The position numbers and the translations under genes were made by a program. DNA of 58,855 nt from a virus (taxonomy: Duplodnaviria; Caudoviricetes). The stretch is taken from IMG/VR virus record IMGVR_UViG_3300034111_001673, positions 1 to 58,855 of that record, one strand, 5' to 3'. Below the pieces are notes generated by a model. It was not told the origin of the DNA. It searched no databases and worked only from the letters and a program-made list of their open reading frames with translations. Positions 1 through 58,855 of the stretch are shown one piece after another (within the stretch, counting starts at the first letter, position 1; each line of letters opens with the position of its first letter).

Positions 1-127
1 ATCTATATCCCCAATTATCCTGATACCAGCTACTTTCGAGTAATGATCTATTCTTCTGTGCATGCTCAAGACTTAAGGAATTAACGCAGGAAACAGTTAA
101 AAACCGCTCACTAGGGTTATGTATCCA
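1..127. repeat. Terminal direct repeat (127 bp, identical to 58729..58855); circular-assembly overlap
   Basis: Exact match ATCTATATCCCC...TTATGTATCCA at both ends; the TerL frame is continuous across it. Confidence 0.95.
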
Positions 128-433
128 CACCCACGCAGGAAAAGCTACCGATATTAAATTGGTTTTACCGGTACGAGGAGGAACGTTAATAATCAGCTTC
201 TTTATTTGCCGCGCGTAAACCGCTTCTAAATGCTCAGCTATTGCCTTTATATGCCAGCTATCAACATAAGGCATATTACCTTCAATATAAGGCCATGCCG
301 CCTTAAAGAATTCATATAAAGATATTTCTGCCAAGGCTGGTTCTTTAAGAGCAGAGACTGTTTGCGCCCATTCTTTTAAAAAAGATTCATTAAGAAATTG
401 ATGTTTCTGGAAAGAGTTGTGATGCCGTGCCAT
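1..433 (-). CDS. terL: Terminase large subunit, N-terminal part (continues across the circular junction into 58728..57542; about 539 aa total)
   Basis: Manual translation from ATG at 433: MARHHNSFQ...WHIKAIAEHLEAV...IINVPPRTGKT (Walker A); in frame with IIIIDDP (Walker B) near 58600. Confidence 0.92.
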   Translation of the reverse strand, partial: MARHHNSFQKHQFLNESFLKEWAQTVSALKEPALAEISLYEFFKAAWPYIEGNMPYVDSWHIKAIAEHLEAVYARQIKKLIINVPPRTGKTNLISVAFPAWVWIHNPSERFLTVSCVNSLSLEHAQKNRSLLESSWYQDNWGYR

Positions 434-568
434 AAAATTAAGTTTCCTTTACTTAAAATAATTATAACACACCACTTTCTAATCTTGATTTTCTCGTGCT
501 TTTTTGATTTTGGTCTTGGGATTATTTATGTTATGTTTTTTTAATTTCAAAAATAAAGGAGTGAAATT

Positions 569-1846
569 ATGAAAATCAGAAAATATCTTTTATCAACGAT
601 AATACTTAGTTGCAGTACTGCCTTAGCAAGTGAAGCCCTACCTGTTGCATCAGGTTTAAACATTAAATTTGGAGCTTTTGCTGCTTTTGAAAGTGGATTT
701 GCTAAGCAAGAGAAATTAAAAGGTTCAGAGAAGAACATATCAGCTAATAAAAAAGGCATGGCTTTCTTCAATAACACTGCTTTTGTTGCTAATATTTCCA
801 ATACTTCTGACGATATTACTTATGGTGCTAAAATTGTACTTGCTCCAACAACAAAAAGAAAAGTAAACAATGATTATAATGGTTCTCATGTATTCTTAGA
901 ACATGAGTTTGGTAAAATTGAAGCAGGTTCACCTATTCCTGTTGCAAGAAACATGACTGTAAATGATGGAGCTATACCTGCAAACTACATAAAAACAGGT
1001 ATAGAGTATTTAAAACAAGGTAAAAAAGCAAATCCATCGTTCTTAACCTCGGAAGAAACTATAATCGGTGATTCAATAACTGCCGGTTTAGACTCAGCAA
1101 CTTATAGCAGCGAACCGCCAAGAACAATAAATTATTACACCCCTAAATTTGCTTTGAGCGAATCAAGTAAATTGCAATTTGGTATATCTTATACTCCTGA
1201 TTCGGCTAATACTGGTATAGATAAACCATCTACCAAATCAGATGGTATAACAAAATACGCAATAGAGGAGCAGGCTTTAGAGAGATTTGAGATTGATAAG
1301 TCAATTAAGGATGCGCTAACTGGCGGGATAGTATTTGAGCAAAAATTAACAGAAGAAGCGGAATTAAAACTAGCTCTAACTGGTGAACATGGTAAAGCCG
1401 CAAGTAAAATCAAGAAATTTGCCAATAAAGACGATAAAAACCCACTAGGGGAGTATAAATTAAGTAACTTAAAAGCTTATAATATCGGTGCTGAATTAAA
1501 AATAGGTGATTTTAAGTATAATGCCTGTTATGGCTCTTTCGGTAAAAGTTTGACTTCTAAAGAATTACATAAAGCCGGTAATAAATCTCAATACTATAAT
1601 GCAGGTATTGCCTATACTTATAATACTGCTACGACAACTTATGTAGGATATTTTGCTTCTGATAAGTTTAAAAATAAGGTAAATTCTGTTAAATTAGGTG
1701 TTAGCCACATACTTGCACCGGGACTAAAGCCTTATGCTGAAATCCATGCTTATACCCTTAAAGGTAAGCCTGAATTCTATTCAGAGCTAAAAGCAAAAAA
1801 GGTAAAAGGTACTGTAGCACTACTGGGTGTTAAGTTATCTCTTTAA
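569..1846 (+). CDS. Porin-like outer-membrane beta-barrel
   Basis: Signal peptide, FGKIEAG and INYYTPKF...GISYTP porin motifs, amphipathic terminal strand GVKLSL. Confidence 0.8.
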   Translation: MKIRKYLLSTIILSCSTALASEALPVASGLNIKFGAFAAFESGFAKQEKLKGSEKNISANKKGMAFFNNTAFVANISNTSDDITYGAKIVLAPTTKRKVNNDYNGSHVFLEHEFGKIEAGSPIPVARNMTVNDGAIPANYIKTGIEYLKQGKKANPSFLTSEETIIGDSITAGLDSATYSSEPPRTINYYTPKFALSESSKLQFGISYTPDSANTGIDKPSTKSDGITKYAIEEQALERFEIDKSIKDALTGGIVFEQKLTEEAELKLALTGEHGKAASKIKKFANKDDKNPLGEYKLSNLKAYNIGAELKIGDFKYNACYGSFGKSLTSKELHKAGNKSQYYNAGIAYTYNTATTTYVGYFASDKFKNKVNSVKLGVSHILAPGLKPYAEIHAYTLKGKPEFYSELKAKKVKGTVALLGVKLSL

Positions 1847-1865
1847 TTTAAAAAAAGGTTTTAAA

Positions 1866-2150
1866 ATGAACAAGCAAGAATTTATCGACCATATTGCAAG
1901 TCAACATGGATGTACCAAAAAAGAAGCTGAAAAGGCTATTGATGTATTTACTTCTTCGGTAATTGATGCCTTGGGAGAGGGAAAGGAAATATCCCTTGTT
2001 GGCTTTGGTAATTTTTCCGTAAGCAAGGTTGAAGCAAGAAATGGTATTAATCCAAAAAGTAGAGAAAGTATAAAAATAGCCGCTTATAACCAACCAAAGT
2101 TTAAGGTCGGTCAGAAACTTAAAGATGCTTGTAACAAAAAATCTCGTTGA
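1866..2150 (+). CDS. hup: HU/IHF family DNA-binding protein (start at MNKQEF)
   Basis: MNKQEFID...GFGNFSV...ARNGINPK...PKFKVGQKLKDA signature. Confidence 0.95.
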   Translation: MNKQEFIDHIASQHGCTKKEAEKAIDVFTSSVIDALGEGKEISLVGFGNFSVSKVEARNGINPKSRESIKIAAYNQPKFKVGQKLKDACNKKSR

Positions 2151-2219
2151 CCTAGAATATGATTTTATGTATGTTAGCTAACATGATTTTTTCATATTAA
2201 TCATTATTTTTCCTGTAGA

Positions 2220-2263
2220 CGTACCAGTTTTTTGTGAGTTTTTAAACTGGTACGACTTTTTTT
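2220..2263 (+). terminator. Probable intrinsic terminator between convergent genes
   Basis: CGTACCAGTTT/AAACTGGTACG stem followed by a T-run. Confidence 0.6.
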
Positions 2264-2275
2264 AAGTACGTGTTG

Positions 2276-3067
2276 TCAATTCTCCAATTCTTTTAATTGT
2301 TTAGCTAGGTTTTTACATTCATTAGTTACATATTCAATATCTCTATACACTTCTTCATGAAAAGATTTAACACCTGGTACTAAATCACCAGCATGCCCAC
2401 AATCAAAACCTACTACATAATCTGCCGTATAATTTTGTTGTTTAAATTCTCTTTTACCTGTATAGGTTACTCCACCATGTACTTCAATGTTATAAAAATT
2501 TTCTTCTGAGAAACTACCATACAATTTATGTTCTTTAGGTAATTCTACATATCCGCATAAGTGTTTCAATTCCGGACGCCGCTGTATAAAACATCTGTAT
2601 CCCGTATCCTCGTCAATAAATTCTAAAAAATCAGGTTCAGTTTCCCAAGGACGGGTCTTAGGATTAATATCATATTCATCTTCTAAAGTCTTCCACTCTT
2701 CTAAACTGCAAAATCTTTCTTTTAATGCTTCTTTCGCTGCTCCTAATCTGTGAGTTTTAGCCTCATAATCAACTAGCTGATCTCTCCACTGCATATACCA
2801 ATCGCCTATTTGGTAGCAAATATAATCCACTTGCTGCTTTGTAAACTTTCTCATTTTTTTTACTTCCTCTACTATTTCCCAATCCTCTGCTAAAATGTCA
2901 TCAATATCAAATTGATTAACTGGAGAAGAATAATCAGGTCTATAAGCTTTATCACACATATAAATATAACCTGATTTATTAAAATATTCTTTGGAACTTT
3001 TGAACTTAGATTTCCGCCTTACTTTCTTTTTTGCCATAACGGCTTTTATCGCTTCAATTATGTTCAT
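2276..3067 (-). CDS. Multidomain phage protein (N-terminal DUF2829/Tad2-like segment; C-terminal HGGxTY/GFDCxH phage domain)
   Basis: MNIIEAIKA...KKVRR...DDILAEDWEIV; CGYVELP..H...VHGGVTY...GFDCGH. Confidence 0.5.
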   Translation of the reverse strand: MNIIEAIKAVMAKKKVRRKSKFKSSKEYFNKSGYIYMCDKAYRPDYSSPVNQFDIDDILAEDWEIVEEVKKMRKFTKQQVDYICYQIGDWYMQWRDQLVDYEAKTHRLGAAKEALKERFCSLEEWKTLEDEYDINPKTRPWETEPDFLEFIDEDTGYRCFIQRRPELKHLCGYVELPKEHKLYGSFSEENFYNIEVHGGVTYTGKREFKQQNYTADYVVGFDCGHAGDLVPGVKSFHEEVYRDIEYVTNECKNLAKQLKELEN

Positions 3068-3210
3068 TTTCTTGTCCCATAATATTTTGTTACTAATAAC
3101 CTTAGATAATTTATTTTTACTTCTGTTTCGTTACTATTCCAATTATCCATAATATAATCTACTATCTCGTTTTCTAATTCTTTTTCTTTTGCGTTGTTCA
3201 TTTTGTTACC

Positions 3211-3543
3211 TCATTTTAAAAATAACTGCACTTTGATTGCACGTTCTACTTCTCGCATATCCTTACTAGAAATTTGACCAATTCTTTTTCCTAGTCTTTC
3301 TTTACTAACAGTCATAATTTGATCAGCCATAGCTTTACTCTTTGTATCACCTATCAAGACATACGCCTCACAAGGATAACATTTCGTAATATTACTAGTC
3401 AGAGGAATAACCTGCACTCTATTGTACATATTATTAAAAAAATCATTGCTTATAATTATTGCAGGTCTAGTTTTTTGTATTTCTCCAGCTATAGAAAAAT
3501 CAAAATCTACCCACCAGATTTCATTTCTCTTCATAGATATCAC
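3211..3543 (-). CDS. mazF: MazF/PemK family toxin
   Basis: EIWWVDF...GEIQKTRPAIIISND...VIPLTS...ADQIMTVSKERL. Confidence 0.9.
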   Translation of the reverse strand: MISMKRNEIWWVDFDFSIAGEIQKTRPAIIISNDFFNNMYNRVQVIPLTSNITKCYPCEAYVLIGDTKSKAMADQIMTVSKERLGKRIGQISSKDMREVERAIKVQLFLK

Positions 3544-3748
3544 CTATACATCCTTCTATCCATTCATAAGCTTCTTTTTCTCTTTCCTCATCTTTAGCCA
3601 TTTCTCTGTAAGCTAATTCTAAACCTTCATCATCTACATAAGATTTTACTAATTTTTCTATTAATTTACTGATTTTTCCTCTTCCTATTATTGAATGTAA
3701 TTCATGATATACATTCTCATTTAAAGTAATTGTTAATTTTTTTTGCAT
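3521..3748 (-). CDS. Cognate antitoxin (RHH-like)
   Basis: Small ORF overlapping the toxin start; N-terminal KKLTITL strand and acidic C-terminus. Confidence 0.8.
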   Translation of the reverse strand: MQKKLTITLNENVYHELHSIIGRGKISKLIEKLVKSYVDDEGLELAYREMAKDEEREKEAYEWIEGCIGDIYEEK

Positions 3749-3907
3749 AATAACCTCCTTAATACGTGTAATTATACATATTACTTCATAAAAGTCAAGT
3801 GCGCTTTTCTCAAAAACGTACGATTTCCTCTGCGTTTTCCTTGTATTTCGGGCATAAAAAAAAGACAGAGTATTAACCTACCATTTTTATTGCTTCTATA
3901 AAGTCCA

Positions 3908-4105
3908 TTATTTACCCATATATGCTCGTAAAGACTTATGCACCAGTTCGCTAAGAGTGATATCATTCTCTAGTGCATAACGCTTTATTTCCTTGTGAAA
4001 GTTCTTATCAACCTTAACCACTAAATTAGCGTTTTTATTATCTTCTAATTGTTTAAGTGCTTTCTCTTTATTTATTGATGGACGACCGGTTTTCAGTGAA
4101 CTCAT
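3908..4105 (-). CDS. ParG-like ribbon-helix-helix partition protein
   Basis: 65 aa, overlaps the parA stop; LVVKVDKNFHKEIKRYALENDITLSELV. Confidence 0.8.
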   Translation of the reverse strand: MSSLKTGRPSINKEKALKQLEDNKNANLVVKVDKNFHKEIKRYALENDITLSELVHKSLRAYMGK

Positions 4106-4725
4106 AATATCTCTTTAATCTCATTTACTATATTTGTAATCTCATGTATCGCATCATTGTTAGTAGTGTCAAAAACAGATTGTCCCTCTGCTGCTGACTT
4201 GGCATACGCAATTCTTTGGGATGTATAGCTTTTCATTATCGGCAGGGAATATCCCTTTAAAGCTTCGGTTACCTCACTACTTAAAGAAGTTGTTGATATT
4301 CTTCTACTAATGCAGAAATAAGCTTTTGGATTTCCATCAGTAATTTGTTGTCTATGTTTTATCACGTCTACCAGCTCTTCAGACGCCCATATATCGTATG
4401 GTGATGGTTGGACAGGTATAATGATTAAATCAGAACATTTTATAGCAGAAACCGCCATATTGGTTAATTGAGGTGCACCGTCAATGATAACCCAATCAAA
4501 ATCATTAGCTATCTTCTTTACGTCCCTTTCAAGAGTTGGTCTGTCCATTCCTATAACAGCTATTTCACTATTACCTACTGCATGCCAATCTCTAGCAGAG
4601 CCTTGAGGGTCTGAATCAACAAGTAATACTTTTGAACCATTTAAGTGAAGTTTACTTGCTATATTCGTTGCAAGCGTAGTTTTACCCACACCGCCTTTTT
4701 GATTTAGTATGGAAACTATTTTCAT
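4102..4725 (-). CDS. parA: ParA/ParF Walker-type partition ATPase (type Ib)
   Basis: NQKGGVGKTT, DSDPQGS, IIDGAP motifs; short form without an N-terminal HTH. Confidence 0.95.
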   Translation of the reverse strand: MKIVSILNQKGGVGKTTLATNIASKLHLNGSKVLLVDSDPQGSARDWHAVGNSEIAVIGMDRPTLERDVKKIANDFDWVIIDGAPQLTNMAVSAIKCSDLIIIPVQPSPYDIWASEELVDVIKHRQQITDGNPKAYFCISRRISTTSLSSEVTEALKGYSLPIMKSYTSQRIAYAKSAAEGQSVFDTTNNDAIHEITNIVNEIKEIL

Positions 4726-4861
4726 ATATATCTTTATAACTTTAGATAAAGATAAGTTTAGCGAATTATTTAAATATGTAAAGTTATTTTTATATAACTA
4801 AATAAAGATATATATTTTAAATATAGTATATATATTATGTAATATTAATATAAAGAAATAA

Positions 4862-5884
4862 TTATTGACTATAATGACCTACAACTGCTTCCCCTAAAAA
4901 CTCAGGAATTAAAGGAACTACTGCATTACCCAGCGATTGCAAACGCTGCATACGACTTCCTCCGTCCGTCCAGCTAATAGGATAGCCCATAAGCCATTCT
5001 ACCCAATCAGGATTCAACCTCTCATCTTTTAATCTTGGTACTTCTGAAGGCTCTTTTCCCCATTGCTTAATTCCTCTGCTGCAATAGTACATGCCAATCT
5101 GCTCTTGTGCACATATTTGGCTAGTTTCCTTAAATCCCCTACATCCTTGTAATCCCTGCTGGTCGGTGTCGGGAAGAATCTTACATATCTGGCTAGCCCC
5201 AGACTTCCTGATATTCCATTCCTGTTGTGTTTCCGAATGCTGCCAGTTTTTGTTACCAGGTAAACATCGTCTTTGCTTATTATATTCCCTATGCTCGCAT
5301 CGCTTGCAGTCGGGGTCGGGAGCATTCTTATAACTGTCTCCAAGTGAGGACTCTGTCTTCTCCTTTCCGACGGACAATCCGACTTTGCCGATGCAAGCGG
5401 GGTGGGCAATAATCCATATTCTATCCCGTCTGTGAGGTGCACCAAAGGCGGAAGCCGGTATGCAATGCCACTCCGCATCATACCCGATCTCCCATAAATC
5501 TTGCAGGACGGCGATAAGTCCTTGACTTCGCAGGTTTGCCACGTTTTCGATAATTGCATATTTTGGTCTGATTTCATTTATTAACCTCTTATATTCTTGC
5601 CATAATCCCGAGCGTTTAGCCGTTATTCCTTTTCGCTTACCTGCTACCGATATATCCTGGCAAGGAAATCCTCCTGCAATTACGTCTATTCTTGGCAGAG
5701 CTTTTAAGTCTTCCTTATGTATAGTGGTAATATCAGAAAATATAGGTACGGATGGCCAATGTTTTTTTAATATTTTTTGGCAGAATGGGTTAATCTCACA
5801 AAATACGACTGTTTTCATCCCTACAGCTTCCAATCCTATTGAAAAGCCACCTATGCCTGAGAAAATATCTAGAACATTTAACAC
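4862..5884 (-). CDS. DNA (cytosine-5) methyltransferase
   Basis: FSGIGG (I), GGFPCQD (IV), ENV (VI), HRRDR (VIII), LMGYP (IX), LGNAVVP (X). Confidence 0.93.
   Translation of the reverse strand: MLNVLDIFSGIGGFSIGLEAVGMKTVVFCEINPFCQKILKKHWPSVPIFSDITTIHKEDLKALPRIDVIAGGFPCQDISVAGKRKGITAKRSGLWQEYKRLINEIRPKYAIIENVANLRSQGLIAVLQDLWEIGYDAEWHCIPASAFGAPHRRDRIWIIAHPACIGKVGLSVGKEKTESSLGDSYKNAPDPDCKRCEHREYNKQRRCLPGNKNWQHSETQQEWNIRKSGASQICKILPDTDQQGLQGCRGFKETSQICAQEQIGMYYCSRGIKQWGKEPSEVPRLKDERLNPDWVEWLMGYPISWTDGGSRMQRLQSLGNAVVPLIPEFLGEAVVGHYSQ
5029..5577 (-). CDS. Nested alternative-frame ORF, beta-subunit-like partner of the C5 methyltransferase
   Basis: Same strand, shifted frame, 182 aa, RSGMMRSG and three PTP repeats (LLPTPLAS, MLPTPTAS, FFPTPTSR). 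Confidence 0.6.
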   Translation of the reverse strand: MKSDQNMQLSKTWQTCEVKDLSPSCKIYGRSGMMRSGIAYRLPPLVHLTDGIEYGLLPTPLASAKSDCPSERRRQSPHLETVIRMLPTPTASDASIGNIISKDDVYLVTKTGSIRKHNRNGISGSLGLARYVRFFPTPTSRDYKDVGDLRKLAKYVHKSRLACTIAAEELSNGEKSLQKYQD

Positions 5885-5956
5885 TTTATCTTACTACTTT
5901 ATGCTCATTCCTTAGCTAAAGTAATTATACCATAGGCTTTAGCTATCCTGATTTTC

Positions 5957-6169
5957 TCATGACTTTTTACAGATATCGTGATGATAAACTTCAGGCTCTC
6001 TAGGACGCAACTTTTCTCTTTCCTTACGAGCTTTGACTAGCTCCTTGTACCGAGCAAATGCCGCTCGTTGATCTTGTTTAATTGCACTTAGTATATCTTT
6101 CTCTTCTTCTGCTAAAGGTTTTCTATATGCCTTTCTACCTACACCATTAATATATCTTCCTGTCGACAT
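5957..6169 (-). CDS. Hypothetical basic protein
   Basis: ORF packed directly after the TerS candidate. Confidence 0.5.
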   Translation of the reverse strand: MSTGRYINGVGRKAYRKPLAEEEKDILSAIKQDQRAAFARYKELVKARKEREKLRPREPEVYHHDICKKS

Positions 6170-6171
6170 GA

Positions 6172-6747
6172 TTATTTTTTAATATTTTTAGTTAAAATAT
6201 CTATATTCTTTAGTACCTGTTCCAGTTCTTTTGCAAATGCTCTTGTTTCTTCTATTTTCATTTCTTTTGATACCGCTTTATCTTCTTGAGTGCGGCTTTC
6301 TATATTCAGTTTAGCTAAGGCTAAACTAGTAAGCTGTTGTGCTTGAGGAACGTTTATTTCACCTTCTTCAAGAGCAGTTAAAGTGCTGTTTATTATTTCC
6401 ATGGCAGATTTATTACCAAATGATAAGTGCAACTCATTATTGTCATTATTGCTTTCCGTACCAAAGCCGGTATTGCGTAAATAAAACTGAATTGCACTTA
6501 AATTAATGGTACTCAACTCATCATTTTTGATAAACCTCCAAAGCCTTGAGAGAACATACTCCTTACCCTTAAAGCGACCCCTCCTCCAGGAGGCCATTAA
6601 AAGGCTATCTTCTTTAAGCTTTCTTTTAAAGCTGGTAGGAGATATCTTTAAGAAATGTGCAATCTCTCTCTGTGTATGACCGTGCGCCGCCAAGGATTCA
6701 ACCTGCGCGGACTCCTCCGGCGTAATATCTCTTTTCTGTTTACTCAT
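6172..6747 (-). CDS. Probable terminase small subunit (N-terminal HTH)
   Basis: VESLAAHGHTQREIAHFLKIS HTH, AIQFYLRN; lies after a ParB-MTase as in many phages. Confidence 0.55.
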   Translation of the reverse strand: MSKQKRDITPEESAQVESLAAHGHTQREIAHFLKISPTSFKRKLKEDSLLMASWRRGRFKGKEYVLSRLWRFIKNDELSTINLSAIQFYLRNTGFGTESNNDNNELHLSFGNKSAMEIINSTLTALEEGEINVPQAQQLTSLALAKLNIESRTQEDKAVSKEMKIEETRAFAKELEQVLKNIDILTKNIKK

Positions 6748-7981
6748 TCAACAATACAGCTTTTTTATTAGTTTCCTTTTCCCACCTCTTTATTATAACA
6801 TCAACATAAATAGGGGATAATTCCATCATGTAACAGTTACGCTTTGACCTCTCGCAGGCAATTAACGTAGTACCGCTACCGCCAAACGGATCGTAGACAC
6901 TTTCACCTTGCGTAGAGTTATTAAGTATTGGCCGAAGCATACACTCAATAGGTTTTTGTGTGCCGTGTCCCCACGTTTCTTCTATATTATGAGAACTATT
7001 ACCAAATGGATTATTATTCGTAATTTCCCATACGGTAGATTGATCACGTTTGCCCTGCCAGTTATGCTTCTTCCCTTTCCGTACTCCGTACCATAAAGGC
7101 TCATGCTGATGATGATAATCACCACGACTTAATGCAAACTGCTGCTTTGTCCAAATAATCAGACAAATCAATTCAAAACCGCTACTTTCTATATTTTCAG
7201 CAAATTTATGAGTATACTTTGAGCTATGCCAGACATAAGCCACATCACCGGTAAATAACGCATAAGCATCAGACCAGTCATACCTATCATCATTTAGTAC
7301 CTTACCTTTAGAACGCTCCCCGACTCCTAAATCGCATCCTTCGCGCCAGCCTGGATCATACTCCACACCGTACAGCGGATCGGTTACCATTAAAATCGGA
7401 TTTGCCCCAGCCATTAGTTTTTCAACATGCTGCGGATTAGTACTATTCCCACACATTAAACGATGAGACCCAAGCAGGTAAATATCACCAAGCCTAGCAG
7501 TAGCTTCTCCCTCCAGTTCTATTTCCTCTTCTTCCCCTATTTCTTCTAATATGGTTTTATCAAATACAGGCGCGAGCATTTCCTCATCCATACCAAAAGA
7601 TAATAGCTCCTCCATATCAAACCGCTCCGTTAGTACATCAAAGTCATATTCACCGAATGCTAGGTTATCTCTGATATTCAACCTGTCTATTTCCTCCGGT
7701 GTTAGTTTTCTACTCGGCATTAACACCTCAATTTCAGTCTCATCATCATAACCTGCCATGTGTAAAGCTTTTTTACGCTGGTGGCCGCCGATAATGGTGT
7801 AATCGTTATCTACTATTATTCTCTGATGATACCCGTCCTCCTTTATATGAGCAGCTAGTTTATCCAGCATTTCCTTGGTTATCTTTCTTGGATTATGGGT
7901 ATATTCTTTTAAGCAGGCCAGTTTAATATTAGTAGCCTGCCATGTTATAGTTTCATGATTAGTTTGATGATTCATTTTCAT
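6740..7981 (-). CDS. ParB-domain plus N4/N6 DNA methyltransferase (catalytic motif DPLY instead of DPPY)
   Basis: HNPRKI...GHQR ParB domain; HGTQKP, DPFGGSGTT SAM-binding motif. Confidence 0.88.
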   Translation of the reverse strand: MKMNHQTNHETITWQATNIKLACLKEYTHNPRKITKEMLDKLAAHIKEDGYHQRIIVDNDYTIIGGHQRKKALHMAGYDDETEIEVLMPSRKLTPEEIDRLNIRDNLAFGEYDFDVLTERFDMEELLSFGMDEEMLAPVFDKTILEEIGEEEEIELEGEATARLGDIYLLGSHRLMCGNSTNPQHVEKLMAGANPILMVTDPLYGVEYDPGWREGCDLGVGERSKGKVLNDDRYDWSDAYALFTGDVAYVWHSSKYTHKFAENIESSGFELICLIIWTKQQFALSRGDYHHQHEPLWYGVRKGKKHNWQGKRDQSTVWEITNNNPFGNSSHNIEETWGHGTQKPIECMLRPILNNSTQGESVYDPFGGSGTTLIACERSKRNCYMMELSPIYVDVIIKRWEKETNKKAVLLNE

Positions 7982-8261
7982 ACTCCTTAATTAACCTACT
8001 CATAAACCCTTCTGGACAATCAGTAATGACTTGTTGTATTGCTACTTGGCTAAGAGTATCTAAAACCTTAAGAGTTGCTTTGTTATTGTTTTCCAACAAT
8101 CGAGACAATACTTCTAAAAATATACCATCATTACTTCTTTCATTGATTAACCACAAAAGGTCATTTTTAAACTCATTATTAATATGGGATTGTAAATAAT
8201 GCTCTATAACAATTTCTTCACATTTGGCTTTAGCCATAGTACCTCTCATATAGTTTAGCAA
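7959..8261 (-). CDS. Hypothetical protein
   Basis: ORF in a tightly packed operon. Confidence 0.5.
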   Translation of the reverse strand: MLNYMRGTMAKAKCEEIVIEHYLQSHINNEFKNDLLWLINERSNDGIFLEVLSRLLENNNKATLKVLDTLSQVAIQQVITDCPEGFMSRLIKEYENESSN

Positions 8262-9189
8262 TTTTTTTATCTTTTGGAGCTTCTAGCCTAATTATGTGTT
8301 TACCTTGATTCACAGTTAATTCTAAATCCTCAACCGACTCAGATAATGCCGTTAAGTTTCGTGTTACTAGTTTCTTGTGTTTGTCTATATTAGATACACA
8401 AGCTAAGAAATTCTCTTTTTGCCCAAGGTAGCTATTTAAAAGTGCATGACGGATTCCCGTTAAATCTTTACTCGTATTAAGGTCTTCTAATTCATTATAA
8501 ATACCGCTAACGTATTTCTGAATAACAGCTACTCCGCTACCTTTTATTTTCAAATGAACTATCCGCTTATCTTCTTCCGATTGCTTTGCTTGTTTAATTT
8601 CGGTATAGACCTTGTTAATACTAGACTTACCTTCTGCAACTTTGGCTTTTTGTTCTTCTGTTCCTTTGCGTTGGATAGCATCGTACTGGAATGCTGTAGT
8701 ATGGCTTACTCCTGCTTTCTGGGCAATAATGTCTAGAGTCTTGCTATTTTCTGTCTCACTCCGTGGGGTTAGCGCTAACCTATCGGTAGACTGGCTTAGT
8801 TCTGCACTTTCTTCTTGCTTGGAAAATTGTTTTAAAGCGGATAATTGCCTCTCTCTTGCCTTCTGTGCTTCAAACTCCTTGAGCTTATAGGCAAGAGCAA
8901 CCCTGATTTCCGTAGGCAAATTCCTTCTACTAAACTGGTTATTAATCATCCAGAGCTTTACGTCCAGCTCGGTTTCCAGCTCTGTCTTTTCTATTATGTT
9001 AAAGCTTATGTTGTGCTTAATACAGATAGCATACCTATGGTGTCCGTCTATTATAGTATTATTCCATATTATTAATGGATTGAGACAACCATCATTAAGC
9101 AAACTCTGCTCTAATCTATCTAACTCATCACTGGATAACGGAGGAATAAGTTTTGCAAATTCTTCGTTAATAATAAAATCTGTATTCAT
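8230..9189 (-). CDS. ParB N-terminal domain protein
   Basis: LIPPLSSDEL...IIDGHHRYAIC...NQFSRRNL, followed by an HTH. Confidence 0.75.
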   Translation of the reverse strand: MNTDFIINEEFAKLIPPLSSDELDRLEQSLLNDGCLNPLIIWNNTIIDGHHRYAICIKHNISFNIIEKTELETELDVKLWMINNQFSRRNLPTEIRVALAYKLKEFEAQKARERQLSALKQFSKQEESAELSQSTDRLALTPRSETENSKTLDIIAQKAGVSHTTAFQYDAIQRKGTEEQKAKVAEGKSSINKVYTEIKQAKQSEEDKRIVHLKIKGSGVAVIQKYVSGIYNELEDLNTSKDLTGIRHALLNSYLGQKENFLACVSNIDKHKKLVTRNLTALSESVEDLELTVNQGKHIIRLEAPKDKKIAKLYERYYG

Positions 9190-9220
9190 CGTACTTGCCC
9201 TTCTTCTCTTGCTATTTCTA

Positions 9221-10117
9221 TTACGCTATTCGTGCAAATTCTCTATGTAGTTTCTTAGCTGCCCTGCAGTAAGCTTTATGAGCTTCTTCGGCGGTATCGA
9301 AATAGCCTAGATGATAAGATTTCTTCTTTTTAATAATAGTAGCTTTATATTTACTTACTTGTTTGCTAAAAGAAACTCCTTTAAAAGCTGAAGTATTGTT
9401 GCTGGGCTTTTTCCTATGACAGCTAATTTGCGATGGAGTTGCCTCTCTTAAATTCTCTATTCTAGTATTCCGAGAGTTGCCGTCCACAAAAGATACACAC
9501 TCAGGTAAATAACCATGAAACATTAGAAATATTAATCGTGATACCATATAGGTTTTTTGTTCAGATGGAATATAAAGAGAAAAGTAACCGCCATTAGTCA
9601 GGAAAAAACAAGCTTTATCACCTTTTTTAATTTTTATACCTTGAGCAACCTTCCAATAAAGCTCTCCATCCCGATACTCCAACAACCTTTTGACCTTTGC
9701 TTGTGTGAGTAGGGATTTAACTTTTTTGACTTCCTCTTCTACGGCTTGGAGTTTTACGGGTTTTGGTTTTTTAATAGTTTCGGTTTGCTCTGCCGATAGG
9801 ACTAGCTGAGCAGGTACTTGCTCCTTATCTAAAGTGGTTTGAAGAGTTTTAATAGTCTCTTTTAGCTTATAAACACCGAACTCTAAATCAATAACTCTAG
9901 CAAGAGTAGGGTCTATTTGTGGTTTTTGTTTAACTTTCTGATATCTCTCGTAAGACATACCAAAGGCATTAGCTGCTATTTTTTCTGCTTTACTTAATTC
10001 TGCTGATTCTAAGTGTATTCCATGAACTTCTAGAGCTGTTGTTATTTTATTTTTAAAATCTTCGTAATCCTTGCGGAAATTCTTGATTTCTTTTATTCCT
10101 CTAAAAAATGTGATCAT
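9221..10117 (-). CDS. HNH-like/AP2 domain endonuclease with an unusual N-terminal extension
   Basis: LLEYRDGELYW...DGNSRNTRIENLREAT...NNTSAFKGVSF...HLGYFDTAEEAHKAY; the canonical DH appears as SF. Confidence 0.75.
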   Translation of the reverse strand: MITFFRGIKEIKNFRKDYEDFKNKITTALEVHGIHLESAELSKAEKIAANAFGMSYERYQKVKQKPQIDPTLARVIDLEFGVYKLKETIKTLQTTLDKEQVPAQLVLSAEQTETIKKPKPVKLQAVEEEVKKVKSLLTQAKVKRLLEYRDGELYWKVAQGIKIKKGDKACFFLTNGGYFSLYIPSEQKTYMVSRLIFLMFHGYLPECVSFVDGNSRNTRIENLREATPSQISCHRKKPSNNTSAFKGVSFSKQVSKYKATIIKKKKSYHLGYFDTAEEAHKAYCRAAKKLHREFARIA

Positions 10118-10137
10118 ATTATTTTTCTTAATTATTT

Positions 10138-10695
10138 TTATTCAAATGGTACTTCATCACCGAGAAAATTATCGTCAGTTTGCTTCTTAATATGTTCGCT
10201 GTATTTAGCATGATCGGGAGTAATAATAGTCTTGATCTCATTCCGAGGTTTATTACCTCTATCATCAATAGTTATTTCAGCTACAAATATAAGGTTATCT
10301 AAGTCGGCAAAGCTTTTTATTGTTCTTAACTTTTCTGCCTTTGGTGATTTGTCAGTTGGATGTAAAGAATTAGCGGAATCAAGAATAGCTTTGATCATGC
10401 TTCTACCAATATCGGCATATCTATCACCCTCAGTCCCTAATCTGCTATTCATATTACAAAGACCGATATTGCTCCATACTTTCCTATGTTCATACTCACC
10501 GCTTAAAATCACAAACTCGCAGGCTAGATATATACTAGTTCCTGCTTTACTTAAGGTAGCGTAGCCGTCAGGAAACTCTTGTGTAACGTGATTACCTTTC
10601 TTAAGCATTAACCTAACCTTTGCTATGGTTTTATGCGCTATTAATTCGTAAGACATCTGCTCTTCGGCATCGTTAAAGTTGTTCCATTTAGTCAT
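10138..10695 (-). CDS. Probable single-stranded DNA-binding protein (DUF669-like)
   Basis: YLACEFVILSGEYEHRKVW...RNEIK, acidic tail GDEVPFE. Confidence 0.6.
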   Translation of the reverse strand: MTKWNNFNDAEEQMSYELIAHKTIAKVRLMLKKGNHVTQEFPDGYATLSKAGTSIYLACEFVILSGEYEHRKVWSNIGLCNMNSRLGTEGDRYADIGRSMIKAILDSANSLHPTDKSPKAEKLRTIKSFADLDNLIFVAEITIDDRGNKPRNEIKTIITPDHAKYSEHIKKQTDDNFLGDEVPFE

Positions 10696-10909
10696 TGTTT
10701 TGCTCCACTAGTTCTTTTAATTTTGATAAGTTGTTGTTAATTTGTGATCCTAAATATAATAAAAACCAATCTACCTTTCCAGTATATGAAAAGTGGTAAT
10801 CTCCCTTTCGATCCTCACTGCATAAAAGTTTAAAATCTCTCATATCCTGCCTAATCTCTTCTCTTAAATTGCGAATTGACGTGTATTTTTTAGCTTCTAG
10901 TTCGCTCAT
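10688..10909 (-). CDS. Hypothetical protein
   Basis: ORF with RBS in operon. Confidence 0.5.
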   Translation of the reverse strand: MSELEAKKYTSIRNLREEIRQDMRDFKLLCSEDRKGDYHFSYTGKVDWFLLYLGSQINNNLSKLKELVEQNND

Positions 10910-10919
10910 TTACTCCTCC

Positions 10920-11192
10920 TTATTTACAATATGTTTGATATGCATCTTCCAAGGCTTTTAATCTCCTCTTTGAAAGAAATCTTTTATCAAAGAGACCATA
11001 GCCCAGGTTAATTGCGTCATAAATCTTACGTATATTTTCCTTGCCAAGTTGATTAACAAGATAGACGGCAATAAAACCATTGCTCCATTGATCCCATCTA
11101 ATACGATTGCTCATAATTTCCGAGAATGCCTCGTCTACATAACCTTTCTCTATTAACTTGTTAATTCCTGCTATACTTAGTTTGAATCCCAT
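10920..11192 (-). CDS. Hypothetical protein
   Basis: ORF with RBS in operon. Confidence 0.5.
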   Translation of the reverse strand: MGFKLSIAGINKLIEKGYVDEAFSEIMSNRIRWDQWSNGFIAVYLVNQLGKENIRKIYDAINLGYGLFDKRFLSKRRLKALEDAYQTYCK

Positions 11193-11387
11193 ATCTATTA
11201 CCTATTTAACAAAATAATTATTCTTCTCTTTAGGTCTCTTCCCTTTATTAACGTGGAATAAACCATTACCATAAGTCTCCAACCATTTAACAAAATGCAG
11301 TAAATCAACCTCATTTTGAGCAAACTGCAGATATTGGAGAACCCTTGTTTTGTCTATTTCTTTTACCATGAGATTTAATCCTATATT

Positions 11388-13046
11388 TTAGTTACTATAT
11401 ACCCCCATCTCTTCAAGCTTCCTTTTCGCATCAAATTGAAAAGATAAAATTACCGAGGCTTCAGCTTGACTTAAATCTTTGTATTTAGCAGGGATGTATT
11501 TCATTTGTTGCTTGGTAGCTTCAAAATTAGCCATATTAATGAAATTCTGAATAGCGTAAGGTTTCTCTCTTTTTTTAATAAAGCGGTTAGCTAGATCAAC
11601 AGCTTTCCTTGCATCATTACCTTGATATATAATTTCAGGTTCTTCTTCTTTTGCCTTACTTCCGCCAAGTAGTATTAAACTTTGTTCTAATTTTTTTAAA
11701 CAACACCAATAATTAAATGCTGCTATGTAAGAAGTATTACTATCTATTTTTACCCAAGGCATTTCTGACTTTTTAAACATATCAATTAGTACTACTTCTA
11801 CATGACTTAAATCTTCCTTAATTTCCGCTTCATGTTGATGCCCGCAAAATTGACACTTCTTAGTCTGAACCGGTATCTCTCTATCGCAGGCCTTGCAGTT
11901 CTTTTTCTTAGCGTCTTTTTTGACTTTCTTAATAAATTTTATTTCTAAATCTATGTCTTGTTCTAACGAGCCATGGAGTACTGTTGAAATACCAAAGTCC
12001 AGCACAACGCAGTCCTCTTTGGAAATATTCGGATAAATTGCATGGTCTATCGTTCTTAGCCCCCTACCTATCATCTGAATCATTGTTGACTTAAAAGACG
12101 ATTGACGCAGTAACACCACGCAACTAATAGGCGGATAGTCCCAACCTTCCGTAAGTATCGCTACATTAATCAGTACTTGAATTTCACCGATGGTTAGTTG
12201 ATTTAATACAAATTCTCTTTTTTCTTTTGTAAGTTCACTTGTAACTACATCTGTTCTTATTCCATAACTTCTAAAGGCTACGCATACATGCTCGGCATGT
12301 TTTATAGTAGAACAAAATATCACTGTTTTACGATCTCCTGCTTTTGCTTTCCAGTGTCTTATCACCTCGTCAACAATAACTGCTTGATCTAAAATATCTG
12401 CAACTTCACTTTCGCTATAATCACCTGCATTTTTCTTTTTAAGAGCCATTAATTTTTCTTGAGCAACATCTACTGAATAGGTGATCGGTTTTACCAAATG
12501 ATTACTTTCTATCAATTCACCTAAAAAAATCTGATCACCGCAATTGTTGAATATCTGGCCTAAACTGCTTTTATCACCCCTTTGAGGTGTTGCAGTTATC
12601 CCGTATATCATGACATTAGGGTTAATTTCTTTCGCTTGTTGTATGATTTTTATATAACTTTTAGCAGTTACATGGTGCGTCTCGTCTATTACTAGCAAAT
12701 CTAAATGAGGTATTGTTTTAAGAGTATTCTTTTTGGAAAGAGTCGGTACCATTGCAAAAATAACTTGTCCGCTCCAATCTTTAACTTCAGCATTAACTAC
12801 TGAAGTGCTAAGAGACTGGTTAACTTTTTCAAACTTATCGTTATTCTGCTCCGTTAATTCCTTACGATGGGCAACTACGCAAACTTTGAAATTAGGGTTT
12901 ACCATACAAAAATGCCCTATTACGCTAGAGAGCATAATAGTCTTCCCAGCTCCTGTAGGTGCAACGCCAAGCGTGTTACCGTGTTTTAGCAGTGCTTCAA
13001 TGCTTCTTTTTACAAACTCAATCTGACGTGGGCGAAGTGTAATCAT
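11388..13046 (-). CDS. SF2 DExH-box helicase with C-terminal zinc ribbon
   Basis: APTGAGKT, DETHH, TATP, QMIGRGLR; CxxC..CxxC. Confidence 0.93.
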   Translation of the reverse strand: MITLRPRQIEFVKRSIEALLKHGNTLGVAPTGAGKTIMLSSVIGHFCMVNPNFKVCVVAHRKELTEQNNDKFEKVNQSLSTSVVNAEVKDWSGQVIFAMVPTLSKKNTLKTIPHLDLLVIDETHHVTAKSYIKIIQQAKEINPNVMIYGITATPQRGDKSSLGQIFNNCGDQIFLGELIESNHLVKPITYSVDVAQEKLMALKKKNAGDYSESEVADILDQAVIVDEVIRHWKAKAGDRKTVIFCSTIKHAEHVCVAFRSYGIRTDVVTSELTKEKREFVLNQLTIGEIQVLINVAILTEGWDYPPISCVVLLRQSSFKSTMIQMIGRGLRTIDHAIYPNISKEDCVVLDFGISTVLHGSLEQDIDLEIKFIKKVKKDAKKKNCKACDREIPVQTKKCQFCGHQHEAEIKEDLSHVEVVLIDMFKKSEMPWVKIDSNTSYIAAFNYWCCLKKLEQSLILLGGSKAKEEEPEIIYQGNDARKAVDLANRFIKKREKPYAIQNFINMANFEATKQQMKYIPAKYKDLSQAEASVILSFQFDAKRKLEEMGVYSN

Positions 13047-13051
13047 TTTGG

Positions 13052-14497
13052 CTATTTTTTATCTAGTTCGTTGATTGCTTTCCGATGTATCCTGATCCAC
13101 TCCCTGTCTTTAATGATTTGCTCGGGAGTTAGGGTTATTTTTTGCTTTACAGCGTTGGTGTATGACGTATTTAACCCGCTATAGTGAAGCTCCAGCGTTA
13201 TTCCGGTCTGCACTATGGCATCCTCAAGTGCCGTTAGATGTCCTCCCGCCGTTAAGTCTTCGATGAAGAGTGGCGAAGCTTTAATGATGAGCGTTTCTTC
13301 TTTCTCGGTTACTTTCACCAAACGATTGTTCAGTAGGCTTAACAGATTGCTATCACTGATACTTGCTTTGAATTTAAGCCAGTTCCCTCTTGGCATATCC
13401 TTGGCAGTAACAGGCGTTTCTTGCTTATGAGGTTCTACCCGAGTCGGCTCAAGCAGTTGCATTGAAATCGTAACATCTTCGCCGTAAACAGACTGAATTG
13501 TTTTACGAATTTTAGCTTTTTCAATGTCGTTTAAGAGCATGGCTTTTGTTTGAATACAAACCTTTTGCTGGTCTTGTTCAACAAACTTGTAATCGTTTTG
13601 TATTTCACTGGATCGCTGCTCTCCGAAGGCTTGCTGCAAAGTGCGAGAGAGCAGTACGCTTCTTTCCTCCTTTTCTGTAAGCCTTGGTAAGTCTTCAAGG
13701 TTCATTTCGGGTATTTCCTCCTCCTTTTGTGGGTCGTTTAGCACTTTGGCCATTAGGTCTGACATGGCAAATAAGCCTGTGTTCTCGCTAGTTCGCTCTT
13801 TGTGTTGAGTGTGGGTGGCTTTTTCTTCTTGGTTGTTATGAGCAACTTGCTCCTGCTGTGTAAGCAAGCAAGGAGCAAAAGTTGCGTGCTTGTCTTCGTG
13901 GGGTTTTTCTTTTTTGTAACTTTTTTCTTTTTCAGAGATAAAACCATTAGCGTAGCTATGGTTTATCTCTTCTTCAGGGTTTTCTTTATCTTTATATAAC
14001 TGGAAATTTTTTTCCACCCGGGTGGAAATTTTTTTCGACTCAGATGGAAAAATTTTTCCACTTGAATCAGTATAAAAGGCTACCGGATTTTTAGCTCTTT
14101 CGTATCCATCTTCTGTCAATTTTATGACATATCCGTAAGTTCTATTTTTTCCATAAAAATTTATATAACTATGATAAGTGGAATCTATAATGTCGCTTAT
14201 TTGATCGAGTAAATTTGCATTTTGCTTGCTTGAATAAACTTCGGTAATTTGAGAAAGAAACTTATGATCTACAAACTCTTCTTTATGAGGATTCTTTAAA
14301 ATCATCTGCAATAAATTTGTAAGTAAATTTCTAGCTTTTAATGAAATCCTTTTTTTTCTATCATTAGGTCTTGTAACATATTGCAAGTCCCTAAAAATAT
14401 TATCTGATAACCTTTTCTGCTTATTGGTTTTTTTATCAAGGTAATATAGACGAGCCTTTTTTGTTTCAGGAAAATTTAATACAGCTGCCTTACTCAC
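13052..14497 (-). CDS. Putative replication initiator 1
   Basis: Directly upstream of the helicase and SSB, contains internal iterons, N-terminus similar to 23166..24254. Confidence 0.65.
   Translation of the reverse strand: MSKAAVLNFPETKKARLYYLDKKTNKQKRLSDNIFRDLQYVTRPNDRKKRISLKARNLLTNLLQMILKNPHKEEFVDHKFLSQITEVYSSKQNANLLDQISDIIDSTYHSYINFYGKNRTYGYVIKLTEDGYERAKNPVAFYTDSSGKIFPSESKKISTRVEKNFQLYKDKENPEEEINHSYANGFISEKEKSYKKEKPHEDKHATFAPCLLTQQEQVAHNNQEEKATHTQHKERTSENTGLFAMSDLMAKVLNDPQKEEEIPEMNLEDLPRLTEKEERSVLLSRTLQQAFGEQRSSEIQNDYKFVEQDQQKVCIQTKAMLLNDIEKAKIRKTIQSVYGEDVTISMQLLEPTRVEPHKQETPVTAKDMPRGNWLKFKASISDSNLLSLLNNRLVKVTEKEETLIIKASPLFIEDLTAGGHLTALEDAIVQTGITLELHYSGLNTSYTNAVKQKITLTPEQIIKDREWIRIHRKAINELDKK
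14001..14060. repeat. Three quasi-palindromic iterons TGGAAA-N4-TTTC(C/G)A with 22-bp period; putative origin
   Basis: Copies start at 14001, 14023 and 14045 inside the initiator gene. Confidence 0.75.
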
Positions 14498-14787
14498 TTT
14501 CTTCCTCCTCTAAGATTAATTTTGTTAGCGTTTCCAGATCGTCCCAGAAATTAAAGTACATAGGCATCCCTTCGTTCTCTTTTAAAATTCTACGTATGCG
14601 AGATGCTATTGTTTTAATATCTTTCTGTCTTTGTGGAGTCATAAGCTACTTTTGCTATTATTCCAGTTAATCCCACGCCTTTGCCCATAAACCCGCAGAG
14701 CTCCCTTTATTACCTTAATACGTTTATGTTCGGCTTTAACTTCTAGCCATTCTTGGATTTTTTGCAGGAAGGAGGAGAAAAGAGGGG

Positions 14788-15174
14788 TCATAGGTTCCAA
14801 GATTTAGGTTTAAAATTTTTAAGACTATCCCTTAAGTAAGTTACTAATTCTTCTTTGTAGAGATAAGGCTCTTGAACTATTTTTAGACAACACAACGTTT
14901 TACTTTTGTCTTTGTCATATCTTTCATCATCATATGGAATTTTTATAAAGTGATTGGAATCTATAAATTGATTTATATAGTCAGATAAAGTTTTTCGATC
15001 GATACTTAGTCTGTTTGCCCAAGTTGTTTTATTTATGTAAACTATACCATCAATATCTACAGATTTTTTTAGTTCTTCTAAAAATTCATCTAATTTTTTA
15101 AATCTTTGAGAAAGAAATTCTATATCTAAACAAAAACCATTATTACTTATATTTTCTATTAATTTGAACTGCAT
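14788..15174 (-). CDS. Hypothetical HTH protein
   Basis: KTTWANRLSIDRKTLSDYINQF is HTH-like. Confidence 0.5.
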   Translation of the reverse strand: MQFKLIENISNNGFCLDIEFLSQRFKKLDEFLEELKKSVDIDGIVYINKTTWANRLSIDRKTLSDYINQFIDSNHFIKIPYDDERYDKDKSKTLCCLKIVQEPYLYKEELVTYLRDSLKNFKPKSWNL

Positions 15175-15322
15175 TAAATTCTTACCAAATATATTATGGC
15201 AAAGAATCTACAGTATTATTTATTAAAAAAAGAGTGGGGACTTTTATTACCCACTTTTTTTTTTTTTGTTTATTATAGAAACCGAAACAAAATTGCATGA
15301 AATTAAAATTAAGTAGGTAATT

Positions 15323-16642
15323 ATGTCAAAAATAAGTACATTCACAGAACTAAGAAAAGAAGGAAAGTTGCCAGTAGCATTATTATCTACAGGAACATTT
15401 ATGGAATACTTTGATTTAATGCTCTACGTTCATATGGGAGTGTTACTTAACGAGTTGTTTTATGATACCAGCGATTCTCGTAATTTAGCTATTTTAAGTG
15501 CCATAGGAATAACTATTACGTTTGGTTTTCGCCCGTTAGGTGCATATGTTTTTGGTAAATTAGGAGATCATTATGGACGTAAAATAGTATTATGGATTAC
15601 AACTTTTTTGATGTCTTTAGCTTGTTTAACTATGTTCTTTTTACCAACGTACGCTCAAATTGGTTTTACAGCTACTATCATAATGACTATATGTAGAATA
15701 GCACAAAGCCTCTCATCAGTGGGAGAAATAATAAGTTGTGATCTTTATTTTATGGAAAGTACTAATCCTCCTATTCAATACCCACTATCAGGAGCAACGG
15801 ATGTATTTGGAGCATTAGGTGGCACTGCTGCTTTAGGTGTAGCTACTTTAGTTACAATGAATGATTTTAATTGGCGGTGGGCTTTTTTGTTTGGATTTGG
15901 TATTGCATTTATTGGATTCTACATAAGAAGAACTTTGTTAGAAACTAAGGATTTTTCTAACATGGTAGCTCAAATTAATTTAATACAAGAGAAATTTAAA
16001 CTTTCTTATAAAGAAGCAAAGAAAATAGTAGAAAAAGAACTAGAAAGGAATGCCCCAACTAAAAAAGTGTTCTATTCTTTATTGACAATTCAATGTGTTT
16101 ATCCGTTATATTATTATTTTGCTTATATTTATTGTGGAGATTTATTTAAAAGTCTTTTTAATTACTCATCGGCAGAGGTTATTCATAATAACTTTTTTCT
16201 TTCTTTAGCATGCTTATTTAGAGGAATAGCTGTATATTGGATTAGTTATTATGTAAATCCACTTAAAATATTAAAAATACAATTATTTTTATCAAGTATT
16301 TTAGTTCTTTCCCTACCTTATCTTTTAAATAATCTAAAAGAACCTTACCATTTAATTACAATCCAATATTTATTTTTAATTTTGGCGATTCATGGAATGC
16401 CAGCTTTTGCTATTTTTTATAAATATATTCCTATCTTGACACGTTTTACAAAAACGGGGCTTTCCTACTCAATTGGAAGAGCAGTAATGTTTGGAGGAAC
16501 TTCTTTTGGATTGATTTATTTAGTAGAATGGTATGGAAACTGGGGGATATTTGGTCTTTTTGCTTTCACACTAATTGCTTATACAATAGCATTGTTCTAC
16601 TTTGATAAACTTGAGAAAGAGTCAAATAACTCAAAAACTTAA
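15323..16642 (+). CDS. proP: MFS transporter, ProP/MHS (proline/betaine) type
   Basis: GTFMEYFDLMLY, RPLGA..FGKLGDHYGRK MFS motif A, about 12 hydrophobic segments. Confidence 0.85.
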   Translation: MSKISTFTELRKEGKLPVALLSTGTFMEYFDLMLYVHMGVLLNELFYDTSDSRNLAILSAIGITITFGFRPLGAYVFGKLGDHYGRKIVLWITTFLMSLACLTMFFLPTYAQIGFTATIIMTICRIAQSLSSVGEIISCDLYFMESTNPPIQYPLSGATDVFGALGGTAALGVATLVTMNDFNWRWAFLFGFGIAFIGFYIRRTLLETKDFSNMVAQINLIQEKFKLSYKEAKKIVEKELERNAPTKKVFYSLLTIQCVYPLYYYFAYIYCGDLFKSLFNYSSAEVIHNNFFLSLACLFRGIAVYWISYYVNPLKILKIQLFLSSILVLSLPYLLNNLKEPYHLITIQYLFLILAIHGMPAFAIFYKYIPILTRFTKTGLSYSIGRAVMFGGTSFGLIYLVEWYGNWGIFGLFAFTLIAYTIALFYFDKLEKESNNSKT

Positions 16643-16829
16643 AGTCCTTTATATAATCTACAAACTTCAGCACAAGTTACTAAAGACAAAGGAGCAAAAG
16701 AAGTACTGTAAAGATCTGTTGTTTTACATAATATTGGTAGATCAGTTGATGCAGTCAATTTTGCTCCAACGTACAGAAATAGAGTTAGTACCACAAAGAA
16801 AAGAATACACTGTATGAAATTTCTATCTA

Positions 16830-16940
16830 TTATAACTCCCCCAATATCAAATAATAAGCCGTCGGCATCCCGATCAATACTCCTATAACATAAGCCCTAG
16901 TAACCCATTTCACGAATGGGTCATCACTGTTCCATTCCAT
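16830..16940 (-). CDS. Small membrane peptide (36 aa), not in ORF track
   Basis: MEWNSDDPFVKWVTRAYVIGVLIGMPTAYYLILGEL; paralog of the next ORF. Confidence 0.6.
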   Translation of the reverse strand: MEWNSDDPFVKWVTRAYVIGVLIGMPTAYYLILGEL

Positions 16941-16952
16941 AACTAATCACTC

Positions 16953-17081
16953 TCAATAATGACGTAGAAGATATAAAAGAAGAATTATTAATCCTGGACC
17001 TACTGCAGAGAAAAAAAGAATATAAACCCTAGTCATCCACCTTTCAAATTTATCTTCAGCATTCCAATCGCTAAAATCCAT
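16953..17081 (-). CDS. Small membrane peptide (42 aa), not in ORF track
   Basis: MDFSDWNAEDKFERWMTRVYILFFSAVGPGLIILLLYLLRHY; GGAGG RBS. Confidence 0.6.
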   Translation of the reverse strand: MDFSDWNAEDKFERWMTRVYILFFSAVGPGLIILLLYLLRHY

Positions 17082-17361
17082 AAGTGTCCTCCCCAAGTAA
17101 ATTATTTAACTGATGAACTTTACTTACTGTCATCGCACGACATAAATAAATAATCATATCTTGTAGCTTATTTTCCATCCTATTGAATGATATTTGAGTT
17201 GACCTAAGCTGTGCTTCTAGAATAGCTGGACAAGCTTTATCATCATTTTCTTGTATGAATTCTCTTACGCTTAAATTTTGGTTTTCTAAAGTTGCTTCGA
17301 TATTTTTAAGTTGATTTATAACAGAGGATACGACCGCCTCCCATGAATTTGAGTCTTGCAT
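17071..17361 (-). CDS. Hypothetical coiled-coil protein
   Basis: 96-aa ORF heading a small operon. Confidence 0.55.
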   Translation of the reverse strand: MQDSNSWEAVVSSVINQLKNIEATLENQNLSVREFIQENDDKACPAILEAQLRSTQISFNRMENKLQDMIIYLCRAMTVSKVHQLNNLLGEDTYGF

Positions 17362-17397
17362 AAATTACTATATTTAATTGATGAAGTGCCAGGGGTC

Positions 17398-17499
17398 TTG
17401 ATACAGTTATGTGAAAACCAATAATATCCTTCATGCCAGAGGCATTTATAGACATTATAACCCCTAGCATGAGAGGTTGCTTCACATAGCGGGTATCAA
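17398..17499 (-). ncRNA. Long imperfect stem-loop in a 5' leader (structured RNA candidate)
   Basis: Nested stems TTGATAC/GTATCAA, TATGTGAA/TTCACATA, TCATGCTAGGGG/CCTCTGGCATGA; G-U pairs favour the minus strand. Confidence 0.45.
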
Positions 17500-17762
17500 T
17501 CGCCATTAGCTATTTAACGCTAACTAACGCTTTAAAAACTGTCAAGTCCTGTCAATTGAAGATAACTTAAATAATTTGAGTATCCTAAGGCTTTGTGCTT
17601 GTGTACCCCTAAAAATCGGGGGGGGGGGGTAACTTTTTTGCAACATTCAAAGAAAGCTGCACAAGTTAAGTCGGTAAATCATCATAAACTTTTGTAAGTT
17701 CTATTTTTTGCTTTCTAATAAAAATCATATTAAAAATTTTTACAAAGTATTTCATAACCTTA

Positions 17763-18455
17763 TTACTCATAATCTAGATTCAGATCGCCTAATATTTCAG
17801 AACCTTTATGTTCCATGATTTTTTCAAATTCATTATAAAATTCTTCAATTTCCTCATTATCTGAAAATTTGTTGTAGAATTTAGCGACAAATTTAATGAG
17901 TTTATTATCTCTTTCATTTACAGCAAGATTAATATAAGAATCAGTCTGGGTAGCTACCTCAATCCCAACTTGCTCTGTTTGTATATCTTGTTCATTGGTT
18001 ATAGCTATAGCTTGTACACTTTGTTCTTCAATATCTACCTGGGTTTGCATAGAGCTTTCTTTCCATAAGTAATGAAACTCACCATCTTTTGCTTCTTGTA
18101 CTATTTTAAAAGCTTCTTTCTTTTTAGTAATTTCTTTCATCCACATCTCATAATAAGTACTAGTATAATAATCATTACCATGGCCGTTGTGCATAGGTTT
18201 TATTGTCGCAGGAGGAACGTCTATCCATACATGATGATAATAGTCATATGTTTGAGCGGTTTTTAATGTAGTGTTATATATACATTTGTCCTTAAATATC
18301 TCTTGGGTTCCAGAAAAACCAGGTCCTATATAAATTGTTTTTGTTAATTGCAATTTATCTCTTTCATCTGTAGTTACATGCTGAGATATATGTTTTGAAA
18401 TATCAAAAGGCTCTAGGTCTTTAAAAATATCATAATCTTTTGGATTCTGTTTCAT
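17763..18455 (-). CDS. Effector-like hypothetical protein with 11-aa ExxxQT repeats
   Basis: ESSMQT, EQSVQA, EQDIQT, EVATQT; C-terminus EILGDLNLDYE. Confidence 0.6.
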   Translation of the reverse strand: MKQNPKDYDIFKDLEPFDISKHISQHVTTDERDKLQLTKTIYIGPGFSGTQEIFKDKCIYNTTLKTAQTYDYYHHVWIDVPPATIKPMHNGHGNDYYTSTYYEMWMKEITKKKEAFKIVQEAKDGEFHYLWKESSMQTQVDIEEQSVQAIAITNEQDIQTEQVGIEVATQTDSYINLAVNERDNKLIKFVAKFYNKFSDNEEIEEFYNEFEKIMEHKGSEILGDLNLDYE

Positions 18456-18721
18456 AAATTAATCCTTATTTTTTATTGATTTTATCAGTAAAGCTTTCTT
18501 TAGTTTTACTGTCAAGACTTTGCAAAGTAACTCCCACCACCAACTGTGGAAATATTTAAGGGGAATGATTTTAATGTATTTTGTTAATAAGTGTGAGCGA
18601 ACATGAGATTTTCGTGCCGAAAAAGTACTTGTTTGGGATGCCTAAAAGATATAATGCACTTGCAAATCTTAATAAGACTAGTTAGACTAGTTTTATAAAT
18701 TATTATTAATGGATTACCCTC

Positions 18722-18970
18722 ATGAAAAAATGGCAAATGCAAGAAGCTAAAGCAAAATTAAGCAAGCTTATAAAATCTGCTGTTAATTATGGCCCACAAG
18801 AAATAAGTGTTAGAGGTAAATCAACGGCAGTTATTCTATCTATCGATAAGTATAGAGAGTTAGTAAACACCAAAGATAATTTGGTAAAATTTATGCGAAA
18901 ATCCCCGTTGGTAGGTATAGTATTGGATATTGAAAGAAATGCTGACGCACCACGGAAAATTAACTTATAA
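18722..18970 (+). CDS. Phd/YefM family antitoxin
   Basis: WQMQEAKAKLSKLI...GPQEISVRG. Confidence 0.9.
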   Translation: MKKWQMQEAKAKLSKLIKSAVNYGPQEISVRGKSTAVILSIDKYRELVNTKDNLVKFMRKSPLVGIVLDIERNADAPRKINL

Positions 18971-18972
18971 TT

Positions 18973-19386
18973 ATGGCTTATTTAATTGATACAAACGTAA
19001 TCTGCGAAACAATAAAACCCACTCCAAATGCTAATGTCATTAAGTGGTTTAATTCGATAGCAAACGAAGATTTGTATATAAGTGTTTTAACTTTAGGTGA
19101 AATAAGAAAGGGCTTAGAAAAAATAAACGATTTAGACAAAAAGAGAAAAATATGCCTGTGGTTAGAACAAGACTTAGTATCTTGGTTTGGTGAGCGTATA
19201 TTATCAATAGATGTAGATGTTGCAAATAAATGGGGAATAATATGCGCAGAAATCACAAAATCTGTACCTGTTATTGATAGTTTAATAGCTTCTACCGCGT
19301 TGCATTTTGACCTTATTTTAGTTACAAGAAATACAAAAGACTTTTGTTATCAAGGGCTTGAAGTAATTAATCCTTTTGAAAAATAA
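18973..19386 (+). CDS. vapC: PIN-domain (VapC) toxin
   Basis: YLIDTNVICE...DSLIASTA...LVTRNTKDF. Confidence 0.92.
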   Translation: MAYLIDTNVICETIKPTPNANVIKWFNSIANEDLYISVLTLGEIRKGLEKINDLDKKRKICLWLEQDLVSWFGERILSIDVDVANKWGIICAEITKSVPVIDSLIASTALHFDLILVTRNTKDFCYQGLEVINPFEK

Positions 19387-19558
19387 TCAACTTCAAAAAT
19401 AAAGCAAAACGCACAAGGTAATAATTTTACACAGTTTGTCATTTATTTGATAATAGGTTTACAATACATTGAATAAATGATATAATGAACGACACATTAT
19501 TTAAAAATACATGTTTTAATTGAGTTGTTATTTAAACAGGTGAAAAATTACAAATATT

Positions 19559-20170
19559 ATGCTTGTCGGTTATATGCGAGTCTCAAAGGCAGACGGCTCT
19601 CAAACAACTAATCTCCAATTAGATGCTCTAAAAGCACACGGCGTACAAGAGCCTTATATCTACGAAGATTATGCCTCAGGTAGAAATGATAAAAGACCGG
19701 GATTAGAGGCTTGTTTAAAATCCTTGAGAGAACATGATGTCTTAGTGGTCTGGAAACTTGATAGATTAGGGCGTAATCTCTCTCACTTAGTCAAAACTAT
19801 CACCGATCTTACTCGGCGGAATATCGGTTTTCGTATTTTATCGGGACAAGGAGCTAATATTGACACAACTACCGCCGCAGGACGTTTAACTTTTGGAATA
19901 TTTGCATCGCTTGCTGAGTTTGAAAGTGATTTAATTAGCGAGCGCGTAAAAGCAGGACTCGCCGCAGCTCGTGCTAGAGGTACGAATGGAGGCAGAAAAT
20001 TCCAATTAAGTAAAGCGCAATTGCGAATGGCCCAAGCCGCTATGAAAAATAGAGATACTTCCGTAACCGATCTTTGCAAGGAATTAAAAATAACACGCAG
20101 TACACTATATATGTATGTTAGCCCAACAGGCGAGCTTCGCGCGCGCGCAACCAAGAGACTTAAACTTTAG
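19559..20170 (+). CDS. Serine resolvase/invertase
   Basis: GYMRVS, RPGL, VWKLDRLGR, C-terminal HTH. Confidence 0.95.
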   Translation: MLVGYMRVSKADGSQTTNLQLDALKAHGVQEPYIYEDYASGRNDKRPGLEACLKSLREHDVLVVWKLDRLGRNLSHLVKTITDLTRRNIGFRILSGQGANIDTTTAAGRLTFGIFASLAEFESDLISERVKAGLAAARARGTNGGRKFQLSKAQLRMAQAAMKNRDTSVTDLCKELKITRSTLYMYVSPTGELRARATKRLKL

Positions 20171-20267
20171 ATGTATACTAGTATACGCACGCCAAAAGCC
20201 TATAGAACTAGGCTTGGTTTCGTGTTATGGTAAGGAAAGAAAATCGTTTTAATTAGGATAATATGGT

Positions 20268-21086
20268 ATGACAGATATAGATAATGAAGTGAAGTTAACT
20301 ATAAAACTAAATAATAATCAACCTGTTGAATTAAATCAACTTACTGCTGCTTTAAATGCTCTAGGCAATCAATACGATGCTTTTTTAAAAAGAAGTGAAT
20401 CATTTGATTATAACAAGAACCAAAGAAAGTTATATATATCTAAATTAGAAAGTGGTTCTATATATGCAGAATTAATACCTGTAGTGATGGAGACAATTAA
20501 CCAAGCAAATTCTATAATAGAATTTAGTTCTTATTTAAAAAACTGTTACGACTATTTTCTAGGTACTACAAGAGAAACAAAATATATATTAACTAAGAAG
20601 GATATTGTAGAATTATCAGATATAATCAATCCAACAGCAAATGATTATGGGAGTAATTTAGTAATAGAAGTTAAAGGCAATAATAACACTATTATTAATA
20701 ATATAATCACTGTTGATTCTACTAAAGCCAATGCAATACAAAATGGTTTAAATAAAAAATCAGCGGATTTAATAGAAGATCAACCAAAACAATACTCTAA
20801 GGTTTTAATGTATTGGGCAAGTGCTAATTTTAATGAGAAACATGATAGTAATAGCGGTAAAGTTATAATTCCCGAAATTGATAAAAAACCTAAAAAAGTA
20901 ATTTTTAATAATGAAAATGATCAAATACTTGCTATGTCATCTAATATAAAATTTCCTAATAAAAACTGGCAGGATTTAGGTTATATAGTAGATGTTCAGG
21001 TTTCTTATATTCATGATAATCCGAACCTGTATAAAATTACTAGGTTGTATGGAGAGGATACATACGATCCACAAGACGAGAATTAA
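20268..21086 (+). CDS. Hypothetical AT-rich accessory protein
   Basis: 272-aa ORF, no motif recognised. Confidence 0.6.
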   Translation: MTDIDNEVKLTIKLNNNQPVELNQLTAALNALGNQYDAFLKRSESFDYNKNQRKLYISKLESGSIYAELIPVVMETINQANSIIEFSSYLKNCYDYFLGTTRETKYILTKKDIVELSDIINPTANDYGSNLVIEVKGNNNTIINNIITVDSTKANAIQNGLNKKSADLIEDQPKQYSKVLMYWASANFNEKHDSNSGKVIIPEIDKKPKKVIFNNENDQILAMSSNIKFPNKNWQDLGYIVDVQVSYIHDNPNLYKITRLYGEDTYDPQDEN

Positions 21087-21318
21087 GCATTAAACCAATT
21101 GCCTTTTATCTCAAAAATTAATATAATGACCTTGTGTTATTCATTAATTTAATCAAGGTTTCCCGCCATTGATTATTAATTTACTCGTAAGTTCAGGGAG
21201 TTTTTACTCCTTGAGCTTTTTTTTAAACCAATCCTTACTTTTTTAATCGGACTTCATCGTTTTAAGCCTTGACAAATAAATGTAAATCTTATACTATAAG
21301 GATATGAGGTAACTTATT

Positions 21319-22215
21319 ATGAATTTATTACAATTATTTACAAAATTCCAAGATAATCAGCAGGCTATAGAATATTTAGAGCAAATACGTTGGAAAGATG
21401 AAGTTATTTGTACAAAATGCGGCTCAAATAAAACCTGTAAACATCGAGAAAAAACTAAAACTAGATGGCAATGTTGGAACTGTCATCATGTTTTTAGTGT
21501 AACAGTAGGCACAATCTTTCACCATAGCCACGTACCGCTTAATAAATGGTTTATGCTTATAGCTTTAATGCTTAATGCTAAGAAAGGTTTATCTTCACTA
21601 CAAGCTAGTAGAGATTTAGGATTAAGACCTATGACTACTTGGAGCATGATGCACCGCATTCGCAAAGCTATGACAACAGACCAAGCAGAACTATTAAAAG
21701 GTATCGTTGAAATGGATGAGTGTTATATTGGTGGTAAACCTCGTAAAGAAAACAAGAAAGATGATGACGACAGCAAAGGTAATCCTAGAGGAAGAGGAAC
21801 TAAAAAGGAAGCGGTAGTCGGAGCTGTAGAACGTATGGGTAATGTTAAGGTGGAACAAGTATCAAAAATGATGTTAAACGCTAAAGGATTACTTGCTTTT
21901 GTGCGTAAGAACATGGACATCGCAGAGACTCTACTTGTAACAGATGAATACAAAGCTTATAATAACATGGGTAAAACAATTGCTCATTATTCTATAAACC
22001 ACAGTTATGAATACGCTAGAGGTGATATTCACACAAATACAATAGAAAGTTTTTGGGCTATATTAAAACGTGGTATTATAGGACAATTTCATAAAGTAAG
22101 TAAAAAGTATTTACAGCAGTATCTTGATGAATTTGAGTATAGATACAACAGAAGAAACCTAGATACTAAAGATATATTCAATAATCTATTAATGAGAGTA
22201 ACATATGGAAAATAA
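21319..22215 (+). CDS. IS1595-family DDE transposase
   Basis: N-terminal CxxC..CxxC, VEMDECYIGG, TDEY, HTNTIESFW, YLDEFEYRYNRR. Confidence 0.95.
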   Translation: MNLLQLFTKFQDNQQAIEYLEQIRWKDEVICTKCGSNKTCKHREKTKTRWQCWNCHHVFSVTVGTIFHHSHVPLNKWFMLIALMLNAKKGLSSLQASRDLGLRPMTTWSMMHRIRKAMTTDQAELLKGIVEMDECYIGGKPRKENKKDDDDSKGNPRGRGTKKEAVVGAVERMGNVKVEQVSKMMLNAKGLLAFVRKNMDIAETLLVTDEYKAYNNMGKTIAHYSINHSYEYARGDIHTNTIESFWAILKRGIIGQFHKVSKKYLQQYLDEFEYRYNRRNLDTKDIFNNLLMRVTYGK

Positions 22216-22363
22216 AGTGAAATTTCCTGCACTTTCTTTTACTAAATATGAAAGAAACGCTAGATTGTATGAACATCTAACGTCTCTTGGTCTTTATACT
22301 TCTCCTTGTTTTGCAGGGGATTCCGATAATATAGAATATATTATCGTAACAGCAGCAATAATA

Positions 22364-22639
22364 TCAGATTCTATTGAGAAGAGAACCAACAATACCACCT
22401 CCTCTTGCGTTAGTACGCCAATGGATAGCTCTAAGATTATCAAAAATAGTTCTTCCTCCCAAAACTTCAGGGATAATGTGATCAATTTCCCAGCCAAAAC
22501 TTGAAGTCCTATTACCATAACAAAAATAATGTATTTCGTTATCATGATAATCTAAAGCAAATAAATCGTGCGATTTACCTTTTATTGCTTTCGTAGATTT
22601 GAGCCAAATATATTTTTTGTCTTTTTCGCTATATTGCAT
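22364..22639 (-). CDS. Small HNH endonuclease-family passenger protein
   Basis: GWEIDHIIP..LGG....NLRAIHWRTN. Confidence 0.75.
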   Translation of the reverse strand: MQYSEKDKKYIWLKSTKAIKGKSHDLFALDYHDNEIHYFCYGNRTSSFGWEIDHIIPEVLGGRTIFDNLRAIHWRTNARGGGIVGSLLNRI

Positions 22640-22790
22640 ATAAATTACCTCATGAATTGAAGTAACTACCTTGACTACATAAAAAATATGAGATATATGT
22701 AAGATGTAATCTAAGCAGTTACAAAGTTAAATGCTAGCTAAAAACCACTTTAGCTAGCCCGCCTTTTATATCATGAGAATTATTATCTAG

Positions 22791-23156
22791 TCAAGACTTA
22801 AAACGATGAAGTCCGTTTTTAATATATCCAATTTTGCAGTGAGATTCATTTTGAAGAAACTTCATACCTTCATATAATTGCACTTCCTTATAATCAAGAA
22901 TCTTGCCGTAAAATGAGATTGCCTGATTGATTAGACCTTGACGTGCTATCTCAAATAAAGACTCAGTTACTTTGCTTTTGTTGATATTAACATAATCGGC
23001 AACAGGTTTATCACTTTTAGTTTTTAAATATACCTTGTGTAACGATAGGACTGCCTTAGATTCCCCAAAATAATCAAGTTCTTCACTGACTGTTCCAATA
23101 ACAGCTTTAAAGTGTTTATAATTGTTTTTAATAGACTTGCTTGGATTTAAGCTCAT
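22791..23156 (-). CDS. Hypothetical protein whose 3' end is disrupted by the IS
   Basis: Last codons lie inside the right inverted repeat; removing the IS restores ...IKKVRIGLKKSSRSKNSLNLRVN*. Confidence 0.6.
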   Translation of the reverse strand: MSLNPSKSIKNNYKHFKAVIGTVSEELDYFGESKAVLSLHKVYLKTKSDKPVADYVNINKSKVTESLFEIARQGLINQAISFYGKILDYKEVQLYEGMKFLQNESHCKIGYIKNGLHRFKS

Positions 23157-23165
23157 AACAACCTC

Positions 23166-24254
23166 TTAATTATTACTTGAATTTTCAAATTTCAATTTGT
23201 CTAGCATTCCAAGGCACGATAACCTTTGAAAACCATCTGTAGTCCTATTCTCTAAGTCATACGCCTTGAGCTCCTGTTCTCCGAATATCTTAGTTTTTCT
23301 TGGAGCTTCCTCCTTGGGAATATTAGCTTTTATGCGGAAGTTATCATTGCTAGTTTTAACAGCGTCTCGCATCTCAAATCGCAGACACTTACCGAAATAT
23401 GCCATAAACTGCGCTTTCGAGCAAAACCTATTATCTCGCCGTTTTGACATTGAGAGGAGTATTTCGTTCATTGCATTTAGGCTAAAGTCTCGTCCTGACA
23501 GGCTTTGTAGTTTAGTGCAGTCCTCTTTTATCAATGGGTAGTGATGGCTTAATGATTGAGGCTCTTTGTACTGGTTAAAACGATAAATTCTTGCCTTTGC
23601 CTGTGCCATAGTAGGCTTTTTCCGCTTATTAGAGGGTCTTTTTTTGAGTTTAGTGGGGGTAGTAGGTGAAAATTCTCTAATTTGAGGTTCTGTATTTTCC
23701 TCAAGTTTACCACTTTCAAAATTTTGTAAAAAATTAGATTCCAGATCTATATCTTCAATATCTTTATTTTCATATATATAGAGAGGGTCGTTTTCTCGGG
23801 ACATAAATGTCCCGACAGAATTTTCTACACAAGTAATATTTTCAAGGTTTTGCTCCTTATAACTAAACTCGTAACTATAACGATATTTTTTGTCATTATG
23901 AGTAATAGAATTATGATAAGTAATATCTAATATATGTGCTAGTTCTTCGATAATTCTTACATTCTGTCTTCTTTCAACGAATGTAAAAGTAGAAATATAT
24001 TTGTGATTTAGGAGTACTCTTTCACCTTTAATTAGTTTTCCCATAACTGCACTAAGTAATTTATTGGCGGGGTTACTAAGAAAAAAGGACTTTTGACGAA
24101 CGGGCTTAACCTTTTTATTAGCTCTATTTATCTTATCCCAAGGTAAATAATGTTTACGATAGCGGGATTTTTCTTCCTTAAATGAGTAGAGTTTGCATAG
24201 CTGGTCTTGGTATGATTCCGTAAAGGTTAATTTTTGCTCTTGTTGTTTTGCCAT
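23166..24254 (-). CDS. Putative replication initiator 2
   Basis: N-terminus aligns by eye with 13052..14497; internal palindrome CGGGACAT-AA-ATGTCCCG at 23797..23814. Confidence 0.6.
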   Translation of the reverse strand: MAKQQEQKLTFTESYQDQLCKLYSFKEEKSRYRKHYLPWDKINRANKKVKPVRQKSFFLSNPANKLLSAVMGKLIKGERVLLNHKYISTFTFVERRQNVRIIEELAHILDITYHNSITHNDKKYRYSYEFSYKEQNLENITCVENSVGTFMSRENDPLYIYENKDIEDIDLESNFLQNFESGKLEENTEPQIREFSPTTPTKLKKRPSNKRKKPTMAQAKARIYRFNQYKEPQSLSHHYPLIKEDCTKLQSLSGRDFSLNAMNEILLSMSKRRDNRFCSKAQFMAYFGKCLRFEMRDAVKTSNDNFRIKANIPKEEAPRKTKIFGEQELKAYDLENRTTDGFQRLSCLGMLDKLKFENSSNN

Positions 24255-24282
24255 ATTCCTTAAAAATTGTTAGTAATTTATA

Positions 24283-24377
24283 ATTTTTAAAGAAAAACAC
24301 TTGACTATTAGGTAATATTATCCTATTCTCACAGTTGGTTATTTCTGTGAGTTTTTTGTGTGTTTTTCTTTAAAAAT
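24283..24377. promoter_or_regulatory. 18-bp inverted repeat enclosing a counter-oriented promoter and a small terminator in the rep leader
   Basis: ATTTTTAAAGAAAAACAC / GTGTTTTTCTTTAAAAAT; TTGACT-17-TATTCT at 24301..24329; CTCACAG/CTGTGAG followed by T6. Confidence 0.55.
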
Positions 24378-24540
24378 AAACGCTCGCTCCTATCGAATGA
24401 AAATTCTCAATTACATAATCTCTCCAGTCTTGTAAAATAAAAAAAATACTACTATTTATAGTAATAAATACTATTTGTTTTTTGTCAATTGCTTTTTTTG
24501 TAATTAATGAGTATATATCAATGTTTGAATTGGTGTAGAT

Positions 24541-24843
24541 ATGGATATGAATATTATGGAACAATATAAAAAAGCTATAAATTTTACTGGAGACCTATCT
24601 AAAGGTCAAAAAATTATAATGAACAATATAGTTTCTTTTGGACAAGACAAAGGAGTAACGGTCGAGACTATTAAAAAAATTACGGATATATCAAGACAAG
24701 CTGCAAGCGTTCATTTACAAAGATTAATGAAAAGAAATTTTGTTTTTAGAAAAAAAGATAGAATATATAAATATATTGCTAACGAAGACAGGTTAAATGA
24801 GCTGTTAAGAGAATATTTAATAGCAGAGAAATTAAAAAAATAA
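24541..24843 (+). CDS. Winged-HTH transcriptional regulator (MarR/ArsR-like)
   Basis: TVETIKKITDISRQAASVHLQRLMKRNFV. Confidence 0.75.
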   Translation: MDMNIMEQYKKAINFTGDLSKGQKIIMNNIVSFGQDKGVTVETIKKITDISRQAASVHLQRLMKRNFVFRKKDRIYKYIANEDRLNELLREYLIAEKLKK

Positions 24844-24894
24844 TTGCTTTTTTTGTAATTATTTGTTGACAAGTTAGGTTTTTCCCTCTATACT
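24842..24894 (+). promoter_or_regulatory. Sigma70-type promoter with adjacent operator-like 20-mer (second copy at 24487..24506)
   Basis: TTGACA(24866)-17-TATACT(24889); AATTGCTTTTTTTGTAATTA is repeated exactly. Confidence 0.65.
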
Positions 24895-25026
24895 CACATC
24901 ATAAGGCATAAAAAAACGCCTTAAGTTTGCACCTTAAGACGTTTTGGAATCCTTATATAAAGCTGTAAGAATTTTCCAGTTTCAACGCTAAAAATTCTTA
25001 CTTTTTCTCAATAAATTAAAAAGAGA

Positions 25027-25713
25027 TTGTATATGCAAAATATCTCAACGCTACCATTATGTCAAGGTAGAAATTCTTACGAAAAAAATCGTAAAAACAT
25101 TAATAATCTAGCAAGTTATGGTACAATAGAACCAGTAAATTGCGAATTATCTGCTGTGTCACGACTTGAAGAACTAAGCGTTGCCAAGGCTAAAGAAGCT
25201 TTAAGGCAAATGTTGATCTCACCAAAGGAAGCTTTACAAGTTCTAAAAAATTTAGAAGCTAAGAAGGAGGCTATAAGAATTTTTGAAAAAAGAAACCAAT
25301 CTAAAGAAAATCTAGAAAAAATAATAGATCAGCTGCCTGCTAATATCACGGATAAGCCTAAGTTTCACGAGGCTAAAAGTGAACCTGTAGAATTATCAGC
25401 ATCTAGCAAAGAAACATTTGCTAGAATTGGCGAACGAGCAAGAGAAGCGTTTATAGAAGAGCAGATTGAGAGAGCTATGTTTTATAACATTCCCTATAAA
25501 AGTTATGGCGAGAATTACTACCAATTAATGGTTGATATTGATAAATACGAGTATTTACTCGAGAAAGCAAACGACTATTGTATAGATTGGGATAGTAGCG
25601 AATATGACCCAGTAGCTCTAGAGCAGACAATAGAGGAGGCAGAGTATAATGCTTACATACATGATCAAAGCTTGCGCTCTTATTATTTACAATCAAGGGG
25701 GGTAGAGGTTTAA
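25027..25713 (+). CDS. Hypothetical protein
   Basis: 228-aa ORF at the start of the recombination operon. Confidence 0.6.
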   Translation: MYMQNISTLPLCQGRNSYEKNRKNINNLASYGTIEPVNCELSAVSRLEELSVAKAKEALRQMLISPKEALQVLKNLEAKKEAIRIFEKRNQSKENLEKIIDQLPANITDKPKFHEAKSEPVELSASSKETFARIGERAREAFIEEQIERAMFYNIPYKSYGENYYQLMVDIDKYEYLLEKANDYCIDWDSSEYDPVALEQTIEEAEYNAYIHDQSLRSYYLQSRGVEV

Positions 25714-25714
25714 G

Positions 25715-25966
25715 ATGTCAGTAATAAAAGATCGTTTTATTCCGAAAGAAGAGTTTATGAGGTTGCTATTTACTAAAATTGATGGTGTAGATACGCACGA
25801 ATTGTCAATGTGGCTTAAGTCTCAAACCAATAATGAATGGGTAGTAGTTCCAAAAACTTTTTGTGATTTATTGTTACAATTTATTGAGGGATTTAATAAA
25901 TATAATTTTCTTGTAATTGAAAAAGAAACATTAGAAACATTTGAGAATTTAAAAAAATATTTATAG
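25715..25966 (+). CDS. Hypothetical protein
   Basis: Coupled ORF with RBS. Confidence 0.5.
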   Translation: MSVIKDRFIPKEEFMRLLFTKIDGVDTHELSMWLKSQTNNEWVVVPKTFCDLLLQFIEGFNKYNFLVIEKETLETFENLKKYL

Positions 25967-26022
25967 GAATACATTAAACTATTAATACAGAAAGTTATAA
26001 ATAAAGAAATAATGGTATTAGT

Positions 26023-26931
26023 ATGGAAAACAAGCAACAATGGCTAAGGGAGCGTAAGAATTACTTGGGTGGAAGTGATCTAGGTGCTATCGCAGGACTT
26101 AACCCTTATAGGACTGCTCTTGACGTATACTTAGATAAAACCAGCGATGACATAACCGAAGAGACTAACGCTGCAATGAGGTGGGGCAACCTTTTAGAAG
26201 ATGTGGTTGCTAAGGCTTATAGTGAGGATACTGGCTATGATGTGGAAATAGAGCCAAACACGATTTATCATCCTGAATATTCATTTTTAGCAGCTAATAT
26301 TGATCGGTGGGCAGATAATAAAAGGCGTATTCTTGAATGTAAAACTGCTTCGTTTCTTAAAGCTAAAGAATGGGGCGACTTAGGGACTGACCAAATCCCC
26401 GAGTCCTATCTTATTCAAAACGCTACATATTCGGCAGTTTGTAATGTTCCAGTAGTTGATACAGCAGTACTCATCGGAGGTCAAGATTTTAGAATATACA
26501 CGTATAATAGAAATAAGGAGTTAGAGGAAAAGCTAATTAAAATAGCCTGTAATTTCTGGCATAACCATATAGAAAAAAGAATCCCGCCTAAATGTGTGAG
26601 TACTAGGGATACATTTAATTTATTTCCACAAAGTAACCATCACGAAATAGTAGCGGAAAGTAACATTTTGGAAAAATGGGAACAACTTAAAGCGGCTAAG
26701 GAGGAAGAAAATAGGATAGCTGATACCATTGAGAAATTAAAGACCGATATACAGGAATTTATGAGAGATTATGATGTACTAATAGACATTAACGGCAATG
26801 TGATAGCCACATGGAAAAACACTGTTCCGAGGTCTCTTGTGAACGTCAATAAACTAAAGGAAATGTTTAAGGACGCATACGAACAATGTCTAAACACAGG
26901 AAAGCAATCAAGAATGTTTTTAATTAAGTGA
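26023..26931 (+). CDS. yqaJ: YqaJ/lambda-exonuclease family recombination nuclease
   Basis: WLRERKNYLGGSD...WGNLLE...ANIDR...ILECKT. Confidence 0.92.
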   Translation: MENKQQWLRERKNYLGGSDLGAIAGLNPYRTALDVYLDKTSDDITEETNAAMRWGNLLEDVVAKAYSEDTGYDVEIEPNTIYHPEYSFLAANIDRWADNKRRILECKTASFLKAKEWGDLGTDQIPESYLIQNATYSAVCNVPVVDTAVLIGGQDFRIYTYNRNKELEEKLIKIACNFWHNHIEKRIPPKCVSTRDTFNLFPQSNHHEIVAESNILEKWEQLKAAKEEENRIADTIEKLKTDIQEFMRDYDVLIDINGNVIATWKNTVPRSLVNVNKLKEMFKDAYEQCLNTGKQSRMFLIK

Positions 26932-27047
26932 GGTAACAATGGTTTGTAATATTCACTTTATGGCATACGCAGTATTAATATTGGCTACTAGTATATGGAT
27001 AACAGTTTTGTATAGAGATTTTAACAAGAAAATAGAAGAGGAGGAGG

Positions 27048-27284
27048 TTGAAGAAAATGAGTAATACAAGCTATATTCATACAGGAAAAATCAAATTTTA
27101 TAACGAAGAAAAAGGCTATGGCTTTATTATTGACGATGACGATCATGATGAAGAATATTTTTTTAATAAAACACAAGCTTTTAATGCAGGTATTGGACCG
27201 AAAGATATAGGAGCTAGTGTCTCTTATTTACTGGATTACGACAAAGAAAAGCACAGATATAAGGTTATTAATTTAGAAATGTAA
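27048..27284 (+). CDS. Cold-shock domain protein
   Basis: GKIKFYNEEKGYGFI (RNP1), EYFF (RNP2-like). Confidence 0.8.
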   Translation: MKKMSNTSYIHTGKIKFYNEEKGYGFIIDDDDHDEEYFFNKTQAFNAGIGPKDIGASVSYLLDYDKEKHRYKVINLEM

Positions 27285-27305
27285 TTAAAAGAAAGGATAT
27301 AGAAA

Positions 27306-28205
27306 ATGAGTAATATAGCAGTAAAAACAACGTTATTAACACCGAGTAATTTAAAAGAAGCTATGGAGTATGCTACTATTATAGCAAATAGTGCTATGGT
27401 GCCAAAAACTTACCAAGGTAAAGCAGCAGATATTCTGGTTGCCGTACAGATGGGAGCTGAACTTGGGTTAAAGCCTATACAGGCTTTGCAGAATATAGCG
27501 GTTATTAACGGCAAACCCTCCGTGTATGGCGACGCATTACTTGCTCTTGTACAGGCGCATTCGTCATTTGAAGATATCAAGGAGTGGTATGATGAGAAAA
27601 CAAATACAGTTTTTTGCACAGTAAAACGTAAGAACCAAACTGAGCATACTGTAAGCTTTAGCATAGAAGATGCTAAAAAAGCTGGTTTATGGGGTAAGAC
27701 TGGTCCTTGGACTCAGTATCCGAAAAGAATGATGCAGATGAGAGCTAGAGGTTTTGCTCTTAGAGATAAGTTTGCAGATGCTTTAGGAGGCTTGATAACA
27801 GTTGAAGAGGCACAAGACTATCAGGTAGTAGATATGCCAGAAAAGAACGTAACACATGTGACAAAAACCGATATGCTAAGCAACAAACTCGATCACGTTG
27901 TACTAGAGAAGAAAGAAGTAACAAGGCAAGAGCCAAGCGAAACTTTAGCCAAATTCATAGAACTTATTAAATTCGATGACGTTGTACTAGAGGAGGAAGA
28001 AGTAACAAGGCAAGAACCAAGCGAAACACTTTTAGAGTTGCTAGAACTTATAAAATTGCATAACGTATCAAGCGAGATAATAAACAAGTGGTGTAGCAAA
28101 GCTGGTGTTGAAAGTATTGCCGATTTAGGGGAGGCAAGGCAACTGGCTTGTATAAAATATATTAACGAGCAGTATAACTATTCGCAAGATATGGAAGCGG
28201 CGTAA
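27306..28205 (+). CDS. recT: RecT/Redbeta-like single-strand annealing protein
   Basis: GAELGL.P.QALQNIAVINGKP...W..YPKRM...RARGFALRD.F. Confidence 0.85.
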   Translation: MSNIAVKTTLLTPSNLKEAMEYATIIANSAMVPKTYQGKAADILVAVQMGAELGLKPIQALQNIAVINGKPSVYGDALLALVQAHSSFEDIKEWYDEKTNTVFCTVKRKNQTEHTVSFSIEDAKKAGLWGKTGPWTQYPKRMMQMRARGFALRDKFADALGGLITVEEAQDYQVVDMPEKNVTHVTKTDMLSNKLDHVVLEKKEVTRQEPSETLAKFIELIKFDDVVLEEEEVTRQEPSETLLELLELIKLHNVSSEIINKWCSKAGVESIADLGEARQLACIKYINEQYNYSQDMEAA

Positions 28206-28275
28206 GTTTAGAAAATCCACCTAGATTTGCTTGTTAAAATATGTTAATGTGAGCACTCATTTTTTTCCTGTTTTT

Positions 28276-28304
28276 AGGGGCTAATCTTTTAGCTCCTTTT
28301 TTTT
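28276..28304 (+). terminator. Intrinsic terminator after recT
   Basis: AGGGGCTAA/TTAGCTCCT stem followed by a T-run. Confidence 0.7.
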
Positions 28305-28382
28305 ACGAAAAAACATGGATTAGGATTGTTTCCGCTATAATAAAAATAAAGCTTTTATTTTTGTTATAGACTAGAGGCAAAG

Positions 28383-29981
28383 ATGCAAAATTACGATCCA
28401 TATTTAAATACCTACAACTACCCTTATAATACCTCCGAGCCTTATAGCTTAGCTTCTGATGGCGATAATCAGATGCCTGATCCTCGTTATGAAGACAGCG
28501 GGTATGACGATCCTTATATGTCTTACGGGAATGCTTACGATAATGACGGAGCACAGTATTCTTTTAAAGAAGGAGGCTCGGTCAAAGAGGAAGACTTACC
28601 AAGACTTGCCGATCTGATTCGGAGACACGGAAGGAACGGCGATACCGAGCTTGCCCATATTAATCCTATTGAAGCTCATATATTAAAAAGTTTAGGAGGA
28701 AGCGGGACGATAAATCCTGCTACCGGACTTCGTGAATATGGTTTCTTCAAAAACCCATTTAAAGCGATAAAAAGTGTACTTGGAGGAGGAGCAGGAGCAA
28801 TTATCGGTAACATGATTGCGCCCGGGATAGGCGGTATTATCGGCGGCGCACTCGGTCAGGGAGCACAACACGCAGCAAGAGGCAAGAGTGCTTTGAGCGG
28901 AGCGTTAAAAGGAGCGGGTATGGGTGCGGCGCTTCCTTCAGTTGCTTCAGGGCTTGGATGGGGAGCAAGCAGACTTGGAGCTACGGCTCTTGGTTCTAGT
29001 CTTAGTAATTACGGCAGTACTAATGCGATATTACCTGCTTTAGGCATGGGGAGTTCAAGCGGTAGTAGTGGACTGTTCGGGCTTGGAGGAAGTAATCCTT
29101 ATGTAAGTGGTGGTCTTAGCGCTGCGACTGCACTTTCTTCAGGTATGGGAGGTGGAGTGCCACCTCAGTATGGACAATATCCGCAAATGCAATATCCAGG
29201 CTACCCTTATGTAGATAACAGGGGTTTTCTAGAAAAGTTTGGTGATAATGCAAAAGACTATCTAACACAACCAGGGAATTTACTAACACTTGGGACAGTA
29301 GCAGCTCAATACGCTGGTCGGCAGAAGCCAAAGAGTCCAGAGAAAATAGCAGAGGAAGAAAGAAGATATCGCAACGCTAGTCGTAAGACGATTGCTGAAG
29401 TTGAAGCTGATGAAGCTCTGGAAACCGCACGTGCTGATTTACAAAAAAAGCGGAAAAACAAGCAGTTAGATGAAGATATAAAGAACATGGGTCGTATTAA
29501 TCGGCGCGTTGTATCACCTGAGGAATTTGCAAGAACCGGTCGCTGGCTTGAGTATATGGATGATGAAGGCAATCCTGTTAGAATGAAAGGCGGCGGGAGA
29601 GCCCGTAGTCCTTATGCTTATTTAACAGAAGAAACCTATTATCCTGCAAGTCCTATAGTTTATTTAAGTGGTGATAGCGGGGGGCAAGATGATAAGGTTA
29701 GAAGGGATTTACTAGATGGTTCTTATGTAATGCCAGCTGATGTAGTAGCTGATGCTGGAGATGGTAATTCTTTAGCAGGAGAAAAAAAGATTAAAGCATT
29801 AGTTTCTCATGGAGAAATGGAAATTAGTCCTCAGATTGTTAGTAAATTGGGTAACGGAGATAACGATTTAGGTGCTAAAAAATTAGACATGTTTGTAAAA
29901 AACATTCGCAAACATAAAAGAGGGGGAAAAGTAAATCTTCCGCCACGCGTAAAGTCTTTAGAGAGTTATTTAAGGGGATAA
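28383..29981 (+). CDS. Probable internal virion/ejection protein
   Basis: GRNGDTELAHINP.EA..LK..GGSGTINPATGL.EY motif, Gly/Ala-rich membrane-like segment, KxGG motifs. Confidence 0.65.
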   Translation: MQNYDPYLNTYNYPYNTSEPYSLASDGDNQMPDPRYEDSGYDDPYMSYGNAYDNDGAQYSFKEGGSVKEEDLPRLADLIRRHGRNGDTELAHINPIEAHILKSLGGSGTINPATGLREYGFFKNPFKAIKSVLGGGAGAIIGNMIAPGIGGIIGGALGQGAQHAARGKSALSGALKGAGMGAALPSVASGLGWGASRLGATALGSSLSNYGSTNAILPALGMGSSSGSSGLFGLGGSNPYVSGGLSAATALSSGMGGGVPPQYGQYPQMQYPGYPYVDNRGFLEKFGDNAKDYLTQPGNLLTLGTVAAQYAGRQKPKSPEKIAEEERRYRNASRKTIAEVEADEALETARADLQKKRKNKQLDEDIKNMGRINRRVVSPEEFARTGRWLEYMDDEGNPVRMKGGGRARSPYAYLTEETYYPASPIVYLSGDSGGQDDKVRRDLLDGSYVMPADVVADAGDGNSLAGEKKIKALVSHGEMEISPQIVSKLGNGDNDLGAKKLDMFVKNIRKHKRGGKVNLPPRVKSLESYLRG

Positions 29982-29982
29982 T

Positions 29983-32010
29983 ATGAAAAACTTAAATGAC
30001 CTCCGAGAACAAGCTTTAGCTGTTATTAATCGTGATGTAGGGCGAATGGTAAGTAACCAAGCACCTGTATATAGGGGAAAGACTAGCGTGCCAATGTCTT
30101 CTTTAACACAGAAGAAACGAACGCTGGAAGATCAGTTTAGCAATAGCCCTGCTCCTTACTCTATGGAAGCGAGCAGTGTTTTTAATAGAACTCCGCAAGG
30201 TTTTAATGAGGGGCAGAAGACCTCTTTACTGGATATACTCTCATCGGGTCAAAGAGAGGTGGGTAATACCGGATGGAAGCTGATGGGAAAACAGTTTGGA
30301 GATAGAACCGGTAGTAGACAAACCGGTTTTTATAATAAGTTTGACAAGAACCTGAATAAGGGGCTTGATTTATCCCGTGTTGGTATAGATGCCTTAAGTA
30401 ATGATGCAAAGAGTTTGGAATCTGAATTTAATTCTGGACTTGGCAATAGTTTAAATGCGCTCGGGTCAGCCGAGAAGGCAAAGAGAGCAGGACTTACTAA
30501 TATGCTGGGGCAATTTGGCAATCAGCAGCATATATACTCACATCTAGCAAATTCAGCAGATAAGGACAAGTACTACGCGGAAGTAAATGCTCCAAAGCAA
30601 AAGATGAAGGCGTTATACAATATAGTAAATAGCGGTGGTAATCCTGATGACATGGGACCTTATGGCGAAGCAGCAGCAGTTAAAGTGCTTGAAAAGGGAC
30701 TAAATCTTTATAATAGTCCGACTCCTACTTACAATGGTCAGCAGCTTGCTAATGTGCCTGAAGAATTAGCAGTATCGCATCGCCTGCTAGGTGATTTGAG
30801 CCATGATTATAATGATTCATCAAGGGAAGAAAGAGATAAGCTTTATGGCTCGTTAATGGGGCGAGAGAATGTTGGAACGCGAGCTATAGGCGATTTACCT
30901 ACAATTTATGATCCACAAGTAAACAAGCAAGACGGCGATACTAAAAGTCTTATTAAGTCAGAGAAAGCAAGAATTAGTATGGATCATGAACGAAAAGGTA
31001 CTTATGGATCACAATCACATTTATCACAAACCGAGGATGCTATTAATAGAATCGCTAAAAGCCGTTTTGGCAATAGAAACAATCTATTACAGGATGTACT
31101 CAGAGGAAGAATGAGCGGTTTAAATAAAAGTGACATGAATGATTTAAACCGGTTAAATAGTTTAGGTCAGCAAGGATTGTCCGAATATCAGGACGTACTT
31201 GGCAAGATTAGCGGAATGAACCAGCTCGGAGTAGACAAGTGGCTAAATACGCAAGATGAGTTAAACCAGAGGCGGGAGCGATTTGAAGAAGAGAGGAATC
31301 AGGAATGGCCTGGGGGGGCGGGAAGCGATATTGTAAAATACAATGTAAGCCCAGAAATTAGCAGTATTTTTGCTAATCCGGGTGTCAGTAGTAACCCCTC
31401 TGTTTATACGCCGTCTTTAAGGCCAAATATTCATGCACTCGCTCAATATGCGCAGGTTGTACCGGTCAGTCATAGTGAGACTGACCTTGAGAGTAACCTA
31501 AATCAGGATATGGGAGGTATCAAGAATTATGCTGATTTTGAGAATATCAAGCTTCAAAAAAAGAGAGAAGAAGAGGCAAGGCGTCAGGAAGAGGAAAGAT
31601 TAAGGCTTCTAAAAATAGCTGAAGAAAATCGTATCAGGAAAGAGAAGGAACAAGCATTAAAAATAGCGGAAGAAAAAAAAGTAGAACAGGCAAACAAATT
31701 ATATCTTGAAAGATTAGAGCAATATAAAGAATCGGCAGCAAAGAGGGATAACTTATATAACAGTTCCAACGTCAATGGCGTTAATGCTTTTTCATGGTCT
31801 AAACAAAATCCAACACATGGGTTTAAATGGTTTTTAGAAAATTCTTTAAAAGTGCCGTCTAATACGACCGATAATATTAGGATAATTAAAAACTTAAATA
31901 GGAACTTACCTTTATATTTAGAAGAAGTAAAAAGAGCTGATTATTTCTGGGATCAATATAATAAATATTATCAGGATATGATGCGATTAAAAGGGCAATT
32001 AAATAGTTAA
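29983..32010 (+). CDS. Probable ejection/DNA-transfer protein
   Basis: Long helical Gln/Asn/Gly-rich ORF in operon. Confidence 0.5.
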   Translation: MKNLNDLREQALAVINRDVGRMVSNQAPVYRGKTSVPMSSLTQKKRTLEDQFSNSPAPYSMEASSVFNRTPQGFNEGQKTSLLDILSSGQREVGNTGWKLMGKQFGDRTGSRQTGFYNKFDKNLNKGLDLSRVGIDALSNDAKSLESEFNSGLGNSLNALGSAEKAKRAGLTNMLGQFGNQQHIYSHLANSADKDKYYAEVNAPKQKMKALYNIVNSGGNPDDMGPYGEAAAVKVLEKGLNLYNSPTPTYNGQQLANVPEELAVSHRLLGDLSHDYNDSSREERDKLYGSLMGRENVGTRAIGDLPTIYDPQVNKQDGDTKSLIKSEKARISMDHERKGTYGSQSHLSQTEDAINRIAKSRFGNRNNLLQDVLRGRMSGLNKSDMNDLNRLNSLGQQGLSEYQDVLGKISGMNQLGVDKWLNTQDELNQRRERFEEERNQEWPGGAGSDIVKYNVSPEISSIFANPGVSSNPSVYTPSLRPNIHALAQYAQVVPVSHSETDLESNLNQDMGGIKNYADFENIKLQKKREEEARRQEEERLRLLKIAEENRIRKEKEQALKIAEEKKVEQANKLYLERLEQYKESAAKRDNLYNSSNVNGVNAFSWSKQNPTHGFKWFLENSLKVPSNTTDNIRIIKNLNRNLPLYLEEVKRADYFWDQYNKYYQDMMRLKGQLNS

Positions 32011-32032
32011 ATTTTAGTTCACAAATGTAATA

Positions 32033-32980
32033 TTGATTATGATTATGGAAGAAGAAATATTAAATCGCATGCAAGCTCTCCCTACAAAAAGAAATCCTTT
32101 TGATGAGGGAATAGCAAAAGCAGTTAGTAGCACCCGAAGCAACTTAGGGATGAATCGGGATCAGGAGCATAGAGCGATAAATAATGCGTTACTTGCTCTT
32201 GGTAATGGTTTAGCAAACGAGCCTGTGCAACGTGGTTTTAAAAATAATTTAGGAGTTATAGGGAGGGCGATGAATCCGGCACTCTCGGCTTATAATACTA
32301 GCGAGGATACAGCTATTGCTGAAAATGAGCGTTTGGCTAATCAAATATTGCAGCAACAAAGAGCGGAGCAAGCTTTAGCCGATAGCAGAGAAGATAAATC
32401 CTGGCATCGTAAATTCCAGGAGAGGCAATTGGAGGAGACTAAAAGACATCATAATTTATTGGATAATTTTAGGAGAGATAAGCAGAAAAATTTATTAAAT
32501 AATTTTAAAAAAAGTGAAAAAGATCAGGAGAAGCAAGAAGCTTTAGAAGAGTTGAAAGGAATGCTGACTCATGCAGAAAATACAGTTACGAACCTTGGTT
32601 CTGAAGGAGAGAGGTCGCTACTGGCAAAAAACTTCCGATCAAAATTCAGCAATCAGGAATATAGTCCGGATCAGGCAAAGATTTGGGCAATAGGTGAGGT
32701 ATTACGCGGCAAATTGAATAAAGCTTTTAAATATACGAATCAGGAGGAATTTAAACATATACCGACGATATCGCCTGATAATGATATGGCAACGAATATA
32801 AACGTTATTAATGATTTAAGAGCCATGCTAGGTATAGGTCTTCAGGAAGGGAATAAGAGCAGTAACGGCGGCGATAGGGTTTTAATGGTTGATCCGATAA
32901 CAGGTGCAAAAGATTGGGTTCATAAAGATTGGGTACAAGATGCCATAGATAATGATGGTTTGCAGGTAGTTAATGAGTAA
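32033..32980 (+). CDS. Probable ejection/DNA-transfer protein
   Basis: Helical, EETKRHHN-type motif, coupled operon. Confidence 0.5.
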   Translation: MIMIMEEEILNRMQALPTKRNPFDEGIAKAVSSTRSNLGMNRDQEHRAINNALLALGNGLANEPVQRGFKNNLGVIGRAMNPALSAYNTSEDTAIAENERLANQILQQQRAEQALADSREDKSWHRKFQERQLEETKRHHNLLDNFRRDKQKNLLNNFKKSEKDQEKQEALEELKGMLTHAENTVTNLGSEGERSLLAKNFRSKFSNQEYSPDQAKIWAIGEVLRGKLNKAFKYTNQEEFKHIPTISPDNDMATNINVINDLRAMLGIGLQEGNKSSNGGDRVLMVDPITGAKDWVHKDWVQDAIDNDGLQVVNE

Positions 32981-34787
32981 ATTTGATAAGTATAAAGCTC
33001 CTAAAAATATAGATAGAGATCAATTACCGAGCCAAAGGAGTGGTGTATTTGATAAATACCGGAGTCCTAAAGCTGTAGCAAAAGAACCCTCCCCATCTTT
33101 TCTTGATAGGCTTGGTCAATTTGGCAAAGGAGCATTAGCGGGTTTTAGTAGATCGGGGTTGGCAGAAGCGGCAGATCAATTCGGGGCAGGTGTTATGGAG
33201 GTAGCACCCGGAGTTGTTGCTCCAATCCTGCCAGAGTCGGCGCAAGTAATGTCTGATACTACAAATAAAGCCCTCGAATCTTTAGATTCCATGAAACCTA
33301 AGGAGAATGATAGTTTAGGGAATATTCTATATAAAGCAGGAGAATTTGGAGGAGCTACGGCGAGCTTCCCTCTTCCAACTAGTGCCGGAGTAAATGCTGC
33401 TGGAATAGCAGCTAGAGGGGGTGGTAAATCTTTATTAACCAAATTTGCCAAGGATATAGGAACAGGCAGTAGCATAGGCGGAGGATCGGGAGTAATGCAG
33501 GAAGCAGGAGTTGATCCGCTTGTATCTGATCTGATATCCAGCGTTGCTACTCCTACTGCTATTGTTAAAAGTAAAAGTCTGTTAAATAACTTTACAAAAC
33601 CTAAAGAGACATTAGCAAAAATACCAATGAAACTTATGGGATTAACGCCTAAGAGTATGAATATTGAGGCTGCTAGAGCAGCAAGAGATTTAGGCATAGA
33701 TTTGCCTGCTGCAGCAGTTACCGACTCTAAATTAACGGCCTTAGCTGATCAGTACGTGGGGAAAGCTCCCATTTTTGGTAATAAGTTAAAAAATAAATAT
33801 GCACTTGCCGAAGAACAGACACAAAAAGTATTAAGTGATATTTTTGATGAAATTGGTCCATCAAGGACACCAGAAGTAGAAGGTCATATTGCCGGTTTAT
33901 ATAATAAAGTAGCGACTTCATTACCACAGGAGGCAAAAGTATTACCGGTTAATCTTAAAAAGGCCATTGATGATATTAAAATCAATACGGCTATTCTTTC
34001 CCCTGATGAAAAAAGCCTCCTGCAGTCACTTGAAACTATTAAAAATGAGATTGAACCGGCATCAAAGATAGTCAGTCAGTATGGTCCTATAAAGTTACCA
34101 TTACAAGAATATGATGTTAATAAACTTGTTGGGACTAAAAAGAGCCTGAATTCGATTATAAAATGGGATACAGACGCGGGAGTTAAAAATCAGCTTAAGA
34201 AAATACAAAAAGCGATTTCACGGGATATCCAGGAGTACGGCAAGAGTAACCCAGAGTGGTATGATGCTTTTAAGGAAGCTGATAAATTATACGGGGATGT
34301 AGCTAGAAGAGAAAAACTGGAAAATATACTTGGCCATAAAGCTACGAATTACGCTACTGAAAGTCTATCTTATAACGCTCTTGCTAAAGCAATAAACAAT
34401 CCTAAAAATAGTGTATCTATTAGAAAACAGCTTACTCCTGAGACTTTTAAAAAAATACAAAAATTAGGCACTGTAGCTAAAGCTATGGCTATAAAAAGTA
34501 AAAATATTCCTAATCCATCAGGGACGGCTACTACCGGTGGGATTAGCGCGGCAATTTTTGGATTATTTTATGATCCTATTACCACAGCCAAGCTTCTTGG
34601 CGGGGGATATGGTGCAACCAAGTTATTAACCGATAAAAAGTTTTTGGATTTAGCCTTAAAATTAGCAGAAAACCCTAATAACCTTGCAACTACTACCGCT
34701 TTAAATCATCGTATTAAAGCAATTACCGGATATTCTGCGGTAGCTTTAAATAAAAATTTGCAGGAGATGAATAACCTACCGGAATAA
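32973..34787 (+). CDS. Probable ejection/DNA-transfer protein
   Basis: Ala/Gly-rich N-half, NPSGTA motif followed by a hydrophobic segment, resembling podovirus injection proteins. Confidence 0.55.
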   Translation: MSKFDKYKAPKNIDRDQLPSQRSGVFDKYRSPKAVAKEPSPSFLDRLGQFGKGALAGFSRSGLAEAADQFGAGVMEVAPGVVAPILPESAQVMSDTTNKALESLDSMKPKENDSLGNILYKAGEFGGATASFPLPTSAGVNAAGIAARGGGKSLLTKFAKDIGTGSSIGGGSGVMQEAGVDPLVSDLISSVATPTAIVKSKSLLNNFTKPKETLAKIPMKLMGLTPKSMNIEAARAARDLGIDLPAAAVTDSKLTALADQYVGKAPIFGNKLKNKYALAEEQTQKVLSDIFDEIGPSRTPEVEGHIAGLYNKVATSLPQEAKVLPVNLKKAIDDIKINTAILSPDEKSLLQSLETIKNEIEPASKIVSQYGPIKLPLQEYDVNKLVGTKKSLNSIIKWDTDAGVKNQLKKIQKAISRDIQEYGKSNPEWYDAFKEADKLYGDVARREKLENILGHKATNYATESLSYNALAKAINNPKNSVSIRKQLTPETFKKIQKLGTVAKAMAIKSKNIPNPSGTATTGGISAAIFGLFYDPITTAKLLGGGYGATKLLTDKKFLDLALKLAENPNNLATTTALNHRIKAITGYSAVALNKNLQEMNNLPE

Positions 34788-34858
34788 CCAGAAATGCTTT
34801 TAAGTACACGTTAAATCTGATATTTTGGGTTGGATATTTAACTAATGAAATTATATTT

Positions 34859-35065
34859 ATGAAAAGAGGAGTTGTTAAATTTTATTCTACCGAAGGCAAG
34901 TATGGATTTATTAAACCTGATGATGGTTCAAAAGATGTGTTTTTCCATGAAAACGACCTTAAGAAGTCAGGTATAGAAGAGCTTAAAAAGAATCAGAAAG
35001 TAGAATACGAACTAAATATCAAAGGTCAAAAGACATTTGCAAGTAACGTCAAAATCTTAGATTAA
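34859..35065 (+). CDS. cspA: Cold-shock protein
   Basis: GVVKFY...GKYGFIKPDDGSKDVFFH. Confidence 0.9.
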   Translation: MKRGVVKFYSTEGKYGFIKPDDGSKDVFFHENDLKKSGIEELKKNQKVEYELNIKGQKTFASNVKILD

Positions 35066-35155
35066 TTATCCACAAAACTCTTGATAACTTTGTGAATTAA
35101 GCTAACAAAGGTTATTTTTCTAAGCTTTCAAGAATTGCCTAAAAAATAGGCAATA

Positions 35156-36163
35156 TTAATTTGAGTCTTCTTCCTCTATGAGAGATACATCACCACTTAA
35201 TAATACAGACTGGGCAAGTGGGATATTTTCAATTTTTAAAATATCATGATTTATTGTTGAAGGCGCATTCGTAATTAGTTTATAGTCGATATTATCAAAA
35301 TCCAATGATTCCAGTATTTTACTATCGGAAATTTCAAACACAGGAGCTTTTTGACTTTTTAACAATTCAATAATTAGGTTTTTATCAGTTAACTGTTCTT
35401 TTAATAAGACTAGTTCATAGTTTATCGCGGGAGCAGTTTTTATTTCGGAAATTACTAATTTATTTTCTAACTCCTGAACAATTAGGTCTTTCTTTAGTAG
35501 GTTATTGTTCATTTCTTTAATAACCAACTCTTTTTTATGGTTATCTTCTTCAAGAGTTTTTATGATGCTATCCCTCTCTAAGAGATCGGTTTCAAGTTGA
35601 TTGTAAGAGGGATTTAAAATATTCACCCTTTCTTCAAGCCTGTTCATTGATAAAGCTTGATCACGATTAAGATTTTCTAGTTCTCTCAAGCTACTTTCTT
35701 TTTGTAAGATAAGTAATTTATTATCTTCCAATTGTTCTCTTAATGCTTCTATAGATTTGTGATGCTCTTCTACAAGTAAAGCTTTTTCACGGGTTATTGT
35801 TACAATAAGAGCTTCTTTTTCTTGGATGCTTAAATGCTCTACGGTTCTTTGATTTTGTAGCTGGGTAATAGTGTTTTGTTTTTCAGATATAATCAAATCC
35901 TTGGTAGCAATTCTTTCATTTAGAGTATTACACTCTAGAATTTTTGAATTTAAAGTTTGTTGTGTATTAGCTAGCTGCGTACTGGTTGCAGTTGCTAAAT
36001 CGCTCTGAACTTTTAAGCGGTTTTGTAATTCTGTAACAGTATTGCTTTTTGTAGCAATGATATTATCTTTTTGAAGTAAAGCGGTTTTTAACTGTTCTAC
36101 CTCAATTAATAAATTATCCCGTTGTATTTGAATAGGAGCTTTTGGTAATTCTTTTAACTTCAT
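35156..36163 (-). CDS. Coiled-coil effector-like protein
   Basis: Long heptad pattern; C-terminus VLLSGDVSLIEEEDSN. Confidence 0.65.
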   Translation of the reverse strand: MKLKELPKAPIQIQRDNLLIEVEQLKTALLQKDNIIATKSNTVTELQNRLKVQSDLATATSTQLANTQQTLNSKILECNTLNERIATKDLIISEKQNTITQLQNQRTVEHLSIQEKEALIVTITREKALLVEEHHKSIEALREQLEDNKLLILQKESSLRELENLNRDQALSMNRLEERVNILNPSYNQLETDLLERDSIIKTLEEDNHKKELVIKEMNNNLLKKDLIVQELENKLVISEIKTAPAINYELVLLKEQLTDKNLIIELLKSQKAPVFEISDSKILESLDFDNIDYKLITNAPSTINHDILKIENIPLAQSVLLSGDVSLIEEEDSN

Positions 36164-36837
36164 ATTGCAAATCTTAAACCTGCGGTAATATTATGAACTC
36201 CGTAATTACGATTGCCGATATTTTTAAGGCCACCGATATTTCTGGATTTATTATTTCCTAGATTAAAGTAATTATAACTTATTTCCGCCGTAGCTGTCTC
36301 GCTAATTTTCATATCCAGACCTGCGGTTAGTTTATAAGCAAATTTATAAAACGTCTTTTTTTGAGTACTTTCCAAAGGAAAATGCATCTTATCTTCTGCT
36401 GAAATAGCAAAACCTTTACCGACTTCTTTTAATGTAGCAATTCCAACTCCTCCACCAATAAAAGGAGTTATTTTACCAAGCTTTAATACGTCTTTATATA
36501 CATTAAGCATTAAACTATCAGCTTTGGTTGTTACTAATATTTTAAAAATATCCTTGTTAGGATTGTATGAAGTTTCAGCGGTATGAAATAAAAAATAATA
36601 GTCAAAAAGGATTTCAGCTCTAATAGAATCAGTTAATTTATAACCTATTCCTCCCTCAATTAAAGGAAAACTATTTGCTAGCCTTATTTTACCCTCAAAA
36701 TCATGATTACTAAATTTAACTGTATGGATATGGTTTATTCCCATTCCCCCCTTTATATAATATTTACTATCTGCCATAGCTACTTTTGAGAATAAAAGGC
36801 TAGCAGTAGCGATTAATAAATTAAGTTTCTTAAACAT
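36160..36837 (-). CDS. Opacity/OmpA-like 8-stranded outer-membrane beta-barrel
   Basis: Signal peptide, GIGYK...RAE, TPFIGGGVG, YNYFNLG, HNITAGLRF. Confidence 0.85.
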   Translation of the reverse strand: MFKKLNLLIATASLLFSKVAMADSKYYIKGGMGINHIHTVKFSNHDFEGKIRLANSFPLIEGGIGYKLTDSIRAEILFDYYFLFHTAETSYNPNKDIFKILVTTKADSLMLNVYKDVLKLGKITPFIGGGVGIATLKEVGKGFAISAEDKMHFPLESTQKKTFYKFAYKLTAGLDMKISETATAEISYNYFNLGNNKSRNIGGLKNIGNRNYGVHNITAGLRFAI

Positions 36838-36838
36838 T

Positions 36839-37312
36839 TTAAATACCTTTATTATGGTTTGTTAATACAAAATCAAGTAGAGCAAGGCTATCGGCCTCAT
36901 TATCGTCAATGGGAGAAAATCCCTTGTTTTTAACGGCAGTTATTACGGACTCCTTAGGAGCATTTCCTTTGCCGGTAATATGCTTCTTTATCGTTCCGAC
37001 AGGTATGCCAGAGTAAGGTATTCCGTGATGTTCGCACCAGCTGGTCAGGTGAGCAACAAATCCCCCATATTTATGAGCGGCATCAACACCCTTATGGGCT
37101 CTTACCTCTTCAAAATAAATCGCATCAATTACTCCTAAAGTTGCCTTTAAATCGGTAAGCCATTGTTTAAAACGTAAAAAAGGCATGCCACCTCCTTCAA
37201 ATCTCCCAGTTTTAAAGCTAACTGTTCCAGAAGTTATGTTGCCTGCTGCCTCGCGAGTAGCCCAGCCGGTAGTAGTACCAAGGTCTAGAGCAATAATTAT
37301 TGATGTACTCAT
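36839..37312 (-). CDS. Phage RuvC-like Holliday junction resolvase
   Basis: ALDLGTTTGWA, YFEE, IKKHITGKGNAPK, DDNEADSLA. Confidence 0.85.
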   Translation of the reverse strand: MSTSIIIALDLGTTTGWATREAAGNITSGTVSFKTGRFEGGGMPFLRFKQWLTDLKATLGVIDAIYFEEVRAHKGVDAAHKYGGFVAHLTSWCEHHGIPYSGIPVGTIKKHITGKGNAPKESVITAVKNKGFSPIDDNEADSLALLDFVLTNHNKGI

Positions 37313-37464
37313 TTTGAATACTTTTTACTATTTGGAGTTAAATCAACGTCTATCCCTATTTCTTCCTCTATGACTTTTTCTGCGATTTCTTCGACAGGGT
37401 TTTTATCCCCAAGTAAATATACTGAACCAATACCAATAATGACTGCTAAAATGAGAACTAACAT
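37309..37464 (-). CDS. Small N-anchored membrane protein (51 aa), not in ORF track
   Basis: MLVLILAVIIGIGSVYLLGDKNPVEEIAEKVIEEEIGIDVDLTP...; ATGA overlap with the resolvase gene. Confidence 0.6.
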   Translation of the reverse strand: MLVLILAVIIGIGSVYLLGDKNPVEEIAEKVIEEEIGIDVDLTPNSKKYSK

Positions 37465-37527
37465 TTTGATAATATTTTCTTTTTTATTATACCACAGAAC
37501 ATTTGTAGCCTTGGAAAATCGTGATTT

Positions 37528-37800
37528 TTACAAATTATTATTTTCTTGCGAGAACATAACCAAATAGGCTTTTTTTGCCCAGTCTTCCCAGTTTTTAAAG
37601 GCAAGTTCATTTTTCCTGCCTCCCTTATAGGGACTCGGTACTCCTCTATTTGCAAATGGCTCGATACCTATTAAATTCTCTGCCCATGCTGCCCATTTTG
37701 TTTCATCATGAAGCACAGGAAGAGGGAAATCCGAATAATCATCGCAAACAGTAGCTGCCCAGTATTTAACGTTAATATATTTGGGATAAACGCTAATCAT
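37528..37800 (-). CDS. Small virion-associated protein
   Basis: Trp-rich WAAWA...P.PY...F..WEDWA; follows the nozzle gene. Confidence 0.55.
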   Translation of the reverse strand: MISVYPKYINVKYWAATVCDDYSDFPLPVLHDETKWAAWAENLIGIEPFANRGVPSPYKGGRKNELAFKNWEDWAKKAYLVMFSQENNNL

Positions 37801-47422: not shown

Positions 47423-48485
47423 TATACACCTCCAGTTTAAGCGGTACTTCCGTTGTATTATTAATCACTGCTGGATTTAAAGTTTCCTGATATCTAATTT
47501 TTAAGCCTTCTTCTTTTTCAGGAGCGTATTGTGCTGCTAGCATGCTAGCGAGTCCGTATATTAGAGGAGTATAAAAATATGATGGGATATCTATACTTTG
47601 CGTGTAATTCTCTAGCGTTTCTATACTACTTTGACCGCTATACATTATTAAATTATACATTGGAGCAGCAGTCTGCCAAATGTAGAGGGATGGAGTCCGC
47701 TGGTAATCAACGTAGTAAATAGTAGGTCTACCGATTTGTGATTTGTTGGGATAGGTTAAATATTCATATCTGGATACCTCGCTCATTGTAGTATCCTGGC
47801 TTATACTATTAAAATAAAGCTCTTCAATATCGAGTGTGTATCCTCCTGTTTCTTTAATTCTATATGCCCTTGCATAAATTGGATCAGGTACATAAAACCA
47901 TGAAATTACATGTGCTTGATATGGATATAATGGAGGAGGGGTAAAAACAGGAAACCAATTTATCGTATCCTGTGATGCTTCTAAAACTAAGCTATATGGA
48001 CGATTAGAAACATAACTTTGAATGCCGATAATGCTGATTTGCTTTGTTACCCCTAAACCGTAATCATAAGAAATATTGCCGTTTTGAACGTCTTGTGTAC
48101 ATCTTGTCAGTGGATTACCATCAAAAGCATAAGCAGCAATTCCTCCGCCGTTTCCATCATAAGTATTTGCGGTATTTGATTGCGGTGTTCCATTTAATTG
48201 TCTTACGTTGCTTCTTAAGAATACCTGAAATATTTTAGTAATGTTACTCGGCAGAGGGTAGGATGCTTGTCCTGGAGTTAAAAAAACAGGATTTAGCTTT
48301 AATGTCCATAAGTTGACGTTAGAGTTAGCCCAATCACTTAAAATAAAATTAATAATATTAAGTGCTGAATTATATTGCTCGGCAGTTACCATGCTAAGAG
48401 GCATGCCGATTAACTCATAAGCCTTTCTGATAATCAGCTCTCCTTTTATGCTATTAAAACTATAACTTCCACTAGTTGCCGGCAT
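47415..48485 (-). CDS. Head-tail adaptor / tubular protein A-like with inserted beta-sandwich
   Basis: TSGSYSF...WAN..VNLW...SRYEYL..PNK...GRP..YY. Confidence 0.65.
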   Translation of the reverse strand: MPATSGSYSFNSIKGELIIRKAYELIGMPLSMVTAEQYNSALNIINFILSDWANSNVNLWTLKLNPVFLTPGQASYPLPSNITKIFQVFLRSNVRQLNGTPQSNTANTYDGNGGGIAAYAFDGNPLTRCTQDVQNGNISYDYGLGVTKQISIIGIQSYVSNRPYSLVLEASQDTINWFPVFTPPPLYPYQAHVISWFYVPDPIYARAYRIKETGGYTLDIEELYFNSISQDTTMSEVSRYEYLTYPNKSQIGRPTIYYVDYQRTPSLYIWQTAAPMYNLIMYSGQSSIETLENYTQSIDIPSYFYTPLIYGLASMLAAQYAPEKEEGLKIRYQETLNPAVINNTTEVPLKLEVYSD

Positions 48486-48502
48486 TTTATCTTCCTTTTT
48501 AG

Positions 48503-49168
48503 TTACAATTGTAGGAATTGAGCTTTAAGAACTGAATTACTTGCATTAGGGCCAATTTTAATGAGCAAATTGGAAGCTAAAGAATTATACTGTATTAATG
48601 TAGATGCCGTAGCAGTGGCGGCTGGAGGTGCAAAATTACCATTAGCGGCGGCGGTTAAATCATCGTATTTCCCTAGACCTAAATTATTCTTTAGCGATAA
48701 AAATACCTGATAAGTAGCAGGATTAACTGTTGCTGCTACGATATTTAAGGCATAGCTTATAGAAGAAGTATTGGTCTTAGCGGTATTTAATAGAATCATT
48801 GGAAAATACCCAACAGAAGCAACGCCGACTTGAAGGGTAGAGACTGTAGTACTGTTTGGAATTATCTGCACCACACTATCAAAGCAGTTGACACTTGTAA
48901 CTGTTGTGTTATTTGGTCCAGTTAAGGTTTCACTAATAAAAACCCCATTCTGATAACCGGTAATAAGAAAATTAATACCGGAAAGATTTGCCACTGAATT
49001 AAGAGTAATTCTTGGAACAATACCGAAATCAATAAAATTAACTATTCTTGTGGTTTTGTTAACATAAGAACCATTCAACAGCAGCGGAGTATTTGCGGTT
49101 AGTGTTTGAAAAAGCGATATTCCGTTTGCTATGGGAGCAGGCCAATTATATTCATAAAATTGAGACAT
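48503..49168 (-). CDS. Structural protein
   Basis: Beta-rich ORF directly after the capsid gene. Confidence 0.55.
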   Translation of the reverse strand: MSQFYEYNWPAPIANGISLFQTLTANTPLLLNGSYVNKTTRIVNFIDFGIVPRITLNSVANLSGINFLITGYQNGVFISETLTGPNNTTVTSVNCFDSVVQIIPNSTTVSTLQVGVASVGYFPMILLNTAKTNTSSISYALNIVAATVNPATYQVFLSLKNNLGLGKYDDLTAAANGNFAPPAATATASTLIQYNSLASNLLIKIGPNASNSVLKAQFLQL

Positions 49169-49265
49169 AATTTATCCTTTTATTTATATTGTATGAAGCA
49201 CTAGCTAGTTATTTTTAGTTAGTGCCTCTTTTTTTAACAGATTTTTAAAACTTATCCCTGTAGGT

Positions 49266-50195
49266 TTAAGCTGTAGAACCTGTTGCGCCAATTACCCCAA
49301 GAGGAGTAAACATACCAAAAGAATAACGACCAGATGCAAGTACTGACATGGTTTCAGTTACGGGATCAGTTGTTACGTTTACTTTAAGCGGACGTCTTAC
49401 AAAATGCTTACGACTTCCCTTAACATTAGTTAATCCAAACCAGTTGCTAGGACTTGTTAAGAAATGGCTTACTTCATAACCTTGTGGAATAGCCTTCATG
49501 TTATAAAGTGCATTTACATCGTTATTAGCCGTTCCTGTTCTAAATACAGATTCAAGTAACCTGCAACCTGAGAACATTAAATCTTGTGGAAGTAGCAATC
49601 TCTCAATTTGAGCATTAATTAGCAGTCCTGCTTGATCTTTCATTTTACCTGCTAGTATTACTGCTTGTTCAACACCCACTTCACTAAAGTCGACATTAAT
49701 ATTAGCGTTGTTATTTGCCCCAACGCGATTAGAATAAACCCCGCCATCGTAAGGCTGAGAAAAGGAGCAAAGAGGTTGTCCGTTAGCCAAAGTAGCTGCC
49801 GTATTAAATGCCTGGTTAAAAGGGTTCATGGCTACTACTTCTCTGGTTTGTTCATAAGAAGTAGTAAGCGATTTAGTACCATTAAAGAACTGATCGGCAT
49901 AAAGATCATCTTCCATGGCAATATTAGTAATCTGAAAACCGAGGGCAAATTCCCGGTGGACGAATTCATAAACAAACCGCTCAGCCATGGTATCCATTTT
50001 AATAGGAGCACCTTGCGTTTTCTCAAGTGCATAGCCAGTCCCTCTAATATCAACCATCCTTTCAGTATGTTTGACAGAATTAGCCTGTTCATAGATTTTG
50101 GTATATTCCCCCTTAAACCGATCATACTGAGATTTTACCTCATAAAGACCTGGCCAAAGCAGACTTGGAATATCACCGGTTGTTATAATAGACAT
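49266..50195 (-). CDS. Major capsid protein (Mu gpT-like, HK97 fold)
   Basis: LLWPGL...EY..IY...E...G.G...K..G...H..FALGF.IT...EDD.Y...RYSFG. Confidence 0.85.
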   Translation of the reverse strand: MSIITTGDIPSLLWPGLYEVKSQYDRFKGEYTKIYEQANSVKHTERMVDIRGTGYALEKTQGAPIKMDTMAERFVYEFVHREFALGFQITNIAMEDDLYADQFFNGTKSLTTSYEQTREVVAMNPFNQAFNTAATLANGQPLCSFSQPYDGGVYSNRVGANNNANINVDFSEVGVEQAVILAGKMKDQAGLLINAQIERLLLPQDLMFSGCRLLESVFRTGTANNDVNALYNMKAIPQGYEVSHFLTSPSNWFGLTNVKGSRKHFVRRPLKVNVTTDPVTETMSVLASGRYSFGMFTPLGVIGATGSTA

Positions 50196-50197
50196 AA

Positions 50198-50332
50198 TTA
50201 ATTACCTTTGTTTTTAGTTTTACTTTTCTTTACTGATCCTGCCTTAACAGGTGTTTTTTCCTTCTTTTTTTTTGGTAGATATAATCCTTCCTTTAAAAGA
50301 GACGGCATATTACCGCTTGTTATTATGGACAT
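50198..50332 (-). CDS. 44-aa peptide: capsid-like N-terminus plus Lys-rich tail (not in ORF track)
   Basis: MSIITSGNMPSLLKEGLYLPKKKKEKTPVKAGSVKKSKTKNKGN; AAGG RBS; stop 2 nt before the MCP ATG. Confidence 0.65.
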   Translation of the reverse strand: MSIITSGNMPSLLKEGLYLPKKKKEKTPVKAGSVKKSKTKNKGN

Positions 50333-50345
50333 AACCTTATGCTCC

Positions 50346-51122
50346 TCAGGCTGTTGGACCTAATACGCCGCTTGATCCGTACATATGCTTGTTAAACTTA
50401 ACTAGTAGGTTAGTAAATGGCATATCTACTCCCGGTACTAATCCTGTAGGATTTGCATTACCGGTAATTACAGGATCAATTCCAATAATTTTTACGTCTA
50501 AGGTAACTGTAGTAGCTAAAGTTGAGCCATCGAGATAGTAAACAGAACCATATACGTTGCTACCGGTACGTGGATTTTGACCACCTGCCATAGCATTAGC
50601 ATTCGTGAAGGTTATTCCTGCTACTGATAAATTGGCATTAAGACCAAACCCGGTTGCTAAAAAAGTAATTCCTGTTGCAGCTGCAAGAGAACTTGATACT
50701 TGAACTCTAAATACTGCCATTGGATCGTCATTAACATATGCAATAATACGTGTGCCAGCTTTTACCGCTCTACCGCCTGGCCAGTAATCAGACTCTACAA
50801 GTATACCGGTATTTGCATCAGTATAAGCGCAGCTTATGAACACCCCAAGGAAAGCATCTGCTTCTGCCGTTGCAATAGGTTGTACCGCTGATCCGTTTGT
50901 TGGACCTGATAACTTTTGTGGTGCTATCGTTCCTGCCATGGCAGAAAGGCCTGGAGCACTTACAAATTTAATGGGATCACCTTGAAAAATACTGTTTGGC
51001 TGCGTTGTTAAGCCGTCAGCGGATGCGTAAATAAAATATTGACCTAGTTTTTGTGTTCCGCCATTTCCTATTTGAGATTGAACTATTTGCAATCCATAAG
51101 GAGCGTTAATGCCGTTAGACAT
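50346..51122 (-). CDS. Capsid decoration/minor capsid protein
   Basis: NAPYGL...IFQGD.I...LGVF...Y.D...YWP...YV.DDP. Confidence 0.65.
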   Translation of the reverse strand: MSNGINAPYGLQIVQSQIGNGGTQKLGQYFIYASADGLTTQPNSIFQGDPIKFVSAPGLSAMAGTIAPQKLSGPTNGSAVQPIATAEADAFLGVFISCAYTDANTGILVESDYWPGGRAVKAGTRIIAYVNDDPMAVFRVQVSSSLAAATGITFLATGFGLNANLSVAGITFTNANAMAGGQNPRTGSNVYGSVYYLDGSTLATTVTLDVKIIGIDPVITGNANPTGLVPGVDMPFTNLLVKFNKHMYGSSGVLGPTA

Positions 51123-51204
51123 AATTTCCTCGTATATTATTAATTATTAAAAAACGTAAATATTTTAAATTTAAAAAAAGATAAGCTAATTCAAGCTCAG
51201 GAGA

Positions 51205-51368
51205 CCTTTTAACGTCTAGTTATGACGATAAACTTTGTTATAGATAAGTTTCAAAACTAGCCTTTTTGTATCTTGCAATGACAGAGGTAGCTTTTTAGAA
51301 GATTTAGCTACAAACTACGCCTTTTAACGTCTAGCAATGACGGGAACCTTTTTAAGCCCGGTTATGAC
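51205..51368. repeat. Four 22-nt units CCTTTT-N8-G-N2-ATGAC in the capsid operon leader
   Basis: Units start at 51205, 51261, 51320 and 51347, with hairpins between them. Confidence 0.8.
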
Positions 51369-51385
51369 TTTTTTTACCTAATTGT

Positions 51386-51415
51386 ATTATAGCAAAAATA
51401 CTGCTACTTTTGCAA
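51386..51415 (-). promoter_or_regulatory. Probable extended -10 promoter for the capsid operon
   Basis: Minus strand TTGCAA-18-TATAAT with a TGn extension. Confidence 0.5.
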
Positions 51416-51439
51416 ATCGTACTACTAATTTAGGGTTGT

Positions 51440-51826
51440 TTAGATATCTTCAATCCCTTGAGCTAAAATAAACTCCAACTTTGTCTTTTTTAATTCTAGT
51501 TGTTCTTGTTGGATTTGATTAAATATTTTTACCCATTTTTTATAATTAATTTTAAATATAGCTTTCTTTCCTTTTCTTAGATCATTTTTTACTTTTTCAT
51601 TACCTAAAGCTATTCTAGTTATTCGTATTAAATACAAATCATCGTCATCGGCTAACATCTTTTTTAGACTACTGGTTGCATATCCTGTAATACAATCGTC
51701 AAAAAAATCATTTGGGAAATCAAACACAATAATAAGACTATATAACCCATCTTCATCCAAAGATATTTCAACAGAATATTTATTTTCTGATAGCGCGCAT
51801 ATTTCTTCTATTTGATATTCATACAT
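51440..51826 (-). CDS. Hypothetical AT-rich moron
   Basis: 128-aa ORF inserted in the head operon. Confidence 0.55.
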   Translation of the reverse strand: MYEYQIEEICALSENKYSVEISLDEDGLYSLIIVFDFPNDFFDDCITGYATSSLKKMLADDDDLYLIRITRIALGNEKVKNDLRKGKKAIFKINYKKWVKIFNQIQQEQLELKKTKLEFILAQGIEDI

Positions 51827-51857
51827 AACATATTCTCTCGATTAAATTCTTTAAAAA

Positions 51858-52949
51858 TTAACTACCAAATACCACAACAGATACGCCATCAAGTACAGGA
51901 AGTAAATTACCGAGCGTATCGGTTGCAAAAATGATGACCTCCGTCGCTGATCTAGACCTAAAGAACACCTGAAACGGCGCTATGACCTCCGTTCCGCGTG
52001 CTAATGCCGGTAATACTAAATAATTACCATCAGGAAAAGGAGTAGCAAACGTTATAACATATGACCCTTGCGCTCCGCTAACCGAGGCTATATTAAAGCT
52101 GCTCTCTATCTGGATATTATTAGTCGGGGCATTATTATCGTAAAAGAAACAATAAGCCTTAGCAGTAGCAGGATTTATAATCTTCCCCGGTATTGTCATA
52201 TTACCGACATTGTCAATTTGAGTACTATTTAAATTGATTACTCCATCATCTACAGTAGCGAGGTTAATATCCTCACTCCCGCTTGCCGTAGTAATGGTAT
52301 TTACCGAGATTAAGAGATTACCTACATTAATACTGGATAATCCTACTAGAGAATCTGCTAAATTAATAATTACATCATTTGTTTCCCCATCACCGCTTTG
52401 GACGTTTATATTAGAGCCGCCTCCTATCTTTCGAGTTACAAAACTTAATGGAGTATTGCCGGTTATTACTAAAAACCCATTCTGTACTTGAGTAGCTAGA
52501 TTATTTAAATTATTTAACGAATCGGCAATTTTAAAAATGATGTTACCGGTCGGAGGAGTAACAGTTGAATTTGTAATCTGCAAGCTGTTATTCTGGCTTT
52601 CCGTAGAAAAGCTTACTATACCGCTGCTACCGCCACCAAAAGGTATTACCTGCCATACTCCCGCGCTGGTTAGATTCTCAGTGAGATATATCTGTATTAC
52701 TTCCCCTGGAATAATTACGTTAGTTAACGGCGTTCCGTCATTATATAAGAGAGTAAAGTCTTTTTGTCCGACATTATTAAACAACAGGCTAGTACCGGTT
52801 TCTACAGTATTGGCAGGCGGCAAAGTAATTGTATACGCATCATTGCTAGAGCTAACATTATTAATATCGCTGGCGATTTCTCCTTCAGTGCGGGGATAAG
52901 GCCAAGATAGTTTAATATCGCTATTTAATATGATTTTAGAATATGACAT
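51858..52949 (-). CDS. Head/tail fibre-like structural protein
   Basis: TITLPPA...G; C-terminal AKAYCFF...SFNIASVS...GSYVITFATPF. Confidence 0.6.
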   Translation of the reverse strand: MSYSKIILNSDIKLSWPYPRTEGEIASDINNVSSSNDAYTITLPPANTVETGTSLLFNNVGQKDFTLLYNDGTPLTNVIIPGEVIQIYLTENLTSAGVWQVIPFGGGSSGIVSFSTESQNNSLQITNSTVTPPTGNIIFKIADSLNNLNNLATQVQNGFLVITGNTPLSFVTRKIGGGSNINVQSGDGETNDVIINLADSLVGLSSINVGNLLISVNTITTASGSEDINLATVDDGVINLNSTQIDNVGNMTIPGKIINPATAKAYCFFYDNNAPTNNIQIESSFNIASVSGAQGSYVITFATPFPDGNYLVLPALARGTEVIAPFQVFFRSRSATEVIIFATDTLGNLLPVLDGVSVVVFGS

Positions 52950-52958
52950 GATATTCTT

Positions 52959-53414
52959 CTACATTGCTCTATCAGAAAACGGCATGACCGGATTGTAGAT
53001 ATCGGTCTGTACTTTTTGCAAAGTATCTCGCATTACTCTTACGGCTTTTTGTTCATAATATTGCTGCTCTTTTAGCCCGTAGCGTTCATCACGTGCTAAA
53101 ACAATAGTATCACCGGTAGTAATACAATCATTTTCCGATCTTAAGTCTCCTCTATAAGTACGTTTGTTTTTAAGCCTATCAGGAGATACGATATACCACT
53201 TCTTTGCCAGTAACCTATTAATACGTTCAGGGCTATTAAAGGCAAAGTAATATTCCTCGCCCGGTTGTTTTATCTCATCAATTAAAGCTTTAAAAGGACA
53301 GGTTGAATCAGTGAACATTAAATCAAAATCACTTCCTTCAAGTTCATGCTCCCTGATATCTCTATCAATAGATAGAAATTCATTATTTTTGTCTTGTTTA
53401 TATTTAATTGCCAT
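52959..53414 (-). CDS. Conserved head-module protein
   Basis: Coupled to the scaffold gene. Confidence 0.55.
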   Translation of the reverse strand: MAIKYKQDKNNEFLSIDRDIREHELEGSDFDLMFTDSTCPFKALIDEIKQPGEEYYFAFNSPERINRLLAKKWYIVSPDRLKNKRTYRGDLRSENDCITTGDTIVLARDERYGLKEQQYYEQKAVRVMRDTLQKVQTDIYNPVMPFSDRAM

Positions 53415-54390
53415 TTTTTGACCTCATTTCTTTGTTACGTTGATCTAGAAGCTCCTTGTACCTCTCGTAAGACATACCAAAAGCAAGAGCTGCCTTTTTC
53501 TCTCTATCGCTTAATTCCCTTGTTTTTGGATCTGGTATTGATTCTCGTGGAGCGCGACTGCGAACTGCTCCAAAATGTTTGGCAGGAATCATGGCTGAGG
53601 AAGTATCCTGCATTTTTAAATTATCAATATAATCATCAATCATGCCGTAATAACTACCAGAGCCTATTAGATGTTCTTTTCCTCCGCTTTGGTATTTACG
53701 ATCCAGTTTAGTAATAAAGGATAATACTGAGGTCGCTAGCTTCTCATCATACTCAGGGGCGTTTCTATCTACTTCAGGATTACTTTCAAGCCAGCTATAT
53801 AACCTATCTTCATATTCCCTAGCTCGAACCTGATTTAGATGCTCTGGTGAGTATTCTTCTTTAGGAAAAGTGGCTATTCTAGATGCCTCATTTAAGGCAT
53901 GGGTCGCCTTTGAAATATCCGCAGTAGCTCTGCTAACTCCAGCAGCATCCCCGTTTTCCAGTGCTAATTGAAGCCGTGCCTGAGCCATTTCAAGTTCGCT
54001 GGCAACATTGTTCTTATAATGGGTAGAACCGGTATTAATAGCTTGGCTGAGCATTTGTTCCATTTGTAGTTTTTCTTGCTGTAACTGCTCTAATTGCTCA
54101 GCAAGCTTTACCTTTTCTTCACGTTCTTTTTTTAATTTAGACCAGTATTTTTCCTTGTCTTTGTCAGGAGCAGAGGTTTTAGTAGGCTTTTCTTCTTTTT
54201 CGGAAACATCTGCGGAAATATCGCTTTTATCATCGCTACTATCTACACCTTGAGTATCTTGCCCTAAGTCTTTAGTTTCTACTTCTGCCTCGCTAGCTTC
54301 ATTCTTTGAATCTTTATTTTCGGCTACTTCTTTTAAAGGTGGAATAGCAGCGTTTAAGTCGCTTGTATTTTCAATATCTATTTTAAACAT
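53404..54390 (-). CDS. Capsid scaffolding protein
   Basis: Acidic N-terminus, coiled coil, W...NP, C-terminal LSDREKKAALAFGMSYERY helix pair. Confidence 0.75.
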   Translation of the reverse strand: MFKIDIENTSDLNAAIPPLKEVAENKDSKNEASEAEVETKDLGQDTQGVDSSDDKSDISADVSEKEEKPTKTSAPDKDKEKYWSKLKKEREEKVKLAEQLEQLQQEKLQMEQMLSQAINTGSTHYKNNVASELEMAQARLQLALENGDAAGVSRATADISKATHALNEASRIATFPKEEYSPEHLNQVRAREYEDRLYSWLESNPEVDRNAPEYDEKLATSVLSFITKLDRKYQSGGKEHLIGSGSYYGMIDDYIDNLKMQDTSSAMIPAKHFGAVRSRAPRESIPDPKTRELSDREKKAALAFGMSYERYKELLDQRNKEMRSKNGN

Positions 54391-54394
54391 ATTC

Positions 54395-54823
54395 TTACCT
54401 TGATACTTTTGATGGATTATCGACTAGCAGCTTGATTTTAAAATCCTCTACCATAATGATCGGTTCACCCTCATATTTTGACTGCAATGATGAACCACGC
54501 GGGAATATGACCCAGTCTCCGGCTTTGACGTAAGGGCCGCTTGGAAACTGATCGCCCTTATAACTATCGGGGCCCAGCTTTAATACCATCCCGACCATTG
54601 AGTTATATTCCAGGTCATCCTTTACGGCCGTTTGCGGAATAATAACTCCGCCTCTTGTAACTTCTTCAACAGGGGGTTTGTAAATAAGAATTAAGACGTT
54701 AATGCCGGTAACCGATACTTCCTTAAATCTTTCAATCATTACCTCCTTATTAAAAGCTTCCAGATCAATGCCTTTGGTTTTAAAATCTTCCGGTTTGTAA
54801 TTGGCTATTTCACAGTTAGTCAT
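54395..54823 (-). CDS. groES: GroES-like co-chaperonin
   Basis: EEVTRGGVIIP...GMVLKLGP...VKAGDWVIF...YEGE. Confidence 0.8.
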   Translation of the reverse strand: MTNCEIANYKPEDFKTKGIDLEAFNKEVMIERFKEVSVTGINVLILIYKPPVEEVTRGGVIIPQTAVKDDLEYNSMVGMVLKLGPDSYKGDQFPSGPYVKAGDWVIFPRGSSLQSKYEGEPIIMVEDFKIKLLVDNPSKVSR

Positions 54824-55031
54824 TGTTATTTACCTCTATTATGTGCCTGTTAAAGAGTTCAAGGGAACTCTCAAGTCCCTCAATTAATCCCACATGATAT
54901 TTGTAATCCTCTAGCGTAGAAATTGATGCCGGATTACATAAAATACGCCTGTATCTATCAATTTCAGACTCAATACTTCCTATAAAGCCGGAGGTAAAAG
55001 AACCTCGGCTATAAATGTTATTTCGGTTCAT
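54816..55031 (-). CDS. Small head-module protein
   Basis: EDYKYHVGLIEGL. Confidence 0.55.
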   Translation of the reverse strand: MNRNNIYSRGSFTSGFIGSIESEIDRYRRILCNPASISTLEDYKYHVGLIEGLESSLELFNRHIIEVNNND

Positions 55032-55201
55032 TTACCGCTCCTCCCCATATTTCTAGGTTTTACTGCCGCTCCGCTTTTTGTAGCAACGTCCTTTCTAATT
55101 TTAGCCGCTCCCCCGGCGGCATACTTATTACAGCTCGTTTCTTTTTCTCTGGCTCTCTCTTGCATTTGGCGAGTAGCGAACTCTCTTTTTTGCCTATCCA
55201 T
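55028..55201 (-). CDS. 57-aa basic peptide with YAAGG motif (not in ORF track)
   Basis: MDRQKREFATRQMQERAREKETSCNKYAAGGAAKIRK...; overlaps both neighbouring genes. Confidence 0.55.
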   Translation of the reverse strand: MDRQKREFATRQMQERAREKETSCNKYAAGGAAKIRKDVATKSGAAVKPRNMGRSGK

Positions 55202-57542
55202 AAATAATCTCCTCTTTTTCTGGTGTGGATGAAATTTGCGATCTTAGAGCTTCTACTTGTGCCTTTAACTCAGCTTCTTTTGCCTTGTACTCAAGCTTTA
55301 GTAGTTCAAGCTCGTTCTTAGTACTCATTTCCTGTTCCTTGGTTAACGTGTCTATTACTTTTTCTTTCTCGTTTAACTGGAGCTTTAAAAGTTCAATCTG
55401 ATATTTCTGCTCAGCAAGTTGTTGTTGTTCATTAACTTTTAATTCAGCTAAATACTTCTCTTGTTCCAGTTTTTCCTTATCAAGCTCGATACTCATTTGC
55501 GTCTTATAGCCGTCAGCTTCAATATTTAAGTGAGCTAGACGTTCTTTTGACTCTACTTCAAGTTTTCGTTGCTCAATGTCAGCAATCTGTACCTGTAATG
55601 CCGGGTCTATAGGTTGTTGTTCCTGCTGTTCTTGCGGTGGTGGTTCGGGAAGTAGTATCTTATCAATGTCCTTAATCCCTAGGGCTTGATATACTTTTAA
55701 ATATACTTCTCGCATGTTATGTAGCTCAGGGCTACTGCTAGCTAACTTTAAAATACTTTCTGCCTTGATTATTCTCTGCGTAGAAGATTCAACAGAAGGA
55801 TCAGATACGGGAATGACCTTTAAACTCTCTTTATCTAGAGGTAGCGTGCTAAGATTGAACATTTTATAAAAGAGCTGTAGCTCGGTGCTAAAGCTACTAT
55901 GGACTGTTCTCATTATTGCCGATTGCATCCGATTGGATACTTCAAGCAAGGCAATCGTAGTACCGACAGGTGTATTCTGATTATTTTCAGTAAGTCCCAT
56001 CTCTGTTGCGGAGGCTAGCTCCTGTGTTTGAGCAGTTATCCGGTTAATATATTCAAGCAAAGCTGGCGATGGTCCATTATAAGGAAGAGGCATGATTGAA
56101 TCACGCAAGGACAAATTACCGGTTTCAACAGTTACGAATTGACCAGGTAATATATTCAAATCATTATTAGTAGTTTTTATTCCCTTAGCCTTCATCCCTC
56201 CCGGGAAATTCTGGAAAATAGCTGCATCAATCGCCATTTGCTGCATGGAAGTTAAGCTCTTTGAATTAGAGCCAAGTATTTGAGCAAGCCCCAGTCCAAA
56301 AACATCAAACCCGGGGAATAAATTATAATGAATGAAGCAGTTAATCCTTGTTTTAGTTGGATCGTTTTCATCCCAGTTTGGCGTAAGTGATACGATCTGA
56401 TTACTGCTGCCGCATCTGGTAATAACATAAGGTAATGGTATACTATAGTCCTCAGATGCATTGTTATTGTCAAAAAAATCATTCAAAACCAGATATTCGT
56501 GCGTCTCATAAAAAGGAAAACGGGAATTTGTTGGGTCTACCTGTTTTGGTTTCAAATCGTCCGTTGCTTCTTCTCCATCGCTGCTACCTACACTATCTAG
56601 GTAATCAAGATCAACTTTTGAAAATATCCCGCTTTGCATGTTAAAAAGGATTTCTCTTTTAGAGAGGTATCTAATATGAGTTAGACGATTTGATTCGGTA
56701 ATACTTGAGCAGTTATTATCAAATAAAAAGTCCTCAGGCATGATAAACCTACTTAAGGGCTTACCTGTAATAGAGTCATAGTAGATTTTACGAAATACAC
56801 ACCCATATAAAATTAAGTACAATAAGAACCGATCGTAGTCTGGATAAAAACCCTTATCTTCTACTGTTAAGTACTCATTTAAAGCATCCCTAACCATCTC
56901 GCCTTTTAATTCGTAATCTTCGCTAACACTAACATCAGTCCTAAATCCTACAGGACCGGTTGAGGGGAGTAACTCGGAGCGAAGAGTTGCCCAGAGCCGG
57001 AGCACGCTGCTAGAGAAAGTAGTATCGTAAGTCTTAACCTGGGCAGCGTTTCCAATGGAAGAATTGGATTTAGATTTGACATTATTTGGGTCTTGTATTT
57101 CCTCAATTTTAAAGCCAAGTAAGGTTTTAGCCTTTTCAATTATATCAAGCCATGGTGCGCGGTTTTTAGTATCTTTTTCTGTTACCTCTTCTAAGTAAGC
57201 AGCGATTTTATCTCTGACGCTTTCCGGTATATCATCCGCAAAGTTACTATTAAAGGTAGCATCCGGAGGTGCTAATTCTTCGCCCTTCTTATCTATACGT
57301 GATAAGATTTGATCTTCTAGGGAAATAAGTGCTTCTTCTTCCGGTAAAACCGGTTCATCTAAACTACCTGTTTCTTGTGGTAGGATTTGTTCTTCCATCG
57401 GCATTTCTTGAGTCAAATTTAGAAATTCAGGCTCAAGGTTCTCGGTAACAGATAAATCGGGGATAACCTTATCCCTTTTCTTCCGTCTTTTCCTCATGCT
57501 ATCTAATCTCGCCTCTTTCAAGGCTCTACTTCCTACTGCCAT
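55194..57542 (-). CDS. Portal protein (P22-like, long C-terminal helix)
   Basis: Follows TerL; ELLP..GPV, G..FRK.YYD, PVGTTIALLE, IPVSDP. Confidence 0.85.
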   Translation of the reverse strand: MAVGSRALKEARLDSMRKRRKKRDKVIPDLSVTENLEPEFLNLTQEMPMEEQILPQETGSLDEPVLPEEEALISLEDQILSRIDKKGEELAPPDATFNSNFADDIPESVRDKIAAYLEEVTEKDTKNRAPWLDIIEKAKTLLGFKIEEIQDPNNVKSKSNSSIGNAAQVKTYDTTFSSSVLRLWATLRSELLPSTGPVGFRTDVSVSEDYELKGEMVRDALNEYLTVEDKGFYPDYDRFLLYLILYGCVFRKIYYDSITGKPLSRFIMPEDFLFDNNCSSITESNRLTHIRYLSKREILFNMQSGIFSKVDLDYLDSVGSSDGEEATDDLKPKQVDPTNSRFPFYETHEYLVLNDFFDNNNASEDYSIPLPYVITRCGSSNQIVSLTPNWDENDPTKTRINCFIHYNLFPGFDVFGLGLAQILGSNSKSLTSMQQMAIDAAIFQNFPGGMKAKGIKTTNNDLNILPGQFVTVETGNLSLRDSIMPLPYNGPSPALLEYINRITAQTQELASATEMGLTENNQNTPVGTTIALLEVSNRMQSAIMRTVHSSFSTELQLFYKMFNLSTLPLDKESLKVIPVSDPSVESSTQRIIKAESILKLASSSPELHNMREVYLKVYQALGIKDIDKILLPEPPPQEQQEQQPIDPALQVQIADIEQRKLEVESKERLAHLNIEADGYKTQMSIELDKEKLEQEKYLAELKVNEQQQLAEQKYQIELLKLQLNEKEKVIDTLTKEQEMSTKNELELLKLEYKAKEAELKAQVEALRSQISSTPEKEEIIYG

Positions 57543-58855
57543 TAGTATAATTTCCTAGGTTTAGTAATTGTCTCATCTTCCTTAACATCACTTGTATGAA
57601 TTAAAGTATCAAAGTCTCGGAGGTATAAAATTGTTTGCGTCATCGAATCAACCAAATCCTTTGATTCCCCATTTGGAAAAGTTATCACTGTTTCTAAAAA
57701 CTCTTCAGCGAACGGAGTTAGCCTTTCAGGATTTTTCTCTTCAGTCGGTAAATAAATAAGTCCGCACTCAATAAGAGGCGCTGCTCTCTGTACTCTTGCA
57801 TTCTTATCGCCTTTTGGGGTGTAGCCTATAGCAGGAACTCCTCCAAGCCTTAGATCACGTATTAAAGGATCGCCCGTTGCCTTTGCTTCTATTAAACAAC
57901 AATCAACAGTTCTTTGAGCCGGCATTGGGTTTTTATGCTCGCCGGTATCCTTATAATCTTTGGCTAAGCGCTGAGCCTTGCTTCGGAGCTCTGGATATCC
58001 TACACGACCCCGCCAACTAGAGAGTAGCATCATCCTAAATAACTCATCCTCGGATTTCTCGCCCCAAACTCCCCACGTAGTACAGGCAGAATAGGCCGCT
58101 GTCGGCTCATCGGAAATTGCCGTATCCCAGCTTTGCAATATGTAATCAAATTTAGGCTTAATAGGGCTAGTCCAGGACTTAAACCATTTTTTCTTGATTA
58201 TTCCGCCGCCAATTGGAGATGGTCTTTGCTGACACTGCCCAGCATATCCATAAGAGCCGAGTAACTTCTTTAATTCACTGACTTGCTTCTCACCAAAGCG
58301 TAAGTCATTAATTACTTCTCCTTCTTTGTTTCTGGGGTCTTCCCAAATAACCTGATCTATGCCAAGCGGCACGGTAATACACTTGCGCTTTTCTTCAAAT
58401 TCTAGCGGCAGCACTAATTCTACCCAATCACCCTCGCTGTCATTCTTTCTGATATAACCGGTTAGATCGTTCTCATGCGTTCTTTGCTGGACAACTATTC
58501 GGCAGTCATTAGCCGGGTTATTTGAACGCGTAGACATTCTTTGCGTCCACCAGTTAATTACGTTCTCTCTTTTGATTTCAGATAAGTCCCCTGGGTCGTT
58601 AGGGTCATCAATAATAATGATTGAACCGCCTTTACCGACAGTTTTAGATACTACGCTTGTTGATTGCCTATATCCTGTTTTGGTATTCTGGAAAAAGCTT
58701 TTAACGTTCTGGTCTCTAAGAAGAGGGAATCTATATCCCCAATTATCCTGATACCAGCTACTTTCGAGTAATGATCTATTCTTCTGTGCATGCTCAAGAC
58801 TTAAGGAATTAACGCAGGAAACAGTTAAAAACCGCTCACTAGGGTTATGTATCCA
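57542..58855 (-). CDS. terL: Terminase large subunit, C-terminal part
   Basis: IIIIDDP, QQRP.P.GG, QSWDTA, IEAKATG, K.AR, FPNG...DLVDSMTQ. Confidence 0.93.
   Translation of the reverse strand, partial: WIHNPSERFLTVSCVNSLSLEHAQKNRSLLESSWYQDNWGYRFPLLRDQNVKSFFQNTKTGYRQSTSVVSKTVGKGGSIIIIDDPNDPGDLSEIKRENVINWWTQRMSTRSNNPANDCRIVVQQRTHENDLTGYIRKNDSEGDWVELVLPLEFEEKRKCITVPLGIDQVIWEDPRNKEGEVINDLRFGEKQVSELKKLLGSYGYAGQCQQRPSPIGGGIIKKKWFKSWTSPIKPKFDYILQSWDTAISDEPTAAYSACTTWGVWGEKSEDELFRMMLLSSWRGRVGYPELRSKAQRLAKDYKDTGEHKNPMPAQRTVDCCLIEAKATGDPLIRDLRLGGVPAIGYTPKGDKNARVQRAAPLIECGLIYLPTEEKNPERLTPFAEEFLETVITFPNGESKDLVDSMTQTILYLRDFDTLIHTSDVKEDETITKPRKLY
58729..58855. repeat. Terminal direct repeat (copy of 1..127)
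   Basis: Exact match. Confidence 0.95.

Follow-up and report, generated by a model that had tools for sequence, protein, structure and literature searches.

Phage particle genes and plasmid maintenance genes on one 58,728-bp circle, a probable phage-plasmid of Candidatus Megaira polyxenophila

The window, the whole 58,855-nt stretch of DNA analysed here, begins and ends with exactly the same 127 bases. The end repeat and the head and tail genes are as follows.

1–127 (identical to 58729–58855), no strand: terminal overlap, closing into one unique 58,728-bp circle
1–433, minus: large terminase (TerL), N-terminal part, start codon at 433
57542–58855, minus: large terminase, C-terminal 437 aa (phrog_38, E 2e-51); the gene crosses the junction
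55194–57542, minus: portal, 782 aa (phrog_1216, E 9e-25)
54395–54823, minus: GroES-like co-chaperonin (Cpn10, E 4e-8), at the same position in HTVC023P
53404–54390, minus: putative scaffold-like protein, highly charged and coiled-coil-looking, named from sequence and position
51858–52949, minus: conserved beta-rich virion protein, 363 aa, with a local fibre-like match
49266–50195, minus: major capsid protein, 309 aa, HK97 fold, Mu gpT-like family
47415–48485, minus: SU10-type head-to-tail adaptor carrying a discoidin (F5/8 type C) domain insertion
42705–46977, minus: three genes resembling those of tail fibres or decoration proteins (623, 248 and 492 aa), with a Peptidase_S74 chaperone domain in the 492-aa one
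37797–40163, minus: two virion structural proteins, 567 aa (phrog_3287) and 219 aa (phrog_2941)
28383–34787, plus: four large proteins (532, 675, 315 and 604 aa), conserved but matching no family

The original prediction described the end overlap and a terminase in frame across it. Both hold: the repeat is exact, and TerL is one stop-free frame of 539 aa on the minus strand (57542–58728 joined to 1–433). TerL aligns as one piece, with 94–100% coverage, in 7/7 near-complete relatives, showing that the junction is real sequence. The overlap closes the assembly only, and a circularly permuted linear phage genome would look identical. The near-complete relatives' contigs begin at differing points of one shared gene order, and the five retrieved from the viral collection all carry the class label 'linear'.

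The capsid protein gave no direct match in Pfam or PHROG. Its family matches Mu-like_gpT in 48 of 67 aligned relatives, and the best PDB matches of its AlphaFold model (pLDDT 92.3) are HK97-fold capsids (E ~2e-12). For the adaptor, PF24175 was found in 54 of 120 among the homologues listed. The C-terminal parts of the fibre genes differ among relatives, as expected for receptor binding under selection. The four large proteins may be internal virion or ejection proteins. A full podovirus head and tail set had been predicted; the terminase, portal, capsid, adaptor and fibres bear this out, whereas 'full' and 'podovirus' are partly interpretation, since Pfam and PHROG scans recognised no nozzle, small terminase or lysis gene in the window.

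The porin, MFS transporter, outer-membrane protein with Surface_Ag_2 and patatin named in the original prediction were all matched. The cargo and the sole insertion sequence are listed below.

569–2150, plus: porin (Porin_4) and HU-family DNA-binding protein
15323–16642, plus: MFS transporter, ProP-like
21245–22818, plus: IS1595-family insertion sequence, 29-nt inverted ends, 93% complementary
35156–36837, minus: coiled-coil protein and beta-barrel outer-membrane protein (OMP_b-brl, Surface_Ag_2)
40690–41853, minus: patatin-like phospholipase

The porin gene, divergent from that of TerL, occurs in 7 of 8 relatives. The patatin is present in 8/8 and very divergent, at 35–38% amino acid identity in most, and the coiled-coil and beta-barrel pair in only 2/8.

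The particle genes are under purifying selection, with dN/dS of 0.09–0.11 for the capsid (7/7 comparisons), 0.06–0.16 for the portal and 0.07–0.16 for TerL. Such strong selection in every comparison argues against a plasmid with a domesticated or decaying phage module, which would form no infectious virions and at most transfer-agent- or tailocin-like particles serving the host. None of the 72 called frames is interrupted, and the sole insertion sequence lies outside the particle genes. The family contigs, at 50–63 kb, are near the 50–65 kb of most related cultured phages. A domesticated particle would not be expected to show the diversification and recombination that the fibre genes undergo between relatives. 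In favour of such a module, pPCS109 (AP017967.1), a circular 109-kb Megaira plasmid of the same family, has transposase and integrase genes within the 567-aa virion gene, so that this copy is kept as a plasmid. The lysis cassette mentioned above is likewise unrecognised, and a preprint reports gene-transfer agents in Rickettsiales (bioRxiv 10.64898/2026.03.27.714854). Weighing both sides, we consider a domesticated module very unlikely.

Interleaved with the particle genes are genes for partition, stability and DNA metabolism.

3211–3748, minus: MazF/PemK toxin (Pfam match for MazF) and a 75-aa upstream antitoxin candidate
3908–4725, minus: partition operon, small ParA (207 aa; AAA_31, E 1e-28) and a 65-aa partner
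4724–4852, no strand: AT-rich inverted and direct repeats directly upstream of parA, candidate centromere or operator
4862–7981, minus: C5 cytosine methyltransferase, HTH protein and ParB_N-fused N6/N4 methyltransferase
8230–9189, minus: ParB-like nuclease
9221–10117, minus: HNH endonuclease with AP2 domain
11388–13046, minus: superfamily-2 helicase (ResIII, Helicase_C)
18722–19386, plus: Phd/YefM antitoxin and PIN (VapC-type) toxin (Pfam matches)
19559–20170, plus: small serine recombinase (resolvase), E 3e-43, 97–98% conserved in 4 relatives
26023–28205, plus: YqaJ exonuclease and RecT recombinase (Pfam matches), with a small ORF between
36839–37312, minus: RuvC-like Holliday-junction resolvase

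The resolvase and the two toxin-antitoxin pairs were thus found as predicted. ParA with a ribbon-helix-helix protein had also been proposed; ParA is secure, and the 65-aa partner has a ribbon-helix-helix look by sequence pattern, with a weak DUF6364 match. The predicted lack of an integrase agrees with a Pfam scan of ~70 window ORFs at E <= 0.01, which returned zero Phage_integrase matches.

Three further features concern the initiators, of which two had been predicted.

23166–24254, minus: Rep1, DnaA-like plasmid initiator, 362 aa, of a Megaira/Rickettsia plasmid family
13052–14497, minus: Rep2, the second DnaA-like initiator and a paralogue of the first, 481 aa, with 64% identity to a MAnkyphage protein
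14001–14060, no strand: array of three 16-bp palindromes within rep2 (22-bp spacing), followed by an AT-rich stretch; candidate origin

Rep1 is present in at least 7 of 8 family relatives. It is 51% identical to the gene named DnaA by the pPCS109 depositors and 33% identical to a CP113870 protein bearing a DnaA_N domain, a domain that the Pfam scan did not detect in the window's copy. Rep1 also has a palindrome and a conserved AT-rich stretch in its gene (~23735–23815). Both initiator genes therefore contain a palindrome plus an AT-rich stretch, which is new here. Since the rep2 palindromes show symmetric change between relatives, we read them as a candidate embedded origin. A taxonomic check had been proposed for the initiators; among 72,556 plasmid records, 13 matched Rep1 at the protein level, 11 from Megaira and 2 from Rickettsia.

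These genes bear on another explanation, in which the element is an ordinary phage, lytic or chronically replicating, whose genome is circularly permuted; ParA, the resolvase and the toxin-antitoxin genes would then be accessory, and the Megaira 'plasmids' would be replicating phage DNA or defective leftovers. The ambiguity of the assembly overlap is compatible with it, as are the absence of Rep2 from the plasmid copies and the disruption of one copy by an IS. Among cultured phages, those nearest to the head module also fit, being described in two reports as lytic podoviruses without lysogeny genes (bioRxiv 10.1101/2019.12.14.876532, PMC10149686). However, Pfam scans found neither PolA nor primase among the window's replication genes, and the initiator family is confined to plasmids of Megaira and Rickettsia. 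ParA belongs to the core genes, being found in 8/8 family relatives; it is 98–100% identical in 4 of 5 retrieved relatives, with dN/dS of 0.00–0.05 in those four and CP113869. Relatives are present as circular replicons in three closed Megaira genomes from protist cultures. A permuted phage is accordingly an unlikely explanation.

The closest relatives are pPCS109 and CP113869.1, the circular 64.4-kb 'plasmid unnamed2' of Candidatus Megaera polyxenophila NDG2, which is of the same family. Both were deposited as plasmids of closed Megaira genomes; neither is labelled phage or phage-plasmid, and we found no paper calling Megaira plasmids of this family phage-plasmids. The source of CP113869.1 is given as a hybrid Nanopore/Illumina assembly in PMC10847448. 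Of the window's 72 proteins, CP113869.1 shares 41 and pPCS109 shares 42, and DNA identity is 86–89% over 18–93% of each query piece. The three share the gene order terminase, portal, capsid, fibres, patatin and four large proteins, and further RecT/YqaJ, Rep1, methylases, ParA and porin. Rep2, the resolvase and the window's helicase block are missing from both plasmids, which carry group II introns, IS elements and GTPase or NRPS cargo instead.

Being of metagenomic origin, the window might be an assembly chimera that joins a phage to a separate plasmid, and the family is mosaic, some segments being 100% identical to relative G001 and others 45–80%. Yet the same interleaving of plasmid and phage genes, in the same order, recurs in 8 independent near-complete relatives including the hybrid long-read closed plasmid, which makes a chimera extremely improbable. 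Chromosomal flanks, which would have spoken for linkage to a chromosome, were seen in 0/8 near-complete relatives.

The host assignment follows from DNA-level matches. Megaira is a bacterium that lives within freshwater protists. Across the collections of phages and plasmids, matches were confined to records of Candidatus Megaira/Megaera polyxenophila (Rickettsiaceae): three query pieces matched 6, 4 and 3 Megaira plasmid records, plus one Megaira phage, and most of the window is 86–89% DNA-identical to circular plasmids of this species. The best ParA matches after Megaira are on Rickettsia endosymbiont plasmids, at 65%. With the distribution of the initiator family, this supports Megaira as the host, in agreement with the predicted Rickettsiaceae-type endosymbiont; best hits did not fall consistently outside Rickettsiales. 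The remark that this group has very few described phages is borne out by the phage collection, with its single Megaira phage record.

That phage, MAnkyphage_25.80 (OP381185.1, 38.4 kb, with T7-like structural genes), shares 8 of 72 proteins: Rep2 (64%), YqaJ (78%), RecT, resolvase (47%), patatin (32%) and three others. Its Rep2 gene has the same three-palindrome array, and a protein of its structural operon is 38% identical to the window's 604-aa protein. The window's capsid, portal, terminase and tail genes bear no relation to those of this phage, which lacks ParA and any Rep1 homologue spanning at least half of the protein.

The particle genes resemble instead those of cultured lytic podoviruses of similar genome size (52–61 kb), the HTVC023P-type pelagiphages and CRP-901-type roseophages. 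TerL, portal, capsid, one more head protein and the adaptor are homologous to theirs at 29–35%, and the order TerL, portal, GroES, capsid is that of HTVC023P. The relation of the SU10-type adaptor and the tail fibres to HTVC023P-type phages is put at 25–36%. Only 5 of the 72 window proteins match HTVC023P across the 40.9 kb examined. These phages are lytic and carry PolA, primase and helicase, whereas the Megaira element has plasmid replication and partition genes.

Classical phage-plasmids (P1, N15, SSU5 and the groups in Pfeifer et al. 2021, PMC7969092) likewise unite a complete set of phage genes with genes for replication as a plasmid, partition, resolution of multimers and addiction, and have no integrase. 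P1 has a plasmid origin plus a lytic origin inside repL, a parallel to the idea of two replicons. No sequence relation between them and the window was seen, and the window's host is an obligate intracellular bacterium. The window's tail is read as short, and a short tail is rare among phage-plasmids according to Pfeifer et al. 2021. Rickettsia plasmids (pRAM18, pRAM32, pRM and others) carry dnaA-like and parA genes as the window does, with patatin and MFS transporter cargo also typical. We know of no phage particle genes on them. PMC3244465 mentions patatin on pRAM32 and indicates that parA plus a dnaA-like gene is enough for shuttle vectors in Rickettsia.

The window thus likely represents, in its entirety, a phage-plasmid of Candidatus Megaira polyxenophila. 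The original reading as a plasmid prophage fits the deposition of its closest relatives as circular plasmids, the widespread ParA and Rep1, and the integrase result. In the plasmid state, the element would persist in Megaira as a low-copy circle. Rep1, of rickettsial plasmid type, would fire an origin probably inside its own gene; ParA and its presumed ribbon-helix-helix partner, together with the repeats that precede parA, would segregate the copies, the serine resolvase would resolve multimers, and the two toxin-antitoxin pairs would kill cells losing the element. In the phage state, an HK97-fold capsid with a short tail of the HTVC023P/SU10 kind would form, and the element's own terminase would package the ~59-kb genome. 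Vegetative replication may depend on Rep2, whose gene contains three presumed palindromic binding sites and the AT-rich stretch, with assistance from the helicase, YqaJ/RecT and the RuvC-like resolvase. Both known plasmid relatives lack Rep2 and one has a broken virion gene, so the proven plasmid state may be that of decaying copies, and environmental copies could be plain phages.

The viral collection contains 67 related loci, with one 56,326-base relative among its portal loci. At least half of the sampled words were present in 14 lake or freshwater DNA runs, 3 of them possibly the source, and zero-difference contigs were found in two runs from other studies. Contigs from RNA libraries that cover the capsid and terminase genes are 90–99% alike and hence come from relatives; these contigs may derive from DNA.

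The window starts and ends with the same 127 bases and thus closes into a circle of 58,728 bp of unique sequence, on which 72 open frames were called, covering 92% of it. The large terminase (TerL) frame on the minus strand runs from position 433 down to 57542 through the junction and encodes a single 539-residue protein without a stop, whose C-terminal 437 residues match the PHROG large-terminase family (E 2e-51). TerL aligns as one piece, with 94-100% coverage, in all seven near-complete relatives, and the junction is therefore real sequence and no assembly accident; the end overlap with TerL in frame across it, as stated in the original prediction, is exact. A 127-base overlap of this kind proves closure of the assembly only, and a circular molecule and a circularly permuted linear one are indistinguishable by it. 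That the window is a chimeric assembly is hardly credible, since the same gene order recurs in eight relatives, which excludes it in practice. Scans for tRNA genes and Rfam families in the window found none.

In the plasmid collection the window matches at the DNA level solely plasmids of Candidatus Megaera (Megaira) polyxenophila. In the phage collection there are two short DNA matches only, both to the Megaira polyxenophila phage MAnkyphage_25.80 (OP381185.1). The closest relatives are CP113869.1 (NDG2 plasmid unnamed2, 64.4 kb) and pPCS109 (AP017967.1, 109 kb), both circular in their records, with 86-89% DNA identity to the window and 18% to 93% of three query pieces covered. CP113869.1 stems from a hybrid Nanopore/Illumina assembly of a symbiont of the ciliate Euplotes woodruffi, according to the available part of its source (PMC10847448). 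By tblastn at a coverage of at least 50%, CP113869.1 has 41 and pPCS109 has 42 of the 72 window proteins. Six other near-complete relatives have 35 to 57; five of these are viral-collection records and the sixth is a contig of 62.7 kb in a Rickettsiales MAG. High DNA identity and common gene order over most of the element thus place the window in the family of these Megaira plasmids. Chromosomal flanks are absent from all eight family relatives, and the closest of these are circular plasmids in closed genomes. The host, guessed beforehand as a Rickettsiaceae-type endosymbiont, can be named as Candidatus Megaira polyxenophila, the DNA matches being all to Megaira. MAnkyphage shares 8 of the 72 window proteins; the window TerL, portal and capsid protein found no match in it, so the structural module is not common to both.

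The packaging and head genes (terminase, portal and major capsid protein) are intact in the window. The portal matches phrog_1216 (E 9e-25) and a GroES-like gene matches Cpn10 (E 4e-8); the very charged, coiled-coil-looking product of the gene next to the latter is taken for the scaffold. Two further proteins of this region are as follows.

47415-48485: SU10-type adaptor, 356 residues; its own SU10_adaptor match is weak, and the SU10_adaptor family is found in 54 of 120 listed homologues.
49266-50195: capsid protein, 309 residues, with 2,040 representative relatives.

The 309-residue protein has no direct match in Pfam or PHROG, and its assignment comes from its relatives and its predicted fold. 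Among 67 aligned relatives, 48 match Mu-like_gpT and 38 match Phage_capsid_4. The model has a pLDDT of 92.3, and the best PDB matches shown for it are all virus or virus-like capsids, HK97 first, at E about 2e-12. A 363-residue protein (51858-52949) was also considered as the capsid; its sequence is beta-rich and fibre-like, look-ups in the PDB and the atlas were unhelpful, and it was rejected in favor of the 309-residue protein.

Downstream of the adaptor lie three fibre-like genes and two encoding 'virion structural' proteins. No nozzle, small terminase or lysis gene was recognised in the window, sheath, tube and tape-measure proteins gave no family match there, and four large plus-strand proteins match nothing in PHROG or Pfam. 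Of the full podovirus head and tail set that had been predicted, the head and packaging genes, the adaptor and the fibres are found, and the nozzle, small terminase and lysis gene are the part that was not recovered. The podovirus label itself is drawn from homology, because short-tail morphology has been seen in cultured relatives only.

The annotated phages nearest at the protein level are Pelagibacter HTVC023P and HTVC027P, Roseobacter CRP-901 and CRP-902, Planktothrix and Caulobacter phages and a few others, with 25-36% amino acid identity in the head module and, for most, genomes of 50-65 kb. The head and packaging module of HTVC023P is homologous to that of the window (29-35% amino acid identity), and its terminase, portal, GroES and capsid genes are arranged alike, but just 5 of the 72 window proteins match the 40.9 kb of HTVC023P that were compared. 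The PolA/primase/helicase replication module of the HTVC023P type was not found in the window, whose frames contain no recognised DNA polymerase or primase domain. The cultured pelagiphage is a podovirus by microscopy, lytic and, in the available part of its description, free of lysogeny genes (bioRxiv 10.1101/2019.12.14.876532).

Pairwise comparison of the window with seven relatives gives the following ratios.

Pairwise dN/dS of window genes
Capsid protein: 0.09-0.11 in all seven comparisons
Portal: 0.06-0.16 in all seven comparisons
Terminase: 0.07-0.16 in all seven comparisons
Most other particle genes: 0.03-0.36 in all seven comparisons
Proteins of 128, 149 and 258 residues: maxima of 0.44-0.54, reached in the comparisons of greatest divergence
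ParA: 0.00-0.05 against five close relatives, whose identity is 98-100%

The C-termini of the fibres vary among relatives, and blocks 97-100% identical to one relative adjoin neighbours at 45-80%, a pattern that fits recombining, receptor-driven phage evolution. The sizes of the family contigs cluster at 50-63 kb. A domesticated or decaying phage module would be expected to look otherwise, and the intact frames, the strong selection and the diversifying fibres make that explanation improbable for the window. In pPCS109, a 109-kb replicon, a transposase and an integrase gene lie inside the gene of a 567-residue virion protein, and since mobile-element genes interrupt it this copy must live as a plasmid. 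That the window element produces infectious virions would be indicated solely, and indirectly, by the purifying selection.

In the gene of a 623-residue fibre, a 21-base unit encoding 7 residues recurs about 7-8 times (45461-45705), and contigs of relatives from RNA libraries differ in length there. A patatin-like phospholipase gene (window 40690-41853; MAnkyphage L003:7256-8299) adjoins tail or packaging genes in both of the otherwise unrelated Megaira phages; it is a core gene of the window's family, yet very divergent. Patatin is also carried by the Wolbachia phage WO, and one guess is that it might help to cross host or vacuole membranes. A porin gene (569-1846; dN/dS 0.07-0.16) lies beside the terminase, in divergent orientation, in seven of eight relatives and is an unusual conserved companion of the phage packaging gene.

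The other half of the element is of plasmid type. ParA, a Walker-type partition ATPase of 207 residues, has its domains from residue 1 on and no N-terminal DNA-binding domain, as in the small ParA proteins of type Ib plasmid partition. After Megaira its best matches are to plasmids of Rickettsia endosymbionts (65%), followed by thousands of plasmid ParA genes at about 55%; ParA is present in all eight family relatives, and in four of the five from the viral collection its identity is 98-100%. ParA with a ribbon-helix-helix partner is a textbook pair. The 65-residue partner encoded downstream of ParA shows a strand-helix-helix sequence pattern and a weak DUF6364 match, and directly upstream of parA lie AT-rich inverted and direct repeats, a putative centromere.

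The window also encodes two initiators.

23166-24254, minus strand: Rep1, DnaA-like initiator, 362 residues.
13052-14497, minus strand: Rep2, paralogous initiator, 481 residues; its N-terminal domain is common to Rep1 (26% over 137 residues, pairwise E 5e-7).

Rep1 is 51% identical to the product of the gene called 'DnaA' that the depositors of pPCS109 set at position 1, and 33% identical to a DnaA_N-bearing protein of CP113870.1, a second NDG2 plasmid. Matches to Rep1 occur in 13 of 72,556 plasmid records, 11 from Megaira, 2 from Rickettsia and none from other hosts. The CP113870 homologue and one longer relative carry the DnaA_N domain (PF11638); Rep1 and Rep2 of the window have no Pfam match to it at E <= 0.01, no match at all in PHROG or Pfam, and none to PDB sequences at E <= 1. 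By homology, Rep1 belongs with the rickettsial DnaA-like plasmid initiators, and the N-terminal domain of Rep2 joins them through Rep1. In Rickettsia, parA and a dnaA-like gene were sufficient for replicating shuttle vectors, as the available part of that report states (PMC3244465). A small serine resolvase and two toxin-antitoxin pairs (Phd and a PIN toxin; MazF, preceded by a small gene) add to the maintenance genes; no integrase was found by Pfam at E <= 0.01 among about 70 scanned frames. Family and homology searches support the ParA, resolvase, two toxin-antitoxin pairs, two initiators and lack of an integrase listed in the original prediction; its ribbon-helix-helix partner depends on the sequence pattern and the weak DUF6364 match.

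These data bear on whether the element is a plain phage whose plasmid-like genes are mere accessories. We judge this unlikely, as the initiator family of Rep1 is confined to plasmids, ParA belongs to the core genes and is strongly constrained, and three closed Megaira genomes carry relatives as circular replicons. With its head and packaging genes intact and with replication and partition genes present, namely ParA and a Rep1 of the rickettsial plasmid initiator family, the element is probably a phage-plasmid in the sense of Pfeifer et al. 2021, which is the best-supported reading.

A 263-residue protein (2276-3067) has a weak N-terminal match to the Tad2-like domain of Thoeris anti-defence (E 8e-5; its 23.5 bits fall short of the 25-bit cut-off) and may be an anti-defence gene product. 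An IS1595-family element (21245-22818), whose inverted ends are 29 nt long, is absent from all ten relatives compared and was therefore probably inserted recently; no clear target-site duplication was recognised beside it.

Rep2 is 64% identical to a MAnkyphage protein and has a weak full-length alignment with the CP113870 protein that bears DnaA_N (E 0.07). It is missing from both relatives known as plasmids. Its model, built from a 6-sequence alignment, has a mean pLDDT of 50 and is confident for residues about 270-475 only. The fold search with this model gave no significant support for a DnaA_N-like fold of Rep2: Foldseek against the PDB found nothing at E <= 0.001, and BON and KH-type domains headed the list. 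The rep2 gene contains a striking array.

14001-14060, within rep2: three 16-bp palindromes at an exact 22-bp spacing, followed by an AT-rich stretch.

Searched on both strands with one mismatch allowed, the palindrome pattern occurs 7 times against 1.7 expected, and none of 100 shuffles reached 7. The window palindrome is TGGAAAAAAATTTCCA, and that of the array at the same place in two family relatives (G002 and G004) and in MAnkyphage (L003 about 14400-14500) is TGGACAAAAATGTCCA. Between TGGAAAAAAATTTCCA and TGGACAAAAATGTCCA both half-sites are altered symmetrically in all three copies, with the spacing and the trailing AT-rich stretch kept; the G004 Rep2 protein is 95% identical to that of the window despite this change. 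The exact window palindrome is absent from the relatives, and the variant array was revealed only by alignment of the orthologous gene stretch. Rep1 genes have one palindrome at the matching place, varying with paired changes and followed by a conserved AT-rich stretch. An origin inside an initiator gene is the arrangement of lambda O/ori and P1 repL/oriL. We infer from the sequences that the embedded palindromes and AT-rich stretches may likewise serve as sites bound by the initiators and as origins lying within their genes.

The Rep2 slot of three further relatives, G001, G003 and G005 (L082:11918-13753, L089:971-2527 and L096:9985-11835), keeps the C-terminal half of the protein and has a different N-terminal half. 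These alternative proteins have internal repeats of their own, in G005 a 24-bp unit repeated 2.5 times that contains AAGGAYACCCC. The swapped N-terminal halves suggest a swapped DNA-binding specificity.

A tentative model, which we hold possible but rather doubtful, gives the element two replicons with paralogous DnaA-like initiators and in-gene origins, Rep1 serving plasmid upkeep and Rep2 vegetative replication. Rep1, a core gene, would maintain the element as a plasmid, and Rep2 would turn on vegetative replication. Rep2 would have been swapped between the window's family and the unrelated MAnkyphage, and copies without it, such as those of the two cultured Megaira strains, would be able to persist as plasmids only. 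Were this model true, the family would be a naturally transmissible, plasmid-capable phage moving between endosymbionts inside protists, and would supply a defined pair of origin and initiator for bacteria that are very hard to manipulate. The palindrome arrays make that pair concrete and testable, and the two-initiator layout with co-varying palindromes is the part that deserves experiment.

Close relatives of the window are already public and labelled plasmids; what is new is the two-initiator architecture with its embedded, co-varying palindromes. To our knowledge, almost no phages have been described from the Rickettsia family, whose members are hard to manipulate genetically. A literature search on Megaira and phage-plasmid gave no paper naming these plasmids phage-plasmids, one Wolbachia plasmid paper citing Megaira in its references only. 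The words 'phage' and 'plasmid' are both absent from Davison et al. 2023 (PMC10132079). In the main phage-plasmid survey few are short-tailed, and its main text does not mention Rickettsiales (PMC7969092). On the phage-plasmid reading, public Megaira 'plasmid' records include phage-plasmids, and a family of roughly 50-63-kb elements joins a working-looking short-tailed phage to a plasmid replicon typical of the Rickettsia family. This would explain how porins, transporters, patatin, toxin-antitoxin pairs and similar plasmid cargo pass between endosymbionts sealed in protist cells.

The comparison with G001 reveals mosaicism. Amino acid identity is 97-100% for patatin, two fibre genes and the coiled-coil/OMP cargo (window 35156-44353), whereas the methylase-side HTH protein, the 258-residue head protein and the adaptor have only 45-74%, a pattern suggesting that co-circulating members of the family recombined recently. 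The second NDG2 plasmid, CP113870.1 (57.4 kb), encodes a terminase (92% identical), a family-B DNA polymerase, a primase-helicase, YqaJ/RecT and the DnaA_N initiator. It is without a portal or capsid gene, two giant SecA-like genes occupy one third of it, and it is possibly a satellite or else a phage-plasmid that has decayed.

A portal search found 67 loci in the viral collection; the collection with a single genome for each species gave 1, in a Rickettsiales MAG. Of the words sampled from the final 10 kb of the window, at least half occur in each of 14 lake or freshwater DNA runs, 3 of them possibly the source, and contigs of two other studies match the compared 20-kb stretch with no differences. 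The family is common in freshwater metagenomes. Two riverine RNA libraries contain contigs 90-99% alike over the capsid region and the terminase, one of which extends 309 bases beyond the window end; these contigs are a hint only, because such libraries can contain DNA, and stretches without them (about 40.9-44.9 kb) are uninformative.

Follow-up and report, generated by a model that had tools for sequence, protein, structure and literature searches.

A short reading frame lies directly ahead of the capsid gene of this phage, and its predicted product starts like the capsid protein and ends in a run of lysines. The question is what such a frame does. It may encode a peptide that takes part in head assembly, it may be a leader cistron that brings ribosomes to the capsid gene, or it may be left over from a duplication. 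The initial annotation described it as a hidden mini-gene in which a copy of the capsid N-arm is fused to a histone-like lysine tail. We analysed the window, i.e., the whole stretch of 58,855 nucleotides, together with related sequences. The following features are needed for the argument.

Mini-ORF (50198..50332, minus strand): 44 codons and a TAA stop; present in 65 of 73 related sequences and gene-called in public protein sets (46 clusters).
Capsid N-arm copy (50279..50332, minus strand): 18 codons (MSIITSGNMPSLLKEGLY), 13/18 identical to the start of the capsid protein.
Lys-rich tail (50201..50278, minus strand): 26 codons.
A9 homopolymer run (50265..50273, minus strand): within the tail, covering KKK codons; in relatives, A runs reach a maximum length of 5 to 9.
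Shine-Dalgarno-like signals (50335..50347, minus strand): GAGGAG (50342..50347; 9 nt spacing) and AAGG (50335..50338; 2 nt spacing) ahead of the mini-ORF ATG.
Major capsid protein gene (49266..50195, minus strand): 309 aa, HK97 fold, related to Mu gpT.
Original N-arm (50142..50195, minus strand): the first 18 capsid codons; L13, P15, and G16 are almost unchanged among 65 capsid homologues.
Capsid Shine-Dalgarno AAGG (50205..50208, minus strand): 9 nt ahead of the capsid ATG, inside the last mini-ORF codons (K-G).
Upstream gene (50346..51122, minus strand): 258 aa; syntenic with the gene which directly abuts the capsid gene in distant relatives.
Putative scaffolding protein gene (53404..54390, minus strand): 328 aa; the N-terminal half is acidic and the C-terminal part carries a conserved motif; the role is assigned from position and composition.

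The mini-ORF and its start and stop signals

The 44-aa product of the mini-ORF consists of MSIITSGNMPSLLKEGLY followed by LPKKKKEKTPVKAGSVKKSKTKNKGN, and is also denoted by the stretch SIITSGNMPSLLK.... The capsid protein starts with MSIITTGDIPSLLWPGLY, and the identity of 13/18 to the mini-ORF arm confirms the copy reported before. When all six frames of the whole window were searched, the second-best 18-mer matched the capsid start at 8/18, and 20 shuffles of the window gave 7 or 8. The two 54-nt arms, in the copy and in the capsid gene, differ at 19 positions (counted by eye), many of them synonymous. By the Nei-Gojobori method, pS is 0.57 and pN is 0.26. The codon of serine 11, for example, is TCT in one arm and AGT in the other.

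A K-rich tail follows the arm as described, with 11–12 K and 1–2 E in the window (counted by eye), and the net charge of the whole peptide in the 65 relatives that keep it is +7 to +12. The term histone-like can be retained for the basic composition of this tail but not as a family assignment, as the peptide has no family match in Pfam (E≤0.01) or PHROG. Neither a fold nor a family match to histone-like or nucleoid proteins (HU, H1-type) was found, and the likeness is compositional only. In the ESM Atlas, the best neighbours are unnamed, with a score of 0.77, which is below the meaningful level.

The ribosome binding site which the initial annotation had assigned to the mini-ORF is present in the form of the two signals listed above. 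GAGGAG overlaps the TGA of the upstream 258-aa gene, and in most haplotypes GGAG or AAGG signals comparable to those of the window stand ahead of the mini-ORF. At the other end, the TAA is followed by TT and the capsid ATG. The gap is thus 2 nt, and the stop does lie just before the capsid start. With start signals of its own and a stop beside the following start codon, the mini-ORF has the positional features of a coupling leader cistron. As the stop lies near the capsid ATG (1–28 nt ahead of it among the relatives), the mini-ORF would be co-transcribed with the capsid gene, and, judged from its position, it is probably also translationally coupled to it.

The downstream gene and its neighbourhood

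The 309-aa neighbour is an HK97-fold major capsid protein, as the initial annotation had assumed, and this is supported in three ways. By tblastn, it matches annotated capsid proteins at 32–36% identity, among them those of Pelagibacter phage HTVC023P, Planktothrix phage Pag-Yong1, and Roseobacter phages CRP-901/902. The protein itself has no direct match in Pfam or PHROG, and its homologues carry PF25209 and PF10124. An AlphaFold2 model (65 sequences) with a pLDDT of 82 is matched by Foldseek with a probability of 1.0 to the capsid proteins of HK97, T5, phiXacJX1, and other capsid proteins of the HK97 fold. The mini-ORF product does not belong to this fold, which comprises A and P domains, an E-loop, and a spine helix, as it has 44 aa of which only residues 1–18 are capsid-like. 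Neither the capsid protein nor the upstream gene matched a solved structure by sequence.

The least confident part of the capsid model is the first 20 residues (pLDDT ~63), as would be expected for a flexible N-arm. Read by eye, the N-termini of the relatives' capsid proteins have a ...LL..GL pattern in common.

The gene order resembles that of HTVC023P-type podophages: a GroES-like gene, a putative scaffold, small genes, a gene of ~200–260 aa, and the capsid gene. The sequence is found in lake and freshwater metagenomes. By analogy with P22, the putative scaffold is a candidate partner of the N-arm. Its C-terminus, compared in 35/80 sequences, hardly varies, regardless of whether a mini-ORF is present and of which type, and no co-variation was seen. 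The upstream 258-aa gene has at least four alternative 3' ends among the relatives and, as far as these alignments tell, its junction with the capsid gene is a mosaic hot spot.

Conservation and losses among relatives

IMG/VR contains 79 loci with capsid proteins 88–99% identical to that of the window, and in 72 of these, the capsid start is covered together with 150 nt or more of upstream sequence. Seven loci were dropped because the capsid 5' end is missing (L065, L069, L071, L073, L075) or because less than 150 nt upstream are available (L014, L031). Together with the window, this gives 73 sequences with 51 distinct upstream haplotypes.

The mini-ORF is kept in 65 of the 73 sequences and encodes 35 distinct peptides of 33–45 aa. 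Its stop lies 2 nt ahead of the capsid ATG in 53 of the 65, 1 nt in one, 11–15 nt in seven, and 28 nt in four. On the capsid-gene tree, the mini-ORF is found from the deepest branch (L066–68) to the crown, and the losses are scattered. Divergent peptides such as MSIVTTGNINSLLEKGLYVPKKKVVKQKPIK... and MINTSNINSLLEPGLYVPKPKVKLPIK... have the same pattern.

The eight sequences lacking the mini-ORF result from at least three different deletions. Only the arm is gone in L020, L039, and L041, a larger deletion is found in L036, L042, L049, and L050, and in L060 everything is gone down to the capsid leader. Four further loci of the 73 sequences have frameshift-truncated tails. Given these eight losses, the four truncated tails, and a start-less remnant in a sister clade (see below), the predicted gene is dispensable in nature.

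A profile of 12 peptides was searched against a set of 5.8 billion proteins and found 46 clusters (18–79 aa), all of the mini-ORF family, some of which had already been called by JGI as “hypothetical protein.” An exhaustive HMMER search of 1.84 billion representatives gave six matches at E≤0.001, five from the mini-ORF family and one repetitive 839-aa protein. By these searches, the mini-ORF family is real in many independent assemblies and is confined to one freshwater phage clade. The expectation of a conserved ORF upstream of capsid homologues thus holds for the close relatives but not for the distant ones examined, none of which has it. In HTVC023P, Pag-Yong1, and DSL-LC04, there is no mini-ORF, and the spacing between the upstream gene and the capsid start is 16, 24, and 2 nt, respectively. 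The mini-ORF is likewise absent from all 19 examined IMG/VR loci with a capsid identity of at most 50%, in which the upstream gene ends 17–36 nt before the capsid gene. In total, 25 hand-chosen loci from two scans were examined, and most of those omitted fall into the 39–43% identity group. A search of IMG/VR with P0060 gave no match.

Selection on the predicted peptide

Arm: The 26 arm haplotypes are connected by 75 changes on a minimum spanning tree, and 51 of the 75 are at codon position 3. Synonymous changes number 44 and non-synonymous ones 31, whereas random mutation at the same transition bias would give 27% synonymous changes (binomial p=9e-9). The count covers the 62 sequences with an 18-codon arm and leaves out L066–68, whose arms have 16–17 codons. 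In the mini-ORF frame, the synonymous fraction is 0.57, as compared with 0.17 and 0.11 in the other two frames. No arm haplotype has an in-frame stop; in the other frames, stops occur in 26/26 and 8/26 haplotypes.

Tail: The 21 alignable haplotypes differ by 34 changes, 20 of them at position 3; 18 of the 34 are synonymous and 16 are not (30% expected, p=0.004). This count rests on 21 of 36 haplotypes, since frameshifted, indel-bearing, or very divergent tails were left out (L002, L007, L010, L015, L019, L024, L048, L053, L055, L061, L062, L064, L066, L068, and L078). The tail signal is a weaker version of the arm signal. Spanning-tree counts ignore recombination and homoplasy, and the frame-specific pattern is independent of both.

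Divergence from the capsid gene: With the same partners, the arm pS follows the capsid pS (0.18–0.75 vs. 0.34–0.72; for L066, 0.75 vs. 0.72). The arm pN is ~2-fold lower in the most divergent pairs and at least 5-fold lower in closer pairs. Between the window and L066, the capsid dS is ~2.4, i.e., synonymous sites are saturated, yet the ORF is still there with its start codon, its SLL..GLY core, and its basic tail. The lineages over which the mini-ORF persists span a capsid dS of ~1.3–2.4. The dN/dS of the mini-ORF is roughly 0.3–0.4 as compared with 0.04–0.11 for the capsid gene, which corresponds to a looser constraint.

Indels: Most indels are in frame. Those beside the A-run change the frame and are either compensated or uncompensated. 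A TA insertion is offset by one additional A in L002 or by the loss of 2 nt in L010, L016, L048, and L078. In L053–57, it is uncompensated and leads to a 33-aa product.

Residues kept: N8, S11, L12, L13, G16, L17, and Y18 are kept in the copy, and L13 and G16 are among the nearly invariant residues of the capsid N-arm. Their retention suggests that the copy can still occupy a site designed for the arm. In the crown group, Pro15, which is near-invariant in the capsid protein, is replaced in the copy (KEGLY vs. WPGLY). Hence, the copy is not under the same constraints as the real arm. Together with the loss of the gene in 8 of 73 sequences, this replacement points to a modulatory rather than an essential role.

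The substitution pattern as a whole shows frame-specific purifying selection on the encoded peptide. The initial annotation had stated that an ORF which is not conserved would be a relic of capsid gene replacement. This does not apply here, as the ORF is found in 65/73 sequences and is selected in frame. Conservation, frame-specific purifying selection, and contigs from RNA libraries which span the mini-ORF and the capsid gene together make a functional peptide a better reading than a relic.

Transcription and RNA-level features

Contigs of four RNA libraries from four studies extend across the capsid gene and the mini-ORF and cover 49266..50334, 49831..50334, 49361..50273, and 50230..50334. 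In three runs, they reach further, into a variant upstream gene, and their tail region has indels of 3 and 6 nt. The contigs fit co-transcription; they show no transcript ends, level, or translation, and DNA carry-over is possible. The sole good promoter-like site nearby on the mini-ORF strand is upstream of the 258-aa gene (51415..51386), and promoter-like sites are not enriched over shuffles.

The RNA of the region is predicted to fold no better than shuffled sequence (z = −0.40). Within the arm there is a weak terminator-like hairpin (50316..50302), and the count of such terminator-like structures, 3, is not above that of shuffles (1.8 ± 1.3). Read by eye, the pairs of this hairpin are broken in several haplotypes.

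Other ways of reading the region were considered and rejected. A C-terminal extension of the 258-aa protein would, read by eye, be in frame only in some haplotypes (TAG + 12 nt, TAA + 9 nt) and not in the window or in others. An N-terminal extension of the capsid protein is ruled out by a TAA at −9..−7 in the capsid frame. A −1 slip in the A-run would run into a stop, as in the natural L053 type.

Origin of the mini-ORF

The simplest history that the compared loci suggest is a tandem 5' duplication in the common ancestor. The capsid RBS and the first 18 codons would have been duplicated in tandem in the ancestor of the clade. The copy would then read through an A-rich stretch and on through the capsid leader and its Shine-Dalgarno sequence, giving the Lys-rich tail.

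The last ~30 nt of the tail are indeed the A-rich leader of the capsid gene with its Shine-Dalgarno sequence, and they are conserved even where the mini-ORF is deleted; the AAGG is kept in all 51 haplotypes, including those without the mini-ORF. Since the leader is conserved in loci lacking the mini-ORF, part of the lysine tail is a by-product of this leader. As these ~30 nt are constrained in this way, some of the lysines need no explanation at the protein level.

Tyr18 is common to the copy and the capsid proteins of its own clade, and is Asp in a sister clade, whose capsid proteins are ~70% identical to P0053. In four of six loci of this sister clade, a start-less remnant is found at the same place (...AISNTGNIPVLLKTK...). 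Its frame is open, without ATG, GTG, or TTG. In these four loci, the remnant (...ISNTGNIPVLLK...) overlaps a perfect 11-bp inverted repeat. The remaining two loci contain unrelated filler.

Comparison with known systems

T4 gp61.1: Residues 2–38 of this 54-aa protein align with residues 57–93 of gp23 (17/37 identical, E=3e-9). After the capsid-like part, gp61.1 has IPKKKKE... and continues with IPKKKKEESKEKEE; after its arm, the window peptide has LPKKKKE and continues with LPKKKKEKTPVK. Both proteins therefore have the same design, i.e., a copy of an N-terminal segment of the phage's own capsid protein followed by proline and a lysine run. There are three differences. The T4 gene adjoins the primase gene and is far from gene 23, whereas the mini-ORF adjoins the capsid gene. 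The T4 tail is mixed K and E and roughly neutral. Finally, gp61.1 copies an internal segment of gp23 (57–93), not the initiator end; we take this segment to be the region around the gp23 maturation site. Sequences like gp61.1 gave tblastn matches in 1487 phage records, and gp61.1 itself belongs to phrog_1823 (3e-33). For the mini-ORF peptide of the window and for two divergent relatives, no PHROG match was obtained at E≤10, and they are not members of the gp61.1 family (phrog_1823/phrog_2086); in a pairwise comparison of the mini-ORF peptide with gp61.1, the E-value is 26. Thus, the mini-ORF and T4 gene 61.1 appear to have acquired the same design independently. Its occurrence in two unrelated lineages argues that the design does something.

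Microviridae J/VP8: As described in PMC11281519, these proteins are small and highly basic; one end is buried in a hydrophobic pocket of the capsid protein, on its inner face, and the basic part contacts the packaged DNA. The mini-ORF product is likewise small and strongly basic (33–45 aa, +7 to +12), and a docked end with DNA contact is the mechanism proposed for it. J/VP8 differ in that they belong to ssDNA phages with a jelly-roll capsid in which J is needed for packaging, whereas here we have a tailed dsDNA phage with motor-driven packaging. Moreover, the capsid-like end of the mini-protein is N-terminal and copied from the capsid protein itself, and the charge that it would supply is only a few percent of that of the DNA. 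Sequence membership in J/VP8 was not found: the peptide has no Pfam family at E≤0.01, and the profile search gives its own clade and the 839-aa repetitive protein. The likeness to J/VP8 is functional at most.

P22: As described in PMC9965877, the C-terminal helix-loop-helix of the scaffold binds the coat N-arm, which after maturation reaches into the neighbouring subunit. The phage studied here likewise has an HK97-fold capsid protein with a predicted flexible N-arm and a separate putative scaffold with a conserved C-terminus. A free N-arm copy is not known from P22.

Two-cistron coupling: The mini-ORF is short, has its own Shine-Dalgarno sequence, and stops 2 nt before the next ATG. Engineered bicistronic designs use such a leader cistron, which ends at the next start. 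The difference is that the peptide sequence of the mini-ORF is under selection.

SaPI1 CpmB and P4 Sid: These are capsid-size factors of satellites which mimic an assembly partner and compete for its site. The mini-ORF product would resemble them as a small mimic of a component of the assembly machinery. CpmB and Sid are satellite-encoded and mimic the scaffold, whereas here a phage copies its own coat protein.

Proposed function and alternatives

Our main reading is that the mini-ORF encodes a translated accessory head-assembly microprotein which acts as an arm surrogate and is made together with the capsid protein; we put its probability at roughly 45%. By analogy with P22, an accessory role in head assembly is the most likely function. 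The free copy would occupy, or compete for, the site of the capsid N-arm. This site would lie on the C-terminal helix pair of the scaffold, as in P22, or else on an adjacent capsid subunit. With its polybasic tail, the mini-protein may hold on to a polyanion, namely the outer layer of the DNA or the acidic scaffold half, and it would act as a non-essential, modulatory assembly factor. Docking of the arm together with contact or neutralisation of the packaged DNA by the tail, or a regulation of assembly by the peptide, had been proposed initially. Bulk neutralisation is implausible, as ~415 copies, presumably the count of a T=7 capsid, with a charge of +10 would balance ~3–4% of the ~118,000 phosphates of a genome which we take to be ~59 kb. 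A complex prediction of the capsid protein with the mini-protein, run without controls, scored 0.00 in both runs and speaks neither for nor against binding.

It is less probable, and on the whole unlikely, that the mini-ORF is a leader cistron only, which delivers ribosomes to the capsid start or melts RNA structure while the peptide is inert. The strong Shine-Dalgarno sequence of its own, a stop that never lies more than 28 nt from the capsid ATG in the 65 sequences and lies only 1–2 nt from it in 54 of them, and the overlap of the tail with the capsid leader and Shine-Dalgarno sequence would all suit such a device. So would the tolerated natural losses (8/73) and a 13-codon ORF in the sister clade that ends in the capsid Shine-Dalgarno sequence. 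Under this reading, however, the peptide should drift, and amino acid changes are suppressed in the mini-ORF frame only, in the arm as well as in the tail. Synonymous sites are free, which argues against a constraint at the RNA level, the folding of the region is not above that of shuffles, and distant relatives express their capsid gene without such a cistron. Retention of an inert frame, i.e., a non-functional relic of a partial duplication or of a capsid-module exchange which is open by chance and decaying, we consider improbable. It would fit the mosaic nature of the junction, where at least four upstream-gene 3' ends and at least three deletion alleles occur and L098 and L099 have different fillers, as well as the start-less remnants with their inverted repeat in four sister-clade loci and the truncated tails in four loci. 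The changes, however, are frame-specific and mostly synonymous, the ORF, start, and basic tail have outlasted a capsid dS of ~1.3–2.4, and the arm haplotypes are free of stops in this frame (0/26) as compared with 26/26 and 8/26 elsewhere.

The mini-ORF product could also be an immune decoy: by analogy, the free N-arm could bind a capsid-recognising defence sensor of the host and blunt its activation. Defence systems that sense capsids exist (PMC12578639), and the presence of the mini-ORF among close relatives is patchy, as is typical for genes of counter-defence. Neither for this phage nor for its uncultured host, however, is such a sensor known, and the position next to the capsid gene and the coupling to it speak for assembly rather than early counter-defence; we regard this as a distinctly improbable explanation. 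The least probable one, with very little in its favour, is an RNA or DNA element such as an operator, a terminator, or a recombination linker which happens to be open. The hairpin within the arm and the 11-bp inverted repeat over the homologous sister-clade remnant would fit an element of this kind. Against it, the variation follows third codon positions rather than base pairing, the hairpin loses pairs in several haplotypes, and neither the folding energy nor the terminator count exceeds that of shuffled sequence. Among these explanations, we prefer the arm-surrogate microprotein.

Biological significance

What happens to the flexible N-arm of HK97-fold capsid proteins while the head assembles is, to our knowledge, known for few model phages only. 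Our searches of open-access papers and bioRxiv preprints found no free arm-mimicking protein. It is conceivable, if rather doubtful, that free copies of a capsid N-arm with a lysine run form a recurrent, convergent class of phage microproteins which serve as arm surrogates or as decoys of capsid-directed immunity. One such birth would have occurred in the HTVC023P-like podophage clade by tandem 5' duplication, and another would be T4 gene 61.1 and its relatives. The surrogates would occupy arm-docking sites on the scaffold or coat and tether a polyanion.

The locus would offer a clean example of gene birth, in which a partial 5' duplication reads into an A-rich leader and is then retained by selection. 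It also provides a natural set of variants, with the ORF present, absent, or tail-truncated, in an abundant clade of lake phages. T4 gene 61.1 would be a second, independent instance in a genetically tractable phage. If the peptide binds the scaffold or coat, it would represent a new type of assembly modulator; if it only delivers ribosomes, the mini-ORF would be a two-cistron expression device of natural origin, serving a gene with very high expression.

The junction between the 258-aa gene and the mini-ORF

The 258-aa gene (50346..51122, (-)) is the upstream neighbour of the mini-ORF, the 44-aa ORF that joins a capsid N-arm copy to a Lys-rich tail. When its 3' end in the window (50346..50380) was compared with the homologous ends in the close relatives L001-L079, at least four unrelated 3' ends were found. 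Because of this diversity among close relatives, the junction between the 258-aa gene and the mini-ORF is regarded as a recombination hot spot.

In the sister-clade loci L097, L100, L101, and L102, an arm-copy remnant (...ISNTGNIPVLLK...) without a start codon lies about 60-115 nt 5' of the capsid start, which is at ~1501 in these loci. A perfect inverted repeat of 11 bp, whose loop is 7 nt long, overlaps the remnant; 3' of the remnant there is a 13-codon ORF, which ends within the capsid Shine-Dalgarno sequence.

Among the sigma-70-like sites in this region, the best one (51386..51415, (-); TTGCAA and TATAAT spaced by 18 nt, with TG upstream) sits in the long leader 5' of the 258-aa gene. It is a possible promoter of an operon in which the mini-ORF and the capsid gene follow the 258-aa gene.

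Neighbouring genes and the putative scaffold motif

The following genes were assigned by domain or family match, by position and composition, or by sequence match, respectively:

42705..44183 (-), 492-aa protein with a Peptidase_S74 intramolecular chaperone domain (domain match)
54395..54823 (-), GroES-like co-chaperonin gene (family match, Cpn10, E=3.6e-8)
53404..54390 (-), putative scaffold gene with the C-terminal motif ELSDREKKAALAFGMSYERYKEL at residues 292-314 (position/composition)
9221..10117 (-), 298-aa ORF with a copy of this motif near its N-terminus, residues 40-62 (sequence match)

The Peptidase_S74 domain resembles that of endosialidase-type tail fibres. The interval 51440..52949 (-), flanked by the 151-aa and 258-aa genes, contains a 363-aa gene, which has a weak tail-fibre PHROG match, and a 128-aa gene; neither has a counterpart at the same position in the distant relatives HTVC023P, Pag-Yong1, and DSL-LC04. 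The GroES-like gene is directly 5' of the putative scaffold gene, an arrangement common to the window and HTVC023P-type phages.

The motif and its copy in the 298-aa ORF, which was labelled HNH-AP2 in the first reading of the sequence alone, are identical at 16 of 23 residues (E=3e-6). It is a second assembly-interface segment duplicated into another protein within this genome. In the 298-aa ORF, such a copy might serve as a head-targeting tag.
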